The notes under the pieces are model-generated. The model saw only the letters and a program-made list of their open reading frames with translations, was not told the DNA's origin and made no database searches. Both the position numbers and the translations under genes were made by a program. From positions 28,164,628 through 28,228,627 of the forward strand of contig OZ037767.1 in assembly GCA_964035545.1 (NCBI GenBank): DNA of 64,000 bases, in the 5' to 3' direction. This document shows, in pieces, positions 1-64,000 of the stretch. The DNA is from Bugula neritina. Taxonomy: Eukaryota; Animalia; Bryozoa. Position 1 is the stretch's first letter. Each line of letters begins with the position of its first letter.

Positions 1-997
1 TATGTGTGATAGGACTATTGTCTGGCAGTGATGTAATACCAATAAACAATAAACCGTTCTATATTAGGAATATATAGATAAATTTTATAGCATTGTAACA
101 AATTTTCTAAATCAATCTTAACAATCTGCCAAAAATACTCACTTGTAAATTTAAACTTTGCTGAAGTTCATAACGGTTTTTTGTGAAAACAAGAGATGAG
201 AGAATGACTATGAGTATGTAAGAGAGCATGTAGAGGGGTGAATAAGAGCAGAGGGGGGCAGAAGGGTGGATAACAGCAGAGGAGATAGAGGGGTGGACAA
301 AAATACACATGAAGAGAACTATGCTTGCAGCCCTCTGTTAGACCATAAGATTCAGACTCCTAGCTCTGTCTTTTCTAGACATTCTATAATCTACTTATAA
401 TGAGAATATATATTAGCCCTTGCATAGCAATTAGTTCTGGAGATAGATTACATGAATGTAATAGATTTATACTAGCTACTAATCTGAATGTATAAAGATG
501 TCATCCTTAATAGTCTTATCTCTAAAATCTCACTTAAAGTAAAGAATGTCTACTCAGTAATAAGATTAGAATACTAATACACAAGAGTTAGAGGATGTTG
601 TCTTTACAGTTTATACAGACTCTGGTGACTCTCTGAATATGCAGAGACAGTAACTCACACAAGCTAGTACTGTCTATTCACTTAGCTCTAAATACTTGAA
701 CTATGTAACTATTGATTAGTTGGAAAAATATGCAATTCACAAATTTAGGGAGTTATGTTGTCCTGGATTATGTTGCCTGTTGTGTTACTATCACCACATT
801 TCCACCATTGCATTATGCCAATGGATTTGTGATTGCCTAATGGAAACTGTTACATCGAAGGAAATCACAACCATAAGTTAATGCAAACTGGGCATCCATT
901 CGCATAATGACAGTCATGGAAACAGAGTGTATTTGCAGAGAGTGCAGTAGCTGATGGGAAATGAAAACAGCAGTTGATTGAGCACATTTACTTGTAG

Positions 998-2315
998 AGA
1001 TCATACTGGGAGTTGCGATAGCCTTGGCCATAGCAATACTAATATTCCTACTCATAGTGTTATACTGCTGCGAGAGTTACAGAAATCACAGGAAGTTTGC
1101 TAAGCTGCTGCGAATGCTGGGAGCCCCTCAAGCCCAAGACGACAATTTTGATGACTTTGAGGATTATGGGAAATCAGATGCATGGAGAGAGGAAACAGAT
1201 GCTAGTAAGTGCTTTTTGAAATACAGAAATAGAAATACTAACTGAATAATGGTGAATAGATGTCACATGAATTGTCTTTCCCTGGTAAATCTGCATTATT
1301 CGGGCCTTCAAACAGTAGATACAGTTTATATGGTCATAGAAATTACTCCAGTCAAATCGGAATAGATAGGAAAAGTAAAAACAGCTCAGTGAATTTGAGA
1401 AAATATAATACTACTTAGTCAACCTATTGTCTCTGGAAATGTCGTTTGTTAGAAGTTTACAAAATCTCAGACTAAGCCTACACCTGGCATGACATCACTG
1501 TGTCTATACACTGCGTAACTGTCAACTCCTAACATTATACACCACCATAATATTCTAAATGTTATTCTTTAGTGTGCAAAGTATGTCTGCTACACACACT
1601 ACCTCAACTCCCTTTTTAGATACTAAAATTACCTGTACAGAGAAATGTTTATGTATTCTTATTACTTAATACAGACTTCAAAGACTTAGGAGAGTACACT
1701 GGAGTCAAACCCAATGAGTTTCTAACCCTCGACAAGAAGGCCATGGAGAGTTCAGGGCAGATAATGTACGACACTCAGATGAGCACAATGACTACTGGCA
1801 GGGGAAACAGTTGCTCTACTATCAGTAGAAGCAGGATGTCTTCCCACCCCCCAACCAGTCCCATACACACCAACTATGGCTATAGTGAGGCACTAGACTA
1901 TGAGACGGGTTAGTTGCTTTCCTGCAATTCTACAAACTGTATTGACGTAATATATCATGTAAATACTTACTTAATTTGGATTTATCTTATCCCGTCTTAA
2001 TTACAGTATAAGCACAGTACAGTTGTATATTAGTATAATGTATAGGTAGAGGAAATGTAAGTTAGAAGTTGTATTATATATACTTATAAATATATTATAT
2101 AATATACTTATTTGGGAGTTGTCTTACATACCCTAAATACAACAACAGTATGGTAAGCTATTATACGTATATGAAATGTAAGACATGGCACATGGAGTTT
2201 AGTTTGTAGAATATGTATGATTATAAATATATTTACAGATGAAAACTTAGAGCTGGAAAGAAGGATGGCTGAGACATTGAATAAAGAGAATTTAGAAGAC
2301 ACATCCTACCACTAG
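998..2315 (+). CDS. SUEL-like receptor family paralog 1 (5'-partial): TM and cytoplasmic exons 998-1204, 1675-1908, 2239-2315
   Basis: Canonical AG/GT phase-1 junctions join IILGVAIALAIAILIFLLIVLYCCESYRNHRKF..., LGEYTGVKPNEFLTLDK...GNSCSTI and DENLELERRMAETL...YH*. Clearly paralogous to the exons at 12015-13707. No ectodomain exons were found in 1-997. Confidence 0.85.
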
Positions 2316-2815
2316 TAGAAATCAGCTTTTACCTCTACTGAACTCACTAGAATATTCTAGACACACCTGACATATATACTGCTAGAGGTCAATGCTAAAA
2401 TAGATGTCTCTGCTGATGCATAGACACTAGAAACTGCAAATCAATCACTAACATGAAAGCAATACAGTTGGAGATTTTGGAGGGGGAGTTTCAAGGTGTT
2501 TCAAAGTAATTATAACAGCTAAATCTGCTACATGACTACTATATAGTATATATTCAAATTTCAACCTAAGTTACTGATAACTTTGTGAAAATCTATGAAA
2601 ACTATAGTAAAAACTTGCATTTTTAAATAAAAACTTATACATTTAAAAAGACTACTAAACTAGTACCATTATAAAGAGAGGATAACTCACATATAAAGAC
2701 AAGTATGATAGCTATGTATACTCAAGGTTATGATGTATGAAGTTGCAACCCTACCAGTATATAAGTTAAGTATAAGCTAAGTGTAAGTTGAGAATTTAAA
2801 TTGGGTATAGCTTAA

Positions 2816-5800
2816 ACATCGTAGGCATCCAGGTTATTTTGATAAAATCAATTACTGTTAATTAAAAGATCATACTTTTTTAGTTGCATTCACAAAATAT
2901 ATACAAAAAATCTCAACTCAATATACCAGAAAAAATGAATTAAAATATATGTGTTAATAGCACTGATATTGACGTGACCGTGGCACATGAAAAATCTGAA
3001 AAAAGAGTTGTCTTCTATTTTTCTATATTAATATATAGAGCTTGTCGTGAAAATAAAGATTTTTTTAAAAAAATATTGTGACCCTCTGGTAACTTCCTGA
3101 ATTTAGAAAATTAGCTCATATATTTCTTTTCATGTGGACAACAGCTCACTTTTTTTTAAATTTATTTTGAAGCTCTTTTCGTAAAAAATAATCAAAAGTA
3201 AAAAATCCAAAATTTTTACAAATTGGTTCGGGGCTTGACGTGAAAGGCATTTGGACGAAGATGTCAAGGTCACCATTAATAAATTTATTTTATCACAATT
3301 CACAATACTGCACGGAAAGTTAATGAAGTGAGCTGAAAATTAGGTTGCTAGCATATTGATATACATTATATTGATTGTTGCAGTATTATTTTTTTAATTT
3401 GTTTTGTTATCAGTTATGTTTAACTTCTTCATAGAGCTGCTGTTAGACTAAGAGTAAGACATAATATTAGCAACAATGATAATATTAAATTAAAATTATT
3501 ATTAAATTCACGGTGAAGTATCACTATGAGTATGAGTATCGTATAAATTAATTATGAGTATGAGTATCACTATGACATAAACTCAATCAGTGATTGACTA
3601 TTAGTATTACTATGAATATGACTATGCATAACTCAATGAGAATATCAATATGAATATGGCTTCTATTCTTGTAACTTTTGACTATGACGATGTTGATACT
3701 GATCGTGATAATCACTGCCAGCCCAAGTCTCATACTCATAGTGATACTATTACTATTAATAATTAGTATTACTATTAGTACAACTACTAGTATTACTCAT
3801 AGTTCTGATAATGATGCAGATGATAGTTTTAAAAGTTCTACTTCTACTTTTATAGTAAGCTAGATTGTATATTATGTTGAACTCGACTCATTTTTTACTA
3901 CTAATGCTAATACTAATAGTAATAGTAATACTAATAATAATTATAGTTGTTATAATGATAGTAATACTAATAGTAATAATAACTATTTCAATTTGATAAT
4001 TTATGTTATATAACAGCATTATCGCTTATCAATTACATTGGTTCATAATATGCTTATTTTGATTTTGCTTTGTGTGTTTTTTTCATGTTGTAAATTTAAG
4101 TTCGTATGGTTATTTAATGAACTAGAGAACTAGCCAAATGTTATGTAACGGTTGCAGTAATTTACTATAAACTCAGTGAAATTTAAAACCTAATTGATAT
4201 TACTATGACATTGATTGTACAGAGGTAGCTAAAATATACATTAAATTACCAATAATTTTAACTCGCCAATACACTATGAGTAGAACAATCAAATGCAATG
4301 ATAGAAAATTAATTAGTCATAGCAGCCCGTTGCTTGAGGAACATTGAGCTACAGGTCTAAAATGATGTAGTTTTGTGATCCCTTATATAACAAAATAATT
4401 TTTTTTAACTGGTTTAATACTTTTATTATAAACACGCTTATCAAAGTAACATGTTTTTGATGTATATTCTATTAAAAAAGCAATCACATCAGGTTTTCAA
4501 TTTGTATGTTGTACAAAGTTTATTATGGTGACAAGTTACTAAATTATATGGTTCAGCTTTGTAAAGTAAAGCTGATAAAATAAAAACAATTATGTGATTG
4601 TTTTACTGCTATATATTAAATTTAAATGAGTTGAATAATATCCTAGTGCAGTGAATTAGATATTTTTTTAGCTTTGGTACACCTGTTTGTTATAGGCTAA
4701 CATTCCACCAATAGAAGAATGGTGCAAGTAGAAGAAATTTCAGGCGCAGAAAGCTAAGTAGCAGTCAGAATGCTGCCAGAGTTGTGAAGAGGCACTTGAA
4801 AAAGCTGAATTTCAATAATGACATGAAATTCGTAACAGATCACCCTGGTGTATTTGAACTGACATGGCCAGCAGAGTTCTCGAAGTCACATACAACAGCT
4901 ATTTACATCATCATGGTTAGCTTAAATTTAATTCCTATATCAGTCTCTAATATATAGTTTGATATCTGCTGTAAATTCACTTAAGGAGCATGCACATAAC
5001 CAAAACTGAGTTACACTATAGTATTTGTTCTTGAATATATTTACCAAGATAAGTAGATTTGCTAATTCATCAACAGTAAAATTATAATGATACAACAATT
5101 TTTCTTTTAGACGATTCAATCAATAACACAAGACACTACAACATGGTTTTGCAGTTATAGAGTATTAATTTTCTGGCTCTTTCCAAATCTTCATAGAAGG
5201 CAAAGAAAACCACTGCCAGCTTGCCTTTAAAACTGAGTGCACGCGTCTTCCACCTACAGATGATGATAAACAATTTGCTGGTGTGGAACTTTCTAATTTT
5301 GTTTACAATGAAGATAGATTATAGGACATTATTCTTTACGTAAAGATTGTCAAGTTTTGTTATAATTAAGAACAGTTTTAGTTTCAATAAATCGGTTCAA
5401 CATTATGGACATCATTGCACAAGCATTTTAATCTTTACTATCTACAAAGGTATCTGATGGACTACTTGAAAATACAAAACTATGCTCCAGATACACAATG
5501 AACTGACCAGCAAAGTTAAAATGAGTTGGAGATGTAGAACATAATATCTTGTTCAAGGCTTTTCCCTGCTGTTGGAACCTTCTACTTCAGAACACTGAAT
5601 TGAACAAACATATGTAGATATATGAAACTTTGCAAACAATAATAATGTGAAATTACTTGCTAAGTATTACATTGCTAATAAATACAGCATTGTGTAATGT
5701 TTTATTTAATTTTTTTTGAGCCATTTGATCTATAGACCCGCATAGTATTTACTATATTATAACTAATAAATTGCAGACACATTATGTCAGACCAGTTTCC

Positions 5801-8060
5801 ATTTAAATAGAATCGTGTAGGCTATCAAATTTGTAGAAGTAAAAAACCGCATTCTTATTGAGTAAAATACTTGCCTTTTTTTATGATGCCTCTACTGCTA
5901 AAAGAGAAGTTTTTATCAATACAGCTCCATCAATCTGTATCCTGATGAAGCTAGTAGTTTAGGAACATTTGTGGCGGGGAGTGTAGGCTGAGCTGCAGTA
6001 TAGGAAGAACCCCAACATATGTAATCTATTCAGCACATTATATACATATATTTATTCAAAAAAGAATTTAGAAAATGCTTTATGAAGCATGAACAAAGTA
6101 AAAATTAATGCTGGTGAAAGTAATATTATTACACCCATTAAAATTACTAGCAGCTATAGCATTAAAATTATGTATTTTCATAAAAATTTGTCTAATTTAT
6201 GCTACAAAGTTATTACTGCCAAAGGTTACAAAATTTACCAGTCACATTCATGCAGCTGGCGGAGAATAACTAACTTTCACATGCAATAAATACAATTAGT
6301 AGCTCAATCTAAAACTAATGCGCTATTAAATGTTAGGAGTATAAGTTATAGTTATTCTAAGGAATAATTGCAAAAAAAGTTACTTAGAGGAATTTAACTC
6401 TTATTATAATGTAATTATCTTCCAAGATATATTACAACATCACTACTTGGATGCATACAATGTCATATTTATATTGGCAACAACATAATTTTCAATAATT
6501 TCCAATCTATTAACTTGAGCATTATGATTGTGATTATTTTATAAATAAGGCGATTATTAGGCACTGTTGGTATTTTGGTTCAATTTATTAATAGCTGTAA
6601 CAGGCAGAGTTGTAAATATAATGGATATATCAAAATTCCAATAGGTATAGTACTCTAACACAACATTGATACTAATAATTGTAGCCACTTACTCTTAGAG
6701 TTAGTGAATAATGATACAGTCATAACAATCTGAATATCAATCAGCATTAGAGATAGGCTGACTGCTTTATAATATTATAGTTATTATGTCAAATTGAATT
6801 TATTCACTATAACTATAAAAATTATGATTATAATTATAGATTAAAATAATTTAAATATTACATAATATATTGATAATTATTGGAATCATAATTATATTTA
6901 TTGTTATGATCATTATGATTATAATTATTTAATATTATCTTTGTTTGTATTTAAAGTTGTTCCTTAAATTTAAAGTTGTTTAAGTTTTATAAATTTATTC
7001 TAATTATATTACTGTATAAGTATTGCTATTAGTATTAGTATAATTAAATTATTATAATTTATATTTTATTATTTATATTATTATTTATTTTACTTTTTAT
7101 TTTAAGACCAGCAGTTCAAATTAATACTTGTGTCGTTTGCTTTATATTATAACTTACAAGTATAACGATTAACATAATAATATTACATTTGTTATTAGTA
7201 TTACTATGAATATAAATATTTATATTAATATAAATATAGCTATCGGTATAACCTATACTTATAGTTATAACTAATATTATAAGTATTAGTTTCGAAACTG
7301 ATACTGCCATATGATTATCATTATGACTAATAATAGTGTTAATAAATATAACCATTGAATATTATTAATAATAGTTCACCAATAGGCGATAGTCATAGAC
7401 TTAGAGTTAGAGTGAGAGTCATAGACATAGACTAGTGATACTCATACTGATACTCATACTGTGATTCAGTTTCACTGATTCAGTTACAAATTTTAAAACT
7501 TGGTTTTACGTAGACAACTACTAACCTATAATTCATCACAAAACGGTTGAAAATCATCATTTACTGCATATTTAAGAGTAATTTTCTGGTAGTGTGGTCG
7601 ACATGATAATTGAAATTAAAATAGGGAAAATAATTATTTTGTGATTTACAGATAGTTACAAACTAGCAAAATGGAATTGTCTATTTGAAAACAGTCAAAT
7701 TAGTTACCTTTCTTGATGTTGCGTAGCTAACGTTAGTTATTAGTAGCCGCCCGAAGAGTAACATTCATGTGATTTGAACTACGAATAACGAGAATCTGTG
7801 ACAAACCCGCTTCTTAATAACTTTACGCGATATAAACTCACGCTACAATAGGGCTATTTTGCCATCCCCACGTCAGAATAGGACACGGAGGGCACGCTCG
7901 CGGGCAAGTCTGGGCAAGTCCAAGACACCTAATATGACCACTTTTACTTACATTTTTGTAGTATTTTCGTATAAGAAATTGGATAAAATGCTGATAAAAC
8001 AGTTGAAAAGCATGCAAACTTTTGCTCAAATGTAATAAATAACCTGGAAGCTTACCGCCT
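2816..8060. mobile_element. Decayed Kolobok-like DNA transposon (~5.2 kb)
   Basis: TTAA at 2812-2815 and 8061-8064. Imperfect TIRs: acatcgtaggcatccaggttattt versus the reverse complement of the right end, aggcggtaagcttccaggttattt (18/24). Contains a P2X7-ballast-like relic, a cargo known from Kolobok elements. No recognisable transposase. Confidence 0.6.
4696..5320 (+). pseudogene. P2X7 C-terminal ballast (Zn-binding Cys domain)-like pseudogene, two exons (~4696-4915, ~5111-5320)
   Basis: Frameshifted and stop-interrupted fragments in the expected order: EEWCK*KKFQAQKAK*QSECC, VTDHPG, SRVLEVTYNSY, FCSYRVLIFWLFPNLHRRQRKPLPACL, PPTDDDKQFAG. These match the family motifs WCxCxxC...CC, CITxHPGF, VL...Y, YR...W....L....R..(I/L)PxC, FP......G. 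Confidence 0.7.
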
Positions 8061-9529
8061 TTAAGTAGAAATTGGGCTGCCTTTGTCCATAGTATGTGTA
8101 TTAACTACTTGTTGAGTATCCATCAATGTTACTTGCATTACGTACATGTTTGTAATGTATTGTGAAACTATAGAATATATAGTATTTCATCCAATATAAT
8201 ATTATGTAAATGTATTATTACTGTTGCTTTATCATGCTTTCAACATTTTATTTCCAGTGTTGAAATAATTCTACATGCAACAATGTTTTACGTGAGGTGG
8301 CTGGTAGTAGCATCATCTTTTTTCATTAGAATATCTGATTAAATTAGCATAAAAAGCAAAATAAAAAAATCTAAAAATAAAATGAATATTGGCAGGGGAG
8401 TTGAACACTGGGTAACATAGTTGAGTTGATAATAGAAGAATGGAGATAAATTTTACTCAATTATATTTTGTTGCATGTATGTTTGAAGTTTAATTAAAAA
8501 TTATTCCAATTTAAAAGCTGTAAAATAAATTACTAAAACTAAGCTATCATACACTATTAAGCACCTACTAATATGAGGCTTCTCCTTAAACTATAGTAGA
8601 TAGGAAAGTAAAAATACAACTCTGCACACAGATGTGCAGAGTTGTATATTGCTACCTGCAGTTTTACAAAAAGCAAGAATTCAGGCCAACTGCTACTCTT
8701 TTCCTCTGATAAATTTTAGAATAATCAGTTGTAGTCAGCAGCCACCGACAGCAGCAATGGTGGCTGTAACCTACCATGACACAAAGCATAAATGGAAATA
8801 CTTATAATCAACACAACTTCAGGATGGTAAGTATTTTGATTTGCCAACCATACATAGCATTGGGTGAATAATGACAACATTTATAGAACTTTCCAAAACC
8901 AAAGTAGGGCACTTAACAGTTCACACTGCGCCAAGGTTAATGTTACCACTACTATATCTGACATTTGATTCACTTAAAATAAATTAAATCTTTATTTTAT
9001 AACATTATTTGGTATAACACAATAAACAGAATCAGTAAATGAAACATACTAACATCAAATCATATTATACTATAAAACTTAAAATATATTCTAATTTATA
9101 AACAGGGGAAAATGAAAATGGAAATAAATCTCAAAGAAGTCTAAAACCACAAGAAGTAGCTTGAAATACTTTTATAATTCAATATTGATCTATTTCAGAT
9201 CCATACACCACAAAACTAGGTTGTATAAACTATACATCAGTCAAGTCCCTATGGAGATGAAAAGATGGTTACCATAGCAACCATATTTCATGGATGAATT
9301 CACCAGAGGAAAGACTTTCAAGGCTTGAATAGGTTTCCATCAACGCAATGAGCTGAATAACACATATGTTGTAACAATAACCAAAGAACCAATGAGCTAG
9401 TAGAAGGCAACAACATCCTCCGAGGTGGAAGAGGTAATTAGTAAGCAAGAAGGCACAAGACTGCACAAGACCATCACTTGAAACCCTACAACACCCTTCC
9501 CATCACACTAACCAGTGCTGACACCCATA

Positions 9530-12500
9530 ATGTTGGGTACAACTCAAACTTTGGTAATTTTATTTACTTTAGGAATGTGTTTCCAGCACACATATCCATG
9601 TAAGTATTTCATACATCTAATAATAATTATATACCTATTATTATCAATTATTTAATTTTGTATCAGTTATCATTATGTGATATTCAGTAGCAGAACTTTT
9701 TTGGGAACTTGCATGTTGATAGTTATTTTGGGAAAGGTGCTTTGGAAACATTTCTAAGAGAATAATATATTGTTAGATTATATTAAAAATTGTGTTTGAC
9801 CTGACTTCATTAGTATAATTTCATTAATATACACTCTTAATAGTAGTAAAACAGCATTGGTCTACCTTGCATGTTACATATTACATACCCTATAATATTA
9901 TGGATTATTTGTACAACTTTGAAAATTGGTTTCAGTTGTATTGCGAGACGAGTCAATTGACGTCTGCTACAACAAACCAGTGAATCTGAACACATGTGTG
10001 TTTGGCGGAGTAGATCAGCAACTCCAAATCAAGTCCATCTCCATTTATTCTCACTGGGACACCGCTAAAATTGCTAGTGAATCGAATTGTTTCGCTTTGA
10101 GAAGTTGCGAGCCACGGGTGATACACAGTATGTGATAAGTATAAAACATACGGATACTTTACTTTACACACAACGCTGTTTCTCTAAAGAATATTCATCA
10201 CAAAATAGGACTTGGAGATGAAACAATTTTTCATTAAATTTTTGATAGCAGTAAAACCATACAACTTTAAATTTTCTAGTCATTTTATGTCCAAGAACGA
10301 AAGATTTTAGGTAACATTAATGTTGTTTGCTCAGTTTTCAAACTTTTTACAATTTGTTTAGCACAAATTAAGCTAATGTTTTCAACAACTCCTTGCAGCA
10401 ATAGGAGACTCAGGAATTTCTCCGGAGTACAGACATCTCTACCAATGGATATTGAACAGATGTCACGGAAAACCTAAATGTGATGCAAGCAACGGTACAC
10501 TCCCAGACTGGTGGCAACTTGTTGATGATGATAATCCAAATTGTGGTGACGGGAGAACTTTATACTTTACTAGTATTCATATCCATGCTGAGTGCATAGG
10601 TGAGTAAAACATGTCTACTATAAATTTCCAACAAATAAGAAACTGCCCTGCATTTATGATATGCGTAGACACTGGCTTTAGGGTTTTAAGTTTTACAAAT
10701 AGGTATATAGACTTCTAGAGATATTGATTACAATATAATATGCTGACTTATAACATAAGTTACGGTAATGGCAAAAGACAATCAGATGAAAACTACTACC
10801 TATCCAACTTTTTTATGACAGAATATATTTAGTTGCCAAGTGATAAAAATAGGGTGAATAAATATTCAATAGTTGAAGTAAAACAGTAAAGCTATGAATA
10901 AAATTAGGTAGAATTTGGCTTTTTGGCACAGAAATGAATAACTACAGCCTTACATTTCAAACATTTCAGTTAACGAAGACCCATTGGTAACTGTACCATC
11001 TCCACCTTCAACTGTACCCCAAACCAGACCAACTACGCCAACCACCACCACCGCCTTCCCTGTATTCATTCCAATCTACCAACCAGCTTTAGCTGGCAGA
11101 GAAAGTAAGACTACAGAATTAAACATTGTAAACTTAATTCTAACAGTATGAATGATTTGTTGTCTTCAAGAGTAGATCACATTTGGTATGAGTTAGATTA
11201 TAATAGTCAGTACTAGTTGGAGTAGATTGAGTATGAGTTAGATTATAATACTCAGTACTAGTTAGAGTAGAATGAGTATATGAGTTAGATTATAATACTC
11301 AGTACTAGTTGGAGTAGATTGAGTATATGAGTTAGATTATAATACTCAGTACTAGTTGGAGTAGATTGAGTATGAGTTAGATTGCTATAGTCAGTACTAG
11401 TTGGAGTAGATTGGGTATGAGTTAGATTACAATACTCAGTGCTAGTTAGAGTAGAATGAGTATATGAGTTAGATTACTATACTCAGTGCTAGTTAGAGTA
11501 GATTGAGTATGAGTTAGATTACTATACTCAGTGCTAGTTGGAGTAGATTGAGTATGAGTTAGATTACAATACTCACTGCTAGTTAGAGTAGAGTGAGTAT
11601 ATGAGTTAGATTGCTATAGTCAGTACTAGTTGGAGTAGATTGAGTATGAGTTAGATTACTATACTCAGTGCTAGTTAGAGTACTATCTATAACAGCCATA
11701 TTCAAGTGTATTCACCTAAAGAAAACACAGGTTAAGATGGTTAATCTGTAATCTTACTAATAAATTTCTAAGTGAGGAGTTAATCCCGAGCTTAATATCA
11801 TCCATGGTGAACATGATGACTATTGAAAGAGCCTATGATTTTACCTACATTTCTAGTCATCGTTCCCTTAACAGCTGCACAGGAAGGCTAGGTAATGGAA
11901 GTTAATACAAAATTAACAACTTCCAGAAGGATGAGAACATGAGTGGTAGTCACCAACACGTGATGTTTATTCACTGGTCAGGAAACAGGATATAAAGAGC
12001 TTGTCTATTTGCAGAAGTCATCCTCGGTGTGGCTATTGGACTAGCGCTGGTTATTCTCCTGGTGCTGCTCATAGTTCTGTACTGCTGCGAGAGATATCGC
12101 AACCACAAAAAATTCGGCAAACTTCTCAAGAAACTTGGAGCACCGCAAGCCCAAGAGGATGCATTTGACGAGCTGGATTACGGTAGAAAAGATGCTTGGA
12201 GAGATGAAACTCAAAGTGAGCATTCTAGATCGATTTAGTGTCAATATTTCCAAATATATGACCAATTTTATAATTCAAATTATATAGTGTCAATAAGTTT
12301 TGAAATAGTGATTGATTGATTTATTTATTGATTGATCTGCAACGAGTACAGCTGTCTGCAATGCTCTTTTAAGCAGTGTCTAACGATTTACTTTTCATAC
12401 AGAAATTGTTGTTAACACATCATTGGAAATATCTTGTAGATCCAGACGCCCTGGGAGAGTACACAGGTGTTAAACCAGATGAGTTTCTGACATTAGACAA

Positions 12501-13707
12501 GCATACGATGGAGCAGTCCGGACAGATCATGTACGACACAATGGCTAAAGGTAACAGTTGCTCCACAATAGATCGACTGGAGAGAAAAGGAAGTCCCTCT
12601 CAATCATATCTGATGGCAGGTTATCGCCACCAAGGACCCACTGATTACAACACAGGTATAGTTTGGTTTCACCATCTAGTGGTTACAACACAGGTATGGT
12701 TTGGTCTCACCATGCATCTAGTGGTTACAACACGTGAGGAGCTCTTTTTAAGCTTATCCCTTCTTAGTTCTTACCCGATAAAGAAGTCTACAGAATAATA
12801 ATGAAGAATGAGTCATGGTGCTTTTCCAGTCTTAGTTTCCACTCAGTTCCTATTTCATTATAATGTTACAGATTTCTCTTGTCTGTAATCATACAGGTGC
12901 CCTTAGATAGTATCTGAGTCATAAAACATAGTTGAATTTCCAGAGTGCCAAAAAATTTCTTTTAGCTCTCCTAGTGTTGGGTTGTTGCAGCCACTTGGTA
13001 ATTAGTGGACAAAGTATGTTTTACATCCATAAGTTGAACGTGTTTAGTCACTGCTCAAGAGGAACGATATTTTCTAGCTAAACTGTCATGATATTTCATG
13101 TAAATAAATTCTAATGCAACAGATACATGACTAAATAAATAATTTAAAAGGAGCACATGTTAAACAATAGAAGGGTTTTTGGTATATAAAAATGAGTCTT
13201 CTATGAAGCCATCTTTGGTAGAAATTAGAATAATGTCAGTTAACTTAGTAGTGGAAAAATAAAAAAAATATAGTCCAGATGTCATTTTTACCCTTGAGTT
13301 TAGGATAGGTATTTTTTGAAAAGCTGAAAAAATTTGGATTTAAGCATTTATTTTGGGGACATCTATTTCTTAAAGTGGGAAATCTTACAACATTTGCCTA
13401 ACTATTTAAGGACTATACATAAGGTCTATGAGAATATAACTTGGATATTTTTCTAAGCATGCTACTTTTTCACACTTTACACTGCACACATCTCCAGCTC
13501 TCTGGACAGAAGTGCTTGCAAATTCCTGAGTTAAACAGTGATAAAAATTTCACTCAAAACTGAAGAGATAGTGAAAACCAAACTAGAGTTATTGAAGCAA
13601 AGAATCTGATAATATTTTTGTATCTTGAAGCTGAGAACCTGGAGTTAGAACAGAGAATGGCTGCAACGCTGAGTACAGAACTGGAAGAGGAAAGTTCTGC
13701 TCACTAA
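9530..13707 (+). CDS. SUEL-like receptor family paralog 2, ~363 aa; exons 9530-9599, 9936-10127, 10399-10599, 10970-11104, 12015-12215, 12440-12655, 13631-13707
   Basis: All introns are GT-AG and phase 1, and the spliced length of 1092 nt is open. Signal peptide MLGTTQTLVILFTLGMCFQHTYP, 8-Cys domain with CHGKPKC, Pro/Thr stalk, TM ending in YCC, conserved tail. Confidence 0.85.
11186..11681. repeat. Intronic minisatellite, 45-47-bp unit, ~11 copies
   Basis: Tandem gagttagattataatactcagtactagttggagtagattgagtat(at). Confidence 0.9.
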
Positions 13708-15711
13708 TAACAGATGATTAAGCAGGATTGTATGGATACAGGATATATATTATGACTGTCTGGAAAAGTGGTCACCGATGATTGCAACTCAGATAGACAA
13801 TCAATACAGATGGAAGGAATAGTATTCACTCTTTTTGACACTAATATAGTTTACAGATATTCAAATAGACCAGACCATAATATATTCAGATATTACTCAA
13901 GTAACCTGTAAATAACAGTGCTCACATTGCTGATTTCCATTTTCACTTTGTTTACTAATAAAATTATGATATTTTAAATATTTATCAATTTTAGTTAAAA
14001 ACATGAATTATTCCATTTGTTATATGTAATATATCTAATATACGGTTAGGTTAATGTTTTTGTTACATTATTGCATTATATTTATAGCTGAAAGATTACA
14101 GCGTATAATAAATCAAATTGTGAAATGTGTAAGAGGAAAGAGATGCATCATGTTAAATGATTTCAGATAAGTTTAGTTCCAACTGGAATCGTCATCTCTA
14201 TGACTATAAAGCAAACAAGGCCCATCATAGGAAATAGCGATGTAGGTCAGGCATATATTCATCTTTAGGCTATCAATCAAGCAGAAACATTCATACCTGA
14301 CAGGAAATTCATACCATGACACATGGAATGTTTTCTACTGGATATAGGGGCTAGCGAGAGTCTACATTGAATCATGTTAGAGGAGGAAATGGAGGGTACC
14401 GAACTGAACCACTTGGTAGTCAACTGCCCATAGAGCCGTGACGCTATCCCTACACACAGTGTGATGACGGCTGGATTCACTGTACCTACACATGGCAAAT
14501 CCTACAGGGTCCTATATAAACTAGAGAACACCTCGCTTACCTATTTCTAAATTACTCGCAAGGACTAATGTATAAGAATTTCTAAGCCATTAGAAAGCAT
14601 AAGTAATAAAGGGTTTAGGCATGGTAAACTATAGCAGTCTAGTGTAATACAGTATCAAATACAGTACAGGTATAACATTATTCTCTGATTGACAATGGCG
14701 GACATTTTATCCTACGGTTGGATAAGAGAGATCCTCTTTGAGAATACTGGAGACTCTAGAGTCAAGTCAGCATGGAAAGACAACCCCCTCCATAAACAGC
14801 AATTCTATGAAACTAAATATAACTTTATCGATACTAGGAGTCCTATCATGTTATCAGTTCCTATCATTCCTATACCCATTAATCACAAGTGCATAATATT
14901 CCACAATTAATGCATTATTCAATGTATCTGTGCAGGGAGACTGTTTCTTTAGATGACTAAACCTTATAACTAACTGGTAAATATGGAAATTTCTATTCCA
15001 TGGTAAATAAGAGCAGAACAATATTATGCAGACAACTTTAATAGTCACAAGCTATTGTGCCAAGTGTGGCTGCCGAGGTGAACAGCAAATTCACATTCTA
15101 TGACACAATATTAGCTAGAAAAGTTAGACTTTTGTGTGCTACAAGAAACTAGATTGATGCAATGAATAGATAGAGTACAACTATTAAACCCACTGAACAG
15201 TATTTCTATGTTATACCAAATCGTCTGCTATTATATTACAACACAGCACAGTAACTCTCATTGTCTTCTATAGCATAATATTATGAAATAGCTAGATGCA
15301 TTCGATAAGGAAAAACAATACCTATTACTGTTTATCTCCCCTTACAAATGCACATAGGGATAGCTGAACAGGTAGCCTAGCCAGCTACTGTGCAGCACAC
15401 AGGCACTGGGTGTAAGATTTCACTGAGTTTTTGCAAGAAACTATCCTACGTCAGAATGAATAAGAAGCTGCTTGAAACGCCTCATTTATCAGAGCGAAAG
15501 TGTTGGGGCAGGAGTAGGATGGCACAAGACGGAACATTCTTACTGTAGAGTAAGCGTATCAATATAAGTGCGTATGAAAGTGATTTCATTCGTATGGTAG
15601 TGTTAAGAGATGCAGAAAAGCAAATATTGCTGTTAAAACACTGCTGATTACACACGTATACACTGGCTATACAATTTTCTCTATCTTCTTCAACTTAACC
15701 AAACCAGGACA

Positions 15712-18700
15712 ATGAGGGGATTTTTACTATACTCGTTGGCATTTGTTTTGCCACTACTACTACCTGCAGTGCACTCAGGTGAGCTTATATCACACATACT
15801 GTCTATAATATGCTAAATTACAAGATATTCCCTATTATTATTTATTGAATACAAGATCGGTATCAATGCACTGCATCTTAGAACACATGTGTTATACATT
15901 ACAATACACATGTGACTTAGTACTTAGCAGTAAAAATCATAACTTGGAGTCATCACCTCCAGCACATAGCTGAATAGTTACTGGGTTTTTCTTAATTAGT
16001 TAAATAAGTGGAGTAGTCCTCCCGTTGTAAGAACACAAAACCAAGTGCCAGTGAATAAGCCTAGAAGCTTAGCTTTTCTTATGTCAAAGTTTATTCAACA
16101 AACTTATACAAAGAATTTAGTCTTCACTAGTCAGCAAGGTTTCTAACAAAATAGGTTCCCATATTACACGTAATTGTATGCATAGATTGCATGAAGGAGT
16201 TTTTGTGTTGCAGCGAGAATTTCGAGAGTTTACCATTATATATGTCAAGGACAAACATTGGAGAATGCCAGATGTACTACAGCCCTGCAGGCAGTCATAG
16301 CTATACAGTCCATCACTGTTCTAACAACATCCAACACTACATTTCTAGCCCAGAATAACAGCGAGTGTGAAAGAGAATATGATTGCATATACACAATGCA
16401 AGGTATATTATATTACAACTTCAGAGCAGTGAAATGATATAGGAATAGCAGTAACGTAACACTTGCACAAGAATCATTTTCCTTTCATTAAACTGAGGTA
16501 GGTGCAAAGATAAGCTGTTTTAGAAACAAAGGGACTCAACCAATACTTGCAACAATAGAAGGTATCCACCCATCAGGTAGAAAATTTTGTTTTAAAAATT
16601 AGACAAATAATTAAGAGCTTGAGCTCAATAGATATATAATGACTAAAGCTGCTTTTGAGTTCTCTGCTTTCAACTATGTCAAGCCATGAAGGTGGGTAGA
16701 TGGAATTTTGTCCTGTTATGTTTTACCAGATATAGAGAACAAAATCTCAAGTGACTGCTAACTATACTAAAAATCTTAGTCTTGTGTTGAAAAAAAAGGC
16801 TAATAATGAATTCAGAGATGCTTATACAGTGACTTTGTAGACTTCTAGAAACTTGTTGACGGTCTAAAAGCATGAATAATCTTCTATGAAAAGAGACTCT
16901 AAAAGCCCTTAAATAAGCATGAAACTCTGTGAGAGTTGTTTACTCATAACACACAGGTGCAGACGACTCTAGTGTACCAGCTGACTACAGATATCTGTAC
17001 AGTTGGATCTCCCACAGCTGTGAAGGCAAACAAAGGTGTGACCAGGACACCGGCAGCATACCGCTATGGTGGAGACTAACGGAGTTAAACATCACTTCCT
17101 GTGCACATGCTCAGACGCAACATTTTGCAGCAGTTTTCCTGCATTATGAATGCAGAGGTGAGACTTCTACCACAGTCTATGCCAACATATAAAATTAGAC
17201 CACTGGTTAGGTGTTCTTTTAAAACTTTTTCAAAACCATGGCAGCCTCGGAGTTATTACAATAGATAGTATTAGTGTGGGTTCCTAACTAGACATCCCGT
17301 TGCCTTTCAGTTCTGGTCTTTCAGACTCAACTTAGACCTGTCTGTGAGTGTTTACCTTTTAGTAAGTCAGATTAGAAAGTAGTGAGGTGCATACATGTAA
17401 CAACATTATTATAGTATGAGCTATATAGGCCATGTCTCTTGTATAAAACGTAGTAAATGTTTGGTTAGGTATGCAACTTCTATAAAACTGTAAAATGTTT
17501 TACAAAGAGACTTCCCAAACACAATATGTTGGACACCACCTCATGGCCTACAGTGTTACAAATGTTTAGCCTCTCCATAAAACAAGTCAATGATAATTAC
17601 CATATCCTTCCCATCATTCCATCATGTGATGCATGCTCAAGTCTGAATGATGTTTATTCAACAGTAAGCAGTAATGTTCTATTATTTTGACCTAATAACT
17701 ATAATGTAGTTCAAAATAGTTTAAAATATTAAGTAACTTAAAGCCTTGGTATGTGTATAGTTTCAGAAAATATCAGCACTGTGGCAGCTCCACCATCAAC
17801 CACAACAACAACTACCAGTCAAACCACACCAACTACAAATCAAACTTCGACAACTACAGGTGAAACTACATCAACTACAAATGAAACTACAACAATTACA
17901 GGTGAAACTACAACAACTACGAGTGAAACTACATCAACTACAAATCAAACTACAACAACTACGGGTGAAACTGCAACAACTACAGGTGAAACTGCAACAA
18001 CTACAGGTGAAACTACAACTACAAATGAAACTGCAACAACTACAAATGAAACTACAACAAGTACAAATGAAACTACAACAACGGGTGAAATTACATCAAC
18101 TACAGGTGAAACTACATCAACTACAAATGAAACTGCAACAACTACAAGTGAAACTACAACAAGTACAAATGAAACTGCAACAACTACAAGTGAAACTGCA
18201 ACAACTACAGGTGAAACTGCAACAACTACAAATGAAACTGCAACAACTACAAGTGAAACTACAACAAGTACAGGTGAAACTACAACAACTACGAGTGAAA
18301 CTGCATTAACTACAAATGAAACTGCAACAACTACAAGTGAAACTGCAACAACTACAAGTAAAACTGCAACAACTACAAATGAAACTACAACAATTACAGG
18401 TGAAACTACAACAACTACGAGTGAAACTACATCAACTACAAATCAAACTACAACAACTACGAGTGAAACTACATCAACTACAAATCAAACTACAACAACT
18501 ACGGGTGAAACTGCAACAACTACAGGTGAAACTGCAACAACTACAGGTGAAACTACAACTACAAATGAAACTGCAACAACTACAAATGAAACTACAACAA
18601 GTACAAATGAAACTACAACAACGGGTGAAATTACATCAACTACAAATGAAACTGCAACAACTACAAATGAAACTGCAACAACTACGAGTGAAACTGCAAC

Positions 18701-19967
18701 AACTACAAATGAAACTGCAACAACTACAAATGAAACTGCAACAACTACGAGTGAAACTACATCAACTACAAATGAAACTGCAACAACTACAAATGAAACT
18801 ACAACAACTATGGGTAAAACTACATCAACTACAAATGAAACTGCAACAACTACAAATGAAACTACAACAACTACAGGTGAAACAACTACCCCAGCTACAA
18901 ATACATCAACAGCTGTGAATACCTCAACTCAAAGCACTACTGATGGAGGATCATTTCAACAGGGAAGCAACATTACACCAACCATAACTACAGAATGTAA
19001 GTTGTGTTGTAAACCAAAAACATACATTCTGAGCCACTATGTAGCACTTTCGCTGAGCACATTACTAGATTATTTTTATTTTTAACATAAGAATCTTCTC
19101 ATATCTTGTTTAGAGTAATTGAACAATGTTCCCGCAAGTAAACAATTACCTAAATACAAACAAACTTTTCGACATCTTGTATATATTAACTTTTCTTTCA
19201 TTAATTAATTACTTGAACATTCTCTTTTGACATTCACTAGAAATATTATGCTACCCAATAGATAAGACAATTCCTCATAAAAACATACAATGACTATTTC
19301 AGCACTGATAATCATCATAGTAGTAGTGGTGGCAATAGTCCTGATAGCAATACTGGTTCTCCTTATCTACTGCCTCACTACACGAAAGGCAAGATCTAGA
19401 AATGGAAATGTCGAAAGTGCAGAAAATATACACGATTCCAGGGAAGTTTTAACTGGTAAGTATTATGTAACTGGTTATTTGATGATGGGTTGTGGGATGG
19501 TTGTTTTTAAAGGTCTGGAGCTGTTAATCTCACTCAAATAATGGAATTTTTAACCTAAATAATTTTGGTTTTTTGTCCTAAAAAATTGGGAACTTTTGAA
19601 GATAGTTTTTTGCAGACTAAAAGTCTGAGAGTCATGAGAAGTAATTTTGCCTTCCGAATATCACAATACTTCATGAAAACTTACTTGTAACTAATTGAAA
19701 ATATTAAATGCAAGTTCCATTGCTAAAATAGCATTTATTGCATAATATCTAGTACATACATATTTATTGTCAAAATAAGAGGGACTTATAGAACATATGC
19801 ATGTGTGCAGATGAAACTGCATTAAAACATTTGTGGAGACAACTACTAGCACATTGCTAGACAAATGATACTAAATATTTATGTGTTTAGAAGAAGAGAA
19901 TTTAGCTGCCGAGAACTTAGCTGCCGAGAACTTGAGAGCAAAACCAGAGGAATCCATAACCATTTGA
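15712..19967 (+). CDS. SUEL-like receptor family paralog 3 with long mucin stalk, ~640 aa; exons 15712-15778, 16214-16402, 16957-17157, 17761(or 17767)-18996, 19303-19455, 19891-19967
   Basis: Signal peptide MRGFLLYSLAFVLPLLLPAVHS; 8-Cys domain (YRYLYSWISHSCEGKQRC...IPLWW...YEC); 1.2-kb Thr-rich exon; TM LIIIIVVVVAIVLIAILVLLIYCL; phase-1 GT-AG introns. Confidence 0.85.
17820..18890 (+). repeat. Coding VNTR, 21-bp unit encoding (N/G/S)ET(A/T)TTT, ~50 units with a higher-order duplication
   Basis: gaaactgcaacaactaca(aat/ggt/agt) repeats. Block ~17880-18100 recurs at ~18380-18640. Confidence 0.95.
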
Positions 19968-20976
19968 CAGACTGAGGAGAACAGTAGTGAGAGTCTGCAG
20001 AACACTGTAAACACTATAGACTCTATCTACTCAACATATTAATAACCTGTATATTATATATCAACTATAACTATATATAATTATATATAAACAATTACTA
20101 CTACCCCCATTAAATGCTATTTACTAATTTCTTGCAATGCTCAATAGTTATGCAACTTTGTTCATAGAATGATGTTGCTTTTAAATCAATACTATCAATC
20201 AATTTACATTTGTAATCTGTTTATTTAGAAGTATATAACAATAAAATATGTTATGGAACTCCTTTTTGAACATTGCAATCATAGTAGTGGTGCTAGATTC
20301 TATATTTAATTATTTACCATCTAATTGTGTTGATTTCAACTCCTTCAAACAGGTACAAACCCACCCTTATACAAACTTTCAATAAAAAAAACCATCAACT
20401 GCATACATAATTCTTTAAAATTCACCACTTTTGATTAGGTTAAAAAATCACTTCAAAATTGTTAGGAAATATTTTCCATACTGAAGCCTTAGTAGCAGAT
20501 AACAAATGAAAACTAACCAACCACAAACCAAGTAGAACTTAATGTACCTAACGTTTGGGCGATAAAACAACAGGATTTGTCAATACTTACTGAAATTAGA
20601 AAATGCTAACACAACAATATAATAATTAAGAAGAGCTAATGATTTATCTAGAACAGAGTAGAATGATGGATATCTAGTGCAACCCACCCAGTCCAACCCA
20701 CAAATCTAATAGCCATTAATCAAGGAGAAGTTAGATTCCCTGAGAATGACAGATGGCATCACTTCACCAATAGCCATCAATAGATTAGCAGCTAGAATAG
20801 GATAGAGCAACACCAGTACTAAGTTCTAGAGGATATCGCTGAGGAGAACTTACATCTAAGAACATAAGGCAGCAGTAGCAGTGGTAGCAGTAGTGGTAGA
20901 TAGCAGCAGTGGCAAAGGTAGTAGCAGTGGCAGAGAGAGCTGTGGCTGAAGTATTAGCAGTGGAAGTTGAAGCACC

Positions 20977-23900
20977 ATGAACCTGCTCACATTGAAGATA
21001 ATACTTGCACTCCTGGTTTACTACCAAACTGAAGCTTGTAAGTAGTGAACGTTATGATTCGATAGAGAAAAGAGGTGGGATAAATTGAAAATGCTTAAGT
21101 TCTTTATTACCCTTTATGATTTTTGGTCTAGGGTTTGGGGTTGAAATCTGTGTCGCATAGATAAACACCATTTCTAACTTTCCAGTAAATACAATGTGTG
21201 ACATGAATGCACCAGCTTCTGTTTTACTAAATAATTCAGAAAGAAAATGTCTACAAAATAACATTTTTCAAAACCGTTACTGTTATTTCTAAAAGTATCG
21301 AATTGGTTTAAAGTTTTACAACAAAATGTAATATAAAAATCTTATTAAAAACAGTTTCATCCAAATTCATCTTGAAGACCATTAATGTAAGTTCTTTCAA
21401 TTGAGATGTTTATGTACCTCTTATACTCAATTCTATTTAATTATTTATTCAAAACAATGTGAACTAAATATTACAGAGTGAATTTTGAGAAAAATAAATA
21501 AAAATCATCTAAAAATAAATCCATTTATTATTAGGAAAATCCTTCCCTCTCTTAGATGTTTATAGAAAAGAGTAAACAATTTCATAATTAAAATAATATA
21601 TTCGATAAGTTAGGTATTTAACATCAAGTAACTTAGACGTCAGTATCCTTCAGGCTTACACTATAGTCTATAGTCTATACCATTAGTACACTGAAACAGC
21701 AATTAATACTAGACCTTTAGAAGGTGAGCTCAACACACTAAACTCTCTAAACTTCAACTGTGCAAACATGGTACTAAAAATGTTTTAAACTTCAGTTCAA
21801 CAGTTTTCAACTGTTGGAAAACAAATCTTTCATAGACATAAAAGTTAGTAAATATCTTTCAAAATATCTAAATTTTGAAAATCAAGTTGGCAAAGATGCA
21901 AAGCAGGGTGGATGGTGCCGTATAGTTGAAAACAAAAAGTGGTAATATCAAATATCTATAGGCATTGCATGAACAGTGTTTAGAACACAGAAATTATTGG
22001 CACATTATCTCACAAAGTACCTAATTTCAATTTCACAACTTCTAACACAAAGTAAAATGGTAATATCCATTAAATATACTGTATAACCTAACCACAGTCA
22101 TTATCTAATATGATAATTAACATTTAATACAAACAAAATTTACTATTAATTATTCATAAAAGAGATTTTGAGAATATATTATAATCGATTAAACATACTG
22201 CATGAACTGGAGTTTTAAATGATTTGAGGTGCAAGTGAGTATGTTCTACAACACGTGTGGACCACACCCCTCCCCCACCTGCACCATCTGTCCCTGCAGG
22301 ATCTGTCCTTAGAGCATGCAGTGCATTGTGATATTAGTGAGATATTCAACACTAGTAACAAGTGCATGAGCTCAAGAGCATAAAAGTGCATATACAAGGA
22401 AGAGAAGAGTCCACTTTTAATTCCTAGCACATTATAAAGCTTCCCAACGCAGAATTTCGAGGCATATTCTCGATCTATATTGAACACATTTTCCTTAGTA
22501 TAAAAGTTTGCTAGAAGAAGGTTTTATTCTTAAAAGTTTTAAATCAACATACTATTTTCTTCTATAGATATAAATAATCGAAGTTGTTTTCATCATCAAG
22601 TCTTAATTTAAATTACAGGGTGATTATAGTTGTGTTGTATTTCAATCACTTAGACGTGTCGGAAACAATAGACTTGCACGGCTGTCAGGGGAGACGACTG
22701 CCAATGGAGGAATGTAGTGACCCAGCGTCAAAAATGAAGGTGGAATCAGTGACTATATATGCCACAGCAAACTCTACTAAGATAGCCAGCAAGAGCTGTT
22801 TCTCCATACAAGACTGCCCAAGAACTATACACAGTGAGACGAAGACCAACACAATATATAATATTGAGGAATTGATTTGACTTATAAACATGGTAGTGAG
22901 AGTGAACTACAGTAGTCGCAAATAATATTATGTGTGCTAACTACAGTATGCTCATATATACTATGTGTGCTAAATGCAGATGCACAAGAAATTGTCTACC
23001 CTTTTGTCTGCCTAGCATTGTAAGTTGAAAAAAATGAAACCAGTAACAATAAACTCAAACTAAATAAAACATTTCATTTACATTTAAATTTATATTTACC
23101 CTGTATATGAATTAATATTCAATTTATAGTAAAATTTGTATTTAATCCACAGCTGCTGATGACGTTGGGATAACAGATACATTTCAACATCTGTATATGT
23201 GGATTGTACACAAATGTGAAGGGAAACGACACTGTGACCCTGGAGGACAACTCCCACACTGGTGGTATCTCACTAGCGACTTTAAGGATGATAACTCAAA
23301 CATGTGCCCTAAAACGGGGATAAAATATTTCGCCGCTGTTCACGCCCACATATCCTGCGTTGGTAGGTGATAGGAAGACATTGCAACCCTTGTGAAAAGT
23401 TTCTGTGAGACTATATGATTTAGATGATATTTTCGTACAGCTACATTGGTGCAGTTTAGTCATTGTAAAGGCTATGAGCTATACACTCTATTTAGTATAC
23501 TTATAGTTCAGGAAAAAGAGTTTTAGTTTCACTAATGATTTACTAACTTGAAATATTTAATTGAATTTTGGGAATGAAATTCTTTGAGTTTTCTTGTAGT
23601 AAACGAAGACGTGTTCACCAAGCCACCACCTCCAGAAACCACACCCAATACAACACCAGCCACACCTCCAACAACTGTTCCATTTGCAGCATTTATCCCA
23701 ATTTACCAACCAGGACTAATTGGACGAGAAAGTAAGTAATCCCAGTTGGCTTCTAGTAAAAATGATAATGAAATTTCTCTGACCATGGGGATGCCAAAAG
23801 ATTAATCATCATTTCTACTGAGTTTGATAATATTTAGGAGCTTTTTTTGAGTAGGTTATTAATTAAAATTAAGAAAATGTCAGCAACACCAAATACTATA

Positions 23901-24910
23901 CTGTTGACTTATTATTACAGAAATATATTTGGGAGTAGCAATTGGCCTAGCCCTAGCAATACTGATACTAATACTCATCACCATATACTGCTGCGAGAGA
24001 TACAGAAACATCATGAAACTGAGTGTATTGTTACGAAAACTCGGGGCACCGCAAGCTGAAGATGGTGGATACCTGGACGAGCTGGAGAATTATGGGAAGC
24101 CAAATGACTCATGGGATAACTACAGTAAATATTGTTACGTGCTGTAAAACATACAGGAGTTTTATCAAACACAATGCCAAGTTTGTTATGCAAATGAGAT
24201 TCTTTGAACAATCATCACAAGACAAATGCTGTAATGGTGACTCAAACAAGCTTGAAATATAATTACGTATTACAATAGGCATGCCCACTTCCACAAAATC
24301 ATCAAATTTCATAACAGTATTGAACTTTTTGATTAGTATTGGTAGATTATTGAGACTGCAGGGTGTAACTTCCATGTTTCAGATCCTGACTGCATAGCTG
24401 AGTATTCTGGGGTTAAACCGGATGAGTTTGTGACGTTGGATAGAGCCTCCGTAGTGTGTCACAAGCAGTATATACTTGGACACAACACTCTACGCTCAAC
24501 CAACTCCTGTTCAACAATAAACAGAGCAGGGTACGAGCATAGCCTGTGGAGACTGAATGGCCAAACTAACTCAGGCTATAGAGAGTACAGAAACTCTCTC
24601 AATACAGCCACACCGGGAGTTGTCCCGCTCAGCTACGAGTCAGGTACCAACTATATTAATATAATTAATACACTACAATATTATAATATAATGTATTAAT
24701 GCAATATAAATAATGTAATTTATAATATAACATATATATATAATATAATATATATATAATATAATTAATACACTACTATATAACAATAATATATATAATA
24801 ACATATACTACAATAATGTGATATATAATATAATATAACAATATAATACAAAATATAATATAATGCAACTAATACACTATAATACAATATGATATAAATA
24901 AGAATATATT

Positions 24911-24977
<67 letters not shown>

Positions 24978-26157
24978 TATAAATAATTAATACACTATAT
25001 TATTTTTTAGCCCCAAAGTAGCCCAGAAATAATAGGAGAAAAGGAAATCCAATGACTAAACAGATATACTAATTACAATAATAATAGCAGCTGTCACTTG
25101 CAATACAATGCTATAACAACTGGGCTAAGAATAGTTGACAAATCTAAAATTAATATCTGAGAAGATCGAAATAATTATTCTAATAGGGCATGTCAATTTA
25201 AGTTTGATAGTTCTAGACTCTTGATTAATAGTTAGCGCTGTTCAGTGAGTAGAACGTTTAGTTTGGTGGAGTTGGGTGCGCCATACTGTGCCAGTAACTG
25301 ATGATGTAAATGCAATGTGTGTTCACTTAAATGCTAAAAATAGCCCTAATTCATTATCAATTCAAAAATTGTGGTTCTTGCAACAGTTTTACATCATCAA
25401 GAGTTTTGTGATATTACGTTCTGTATACTTTTGAACAAAGAGCGGTGAATATGCGAATGCAATGAACTTTTCTCAATCTTTACCGATTTCACAATCCACG
25501 GAACTAAACGAAACAATGGTTCAAAAATAAAAAAATTAGCAATACCATTGAATAAATATTTAACTATATCACTAATTTTCAAAAATCTAAGGCCTGAGCC
25601 TGCTTTAAATAACCCTTTTCAACCAGGGGTTTACAGTGAATATAAACTTGCATGAATTTGAGTTTTTTTTTTATTAATTTTAGAAAACGCATTAAAACAA
25701 AGTTTGCAATGCTGGCACAATATGCCAATGTATTAGCATTTCTCAAACCCTCTGCTATTCTTTTTTGACAGCGGAAAACATAGAAATGGAGAAAAGAATG
25801 GCAGCAGCTTTGGGTCCACCAAGCAACATGCAAACAGAAGAAAGATATTACAGACAGAGTGAAGATGAGAAGCTATACAGCAGCGATGAAACAGCTGGCT
25901 CTGACAGCAGCGCAAGTAGAATATTGGTGGGAGAAGATGACTCTAACAGCAGCGCAAGTAGAATAGTGGTGGGAGAAGATTACTCTAACAGCAGTGGAAG
26001 TAGAATAGAAGATGATCCATCAGACAGAGAAGAATACTGTGAGACAAGAGAACTTCACATTATAGCAGAAGAAAGGTTTGAAGAGGAAATAGCCGAAGAG
26101 GAAGTAGCCGGGCAAAGTGATCTGTACACCCTACAGACAAAGAGATCTCCGTTATAG
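20977..26157 (+). CDS. SUEL-like receptor family paralog 4, ~477 aa; exons 20977-21037, 22654-22833, 23153-23362, 23600-23731, 23921-24124, 24383-24643, 25772-26157
   Basis: caccATG start with signal peptide MNLLTLKIILALLVYYQTEA; 8-Cys domain with CEGKRHC and CPKTGIKYF; stalk ending FIPIYQPGLIGRE; TM-YCC; long acidic tail. Spliced length of 1434 nt is open. Confidence 0.85.
24915..24975. repeat. (TA)n microsatellite within an AT-rich low-complexity intron
   Basis: About 30 TA units. Confidence 0.95.
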
Positions 26158-27487
26158 AGCACAGAAAAGGTATTCACTCTTCTTGTAGACAATAGCAACT
26201 TAGTCTAGCAGTCATCGAGCCTAGTTATTCTTCAGGTCAGCGTAACTAAGCAGTCAGTGTGAGAGAAGGGTTATAATAATAGTAATAATAATAATATAGT
26301 GACAAGAGTGGGCAACTCCCCAGCAATTAAAAAGATGATAATATTCTATACACATGGAGAAATGTACTGGAAATATTAATCATTTCTTAGATCCTATCTT
26401 ACTGCAGCCTTTGCCTATAGTATTTGTCTATAAACTGATTTTTTTTAGACTTGCTATCATGAAAAAAAATGGAAAGACTCAACTAAGTCAAACTAAAAGT
26501 ATAAAAAATGTATAATGTGTATAGCTGATATTAGCAGCCGTGAGTATGCAAACTATTCTCATTATGTTACAGAAAATATGAAGAGATCAAGATTATGCAG
26601 CAGACGTTGCTTGAGGTAAAATACCAATACTCGATACAAGGAAAGAAAACTCCCACATCACATCAGAACATGAACTCTTTAGTACTTACTACCTTTATTA
26701 TAAGTACCAGAACTTTTTCAGTTTAAGTGCCATAGAAGCCCAGAAATCTATCAAGTCTACAGAAAATTAAAACTAAACTATTTTTCCAAGTATGTAATTC
26801 GATAAAATCAGCAGGAAAATTGTAAATAGGCCACTTGTTAAAACTTGTATATATTTTCTGTATGATAAATATTATATGTATAGTGCTTGATGCAAAAATT
26901 AATCATAAAATTGCCACCCATTTTGTTGTATACTACTTCTCTGTTCAATAAAAATTTGTAAATATTATGTCCTGGATAAATTATTAACCATAGAAACTCG
27001 CATTATTAAAGAACAACTCTTCCTCAAGTACAGCAGTTTCAAACTAGCATCACGGCTTTAACTATGAGCAAGTACTGAAGAAAACACGTGTGGAGTGTGT
27101 CTCAAACCTACACTAACTGCTTTTATCAAATGTATTTTGTAAGTTCAAAATGCATTTTCCATTTAAAAAACTGATATAAGTGATAAATCTAATCAGATAA
27201 CATACACCTACACACACATATCCATAATTAAGTAAATATTATAAGTTTAGAGACAAAATTCCATGACTGGTTTGAATGCAACACTTTTTTTGTAATTTTC
27301 TTCTCTCGCTTAAACAGTTAATTTATGGCCATAGTTTCATGATAAATGGATAGCATTCAGACAGATATAACACCTATTAACACTTCAGTAACCAATCAGA
27401 AAGGAGAAAAACCAAACAATAAAACATTTTGCAAAGAAACTGAAGGCCTTGAGATTAGTTGAGCATCACCAACAGGGGTTAGAGAAC

Positions 27488-30400
27488 ATGGAGTGGATAT
27501 ACATAAAAATTATCTTTATTTGTACCAGCTACACCATCGTACAGGAATGCACAGCGTGTAAGTTAAAATTAAATCAATATTGAAATGTATTTCCAAAGAA
27601 AATCATATAATGTTTATGAGCAGACTGCAACTTATGACTAAATGAAATACATTCCAATGGTGACGTGATGTGAATTAGATTAAAGTTTAAAAATCAAAAT
27701 TGATTAGTTTCAATAAAAAATATGTTCAGATGTTAGTCTTGCATGACCTTACATTTAATTATTCTATTCATAAAGATTAGATTAATTTCTTTTGTTTTCA
27801 GTCACGACAATGAACATGGATATCTACGTATGCCAGAATGGATATATCCCACCAAGCAAATGTTTTCATGAATTCTCTGTGATGCATGTTCGTTCGGTGA
27901 GCCTTCAGTTCAAAGACAGCGCTGTCAACGTATCAGATAGAAGTACGAGGTGTCATCGGGAGGTCAAAGTGCAACGAAAAATCATCAGTAAGTCTCAAAT
28001 TATACTATATTTCAACTTAACACAAAGATAATTAACATCTTCAACTTAAAAGCCTAAACTGATACAGTAGACCTAAAATATCATCTAACCTGATACATGC
28101 TGCTTCACACAAATCCTAAAAGTCTTAATTCTACTTCGTCATTCCAACCAAGTCTCAAACACAAGATCAACTATGAGAATAACCTCAGAATGCAGTAGAT
28201 AGTTTCATAGAATGATATTTCTAGACATCCTGGACCAAGCCCTGACCCCACAGTACAGATACATATACAGGTGGGCCAGACACAAGTGCCAAGGTAGGAG
28301 GGAGTGTCTACCTGGTAGACTACCCAGGTGGGATCAGATCCAAGGAGACGGCACGGCTGAGGGGAAATACTTTAGCGGGATTCGTATAGATGCAGCGTGT
28401 GACAGTGAGTTGACAATATGAATCTCTAATATCAAAGTTGCCTTTTTAACATATAGCTAAAAGAAGAACTTTATCCCAATAGTCTATGGTCAAAAAGTTG
28501 AATAATTTTACCATCAAGGTGAAAGAGGTTTCACATATTTAGGCTGAACTGCCATTAGTGTAATTCAGTATTACCACAGAATGAAAAAGTAGCCCCAGCA
28601 CCACAAGTCAATCTTGTATGTGGTGATGATGGTAGCATTACAAACAAAGAAAACAGATATAACACACTTGGACGATGATCCAACACTATTTATATGTTAA
28701 TCCTCAAACCTTTATAAACTTATATCTCATGCAGCTGCACCTTGTAGTATGAACATTAATAATACTATCATCATATGGTACTCTGTAGCAATACCAGTTC
28801 CCACAGAGGAAGCTCCCGTATCCACGACAACGACATCCACAACTACAACAGCCAAAGCTGCCGCCATATCTTTCTACATTCTCACACCGCAGCTGACGCA
28901 CATAGAAAGTAAGTCTTAGAGTCTACACTCTGATACGTAACCAACACAACCATGAAATTACAAACGTAACATTCAACTAGACTGTAGAGGTTATTAAAAT
29001 TTCCATCTATATTTTGACTTACTTTTAGGAATTATGTTGGGGGTAAGCTTAGGTCTCTCGATAAGCATACTGTTGGTAACCCTGCTACTTCTGTATCACT
29101 GGGACACCATGCGAAGGAAGAGAAGACTGCTGGAAATACTGGATGACATCGGAAGGCCCCATGAAGAACACGACTGGTACGTTGACGAGTTGGTAGAGGA
29201 GCAGAAATACTGTCAGATGAATTCGATAAAACCAGACGAAATAATGACCTTGGACAGAATTTCACTGCTTTGCACAAAACAGGTTATATCTGAAGACAAC
29301 TTGAGCGTATACTCGCACAACTTCTGCGCTACAATATCACGGAACAGCGTCAGAAGTAACGGCAGCAGAGGCAGTGGCTGGAGAAGCAGCGGTAGGGGAA
29401 GCAATAGAGGATACACAAATGATGCCTTCTCATCTCTATTAGATACAATAGATGCCACTCGGTCAGGAGGCTTACAGATACCATCAATAATAATAAGCGC
29501 TCCTATGGATTATACATCAGGTACTTATCCATCAAGTTTAACTCTAGACCTCAGAGAGTACATCCAGGTCAATCTCCTATTAAAGTTGAAAAAATCAAAA
29601 CCACAAACTCAAATAAATTAGTGATTAGGTGCCTTTAGTTTGAGATTATGCAACTTTCCCCTTGGAGATGGTAAGTCTTTAAAGAAGCCATTTTGTAGTT
29701 GTTAGCGAGCACATTTGGGTACCGTGTGATTCTATAACACAATTGTCATCATTTGGGAAATGGGTCTCAGAAGGACTGGTTTCATTGCAGTTTAATGTAT
29801 ATTTTCTGCCATTAACAAACAGCACTCAAGCATATTATTGATAAACAAAAATACATGGGGAGGTAAACTCTATCTATATGACTACAAATTGAATCCAAAT
29901 TCAGCAACTAAATTATGACAACATGAAATTGATTTTAGCCATAAATAAATTACTTATTGCAATTGTAGAGGAGAATATGGATTTGGAGAGAAGGATGGCC
30001 GAGACACTAGGATACCACACATTAAATGAGAAATCAGTGACACATGACACTTTGACTAGTGATACAGGTGCTTTGACAGACAATATGGACGGTTTGACTA
30101 GTTTTATAGATGCTTTACAAAGTAATACAGAAGCTCCAATTAATAATACAGAAATAGAAACTGAAACTAGTATTGAAGAAGATGATAGTTCGAGAAACAC
30201 ATCAGAGACAGGAAGTTTGTATCAGCCAACTGAATGCATGGAAGAGCTTATAGAACCTAAACTTTACAAAAGTACAGACACTGCTATATTCAGCACCAAC
30301 AACAATACAATAACAAGTATCACAGAAATCACACTAGCTCCAAGGATATGGGTAAGTTTCGTTGTACATACCTATTCATGATAAATTAAAGGTCAGGGAT

Positions 30401-31101
30401 AGCAATAAATTTTGCTGCAAAGTCAGGTGTATTTTGGGAATGTGTGTGAAGTTTTTAAGAGATGAAATAATAGGAGTTTAAATTTCACTAGAAAAAAATA
30501 ACACACAAATCTTCTTATGACATATCTTGTATATATTTTACACATATCTAGCATGTTTGAGGTCTGTTGTCACCTTAGGATATTATTAATCCCATTCACA
30601 AGCTACTAAATCCACTTGACATAAACACATGCACACCAAAATACAACTGTCATGTTACAGTCAGACAAAGGTGATACCTTATTGATACTTTTTCAAACAC
30701 ATTCGTCTTCTTGCATATGTTTACACAAAACAAATCATAATGTCAGTTAGATTCAGTAGGCTTCCAGTTTTCTAATGATAACAAAAATGCTGGCAGAACG
30801 TTTTTTAGTGTTCCTTTAAAGCCAGAAGTCCAAGAGAAATTTTGCAAATTATAGCATATATCAACATAATATTTCAAAATTGCCTTATACTACCTACATT
30901 TTGGTATACGACATACAAATAGATTCTACTTTTTACCTTTTATTCTAGAGAGTGGAAGCTCGGTTCAACACGGCGACCAAGAAGAAAGTGCCTATTAGTA
31001 ATATACAAACTAAAGTTCATGTTATTGAACCAACTTACTACAGATGTGACTTGATACAAGACACGCAGCAAAACATGACTCTGGAGTTGGACAAATTTTA
31101 G
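27488..31101 (+). CDS. SUEL-like receptor family paralog 5, ~527 aa; exons 27488-27557, 27802-27987, 28225-28404, 28789-28908, 29029-29520, 29969-30351, 30949-31101
   Basis: Signal-like exon MEWIYIKIIFICTSYTIVQECTA; 6-Cys version of the domain (YRYIYRWARHKCQGRREC...LPRW...KYF); Thr stalk; TM; KPDEIMTLDR, NFCATISR and ENMDLERRMAETL motifs. The last exon is less certain. Confidence 0.8.
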
Positions 31102-32448
31102 TCTGAATCATTTTACTTGAAATATTACAAAAACTATTATTATTATTATTATGCCATAAATTTAGTTTCAAACTATTTGTATATTAGCCAAAAGATATTT
31201 TGTTCTGAGTTAAAACTCTGATTAGAAAATTGAGAACTGGAAACATTTTATTGAAAAACATATTTTTATTGACTAGTTTTCTTTAGTTTTCAACTCCAAA
31301 CGACAATCTCTGATGATTTCTGGAGTCAAAAGCTTAGAAAATTTGTTCAACAAAAATTTTTTTCTCAATACTTTTAGTTGCATATCTCCATAATATTTGT
31401 ATATCAGTAATAATTACTGCGATTTATCTATAATATAAAACTGAAAGAACTTAATAAACAATTCTAAAACATTTTATAATTATACTGCATATAAGTCTCA
31501 TTTTCCTCATTGGTAGTCCATAATTTACTTTATAGTATATAGAAAATAGGTGCATGACACATTACTGGTAATAATTACTGTATTCATAAATACTGTAAAG
31601 ATTTTGAAACCATATTTTAATAAAATTATTGAACCAACTTTAGTCGGAGTAGAAAGATAAAAGATGTGAAATTAGTCAGTTTTTGTCATCAAGTGATCAG
31701 CGCAATGAAGTGGACGAAGATCAAATAGTTGAAGAAATTTCACACTAAAAGTAGAAATCAGTTGCTTGCAAAATGCGTGGGGTGAAACTTATTTACCTTC
31801 ATTAGTTATAGATCATTAATATTGAGGTTGGCAATGCTACAGTATTTCCCACATGTCAATGCTTCAGTAATATGTACATTTTGGTTGATAGAATTCTGAT
31901 AGACCTTAATTTATTTTTTCCTTAAAGGCCATTGCAAAAACTGTTAGTCCAATACTGACGTAGTTAAATAGATATAAACATAATGCATAAATATGAAAAT
32001 TATGTGATCATTGAAAACATAACGCTAATAAACCATAATTATTGGATGAAAACAATGTATAATTATTGTCTGCATTTAAAACTTAGCGTAAATTGAGTCT
32101 AGAACTAAGGATTCAGGCATTATTTGAGTGGCGATAAAATTACCGCATTCTCCTATCTCCATAGATACGAATAAACAGTGGAGGTCAATGTATTACTATT
32201 TTCCTTGACATTCAACACACTATTGCTGCCAAGAAAGTTAGTCAATGATAATGAAAGGAATGACACTTTTTCCTAAACATATTCCGTAATTATTATTAAA
32301 TCATAAGGGAATAGACTAGTACATGTAATCTATAAGTAAAGCCATTTGGCTGCTTCACACCACACACAACGCAATACTCATAGACTAGTGTATTAAGATG
32401 GCCAACTGGAACATCTATCATGAAGTCAATCCTTAGTAATGATTGAAC

Positions 32449-34185
32449 ATGGAAACAACCAACACCACCAACAGCCATGAGATCTTGGAAGTTGAAGGGA
32501 ATTCATCAACACACAACACCACCATCGGGTAAACATGAATCCCTGTTCTATTTCAATATCATTAGAATATCATTTTAAAATCATCTCTTACATCAATCAT
32601 ATGTCAATGGATTACTAGCAGTCTTAACCACTCTTGTTAAGCTGAAAACCTGGTGTTACAGATACTGTGTAATATGATTATTACCATTTGTATAATAAAA
32701 GGTACTATTTGATTAGATGTAATACACCTGTGTTTCAGATACTGGTCTGACAGCACCATGGCCCAATTTCCAACCAACCTAACTAAGTTTGGTGTGGGAC
32801 CTTCTGTCACTGCCACGATAGCAGCGCTGAGTGCAGCTCTAGTTTTATTTCTAGTGGCTATGTTATTGAATGTCAAGTTAAAAAAGAAGTAAGTTACACT
32901 CTAACTGCTCATAGATAACAGCCAAGTCTAGTTCAATATAAAATCATACTACACTAACTTTTTCAGTACAACAAATTCTTGGTCAAAGTGTTAAATCTAT
33001 TAACTAGGACGAAATTGATTTTACAAAATTTTACATAAACTCTCAATAGTAATTTATAGAGCATTATTTACAGGTAAATGCAACTTTTCACCTTAGAAAT
33101 TTGCATATTAGATATTATAGTGCTTCATGATAATCCTGTAGGTAGGACATAATCCTATAGTTTCATCATCCGTGTTAAGTACATTAGGTACTTAAACTGA
33201 AGTGTAAAAAGTTGAAGTGGAACATGTTGAAATGTAACCTGTTGGAAGTGTAACATGTTGAAATGTAATATGTTGAAATGTAACCTGTTGAAGTGGAACA
33301 TGTTGAAATTTAATATGTTGAAATGTAACATGTTGAAATGTAACAGGTTAAAACACTAGCATTAAAGGTCTGCTGCATAGCATATTTTCCACTATTAGAA
33401 GGATTGAGTATAAAGGAATCTCACCTAATAGCATTTTGATGTGAGAAAATGGTAAAAACTATTATTCCGCCTTACACAATGTATGCATGGAACACATTGG
33501 CTCATGGCAAAAAATTTATCTTTTATCTTTAGTAAAGTAAGCAAATATCAAGCTTTCTGGTAATATTAGAATTAAAAGACTCATGAAAAAGACCGAGAAA
33601 CGTTTACACAAAGACAGTTATCAATACTTTTTTGCCAATTGCATCAATTGACAAAACTCTACAATCTACACCAAAACACTTTGATAATTTTCCAGCCATT
33701 GTACCATGACATATTCATTGTCTAGGGCACAAGTACAAGCTGATGTAACTAATCTCACGGAGTTGGAGAAACTGGCGAATGAGAAGCTGACATACGAATT
33801 CCTTCCTAAAGTCCTACTGGGTGATGCCAAGAGGCGGGGCAAAATAATAAACAGGTACCACAAGCAACCAAGAGACAGTGTGTGGACAACAAAAGGGTCA
33901 GCTGGCACCAGTAGAAACGGCTCCTTAGTTGATGATGAATGTCCAGAGAGTGTATTTGAGAGAGAAATTGTGTATCATGAAGAGGAAGCAAAGAAGGCGT
34001 TTTACCGGCTGGTAGGACGATCGCCGATAGTATACAGCTGGACTGGACACGGGAAGCAAATGGATTCACTGGATCTAGCAGAGTTTGAGGAGTTCCAGAA
34101 TATGTTTGACAAACCATCTCTACAGAAAGCTCCTTCGGCGTCAACGAATTACAAACTCGACGAAACTAAGGAGATTGGAGAATGA
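32449..34185 (+). CDS. Uncharacterised single-pass type III membrane protein, ~229 aa, with Tyr motifs; exons 32449-32528, 32739-32888, 33726-34185
   Basis: Two phase-2 GT-AG introns join in frame (690 nt). No signal peptide. The N-terminus has sequons NTT, NSS, NTT and NLT; TM SVTATIAALSAALVLFLVAMLL is followed by KLKKK; the tail contains LTYEFL. Confidence 0.75.
33211..33350. repeat. 15-bp minisatellite
   Basis: gttgaaatgtaacat, ~9 copies. Confidence 0.85.
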
Positions 34186-35009
34186 AATTCCTACAGACAA
34201 TGCCATACAAGCATCTCATGATATTCTATCTCAAAGAGCTCTGATTCAGTAATCAATATTAATATCCGATGGCAGGCAGGCAGGCGTGTTATTATTGACA
34301 CAACCCTATAAGCTTACTAGCATTTTAATTACGTAATAATTAAAGCATAACCTTCTTGACACTAAATTTCACCTTAAATTAATTAAGCTCCATTTATTAG
34401 TCTGTCACAGCCTAACAGTTTATCAACGTAAAAGTGTAATTATTTCAGTAAGAAGTCTTCTCCATGAACATTTTTATCTCGATGTCCACACTGATGTATG
34501 CTTTTGTCATGCACTGTGCGCTTATAGCACACAGAAGTGTTTATAGCAAACTGAATCGGTTATCAACCATTATATTTGTTTATTAAGTGTAAACTATTGT
34601 TTTGTCCTTTTTGTAGCTTCATGGTGTTAAATAAAATTAAAACCATTCTTTCAAAAGTCAATTTATGTCAAAGTAATCTATACTTCTACAAGTAGGTGAC
34701 ACATACATAAATACCTAGGCAGAGTTACTATAAATAGATCTTACCTCACTGTAGCTGAGTGTCGGTGAGGACAGCAAGAGGGGGGGGGGTTAAGTTGCTA
34801 ACCTAAAGCTACGCTATATTATAATCAAATCAAATCACCATACATAAAATACAAAGCAGCTTCACAAAATCAAAAGTTTGATCAGCATCTCAGGTGTTAT
34901 AATATAGCCTGAAATTAACCAGTAAGCCGGTCTTGCAGATACCTGTGCAAACCTATACACATATTGGTACTAGTAGAAACAGCAATGGAGGTAGAAGCAC
35001 ACAACTTAC

Positions 35010-38000
35010 GTAGGATTCTGTACCAGTCTTCTGAAAAAGTAGGTCCACGTGACGTAATCCATAGCTTCCTGTTTGTTAGTAACGGTGCCGGCGACTATCT
35101 CAGCGTTCATGTGGTCAGCAAGAACCTCTAGCAAGCTGACGAGAATACAAGACATGAATTAACAGATCAACACTATTAGTGAATATTCTGTATTTACCTG
35201 CTGCAGGTTTGAAATTTGTTATCACAATGTCAAATTTGGGAGCAAATTTTAAAAAATATTTTTTATAGCAAGTTGAGGATTCCATTGTTAAACGGAAAAG
35301 TTAAGGAAATAGCAAGTAAGTAGGCTTATGTTGGTTTATTCAGAGTGTGTGAGTTTAGTGTCCGACTGGTAAGTTTAGTAAACTGTGGCGGCCTAAACGT
35401 CTAAAAGGACTAATAATGGCAGTTCAAAGTTGCTTTCTCAGCTCAAGTTAGATTTCCAAATATACATGTATCTTTGGAAACCGTGAAACAGTAACGAACT
35501 AGAAGCCGTTATATGTATTCTAGAGTATAAAGCTACAATATAGAAATATGCATAGTATAGATGCGAATAATGTTAAATATCTAGAGTTCATGGAGATCAT
35601 GTGAGAAGGCTCTAGAAACTTCAGTGGTGCCATTAATTATCCTGTAAAAGTTGAGCTGCACTACTCCATACAAAAACAAGAATGAACTCAGAGAAAATAT
35701 TATTAATGAATGCAAATTCTTAATTAATGTGATATTTAGGGTCATATTTGGAAGTGAGAAATGCATCCTACTGTAGACAAAGGAAATACGAGACGTAGTA
35801 ATTAGATCAGAGAGCACCACAAGGATTGCCAAGTTTACCTCGACTCCACCGGAAATGGTTCATACAGAAACTTCTTGTAGAAATGCTTCTTGGTATCCTG
35901 TACGAGAATAACGGCCACTCCATTGTCATCAAACTGGGGCCTTCCCGCACGTCCCATCATCTGGAGCACATCTGGCAACACCAGAAAACAACTTGAGAGA
36001 AAAACAGCAGAGTAGCTAACTATTAGAAGAGATAAACTAAAGGACAATAACTAATTTTCCAAGTTAAAATCTTCTTTTTCTCTGAATGCATTGAAATGAA
36101 TATTTGTGGTAATAAAGGTATGTTTTAGAAACCTAGACACCACCAACCATGTCTGATGTATTATGATTTTAAAACTCTAGAGAAAAATATTATTCATATT
36201 TACTATGATACTGCTAGTTAAAAGCTCATGCTTTGGAGCTCTTGCAGTAACTTGGTAATTAAGTATACTAGTATCTACTTTCCAGTTACATACGCTCTCT
36301 CCTACCTCCCCCTCATCCCCTTGTGTTTCGTACACACTGTGTCAACTCCGAAATATATGACGCATGTAATTAGATCCATTAGTAAACATTATTATGCTCA
36401 CAATAACTTGCTACACTAACCAGTAAGCCAAAAAAATTGCTAAATACTTAAAATTGAAGTTTATAGAATATAAAATATATGTTTATTGCATTGAAACCAG
36501 ATATATGCTATGAATATGAAGGTAATTTCAGTTCCATGCATTGTATAAATATCTATAAATATGTAAGGTCATTGAGATGATCACCATGATTTACTAAATA
36601 GATAACCACAACAGTTACATGACAGCTCATTTAGATCACCAGTAGGCTGTATCCTTAAACTACACGTTTACTTTATTATCAAAACAAGTGGAAATTAGCA
36701 TAAATGTCATTCACCAAACCACCAACTGTCTATAAATACACATGACTATTATTATATACCATAGTAGTTCTGATGGACTATTAATAACCTTCCACAATTT
36801 AGGTTGAGAACTATATTGCCAAAAATCTGATTAAATTATACTTTTTCATCACAACTTTGTTTCCAAAACAATGTTAATATATTATATAAATAAATCAGTT
36901 TTGACTATGAAATATTAGTTTGGCTATAGGTTATAAACAGAATCAAGCAAACATGAAATTATTAACTTTAGGGTCAACTATGAATGACCACAAAACAGAC
37001 ACAAACATTACCAGTAATTGGAAAGTCCACATAACGCTTCAGTTTTCCATCAAAATATTCCGTGCCCTTGACTACGACCAAATGAGCTGGGAAGTTAACT
37101 CCCCATGCAAGTGTGGACGTTGCTACCAGAATCTGGAAAAGTATAAAATGAATATTTCAATAAAAAATATTTCATCAATCAATTCATCACATTGTGGTAT
37201 TCAATAAAATATCTAATTTGTCTTGGTTAAAGCCATCCATATTCCAACGCACATTTATATATAGTAAAAACCACAGTACAAACTTGCATATTTAAAAAGT
37301 TTCAACTCATACACCAATGTCTAAAAATACCTTCCACTAGTGCTAGTTTCTTTAAAGTTTAAAAACTCTTTAAACTGCATTAGACAATAACTAACAGACT
37401 ACCGTCAGCAATATCTACATAAATGTAGTCTTATTATAATTAGTAATGTCTATATAAATATATAGTCTTGTTTTTAATATTTCATCTACACAGATATATA
37501 GTCTTGCTATTAATATTTTATCTACATAGATATATAGTCTTGTTATAATTATTAATATCTACATAGATATATAGTTTTATTATTATTATTATCTACATAG
37601 ATATATACTTGTAATACATGATAATCCCCCAAGATGCCATATGAAATCCTACTCAAACAGCATTATAGTAATAAAGCCCTAGTAACTACAAGCTACCACA
37701 GCTTATAAGCTCAGACTGAGTGGGTGGAAGGAGTTACTGGGTCTACTGAGGCACCAGTACGGCGTTGCCAACGCCATTACAAGGCAAAGTTGCCATTACA
37801 GAACAAAGTTGCCATTACAGAACAAAGTTGCCATTACAGAACAAAGTTGCCATTACAGAACAAAGTTGCCATTACAGAACAAAGTTGCCATTACAGAACA
37901 AAGTTGCCATTACAAGGCAAAGTTAACTGCAATGCCCCAACCTGGATTTTCTGGTTCACAAACAGTTCCTCAACAACTTTACGGTCTCTTTCATGGAGAC

Positions 38001-41000
38001 CAGCGTGATGCAATCCGATGCCAAACGCCAGAATAAACTTCAGATTTGTATCTCTTATGCCTTGAATGATATTCTCCATCTGAAAGTAGAAGATGTACCA
38101 TAACAGGCGTACAATACAATGAAAGGGACTGTATGTATAAAGTGTTTGGTTTTTTAGCAGAACTTAATATGAAAATCACGTAATGCTGAAGTTATGGGAG
38201 GAGATAAAGGATCCAGCATCAATCTGTATAAAAAGAGGGAGGAAAAGGTGAGAATGGCATGGCATGGCTGTTTGCATTCTAAAAGGTTTAGAACGGCATG
38301 TTTTCTGATAATCAGATTGCCTAAACTAAATCAATCAGTTCTGGGCCAACTTACAAAGGATTTGAGAATCTGGTATATGCAGGTTATCGACCATCATTAC
38401 TCACGATTTACAGCAAATGGTAACAAACTTCAGAATTACTCCTTGTCATTACATGAAGTCGATTTTCACTCAAAGTTACCTCCACATCCAACATGTTGAG
38501 CCACTGCTTAGGGTTATCATCGGCAGCCAGCAAGGAGATGAGGTCCAGCGCTGTCAGTCTGGTCTGCCTTCTGGAGGAGACGAATATCAGCACCGGCTTC
38601 TCAGGGGAATGCTGCTTGATAGCTGCAACCACAATGACTCACTAAACAGTACTCTACATGTGTTGACAGTACTTTACATGTGTTGAACATTACTCTACAT
38701 GTGTTGAACATCACTCTACACGTGTTGACAGTACTCTACATATGTTGGACAGTACTCTACACATATTCAACAATACTCTACATGTGTTGAACAACACTCT
38801 ACACGTGTTGACAGTATTCTACATGTGTTGAACAGTACTGTATCACTCTACATGTGTTGAAAAGTCTAGCACAATAGACTAAAGACATTTGTTTATTAAT
38901 TTGCTATAAAATGGTGCGAGTTTCTCTGCTCTGCAGTGCTCTGTAGGTGATAGCTTGGTATTGAGCTTGAAGCACATCAAGTTAACTCCTAATCTGAACA
39001 TAAATCAACCAGATGCTTTGTTGGTGTGCCTTGAAGCCTGTCAAAGTGCAGTGCCAGAAAGCCAGTGATCATTCACAATATGGCTGAAGCAAGAAAGTAT
39101 GCAGTCAATAAAAAAATTAATAATTTATGAGTGTTGGGTTTGGCAGAAGATGTTGGGGAGTTGACAGTGTGTTAATGATATTCAGTATAGCTCAGTAGTT
39201 GGAACACGTTCTCTTTGACAGCAGGTGTTCAGGGTTGGCCCTTGTCCTAGCAGGTAATGCGCATTGTGAATGTGTTCAAAGGCTTTAGAAGTGGAAGTTA
39301 TGTTGGGCTGCATGTGCTGCAGCTCTACTTGACTGAACAATGACTACATGTGCCGATGCTCACACCTAATGGCTAACAACTGAAATTATACAGCCAATTA
39401 TTCTACCAAATGAAAAGTGAAGCAACAACTCCCTGCTGAGTTTCTCTCAGGCGAAGTTGGCTGAAGCAAGTCAAGCTGACCAAAAGTTTGAACCAAATAT
39501 GATAACAATTTCATTCATATAACCTCGTTTTGCATCAAAACAGGCCGGTGGCAGAAAGTTCTGCCCCACAAGTAAAGTGTATAAAAAATATTCCCCAAAT
39601 TTAATCACGATGTTCTTATATTGACAGTGTTGTTTTAAGAATTTTCACCCAAAAACTTTTTCTGAGGCGCGGTTAGTGCAATTTATAAAAGGGGATAAAA
39701 GCTAAACCCCACAAAGGTTTCTAATGCTGAGACTCATTACCATATATATGACATGTGTAGACAATTCCAGCTGCTCCACACTGGTTCTTATTACATCATT
39801 AAAATGTGATGTTGAATTTCTTGTGACATCAACTCTTACCTCGGAACGCTGGCTTGTTCATAGTTGCCATTCGTGGGCAGTAATGTTTGCCAGGAAACCC
39901 AGAAATATGAACCTCTAATGGGACAGGTCTAACACTGGGACGAAAGTTGAACAGCCCCATCTACAGCATTATCACATAGCTAAGTATTTAAGTCTTTTAG
40001 TGTAAACAACATAAATAGAAAAGTTTTGATGAAATAAAAAATAAAGCAAATGTTTTAATTGTCAACGTTTAAGCAAAACAACAGAATATCGAACTAAACT
40101 ACATAATAATATGACGTATAAAGTAAAGGCAACATAGTATATTTATAGAGTATACTGTCAACACATCAAGGCCTAAAGTCTACTGACCTAAAAATGTCAC
40201 AATTATTTATACCCGAAATTTGTCAAAAAGGCTGCGAGATTTGGCACGAGAAATTCTGATATTTGCTCATGACACAAATACTTTGATCCGAAATTATTTA
40301 GGTCAGTTGATTTTATTAATACGAAAATAATTACAACAAATCTTCTCTTCAGCACTGCATAGAAAATCAGTCAATAAAAGCATTATAAGACTTTTAGATT
40401 TGAATGAGTCATACTAAGGTACAGGTGTAGAAGCTGCCTACCTCTTTGATCCCCAGCCAGTCAGCGAGATCTCTAGCATTAGCCAATGCAGTGGAGAGTC
40501 CCACAACTCTAACCTTGTGTCCAGTGTTGGCTGATATAAAGTTGGTACGAGACACTACCACTTCTAACACAGGCCCTCTATCAGCCCCTGTGTAGAACCA
40601 GAGCTATGTTTACAATTAGGGTTGAAACTGTACACATAATTATGTAATGTTATAACACAAAATATGAAGCATTATTCTTCATTTTTATCTACTCCTTAGT
40701 GTCATAAGAATGCTGACGATATTTTTTCTATGACTAGGTTTAAGATTCAAAAATGCCTCAAAAATATTTCCCTAACTAGTTATATAATATTCCAATCACA
40801 AATCCTGGATTCAAAAAGCGCACAGTTCCATGCTACTCATACATGGAATACGTAGATCTTAGGCTAACCTCTAAGAATTATTCTAAATAGACTGAGGACT
40901 ATAGTTATTTTCAATATTGAGTAAATGAATATTACAACCTTAAACACAATCAATATACTAATCATCATAAACTGCAGCAGCATTGTTTGTCATTGAATAT

Positions 41001-44000
41001 GCTGAACAAAGTGAGAACAACTCCCAACTGTTAAAGTAAATAGGATTCCCACTGACCTAGTAGATGGATCTCATCAATGATGACCAGAGTGACTTTCTGC
41101 ACGTAACTTCTATTCTGCCAGGACCTGCTCACTCCGTCCCACTTCTCGGGAGTCGTGACTATCAAGTCAGCTGCGGCTATAGCCTTCATATCCGGCGCAA
41201 TATCTCCCGTCATCTCAACCACTCTGCAGTTAAATTGTAAATGTGAATGCATGTGTCTTCAATATAACAGTAGGTGATTTCAGGTGGGCAGACTTTATTA
41301 CATGTGTTATTAATTTCATATGAAATGGCATAGTTTAATAGTGTAACATTTCATCTGACACTTCATTGGGTCATGAAGAAACTTGAGATTTTCAGATTGT
41401 CTTGTACTGTAAAATATATTCTAGCCCCAAAAATGTATAAAAGTATTTATTGAACTTGCAGGATGCATCTATGAGACACTTTAGTATTCCTATTTCCCAG
41501 AATTTAATTTTTAATTACTTTTTTTTCAATCAGTAAACTTCAAGTATTTTGGAGACGCATAGAATGCGCTACGTTGAAGGTGAGAGCTGGCATTTAGTAT
41601 CAGAGCCTCTGGTGTGAGCAGTCAGTGCACATGACAACAGCTTCAATTAACTTAAACTACGCCGCACAGAATATTCCAAGCTGAGAAGCTCATATCAATA
41701 TCAGCTCATTTTTATCACAGCTGAGAAAACCCCCGAACTGCAGGGCACGAATACAGACCTTTTTCCAAGACGTTGTTCAATACGGATTTTCCAGTCATCC
41801 ATTCTCTCTCTGACCAATGCCTTGAGGGGCGCTATATAGACAGCCTTCTGACCCGGGTACTGTCTGAACAGTCTAAATATAGCCATCTCTGCGGCCACTG
41901 TCTTCCCAGAACCTGTCGGAGCACCTGCAACCACCCACACAGCACTTCAGTATCTAACCACCCACACAGCAAGTCAGTATCTCACTGAATATGAGAGAAA
42001 CAACCTACATAGACACACGTAAAAACTTTACAGAGTAACAACTCAACCTATTTGTAAGTTTCTCACGTACTCTCCAGGTGACAGCTTCTCGATGCTAGCA
42101 CCTGGTGTTTTTCATATTAGTATCATCAAATAGGAAATACCTTAGATTATATGATAATTATATTAAATGTATAAACATGTAACTTTACGAATTTATACTT
42201 GTACAGTGCTGTGAAAAAGTTTAAGGACGCCTCCCTGTTTTCCATAATAGCAAAGTTTCAAGCTAATTTTAAGACATAACAAATGCATTTCCATAGGCAT
42301 GGTGCCTATCAAAATGATCCTTAAGATCTCCTTATTTCATTCATATAAATTATAAGTTTCTCTTTTTACATCCTCCAAAAATTTGGGTGAAACAATGAGA
42401 TACTATGCATATATGGGAATTATTCAATGTTCTCACAATTTGTGTGTACTGCAGTAGGACATCAGAATATTTTACTTGAAACATAGAAAAATATTATATG
42501 TGGATTGTTATACACATTATAGCAGCATTGCAACACACAGTGCTTTAAATTTTAGTATCAGTGTTTTGTTGGCCAGCCTTTATTCTCAATCACAAGTCGG
42601 CAGCGACGAGGCATCAACTCGTACAGCTTCTCCAACTCGTTTTCAGTCACGACATGATGCCATGCCTGAATTACAGGCTCTATGAGTGTCACCTTAGTTG
42701 TTGGCTTCTGTGAAGAGACTATTTTAGCCATTGTTGACCATGAATTTCTTATTGGGTTCAAGTTCCGGCTTTGTGCTGGCCAGTTAGGCGTTGAGACCCT
42801 CTGCTTTTTCATCCACTTTTTAACAGTTTTTGCCCAATGGCATGGTGCATTGTCATCTTCAATAATGTTAATTTCATTTAAAAAGAAGTTTTTTATGATT
42901 GGAAGATGTTTAGCATTGAGATTCTCCATATATTTTTGAGCATTAACATCATTCCAGAGCAATTACTGAGTCGACCTACACTTTTTGATGTCATACAACC
43001 CCAGAACATAACACCGATAGGGTGCTTAATTGTTCGAAGAATACATTAGGGGTTATATTCCTCATACTGGTATCTTCTAACAAAACAGTTTCCAGCATGA
43101 TTGTTTACATTAAATGTGGATGCATCTGAAAAAAATACTTTTTTTTCTAATCATTCACTGTCTAATTACTAGGCTCCCTGGCCCACTGTAACCGGCTTTT
43201 TTGCTGCTTCTCGGTTGGTTGAGGCTTCCTCTTGCTTTGCGGCCATGTAAACCATGGCTCAGCAATCTTGCCTTATCAGGGATGTCGAAGCTGGTGTTCC
43301 TGTTGATTCTGTCTATTCCTTGCCTACTCAAGACTTGTTTTACGGCAATCTTTCTTGCTGATTCCAATGAGAACCTTGTCATCTCTAGGTGTGCTTATTT
43401 TTGGTCGGCCATTTTCAGGTCCATCTACTGCACTACCAGTGTCCATAAACTTCTTGATAATTTGATGTACAGTTGTCTTTACTTTGCCAACCTTTTCAGA
43501 TAATTTCCTAATTGAATAACCTTCTTTGTGCAAGAAAATTATTACAAACTATGCCTCTGAAGGAAGATTTACAGCTCTCATTTAGTCTATGCGCAGCGCC
43601 CAAGTGGACACCATGTAAAAGCTCACAACTAAATGACATTTTTCAAATTATAAAAGGAAGTCATACTTTATGATATCATGATGCCATGCACAAAATCAAA
43701 TTTCACTATTTAGCCTTTTGTGGTTATAAAAGTCAATAAACTTTGGTTACATAAAAATACAGGAGTTGCGCTTTCCTAGCTGTTTGTGCAGTTGGCCTAA
43801 AAATGAGTAGAAAACATCACAACAGCAGGAATTTAGAAGGTGGAAATTGTAGAGCACATTCTAAGGGTCATTTTGATATATAGAACTTGCAGGAATATAT
43901 TAGGAACTTACAAGAAATGCCTATTAAACAAGATACATAGAAATTTCTGCAAGCATCCTTAAACTTTTTCACATCACTGTATATATGTAAATGTATCTAC

Positions 44001-47000
44001 ATACAATATATCCACATGTGTGGGTAACAAAGATATCACAGTGAAGGCCATCATTTGGGTTAATAATACAATTTCTAAACATGTTCAGTCACCTTGTTTT
44101 TGATAAATTAGTAAAACAGTATATTTTAGAGAAGACAACTCCAGAGTATCACAACTGACTGCTATAAATACCCACCGAGTAAGACGTTGCTGTCTGTGTG
44201 GTAGATGGTGTGGAATATCTGAGTCTGTACAGGGTTGAAGTGACTAAACTTGTAGAGGGCGGCTAGGTTCATGTCCCCTAATGCTGTCACAGGCAATGGT
44301 CTTAAGTCTAGCAAATCTATAAATGAGAGACTGACAAGAGTGATAGAGAGTATAGTTTAGGTTCAAAGTACTTGGATTAAACATGCTGTTTTGTAGTCAA
44401 CTTACTTCGGCAAATGCATTTTGTTGCAACATCATAGAAACAAGCTTGGCACATATATTATATATTTACCAAATAATTTAGACGTATAAAAAATATCTGG
44501 GCATTTAAAAAAACTCAATATAACACAAGCAGCACTAAAAAGCTGTCAAATTTATATTGCAAGCTAAGGAAGTGTTTCACAACATGGAAATTTCAGGTAA
44601 ATAAAACCATGAAAGACATAATAATCTGTCAGCTTGAGTTAAGAGACTATAAGACACATTCTTATATCACATTATTATGCTACACAGCCACCGTATGGCA
44701 GGAGAGGTAACAACCAGTAGATGAAGCTGTAAGGTTTCCCAAAACCTAGATCAAGATCCTACCTGTGTGAGGGGGGTGTCTTTCTGGGAGTATCAGGTGT
44801 TGGAAAGAGACAGCAAACATGTTATCAGAGCCAAGCCACCTATCTGAGGCACAGCGCACGTAGTACTGACTGGGCAGGGGCTCGTGGATGGGTATAGTGA
44901 ACACTAGACTTATCTCCTCTTTGCGCACAGCCTATGTGACATACATTGTGCAATGTACAGCAGAGCCGAGCCAACTGACAACCATTTAATTTAACGATTC
45001 ACATTTTTACAAGGAAAATAATTGTTATATAAAAAAGGAAATTAGAAGAGTTGTCTCAACAAGAAATTATAATAAACATAAAGCATCGCTCAGGCCAGTT
45101 AGACAAAGCTACCTGCTTCTTCAGCAAAGTGAAATATTCGTAGTGGTAGATGACGTTGCTATTAGGATCTTCTACCCAAATCCAGAAGGACTCGGCGATG
45201 TTACCATGGATTCTATCATTCCAGTCAAAGTCAGTCACAATTGTCAGCTTCATTCTCAGAACTAAATACAAACTTAACTTGTTAATGAAGGGTTGCACAA
45301 TCTGTTCCGCTATAAAATAAGTGTATTTCTGCGAATAAGCAGAATTGCTTTTTAATATTACCACCCAGTTGTAATCCTAAGTCTCTGTGTGCTGCGAGCC
45401 TTGCTTCAGACAATGCTAATAAAGTATTGCATAAGAGTAATGCGGCTGAATGGGAAAATAAACTTAGATTTCTCAAATGAGAGTCCTAGACTTCAGTACT
45501 AGGCCACTCCCATTCTCTCCAGGTCACTACTGTTCTCTCCAGCTTTACCAAATAGACTGTGAGAAACTTCAAGTGAAATACTCTTCATGTCTTGGCAAAT
45601 ATACGGCCTTTTTAATAGTTGTTTAGAAAATGGTCAGAATAGTGGTTAGAGATTTGGTTTCTATCTTGTCAAATTGCTAACAAACTAAATAGGCATTACA
45701 TTTTTATAATGTGATGAAACGCCCGAGCAAGACTAACCTGATCTTGTGATAGGTTGTACAGAAGCTTCAATATTCAGAGAAGGAATAGAGTGGGCAAACT
45801 TCTTAATGGTGGATCCCATCTTCACATGCCTCACCATGTGACCTGGTACATAAAAAAATTACATGAACTTATAGTAACCATGTGACCATATACTCGTCAT
45901 AAAGCTATTGAGTAACTTCACAAGGTAAAATGAAACCGTGTTTTATAGTTAGCCACGTTAAGAGCTAATATTCAAACAGCTGTTTTAGAGTGTTCTAAAG
46001 AGAAGAGTCTCCTAATGTTACAGTTACAAATGTTGCATCAGAGCCAAACATTTCTAAAAAAACTTCTGGAATTCATCTTTAAAAAGTGTAATTGGTATAC
46101 AACTTTTCATTAAAATAAAAGAATTAAAGATTACCAATGTCATTGCTATCCATTTCTTTAAGTCGGTCCAAACTCAAGTCAAACTGCTCCAGTTTGTTTA
46201 GAATCTCAGGCCTCAACTCATTGAACTGTCTTAACGGGTGCTCAAAGTCCCAGAGTTGATGCTCTATGACCTTGCTCAAGGTCAGTAGTCTACCAGTCAT
46301 CACACTCCAACCTTTACGGAGGACAATCTCAAACAGCGCCCTCACGATACGGCCAGCGTTCTACAATATCACATTATAATAAGGTTATCCAGAGATTGCA
46401 CAGAGATTCACCTACTCTACACCAACTAATCTACCCTACACTTACTAACCTACCCTACACCTACTCTACAGTTAGGAGACAACTAACTACTGCTTTTAAA
46501 TATAAAATATAAGTTTAAACATCACAGTGTATCACGAGACATATTCATACAATGTGCTTACACTATGAGGTAACACTAAGAATACATAATTCTTGTAGTT
46601 GAAACTATGCGAGGGCCATGCTCAACAAGAATCATATTCACAGCAAGTAACTAGTCAAATATATTCTTATACAAAACAATCACTTAATAATACTAATTAC
46701 TCTATAATTTTAAACCTAATCACATATATTAGTAACACGCAACACACCTGGGCCACATAGGACATGTCTGATACCAACGAGAAATTCTCCACCAGCTGTT
46801 TACCGATATACGTCTGCAAGAGGATGTTGACCTTGCCCTCAGTACTCTCCGAGCCTCCGCTGACGGGCAGGTAGCAGTCATCAAACATGTGTCTGTCCAG
46901 TTCCTGCAATTCTTCGTCTCGTACCTGCAGTCAGCAGCCACAACACAGTAACTTACCTACGTACAGTAACTTACATACGTACAGTAACTTACATACGTAC

Positions 47001-50000
47001 AGTAACTTACATACGTACAGTAACTTACATACGTACAGTAACTTACATACGTACAGTAACTTACATACGTACAGTAACTCACATACGTACAGTAACTTAC
47101 ATACGTACAGTAACTCACATACGTACAGTAACTTACATACATACAGTAACTTACGTACGTACAGTAACTCACATACGTACAGTAGCTTACATACGTACAG
47201 TAACTTACATACATACAGTAACTTACATACGTACAGTAACTTACACATGTACTTATATTACATTAACTTCAGTAACTTACATGTATACACTACATTACAC
47301 ATACATACATTACACTTACATACACGCATTGTATTCCCTAACACATGTACTATATTAAACTAAATACAGACTCGTATTATAAAACTTGTATTATAAAGTT
47401 GACGTTGCATGACAATTGAAGTTAACGACAGGCACTACGAAAGTTACATCAGGATAACGCTGACACTTTGTGCATTTAATACACTGATTAGATAGACATG
47501 ACACATAAAGAGTTAATATTGCTTTGAATATACAAGAGAAGTCCTTGGCTACTTCATGGCTGTCGCTACCACAGCCACTGTAGGCTGACTCACCTTTAGC
47601 TGCTGGAACTCTTGAGCATGGGACACCATTTTCAGTATTGCAGGTTGCTGCATAAATGTACTCAAGTTCTCATTTATCACCTGCAAAGAGAATGTTCTGG
47701 ACACTGAAACTATTAGCTCACGGTCTCATTTAAAATTAGCTAAACGATTTAGAATCTCATAAAAAGCCACACTGTAGTTTTTTTATGAGAATGAAAACCT
47801 CTAGCTGATTTTGCTGCTCAACTACAGTAATATCAGGAAATTGCTACCATAAACTTGGCTAAATGCATAAATTATTGTAGTTGCTATGTTGTATTTTGCA
47901 CACATATCAAGTAGATTTGAACTCTGTAGTTTTATATCTCCCACATGACACTACATTGATGCACAGCTGCTCAGTGGATGGGATACGTTACATGCAAATA
48001 ATACACTAGGTTTACTACAAGTATCGCAACTCCTACACATCATTGGAATACCCACTGACCTCCACAGTGTCATATTTGATATAGTAGTGACTAGACGTTC
48101 TCCCGAGGTCCGTAGCATAAAAGTAGCCTTGCCTCTCGTCAAACCGAATCATCTGAGCCTTGTCTAACTTCTTGCCGGCCTGTATACACAACTTACGCCT
48201 GTGTCCTTCCAGGTTCGGATCATTCTACAACGGAGATAGCAGTTTCCTACTTTCCTATTTCCTACTACACAGCGAGTGTAGCCTCAGGTTTGTGCATATA
48301 TGCGAATACACAATGAATATTTCCGTGGTGCTAGTTTACATAGCAAATGTAACCTCAATTTATTACATGCATTCTAATACATAGTGAGTCTTGACAGACG
48401 CTAAACTTCAAAAGATAATCGCATCACTATTGGTGCAGTATTCTACAAACTGTTTGCAGTTACAGGAGCTTTCTGCTCTATTTATCAAAAGCAAAAGTTT
48501 AGTATCACACAAAGTACAAACATTCATGAGAAGACAACTTCTATCAACACACCATTTGGATTATAACACGTTTTGCATAGCACAATGTAATGTATAGATG
48601 TTCAGTGAGTGTGAAGGATGCATATACAATCCTCAGGCAAAGCATTAATTGAGGAGGCGTACACTTAGCTGCCCGTAAGTTATTCCGTAGACTAGGGGGT
48701 TGTATCTCATTCTAACAAACATGTAGGTGTAGCTGAGCCACTGCACGGCCTCCTCCAGGTTGGTCACAGTTCCCAGACAGATCTGGCAAGGAGTTGAGAA
48801 CAATATTGCCAACTATGTGCAGTGCAAAAAGTAAGTCATGGTATATTGTTGCATGCCTTCGGCATTCACACAACAAACGAAATCATATTGGTACTTTGTA
48901 TAATTTGTAGACTTGCAAGTATGACAGTTGTTCCCCAAGTTAGACAAACTTCAAAAAAAGCTAGGCAGATAGATGCAGTCTGTATAAAATCTACCACTTT
49001 AGAGTTTAGTACATGTTTAGATACGAAATATTTTAATACAATCAACTTTAAATAACAGATTTCCATGAGCAAACTTTTATCAAAAATGTTTCTGTTTGGT
49101 TTAAAAGACTTTTGCTCCAATGCTTTTGGCAACCATAAGCAAACATAAAAGGTCCTGTGTTTTACCTCAGCATTGAGGTTGTCCGTCAACCCCACCTCAA
49201 ACTGACTCTCAATGGGGTTCTGTTGGGTGAGCAGGCTAAGGTAATGAGAGAGCTTGTCATAAGTGGTGATGATAGTACCGTGTCCGTATTCATCAAACTG
49301 GGGTCTGCCGGCTCTACCAAATATCTGCTGTATGTCGAGAATTCCCAGGTCGACAAACATACCCTTCTTGGCATCATAAATATCTGTACCCTGCAATACA
49401 CAGTAAATGATTCTGCCATACCTTACAATACACAGTAAATCACCTTATCATATCTCACAACACATTACTTGTTCATACCTAAACATAGCAAATCATCTTT
49501 TCTTAGCCCAAGTATACAGTATATTATAGTATACTAAATACCTGCCCTTGCCCTATAATACACAGCATATGACACACTCATATACTAAATGCACACAGAC
49601 TACACCTTGTTTGTTTTTTACATAATGTTTCACATTTATTGAAAACAACATACATGTTTACAATTTGCACAATCTCACACAAGAATGTCAGTTACATCAT
49701 AGCATGTTTAGACTGTGTACCTTGATAATAACAGCATGGGCGGGTAGATTCACTCCCCAAGCCAACGTGGCTGTACAAATGAGACACTTGATGTACCCTT
49801 CAGAGAAGTATTTCTCTACCAGATTCCTGTCCTGCCTCAGCATGCCGGCATGGTGAATGCCCAGTCTGTGGAATCAGGTGACAATAAACCAATACATTCG
49901 CATAGTGAAGAAGGGATAATAGAAATTGTGAACAATATAATAAAACTGTAAGATAACTTAGAGCAGCAGCTAAGAGTTCACAATAATTAAAGGGTGAGAT

Positions 50001-53000
50001 GCTGCTAAAAAAATCCATTCTATTAAATGCAGTAGATTTCTTTATACACGGAGAGAACTGGTGAAATAAGCACATTTCATCACCATAGGATGAGGGCATC
50101 TTGACAATAAAGAAAGCTTAAAAACCAATCAACAATATTGTCACTAGTAAATTAAAGCAGCTGTTAAAAAGAATTTCTATCCCTGGTTACCAGAATAAAG
50201 TTAGTAAGCATATTTATTAGATACATAGTGTATAATTGCAAACTAAGATTTTGCCCATTAGTAGAGTAGAAAGATTTTACCCACCACTAGACGGAGAACC
50301 AATGTTTTACTCTTTAGCAGAAAGCAAATTAAGGTTTTACTCTTTAGCAGAATGCAAATTAAGGTTTTACTCTTTAGCAGAATGCAAATTAAGGTTTTAC
50401 CCGTCAGCAAACAACTCCTTGAGCTGCTTGTTCCGACTCCTGCCCACAGATTTCAAGGCGTCGCCATATCCTGCAGTCTGCTCCGGCTTGAAGTAACTTG
50501 TGTCCCCATGCTGCTTGGCGCTCTCTCTCAGCGACATACCTGTGCGTACAGTCTCATTCCTCGCGTGGACAAACACCATCACCTGTTCCCCATTGCGCAC
50601 CTGCTCTATCACTTTCTCGTAGCAGATCTAGCAACATATAGTCAGCATAATATTAAACCACCAACATCTTAGAAGACCAATTTGTTTAATTTTGATAAAA
50701 CTTACATATCATAGACTAACTTAAAAACACTTAATTTTTATGATGTATATATGCTCATGGTTAGTTGGTATTCAAGACCAGTGATGAGCATTGCATCTAA
50801 TTTTTCCAAAATTAGAAAACACAGACACCATTTAACAAACCTAATAGTTATATATACAGTATAACTTGAGGTTTATTTGCAAATTTAAAACTTTGCATAA
50901 CTCTATTTATATAGTACTCCTTCAGGAAGCAACAATATCATTAATAGGCCATGCTGCACATTCCATGCAGCATATTTACTATAGTAAAGCAGCCGGGAGT
51001 TTTAATGAGACACTATAGATGCAGCAGCAAGTGGAGAGGCAGCATTCCTCACCTCATTCATATCAGCCAGACGCTGTATTCGGTTGAGTGTCTTAATTCC
51101 AACAAAGGTCATTCCCAGCGGTACGGGGCGAAATCTCCCGTCAAAAAAGAATAGCCCGAGAAATGGATTCACACGAAGAAACTTAGCTACATCCATATAG
51201 TTGGGGAGGGTAGCAGAAAGTCCAACAATCCTAATCATGCTTTGGCTAGATTCCACCTGTCAGAGTATTAGAATTCAAATCACAACCAGTATAAAATACC
51301 AACTGGCATGTATAATTTATAGAAAAGCAATCAAACTATAATCGAAAAACGAGCACATGTAAAAACTTTCCATAGCCTTTACAGAAGCCTATCAGCAGAT
51401 AGCAAAGTTAAGATTTAAATATTGTACAACTTTTATCTCAAATTGTATCCAATGAAGAAAAAAAATTTTTTAAGCATACAACCAAAATATAGACTGAAGA
51501 CCACAGACCTGTCTGAGGGTACGTGCAACTAGCGTCTCTATCACAGATCCTCTGTCCTCATGCAATAAATGAACTTCATCTATGATGAGCAACTTGACTA
51601 GCTGTACCAGAGCCACATCGCCAGATGACTTCCTGGTGACTACATCCCATTTCTCCGGCGTGGTTACCAGCATCTGTATTCATAACCAACATGCTTGTAG
51701 TCTGTACTCACATATACACTTTGAGTAGGTCATCGTATATTAGTGTATACCTTCGATATTCACACAGTGTACAGCTTTGTGTAGTTTGTGTTGGTAGAAT
51801 TGCAAGTACCCTTTAAATTATTTGTGGTAAATATTACATCATAATTATATCACTCAACACCACAATCATTGCTGCTCAAGTTGCCACTACTTACATATTT
51901 ACTCCACGACTTACCTCATTATCACCATCACTAACTTGATACAACACTACTATGTACAACTACTGGAACACTTTATATCACGCTGGCACACCATAGAACA
52001 TCATAATACTATATGTGTGTGTACCTGCGTCTTGAGGATTTCCTGTTTGGTTAGTGACATGTCACCAGTCAGCTCCTTCACCAACACACCCAGAGGCTCC
52101 AGACGCTTACCAAAGTTTCTTACCATCTCCGCTGCCAAAGCTTTCATCGGTGCCACATAAACAATCTGTAAAATAAATTTACGTTAACACAAAAGAAATA
52201 ATAAAAGTGTAAGACATACAAGTATCAGCAGAAACAAAAATCGTACCTGTTCTTTCAAGAGCGTAAAGCTTTACAACAGAATGAGAAAAACCCGATTACC
52301 TTAAACTTGTCTTTGCGTATGACTCCATCTTCTATATGCTGGTGTATAGTGTGCAGGATGGTGAGCATAGCAATGTTGGTCTTACCAGCTCCGGTAGGGG
52401 CACAGATCAGCAAGTTCTCGTTTGTCTTGTAAGCAGTGTCAAACACCACACTCTGTATTCGGTTCAGAGATTTAGTGTTGGAGAAGGCCAGCTGAGCTAT
52501 CTGCAATACAACATATCATCCGCTATATTGTAACAGCTAACCACTCCACCATAAGTGAGAGTATAAGATATACAGGAGTGGAATCTGAATTCCTGGGTCT
52601 TCTACAAAATCAGTCATACCATTAGTCATATCATTAGTCACACTACCAGTTACACTATCAGTCACACTATCAGTTACACTATCAGTCACACCATCAATCA
52701 TACCATTAGTCACACTATCAGTGACACTATCAGTTACGCAGCTACACTCTTCATCAGACTGAGGTCATAAGTATTTGTGAGTTGTGCTGCCGATTAATGC
52801 AGGTTTTAAACTGCAAACTTCTTACAACTACAACTTGCAATGCCTCATCATACTTTCAATATATGTTGATTAGTCATTGAGATTATTCACAAGCTATCTG
52901 CGGTTGGAAACAAGGAACTTAGAAGTATGAAAATGCTAGACATTAGAATGAGAACTGAACTCACCTGATCTAAAGAGGATATCATCACTCGGTTTTGGCC

Positions 53001-56000
53001 AATGCTAACTGGTGCCTTCGCTGTGGGTGGCATATTCACCTCCTCAAACATCTTGTTACCATTCTTTGTAAAGCCCTCAGGCAATGCAAGCTAATAATAT
53101 TACTTAATGCAATACAAGAATCATCTTCATGAATAAATGTGATGACATCATATCAAAGTTTCTATCAAAAAGTGTACTTTATAAGCAAATATATTCTAAT
53201 GCTTAACGGTGGCATTGTTTCGAGACAGTTTTGTTATTTGTTTAAATATTTTCTTAAAAGTAATACGCATCGTTAACAAACTCAAAATATATTTTAAATA
53301 TATTAATATATACGAATAGTATAGAGCATAGCTTGGTGTTACCAACTCATTCAGAGAATACTGTCACATTCATTACACGAAAAACAATTCTACATAAAAA
53401 GAAATTAAAATTTCTTGTTAGCCTTTAGTTAGCAGACAAACACATACTTTAGCACCCCCAACAAAAGCCGACGACTGTTTAGCCTTTGCTAAAGAATCGT
53501 ACACATTAGGATAGACAACAGTCTGATCTCTTATGGTCCCTGAGAAAACTGGACGGGTAGCTGCAGTCAGGAGTTGTTCTTCCCTGTAAGATAAACCCAG
53601 CATTGTACTTGTTACAATCTAAACATATAGATTAATATAAAATAAGCAAGTAATAACACAGATAACATGTATAGATAAAATATATCATTACAAAATAGAA
53701 AGTAACAAGAAAAATTAATGTTGAGGACACAACTCTAGTGGAAGTAAACATTTTACAGTGATTAGATGCATAATTAGCAAAATGCATGAGTCCATAGTAA
53801 AAACTAAATAGTATGTAACATCATTCAAAGAAACATGGAGTTGCCCAGACCAGTAATGTACTTTATATACACCCAATAATAACCTAAGAGTTAAACCTTC
53901 TGCACCAAAAGATATATATGTGCTTAGCAAATGTAAAGTAATAGCATAACTTATGGCAATAATATTCTCTGATTTGCAAACAGTGATTACAAACTAAAAC
54001 TAGCATGCACAAAAAACGCACAAATATATAAAGGGAAAAAAATTAAAATCTTAGTCTCGAAATTTTAAAGTTAGCATTTAATAAACATAGGACAGCTGAC
54101 CATGAATTTAGGCAAATTCAACACTGAGTTTACTGCTGACTCAAGCTACAGTTCATCTGCTGCATATGTCGAGTGTTGCGGCCTGTGTAGGTGGAGACAA
54201 CCTCCTACCTGACGGCCTTGAGGTACTCCACATCCAGTTCTATCCCGGAGGACTGAGGGGAGTCAACTCCTGAGGATTTCTCTAACTTCCTGTTTAGTTT
54301 CTTCTCTTCCTTCCTAATTTCTCTTATCAAATTCTTCTCACTCTCCGACTGGAAAGGTAATATCTGCTGTTAGTTCACTAATTCAATACATACACAGGAG
54401 TGCCAATTTTTCACTACTTATATACCCACCTACTTAGTTACCTACTAACTTACTTACCCACCTACTTGCTTACTTACCCACCTCCTTAGTCACCTACTAA
54501 GTCACTTACCCACCTACTTACCCACCTACTTAGTCACCTACTAAGTCACTTACCCACCTACTTACTTACTTACCCACCTACTTAGTTACTTACCCACCTA
54601 CTTACTTACTTACCCACCTACTTAGTTACTTACCCACCTACTTAGTTACCTAATAACTTACTTATAATCCGATTACTCACTCACAAATACATATATGCAA
54701 TTTTATTTTTCTAACTGACCACCACTTAACGAAGGACGCTATTGTAGAATCTACAGCATATCTAAAAGACATCAACTTTCTCAAAGAATTCACTGGTTGC
54801 ATGCACACCTGTCTGACTGATATATACAATCTTAGTCAGAAAATGTCACCTGTATGGTAACCTGAGCTCCATAGTTGGGTTTCACTTCTACATCGCGAGG
54901 AAATAGGGACACAGCAGACGCCCCCATAGCTGATGGGCTCTGCAACATGACTTGGACAATGTCACGCCTCTTTGTCAGCAGATCTTGTATAAACTCAAAC
55001 TGATCAAATCCCAGCAGGTCAAACAACTGCAATAAAGTTGAATGCAAAACATTTCAAGTGAAAAACATTTTAAAAACTAAAGCTAACATCAGAGCTGCAA
55101 CATATTAACTTACAAATTTGAATTGCAGCATAAAATTATTAAATATTAAACCCACATATTTCTAATGACTGAGTTCTTTCCCTCAATTTATACATAGCAT
55201 TTGGTTTCCACCTTCAGTAAAAAGAAAGGTTTATTTCAAGAGCAGTTCGTGTTAAGAAATAAAAAGCATATTCAGTAAATGCTAACCTCATTCTGTATCT
55301 GATCATCAGTATGAACAGAGCAGAGAATATCAAACACTGTAGTGCACATGTCCTGAGTTGACAACCCAGAAGAGCCAGGCAACCGTCTCTCTAGCTCAGA
55401 CTTCAACCAACCAGCTTCCAGTGACTTTTTTTGCACGACTGAAAATACATTAGTAATGACCAAACAAAAGTACATATAAAAAGACTGAAATAATTGTCAG
55501 GAAATTAATATTAATGTTGAATACAATAACTCATAATACAGCTTAGCAGATGCTATTAGGTAAAATTTGGGGTGAAATAAAGGCAATATATGTTATGATA
55601 ACAAATGAGAGAGTAGAAGGAGGTTTGGTACCCGGAGCTGGTGCCGGAGGTCGGTATGTGATGTCCAGACTCTTGTGTTTTCTCTTCCAACTATCGGGCA
55701 GTTTCACCTGACTGAAGTCTTTGAATATGGCAGGATTTATTTTAATCTTTGCACCGAATGGTACAGTGACTTTGCCTTCACCTTTCCTTGCTAGTAGATT
55801 CAAAGTCTCATCATCTAGCAAGCTGACAATTCTACAACACATAAAAATACCATAGCACTGTTAAATAAATATACATAGCCATCAGTGAACAGTATCGCCT
55901 GTTATTTATGTTAATTTTCTTAGTGTGATGGTCAACTTCCTGAATAACTTTGAAATTTAAAACAAATTACAAGAAATAGAGTCTAAGTAAGAATCAATAT

Positions 56001-56573
56001 TTCATTGCAACCACCACCATGTTGACCTACCGCTGGACAAGGTCGCACACAGCCTGCAAATCTCCAACAGAGTGATATCCAAACATCTGCCGAACAGTTA
56101 TAGTCTCTGATGCTGAGACTCGGCTGATGTTCATGAACAGTTGAAAGAGAAAAGCTGCTCCACTTTCCAGAACATCTGAACTGACTGAATCACCTACTAC
56201 AAAGTATCGCAAAACTAATCTGTAAAATTACAAATACAAAAGATTAATGTTCTATATTCAACGAGACATACCTGTTAACATCAAACACGTTTCAAAATTC
56301 TTACAACATACCGATGTTTTTTGAAGCTCCGAGTAGCTCTCGCAATAGAGAAACTAAAATTTCCTGCTTTTTTCGCAAAGCAAAAGCCTTGATGGTTGTC
56401 GAGAGCAGATTCCATTGCAGCTGGTTGGCAGCAGCTTGTTGGGCAGCTTTAGCTTTCAGCTTCTTTGCAACTAGTTGTTTGTATTCAGCATCTGAAGGCA
56501 ACTCATGGGGGACTGATAAATGAGCAAACGCCCGTAACGCAGTCGTCAGCCTTGGTACCTCAGTACTAGGCAT
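35010..56573 (-). CDS. ASCC3: Activating signal cointegrator 1 complex subunit 3 (Ski2-like tandem helicase), ~33 exons, 3' part not found in the window
   Basis: N-terminus [10 protein letters not shown]. Cassette 1: [46 protein letters not shown], then Sec63 and [11 protein letters not shown]. Cassette 2: [36 protein letters not shown]. The last recognisable exon (35136-35010) reads [11 protein letters not shown]...[15 protein letters not shown]. Confidence 0.95.
37771..37925. repeat. 19-bp minisatellite
   Basis: gccattacagaacaaagtt, ~8 copies, next to an ASCC3 splice donor. Confidence 0.9.
38645..38862. repeat. ~21-22-bp minisatellite
   Basis: actctacatgtgttga(a)cagt, ~9 copies. Confidence 0.85.
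39183..39255 (+). repeat. Possible degenerate tRNA-derived SINE head
   Basis: A-box-like tagctcagtagttgg and a poor B-box-like gggttggccc. No intact cloverleaf. Confidence 0.25.
42204..43979 (-). mobile_element. Tc1-family DNA transposon (1776 bp) in an ASCC3 intron
   Basis: TA target-site duplications at 42202-03 and 43980-81. 27-bp TIRs cagtgctgtgaaaaagtttaaggacgc (25/27 identical). Internal transposase fragments. Confidence 0.95.
42558..43580 (-). pseudogene. Tc1 transposase pseudogene
   Basis: Frameshifted fragments: HTH region with [39 protein letters not shown] (SPDLNPIE with the catalytic E lost), MPRRC. Confidence 0.9.
46946..47250. repeat. 18-bp minisatellite
   Basis: acagtaacttacatacgt, ~17 copies. 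Confidence 0.95.
50302..50400. repeat. 30-bp tandem repeat overlapping an ASCC3 splice donor
   Basis: gttttactctttagcagaatgcaaattaag x3, running into the donor at 50400. Confidence 0.85.
52610..52737. repeat. ~12-bp minisatellite
   Basis: cagtcacactat variants. Confidence 0.8.
54412..54665. repeat. Degenerate minisatellite
   Basis: cttacccacctacttagtta variants. Confidence 0.85.
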
Positions 56574-59178
56574 AGCATGAAGTCGCTGCCCACTATTGCG
56601 AGACAACACAACAGTAGTAGAATTCTGAACATTTATTTAGCTTACTAGTGACTAATCAGACCGTGATTGGTTGCCATAAAATTGAAGACTATGATAAATA
56701 GAATTGCAGCGAATGAGATTACAGTGATTACTGTTTACACAATTAAAACTTAAAAGTAACTAGCAACTTACTCTTAGTAACTGTAACTGTAAGTGTAAGG
56801 CGGTCTGATGATCATAATCATAATAATAAATCAATAATCATAAAGTGATCACTTAAAGTTAATGCCTAATACTAATAGTAATGGCAATGACGAATGCGAT
56901 AATCAATAATAATCACTAAATTGAATCAAAACGAAAATCCCAATTATAATGATATTGATTGTTAATGAATAATTTAAATTACAATGATTAAATAAAATTA
57001 AAAATAAATTTAATCATAATGATTAGGTTTAACTTTAAGTGATAATCATAAGCACTTGAGTTTTAAATTTAAAGTTAATGATACTGGTAGTGATATTGAT
57101 AATTATCATCATTACATAAATTAAATTATGTAGCACTAGCAACCACTGCAGTGCAATGTAATCACCAACTGCGTTTATAATCGTTGCTCATGTGTGGTGA
57201 AATTAAAGTCAGCTGCCTACTAAAGAAAGTTGCACCTGTAATAGAGGGCCTCATGTGCTGAGCCACGACTATAAAGTTCACTCATTATTTTTAGGTTATG
57301 TTGGCGAGTCAAGTCGTAGCTTCTTTTTTACAAAGTATCGTCTAAAGCAGCGCCGAGTTAGTAGTCAATAGAAGTATTGGTTTGTGGAAAGCAGTCAAGT
57401 TTGGAGTTTGTACTTGAGTCACCCCAACTAAATGCGGCTTCTAGCGTTATTCAACAATGTAATGCGCAGCTAGAAGTGCGCATCTGACAGCAGACTACAT
57501 TTGAACAGTTTAACTTGGACGAGCTGAGATTAATGGTACTGCTGGCATGTAAATTAGGAACTTATATCATTTTCTTAAATAACTTTTTATTTTGAAGCAC
57601 TTTATATTTTGAAAAAAAAAAGTTTATATATATCATTATCTGTGATAAAGAAAAAATATATAAAAGACAAACTTCACCCTGGCAAAGGCCTGATTTAAAA
57701 CAACACAAACTACCATAGTTTTCTAAAGAAATATATAGAGCATTTCAAAATGCAAATTGCAATATTATTCAATATACAAATGAAGATAGCAAAAAATCTG
57801 AACATAATAAATACTATATACCACAAAACGAAAGATAAGTCAAGATCAAAATATAATGAACGAGTACAATTATGCTTTCATTGCACCACAGTTTACTTAA
57901 GCCAAAATCACATGCCATTTTTAGGTAGTGCAATACTTGCATGCAGCAAATTGAGATATAAATCAATTTTCAATCTTTTCTTACTTGTGAATAGGCTAAA
58001 GATGTGTAAAATTAGAAAGGATTTTTCCAGTGGTAAATCTTGTCAAAATTTATGCTATGCTAAGTCAGCCAACACTCTAAAGTCTAAAAGGATGAACCAA
58101 CAAAAAGCAATGATGACACACCATGTCAAATAGCAGACATCAATGGCTGTTTAGTGCAGTATCTCCATTGAGTCTTAAGCTACAAAGGACAAGCTTTATC
58201 TCTGCAAGCACTAGCAACTGGTGCTACATGTCACACAACACCCATATCCTGTCATAGGTACAAAAGTCACGTAAGCATACAACACCAGCAACACTACAAT
58301 ATTTAACGCCACATAGAGCAGCCAGTGATATACCAACCCAGACTCTTGCCTGACAAAATTTACTCAATTTTCTGAGCTGAGTAGCCAACACAAAATTCTA
58401 TAGTCAACCATTGCAATTTGGTTGAGGGGTACAATAGTTATTATTTAATCAACAGCTGAAACCTGGTGAACCAGAATACAAGTAACTAAAGAAACAGCAA
58501 AGTTAGCTGCATTTCAGTAAAATATGCTGACTACTGATAAGCAACCAGAAGTCCACAAGTGACTGACTATTTAAAAAGCACACATAGCTCCTTAAAGTAA
58601 AACTCTTGCAAACATCAAAAGCATTTGATTGCAGATACAGTTGGACTTTTGACATCCATTCAAGAGTCTAGATAAAACTAGAATTATAGCAGGTTGGTGC
58701 TTGGTGTTTACAACTCACAGTAGAAAACACATCAACACTGTTAATGGAATATTCATGGAAGTATTTTATCACTTAGGGGCTAAACTCTTCAAACATTCTG
58801 GCAACTCCAGTTATACAAAGCACTTTCTGAACCACAAAACCTTTCTTGTAATATTATATACATCTTAAATATTCATGTCTAATGGCTAATACTAACACAC
58901 AATAAATGTGAAGCATCAAACTACATATTTGTGGATGTTATCACAAATGAAGGTTATATATATTCCATAGCTCTTATATCTTGTAAATAAAAACACTGCA
59001 GTTACATCAGGAGAGCTCTATTTTGTTACAGTCTCTGTGTAAACCAATATAAAAATTTTTAGCATGGCTGTCTAACAGCTTGCGAGTGAAGTACAAAAAA
59101 TACTAGAATATTGTAGTTGTATATCCAAGCAATCTTCGTGCAGCGCACACCTAACCCAAGTTCCACAAAGATGTAGCT

Positions 59179-62100
59179 TTAGTTCCTCAAAACCGAAGAA
59201 CACGCTTTAAGGAACTCTTCCCCATCACGCTTCATATATGAACAGACGGACAAAATCTTCTTTCCAACAGCTGTAAAAAACATGCATCATATACTCTTGG
59301 GGGAGCAGACATAAAATAAACTCATTCAACTGCAACTTCTAACCTATTTTAACTGCTCTATATATTTGAGAACTACAATAAGATTAAAATTATTATAATA
59401 TGCAAAAAATCATGCCAAAGCGAAAATTCATAAAAAATTACCACCTCAAAAAATAACACCTGAAATCGAATCATAACATTTACCTGGGCGTTTGCTCTCT
59501 TTAAAATCTACTCCACTGCCGTATGACTTCATCTTGTCGGTGAGGGTCTTTGTCTTATGCTGGCTATTCTCACAGATATAAACATTCTTCAATTCTGTCT
59601 TTTCAAGATCAGCCACACATTGGAGTATGATTTCAGCTGACTGCTCTTTGGTAACAAAGCCCCTCCTAGACACCACAACAAAGGTTAGCAGTCACTGAGA
59701 GTAGTGTATATCTGTCCTAGTGCATAACCTTATCCTGCTCTGAACTAAGCAGGTGTGTGACATTGACACTTAGCCTATGTTCCTAGCTTGCTTTGGAATC
59801 ACAGAAACATTGTTGAGACATCATTACATACAATTACACAGTCTCCTCATGTTTTAGATAGTATCTTGATAGGGCACATGGCAGTAGATATATAGTCGTA
59901 AATACCAACAATGAAGAGGCACTCAACTATAATACAGTGCTCCCTCCAAATCTCGCAGATCCATTTCTCACGAAATTCCATAGCTAACGAGAAGGGCTTG
60001 TATCTCTGTTTCGTGGCCTATGTATGTGTGTATAGTGACAAAATGGCCGAATTCAACAAATTCGTTATTTAAATCTGGTATCATACTATGTCACAGATTG
60101 AGGTTTCGAACCAGTATCTTAGTAAGATACGGAGGGAGCACTGTATTTTAATTGTAATTTGATTCAAGCAGCTTTTACTCAGTTTTATAATTTAATACAA
60201 ACATGAACACACACACACACACACACACTCAGTCATACACTCCATCATGCATACATATACTATGTCATTTATACAGAGGTAAGTGCAGCAATGGAGAAAT
60301 TGAGAAAAGCCTATGTTCTAGATTAAAAATATAGCATAAGAAGTTATGTTCTCGCAATAATTTCAACCAGTGCCACAAACTAAAATTTAATAATAAAATT
60401 AAAGAATTTAGGCTATCTCAATTTTTCCACTGCTGCTCCTAAGTGTATACACAATCATACATACATTAGCTAAGTCATATATTAAGTCATACAAACATAT
60501 ACCAAGTCATACACTCAGTTATACAAACATATACTATGTCATATACAAGTCATATTCTTACATATCACTGCCGATGAGATTAGTTACAATGCTGGTCAGG
60601 CCCAACTCACTAGCCCTTCGCAGAGCTCTTCTGAAGCCATTTCTCATTGAGCTCTGATCCTTGTTATCAACAACAATGACAATGTACATGTCATATAGCG
60701 TAGAGGATGAGCGACTTGTTACCTCTTGACAGGAACCAATCATGTCCAATTGGTCAGCCGTGTACCGTTGTCTCAAACTCCGAGCTGCCTGGTAGTCTGA
60801 AATGAGTTTAGTGAGTAGAAAAAACATCTGTTTAAGTGACAGTCACTTTTACCACATACTATCTATATACAGATTGGTGAATAGTTAATATTTAGTTCCT
60901 TGAAGTAAAATTTACAATACCTGCTATAGCAAGCACAGTTCCAACTCCCGAGTCCCGCATTTGGAGTTGCTGAGTCACTGCTATGACCATTGCGTCAGCC
61001 TTAACACATTGAATAGAATAACAGCACGCTACCACATTACACACACCAATCTTGTAATCATTGATCTGGTGGCATTCGTGAACATAAGCTATAACGTTGT
61101 GTCCTTTTGAAGCGTCTTGAAAGAACTTTTTATCCGTACCTAAAAGTTTGCCATAATTGTAATAACAGCTAAATTACAATTTCAATTATTTGCTGTTACT
61201 ACTCCATATTTAGAAGCTTTTAAAACCACTGAAAGACACAAAAACACCAATTATTTTCTAGCTTTTTAGTCTTTTAGTTGTGTTTAATTGAAAAATTACC
61301 TAGACTAAGCATGGTATTCATACAAACAAGACCACCAGATATTCTCATGAGAAACTATGAGCTCTAACAAGTGTTAGTCAAAAAGATAATAACTCTCAAC
61401 AGATCTGTATGATAGCAAATTTTAACCAATAAACAACATGTGACACTCACTCTCATCGATAATAACTTTGGTGAACTTTTTCAAGTTTCTTATCATGTTG
61501 AAGATAGCTTCCTTAGCACTGCTAACATCCTCCTCAACTTCTGAACTAATGCTTATGATTTTCTCTTTATAGTTATACCTACAAATAACCAAACAAAACA
61601 ACCTTTAATCTAAGGAACATAAAATATCTGTTATTTCTGTGTTATAAAAGACCCACTACAATCCATCTTGTTCAATGAGCTGCCACTCATAGCCATTCCA
61701 CAACATAACTATTGTAAACTATAAAAAGCAACGTAATTACTTCACAAAAACAAAACAACATCCATGATTAGAAATAGAGTATGGTGTCTAAGAACTTACT
61801 CAAACTTGCAGTTATCAATGAAGTCATCTGTCAAGATGTCTTTCAAGAACCTTTGGCAGAACTGGTACTCGATACGCTGGTGATTGTGGAAGAGTCTGAT
61901 CTGACTACTGGCAGCAGGGTCTCCGTGACTGCTGCCGCTGTAGTTCCTGGTTCTACTAGAAAAGACGGAGCTGCCACCAACACCGCTGCAGCTGTTTCGC
62001 CTCACTCTCAAGTCAGAAAAACCGGATGTCAGATCAAGCAGGTCTGTTCTGCTGCCACTATTCATGATTGGAGGTGTTGATGTTCTTACAGACATCAACT

Positions 62101-63026
62101 CCACAGCCCTCAAAGGAGCAACAGTCAAACCTGAGCCACTAGAATTAGTCTTTGGTCTTGTGCTGCCGTCTCCCCGAGCTGCTGACTCAACATCTTCCTT
62201 AAGGGAGAGCATCTTGATCAAATCTTGCTGAGCCGGTTTAACGGAGACAACCTGCACCTGGAGATATTGATAGAAGCTAGTTTACAGAAGACATATATCT
62301 AACTGTAGCAGCATATTGTAATAGTATTAAGAGAGTTCACAGCTTCTGTATAGTGCTACTATAAAGCCAAGTAAAGCTTTGCAGTTTTTCTGCAAAAGCT
62401 AATATTTGATTCAAGACCTATTCTATAAAGTCAAATTAATTCATTTCTACAGATCTTTTAATGTTCAACATAACAACAAAACAGATTAGCAGTGAGGAAT
62501 GAAGAGCAAAATTCTAAAACTTAAAGCTTATAAAACCAAATAACACATTACCTAATTTCCCAAAATGGAAGAACTTTGCAGAACCCTTGTATGACCCTCC
62601 TATACCATGAATTTATTTTTCAGTCAAGCATATCATTCAACTGAGTATAATTAGTAAATATTGTATAATATAAATAGAAAAAATATTATGCCTGGCTAAA
62701 TACTAAAATGGTTTTATTATTAGCCTGTGTGAATGCTTTTTTAAAGAATATAAAATAATTTCAAAACTCCCCGGCTAAATGGAGATAGATAGCCACATAA
62801 AAAGTGAATACACCAGCTAGCTGCAATATTCATTTGTTCAACTTTTTATAAGAAATATTCAGATCATTAGCAGCTATTACAATCCATAAAACTTCAGCAC
62901 AGGATAAAAATGTCCATACCTTGCCCGTTGAACCCGTGGGTCTAACAATATGGTAAGGAAGTTTCTTACGCCTCATGTACATTTCAATGTTCTGTTTTGT
63001 AGTTTTCTCCCAAAGTTCCATTGATG
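59179..63026 (-). CDS. Macrodomain-containing protein (PARP9/14-like module, divergent), probably 5'-partial; exons 63026-62920, 62257-61800, 61578-61451, 61139-60921, 60796-60562, 59665-59484, 59270-59179
   Basis: Phase-compatible GT-AG junctions. Macro-like segments KADAMVIAVTQQLQMRDSGVGTVLAIA, MRNGFRRALRRASELGLTSIVTNLIGS and KEQSAEIILQCVADL..TELKNVYIC, preceded by a KH-like segment EEDVSSAKEAIFNMI and a Ser-rich linker. Confidence 0.7.
59935..60143. mobile_element. Tc1/mariner(pogo)-type MITE, 209 bp
   Basis: Perfect 13-bp TIR cagtgctccctcc / ggagggagcactg flanked by TA on both sides. Confidence 0.8.
60285..60436. repeat. Small inverted-repeat element (MITE-like)
   Basis: gcagcaatggagaaattgagaaaagccta versus the reverse complement of the right arm, gcagcagtggaaaaattgagatagccta. 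Confidence 0.55.
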
Positions 63027-64000
63027 CTTGGAAAAGACATAGATAAAAGCTAGCATAAAACAGAGCAAAGTTTTATAAACAATAAGCGAAGTTAATTAAA
63101 ATTGCTTTCGAAAAAGATTAAAAACTAGCCAGACGTTAAAATTAAAAGTTTCTCTCAGGACCTATAAAGCTGATGACTTATAAGAATTGAGAGAGTTTAG
63201 TTAAATAGCATAATGTAAGTAAATAATACGCAATGACTCACAAAACATAGTAGGAAGAAGGGGGGGGCACAACGGTCCTAGGGGTACAAAAATCTGGCCA
63301 AATTGTGAGAGAACTTATTGACTTGAAGTTGTGATTTTTCTTCATAAAAAGATATTGATATAATTATTCAGCCTTTGTAGTTTCAACACTTGCGGAACAT
63401 ACGCGTTGAAAAGGCGAGTAAAAAACTGTTTTTACCTACTTTTTGTAAATTTTAAAGGATGTCGTTAAAGCTTTATAACTTTTTACACTCAAAGGCAAGA
63501 AGTCTATATTTTACTAATATTGTTGCCATTGCTTGTCTCTGCATTGCTTAACTAGTATAACAGCAAACTCTAAAATAAATTTTCCTTGAGCCACATTTAT
63601 TTTTAATTTGGCCACAGGGGCACAATGGGCCATCTGATTATTGCACCCTGATCACTGTTATTAGTTTGTTTGCCCAAAAAGTTAGTTGAAATCTTACTAA
63701 AATCCATAGATATAGCCATTTCTGACCTTTTTGTAAAATATCAAAGACGTCATGGTAAGACTACAAAACTACAAGTTGAAGCTCCCCTAATATATACATC
63801 TGGTGAGGTTAAAGCTTTGCCATTTTATACATAATACAAAACATTCTGCTCTTGCTACTATTAGATAGTCATGATATTCATTATGTATTACACCATTAGG
63901 GAATATACTGGAATATACATGTATTTGACTAAAATAAACTTGTGATTTGCTCATTTGCTCCCCCCTCTCCCTTCCGTACTCCAGTCACAAACCTCAGCCA

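Follow-up and report, generated by a model that had tools for sequence, protein, structure and literature searches.

The window analysed here is a stretch of 64,000 nucleotides of Bugula neritina at C3:28.16 Mb. It contains four complete paralogous genes (P2 to P5) and the 3' part of another (P1), all on one strand. A sixth paralog, P0, sits upstream of P1 and of the window (-10644 to -3172), and the array therefore comprises six genes, not five. The earlier note on this DNA had described at least five same-strand paralogs with a common exon structure, and it placed them correctly. The shared exon plan consists of a signal exon, two domain exons (E1 and E2), a Pro/Thr stalk, a transmembrane (TM) exon and two tail exons, with every intron in phase 1. 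The array is nested inside a helicase gene, and the same nesting is seen in Bugula and Watersipora. The features are as follows.

-2015 to -37, + strand: upstream exons of P1 (signal, E1, E2, stalk), before the start of the window
998 to 2315, + strand: P1, 3' part; TM 998-1204, tail exon 1 1675-1908, tail exon 2 2239-2315 including the stop
9530 to 13707, + strand: P2; signal 9530-9599, E1 9936-10127, E2 10399-10599, Pro/Thr stalk 10970-11104, TM 12015-12215, tail 1 12440-12655, tail 2 13631-13707; all junctions phase 1
15712 to at least 19455, + strand: P3, mucin variant; signal 15712-15778, E1 16214-16402, E2 16957-17157, mucin exon 17767-18996, TM exon from 19303
20977 to 26157, + strand: P4; signal 20977-21037, E1 22654-22833, E2 23153-23362, stalk 23600-23731, TM 23921-24124, tail 1 24383-24643, tail 2 25772-26157
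24721 to 24770: AT-rich simple repeat within a P4 intron
27488 to 30384, + strand: P5; signal 27488-27557, E1 27802-27987, E2 28225-28404, stalk 28789-28908, fused TM and tail 1 exon 29029-29520, tail 2 29969-30384

P1 was modelled by tblastn of the public protein P0002 (KAF6036676, Bugula neritina) together with splice contexts, and coordinate 998 is the exact acceptor of its TM exon. P2 was modelled by homology to P1 and to Watersipora proteins with in-phase GT-AG sites, and is intact in the second (GenBank) assembly. For P5, the public protein P0008 (KAF6036671) maps to the locus, and splice contexts and an AF2 model were used as well. Splicing was judged from one foreign contig without introns, from public gene models and from GT-AG sites in phase. 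As signs of expression, stalk, TM, tail 1 and tail 2 are joined in a JGI contig of 962 nt that is intron-free and open in a single frame, and runs labelled RNA-Seq contain 12-14% of the words of a mostly intronic stretch. P0002 (for P1), P0008 (for P5) and the Watersipora proteins served as stand-ins for whole proteins, and P2, P3 and P4 were handled exon by exon.

A search of the 216-Mb genome with an exon-2 profile returned only seven loci (E 1e-16 to 5e-37), namely the six paralogs and a broken copy; the array is not a product of chance. The broken copy, at C3:12.99 Mb and thus 15 Mb from the array, is an inverted, stop-containing DNA copy of the 5' half of P1. No haplotig or extra alleles of the array genes were found by this search of the assembly.

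Each protein carries one ectodomain of ~130 aa, about 35 residues longer than a canonical SUEL/RBL domain. The cysteine and motif pattern is C-x9-C (x11 in P0), C-x5-C, CxG(K/R)xxC, PxWW and (Y/H)F...C. P0 to P4 have eight cysteines in the canonical RBL order, with an exact C-x5-C for C5-C6, and P5 lacks the fourth and the seventh. These two were lost jointly in the P5 lineage (Bugula P5, Watersipora P0025 and the fragment P0026). The canonical RBL disulfides are C1-C3, C2-C8, C4-C7 and C5-C6 (PMC2430599), and the lost residues correspond to the canonical partners Cys83-Cys115; judged from the alignment, their paired loss would fit a C4-C7 bond.

Amino acid identity between paralogs is 15-44% in E1 and 29-52% in E2, compared with 63-76% in the TM exon and 39-59% in tail exon 1. 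A Cys-Cys pair follows the TM helix, and the cytoplasmic tail (~140 aa) carries the family-specific motifs LGAPQAQ, GEYTGVKPDEFLTLDK, GQIMYD, NSCSTI-R and DY-T-EN-E-E-RMA. No relatives of the tail were detected, and an ESM Atlas search with it gave no usable match. The Pro/Thr-rich stalk is presumably O-glycosylated. P3 departs from the rest with a Thr-rich mucin exon of 410 aa (a 21-bp unit repeated 52 times) and a TM and tail unrelated to those of the other paralogs; in P4, tail 2 encodes a long C-terminus that is acidic, rich in Ser and contains a 42-bp repeat. The earlier note was right that divergence is far stronger in the ectodomains than in the TM and tail exons. Its motif pattern reads as described, apart from the two exceptions just given, which it did not mention (P5 without Cys4/Cys7, P3 with its mucin exon and unrelated TM and tail). 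Its shared tails are common to P0, P1, P2, P4 and in part P5, but not to P3.

No sequence method was significant for membership in the SUEL family. Against a PF02140 (SUEL_Lectin) gathering score of 31.4 bits, single exons gave no match at E≤10, and the best full-length public member, Watersipora P0022, alone reached 12.9 bits (E 0.15), in register but under threshold. A six-frame PF02140 scan of the genome found canonical domains at C4:10.59 Mb and C3:21.47 Mb and none in this array. With the family profile, eight SUEL repeats were matched in an anchovy lectin (E 7.9e-4); hhalign against eight anchovy SUEL domains gave 29% probability over 16 columns, in which the CxGKxxC helix alone aligns. 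A sequence profile search of the PDB returned noise only.

Predicted structures point to the SUEL/RBL fold. AF2 models of P1 (pLDDT 90.5, pTM 0.84) and P5 (pLDDT 90.0) were built from one shared, shallow alignment of seven full-length rows plus fragments. All of the 11 top Foldseek matches in the PDB were SUEL/RBL domains (best E 0.019, prob 0.98). Two exhaustive VIA scans of 48,161 chains were led by the same eight entries, at Z 5.0-5.9 and 5.4-6.6, where the tool flags values of about 6 as possibly reflecting only a common arrangement. Six of these are SUEL/RBL-domain entries, next to P. falciparum P113 and the RH5-CyRPA-RIPR complex; 83-91 residues were aligned, nearly the whole lectin domain, and the next-ranked rows (Z 4.3 and 4.8) were unrelated. 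Nucleoplasmin-type folds rank after the SUEL/RBL domains, and such folds have also been reported as neighbours of a real RBL structure (PMC2430599). In an ESM Atlas feature search (score 0.91), 22 of 30 matches were clusters partly composed of SUEL_Lectin members (21-36% in the top three), and Atlas structure matches included EVA-1C and SUEL clusters at TM 0.50-0.55. The RBL fold is an alpha/beta sandwich of five strands capped by one long helix, and from these structure matches the ectodomain is predicted to be a strongly diverged SUEL/RBL domain; since the structure scores are moderate, this assignment holds at fold level only. Of the routes by which the earlier note proposed to check the SUEL fold, HMMER with PF02140 stayed under threshold and AlphaFold with Foldseek returned it.

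Among known systems, the Lec domain of latrophilin/ADGRL (2jx9, 5afb, 6vhh, 8djg; C. elegans LAT-1, 8suf) is the best structural match (Z 5.5-6.3; 86-93 aligned residues, nearly the entire domain). Both are single receptor-attached RBL domains with eight cysteines and a long helix ending in C-x5-C, and the latrophilin Lec binds proteins (teneurin, TOL-1). However, latrophilin belongs to the 7TM adhesion GPCRs and also contains Olf, HormR and GAIN domains; its Lec passes PF02140 and has, in the mouse, retained Glu42, Tyr63 and Lys120. Compared with that Lec, the bryozoan domain has about 35 additional residues, falls under the Pfam threshold and lacks these three residues, and the protein that carries it is single-pass and has a mucin stalk. 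The closest overall architecture is that of EVA-1/EVA1C (C21orf63), a Slit co-receptor, which is likewise a type-I single-pass protein with a SUEL/RBL ectodomain devoid of key sugar residues and a non-catalytic tail. In EVA-1, two canonical PF02140 domains precede a FAM176 (PF14851) TM/tail, whereas in the bryozoan proteins a single cryptic domain is combined with a Pro/Thr stalk and with a family-specific tail of unrelated sequence. SUEL, CSL3 (2zx0) and SUL-I (5h4s) share the fold (Z 5.8-6.6), the eight-Cys order and CxGKxxC. Soluble egg and skin RBLs are secreted tandem-repeat proteins with YGR, DPC and KYL motifs and proven rhamnose or galactose binding; in the bryozoan proteins, by contrast, a single domain without YGR, DPC or the Glu at Cys1+1 is anchored to the membrane.

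Members of the family turned up in bryozoan material only. All 33 matches among 1.84 billion proteins are bryozoan and unnamed, "hypothetical" or "uncharacterized", no relatives being found outside such material, and a word-indexed protein search added one further member, P0037. No description of such a family was found in the literature on bryozoan or Bugula lectins, rhamnose-binding lectins or SUEL, in keeping with the earlier note's view of an undescribed family. The locus holds a six-gene tandem family of predicted type-I single-pass membrane glycoproteins. As the exon-2 tree is poorly resolved (3 of 26 inner branches well supported), only the pairings P1-P0035, P5-P0025 and P0-P0004 were used. 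The tree joins Bugula P1 to Watersipora P0035 and P5 to P0025 with moderate support; both genes probably have a Watersipora ortholog, which is nested in the same way. Between paralogs, dS has reached saturation in all exons; the copies arose by ancient duplication, and purifying selection on them is strong. Accordingly, the expansion is an old one at bryozoan level: the lineage expansion claimed before stands at that level, and not as a recent burst within the species.

An unrelated Cys-rich beta-sandwich, made to look like SUEL by convergence or by modelling, would account for the sequence tests that all stay under threshold, for Z values of only about 6 and TM scores of only about 0.5, and for the shallow alignment. 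We regard this as improbable, since Foldseek, VIA-align, ESM features and structure, and the models of two paralogs all put SUEL domains first, and the RBL disulfide map agrees with the order of the eight Cys, with the exact C-x5-C that follows the long helix and with the joint loss of Cys4 and Cys7. It is very improbable that the genes are fast-diverged EVA-1/EVA1C orthologs expanded in bryozoans and acting as Slit/Robo co-receptors. The architecture is alike, the Atlas structure matches include "Protein eva-1 C" and a SUEL+FAM176 cluster, and the TM exon of P2 matches FAM176 weakly (E 0.0066, 16.7 bits). Yet there is one SUEL-like domain instead of two, only 5 of 11 members match FAM176 and none of them reaches its 31.5-bit cut-off (10 of 11 match Mid2, a generic TM family), full-length P0002 has no FAM176 match, and the tail motifs are without relatives. 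A link to EVA-1 through TM and tail was accordingly rejected, the FAM176 similarity being no better than TM noise. The genome has one weak FAM176-like exon (C5:5.78 Mb), with no clear SUEL exons nearby.

Another reading takes the proteins for true carbohydrate-binding lectin receptors. The sugar site of RBLs comprises Glu at Cys1+1, the Tyr of YGR, the PDPC of loop2 and the Lys of KYL (PMC2430599). The residue at Cys1+1 in P0 to P5 is S, Q, Y, Q, Q and Q, so Glu is missing in all six Bugula paralogs, and even E42Q or E42D abolishes binding in the Lat-1 RBL (PMC2430599). Alignments show no YGR or DPC motif in any family member, as the earlier note had reported, and the residues needed for rhamnose or galactose binding are missing, as read from these alignments. 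Receptor-attached RBLs without Glu42 or Lys120 have been argued to bind non-carbohydrate ligands, and single RBL domains, of which each protein here has one, bind sugars only weakly (PMC2430599). The PDB matches include the Lec-teneurin and LAT-1-TOL-1 complexes as precedents for protein binding. On the other side stand a fold that belongs to a lectin family, conserved exposed Trp/Tyr residues typical of sugar sites, and a PxWW loop of variable length that lies, by sequence, where canonical domains have their sugar loop2. P0, P4 and P5, moreover, are the only paralogs with K-Y-F at the KYL position, and a modified sugar site could therefore exist. A sugar site remodelled from conserved aromatics (LYxW, PxWW), serving for instance recognition of microbes, of the Endobugula symbiont or of biofilm settlement cues, is in our estimate rather unlikely. 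A colonial animal in which surface receptors stand in tandem, their heads diverged and their tails conserved, invites comparison with Hydractinia Alr and Botryllus fuhc, which are allorecognition loci, and the earlier note had named the array a candidate immune, allorecognition or gamete-recognition locus. This reading is not supported: across the two genomes compared (the second being GCA_010799875.2, dS ~0.2), dN/dS is 0.08 in the ectodomains (range 0.03-0.18) and 0.07 in TM and tail, with no excess of non-synonymous change in the ectodomains. In favour of the reading, the ectodomain of P2 has the highest value (0.18); that of P3 is 0.10. All six genes are intact in GCA_010799875.2, and the locus compares with the second assembly at 84-92%, as do its flanks, and is thus no more divergent than they are. 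With only six genes, no extra alleles in the assembly, ancient paralogs and probable cross-genus orthologs of P1 and P5, a polymorphic or fast-evolving recognition locus is most improbable.

We consider it probable, though well short of certain, that the genes encode old, conserved single-pass adhesion or recognition (co-)receptors with SUEL-like heads that probably bind proteins, and not a polymorphic self/non-self system. The heads would have diverged after duplication to bind different ligands, most likely proteins, as for the latrophilin RBL (teneurin, TOL-1) and EVA-1 (Slit), and from its sequence position the PxWW loop is a likely contact site. The conserved tail would couple P0, P1, P2, P4 and in part P5 to one common intracellular partner, with P3 as a mucin-type variant with a different tail. 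On this reading the proteins would serve in adhesion or recognition at the cell surface, in normal tissue or in the biology of the larva. A bolder and quite unlikely proposal is that the six heads form a small, fixed, bryozoan-specific "recognition code", one partner per paralog, feeding one new pathway through the tail motifs; each partner may be a second paralog acting in trans, a ligand specific to a zooid or tissue, or a cue from the symbiont or from a biofilm sensed by the larva. If true, this code would amount to a cell-cell communication system that the lineage invented for its colonial life, with a sugar-blind SUEL fold as its basis.

With this finding the small SUEL/RBL fold family gains a hidden branch, annotated only as "hypothetical" because that branch is invisible to Pfam, and an attractive yet unsupported allorecognition label is corrected. 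The loss of Cys4/Cys7 together with that of the sugar residues provides a natural case of a lectin fold turned, probably, into a protein-binding module. Bryozoans, which are almost without characterised receptors, gain a defined six-member surface set whose design of head, stalk and tail is testable.

The window is AT-rich (~35% GC), and its forward-strand stop-to-stop frames hold small exons in recurring sets. Exon families were sorted by an all-against-all comparison of these frames, with the reach extended 40 kb upstream (loci L008-L011), and comprised two Cys-rich domain exons (E1 and E2), a Pro/Thr stalk exon, a transmembrane (TM) exon and two tail exons. An E2 profile found only seven places in the whole 216-Mb genome (E 5e-37 to 1.5e-16), six in a single same-strand row at C3:28.157-28.193 Mb (C3 being contig OZ037767.1) and one at C3:12.99 Mb. 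The latter (L007; searched genome G000, C3:12985502-12988690) is a truncated, inverted 2.8-kb duplicate of the P1 signal-E1-E2-stalk DNA, 86% identical to P1 with introns present; as it carries a stop codon within E2, it is a pseudogene. Because the other six E2 loci stand in one row, the array has six genes, P0 to P5. The window contains P2-P5 and the remainder of P1, whose 5' half lies upstream of it, as does P0. The earlier note's array of same-strand paralogs with one exon plan was thereby confirmed and enlarged by one gene; position 998, where it had begun the array, is the exact acceptor of the P1 TM exon.

Splice contexts gave a common plan of signal, E1, E2, stalk, TM, tail 1 and tail 2, with all introns in phase 1. 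In P5, TM and tail 1 form one fused exon. In P3 the short stalk gives way to a mucin exon of 1.2 kb (21 bp x 52), and the TM and tail of this paralog are unrelated to the others.

A profile of the six E2 exons, searched against 1.84 billion representative proteins, gave 33 matches, none with E<1e-30. Full-length matches were two Bugula neritina 'hypothetical proteins', P0002 (KAF6036676; paralog P1) and P0008 (KAF6036671; paralog P5), and five 'uncharacterized' Watersipora subatra proteins, three of them with accessions XP_067947752 to XP_067947758. The annotated splices of P0002 and P0008 match the splice contexts found here, and the Watersipora RefSeq models have the same junctions. An anchovy multi-SUEL lectin was matched via a repeated xCxGKxxC stretch only (E 7.9e-4), and a bacterial repeat protein was rejected as noise. 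The remaining matches were single-exon fragments on short contigs; for two of these, the source ENA records have labels starting 'BRYA16', which we read as bryozoan-associated metagenomes, the label itself being silent on source. A literature search found no paper describing the family, in line with the proposal that it is undescribed.

The 962-nt JGI contig L015 encodes a further relative, P0037, with the stalk end, TM, tail 1 and tail 2 in one unbroken frame followed by ~390 nt of non-coding sequence. Since in Bugula the equivalents occupy four separate exons across 2.7 kb, this contig is most simply a spliced mRNA. As further indirect evidence of expression, two runs labelled RNA-Seq (presumptively RNA) contained 12-14% of the words sampled from window 22300-30400, about the share expected from exons alone.

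In Bugula and Watersipora alike, a large Brr2/ASCC3-like helicase gene encloses the array, which runs antisense to it. The Watersipora helicase gene (1783 aa) spans three receptor genes. Helicase parts and repeats at the Bugula locus are as follows (window positions).

34900-47000, reverse strand, and -33690..-32670: helicase gene (DEAD, Helicase_C, Sec63), at least 80 kb
45056-45364, reverse strand: Sec63 exon; another Sec63 domain sits upstream of the window, 33 kb away
42558-42962, reverse strand: ORF with a DDE_3 transposase domain (E 1.2e-8), a Tc1/mariner-type remnant within the helicase gene
2812-8065: 5.25-kb AT-rich (26-31% GC) insertion in the P1-P2 interval
2811-2839 and 8037-8065: 29-nt terminal inverted repeats of this insertion
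11186-11682: 45-bp minisatellite, 10.9 copies, 89% matches, in the P2 stalk-TM intron
24721-24770: AT-rich simple repeat inside a P4 intron
63254-63831 and -23951..-23290 (L009/L011): dispersed repeat, translated frames 69-96% identical

The 5.25-kb insertion is without a long ORF and is missing from the GenBank B. neritina contig. As at least 27 near-full-length genome copies are 96-100% identical, three of them at 100%, it is a DNA element, apparently non-autonomous, that was active very recently. The dispersed repeat, present on both sides of the array, is probably a transposable element.

The ectodomains had been proposed to adopt the SUEL/rhamnose-binding-lectin (RBL) fold, PF02140. Pfam assigned no family to single ectodomain exons; the best PF02140 score, from a single Watersipora member, was 12.9 bits (cut-off 31.4). 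A comparison of the ectodomain sequence with the PDB found no relative, and hhalign aligned SUEL over 16 columns only, around CxGKxxC. By that family's own threshold, the receptors are not PF02140 members. Structural comparison of predicted models did point to the proposed fold. The modelling alignments (A6, A9) contained public full-length proteins and single exons as separate rows, the exons of P2-P4 being entered unjoined. AlphaFold2 models reached a pLDDT of 90.5 (pTM 0.84) for P1 and 90.0 for P5, the most divergent paralog. With Foldseek, the top 11 PDB matches were all SUEL/RBL domains (latrophilin Lec, LAT-1 Lec, CSL3, and SUL-I; best E 0.019, probability 0.98). An independent VIA-align scan of 48,161 representative chains returned the same eight top entries for both models: ADGRL3 Lec (two entries), ADGRL1 Lec, SUL-I and CSL3, together with the lectin-type C-terminal domain of a rice beta-galactosidase, PfP113, and PfRIPR. 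These had Z-scores of 5.0-5.9 (P1) and 5.4-6.6 (P5) over 83-91 aligned residues, single-domain entries being covered over nearly the whole lectin domain; the next, unrelated rows scored 4.3 and 4.8. The rows just under the SUEL-type entries were nucleoplasmin-type cores, the nearest unrelated fold to a genuine RBL structure according to Vakonakis et al. (PMC2430599). In the ESM Atlas, 22 of the 30 nearest clusters by features have some members with SUEL_Lectin (score 0.91), and EVA-1C and SUEL clusters were among the nearest by structure (TM 0.50-0.55, ~95 residues). As the Z-scores are moderate, any single structure search is weak alone; the case for a predicted SUEL/RBL fold lies in the agreement between methods and between two models, which share one alignment.

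The cysteines are consistent with this fold. Canonical RBL disulfides are C1-C3, C2-C8, C4-C7, and C5-C6 (in Lat-1, Cys41-71, 50-128, 83-115, and 96-102; PMC2430599). P0-P4 have eight cysteines in canonical order, with an exact C-x5-C following the long helix. Six cysteines remain in the P5 lineage (Bugula P5, Watersipora P0025, and the fragment P0026), exactly C4 and C7 being absent, and this joint loss of the partners in one predicted bond fits the RBL map.

An alignment of eleven TM and tail segments revealed the conserved blocks LYCCE-YR--KKF--LLR-LGAPQAQ, an acidic D-FD--DYG stretch, GEYTGVKPDEFLTLDK--ME--GQIMYD, NSCSTI-R, and DY-T-EN-E-E-RMA; in five paralogs, the last exon opens with the codons for this final block. 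The C-terminal extensions beyond vary, that of P4 being an acidic, Ser-rich repeat and that of P5 long and Thr/Ser-rich. The last exon of P0 (L010:6308-6828; window -3692..-3172) has ~14 tandem heptads GY(V/E)ERA(D/E) after ENLDLEERMA, an acidic tyrosine array not in other paralogs. EVA-1 is the protein most like the family in layout, and FAM176, the EVA1 family, was matched by 5 of 11 members. These matches reached at most 16.7 bits and stood behind Mid2, matched by 10 of the 11; Pfam thus returned TM-type noise only, and an ESM Atlas search with the tail found nothing. The receptors are not EVA1/FAM176 proteins. The likest domain in predicted structure is the latrophilin Lec domain.

In the Lat-1 RBL, rhamnose is contacted by Glu42 (Cys1+1), Tyr63, and Gly117 and Lys120 of loop2, and the replacements E42D, E42Q, and K120R abolish binding (PMC2430599). 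The Cys1+1 residues of P0-P5 are S, Q, Y, Q, Q, and Q, YGR and DPC are absent from all family members, as the earlier note had observed, and K-Y-F at the KYL position is kept only in P0, P4, and P5. With these sugar-site residues missing, canonical rhamnose or galactose binding is not expected from the sequences, in agreement with the earlier note. Receptor-attached RBLs without these sugar-binding residues, EVA-1 included, have been argued to bind non-carbohydrate ligands (PMC2430599), and several of the closest PDB structures show Lec in complex with teneurin or TOL-1. The conserved PxWW motif sits in the loop equivalent by sequence to loop2, the model region with the lowest confidence and the greatest length variation, and this may well be the ligand loop. 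On balance, the family appears somewhat more likely to work as a sugar-blind, receptor-attached RBL domain on a single-pass protein than in some other way.

The earlier note had also suggested a candidate immune, allorecognition or gamete-recognition locus. The GenBank B. neritina contig VXIV02000690.1 (L013 and L014) is collinear with the receptor locus at 84-92% identity, uniformly and with flanks included; we infer that its source is a different cryptic species, or else a deep lineage, of the complex. An exon-wise comparison showed the six genes intact in each assembly, and the dN/dS ratios between these two genomes are in the purifying range for ectodomains and tails.

Substitution rates between the two Bugula assemblies.
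Exons; dN; dS; dN/dS; codons
Ectodomain exons (E1 + E2); 0.017; 0.20; 0.08; 765
TM + tail exons; 0.013; 0.18; 0.07; 591

The highest ectodomain ratio was 0.18, in P2. Between paralogs, dN was 0.6-1.4 in E1, 0.35-0.8 in E2, and 0.16-0.29 in the TM exon, and dS was saturated in every exon, the well-conserved TM exon included. Selection, rather than recent gene conversion, has therefore maintained the likeness of the tails, and the genes duplicated long ago. By exon-wise best hits and an exon-2 tree, Bugula P1 pairs with Watersipora P0035 and P5 with P0025; bootstrap values of 86-91 give these pairs moderate support, in a tree that is poorly resolved overall. On that reading, part or more of the expansion predates the Bugula/Watersipora split. 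The low dN/dS, the uniform divergence, the age of the duplications and the cross-genus pairings do not fit a hypervariable allorecognition or gamete-recognition locus, and the immune suggestion is likewise not supported; in the two genomes compared, the locus fits an old, functionally fixed receptor set.
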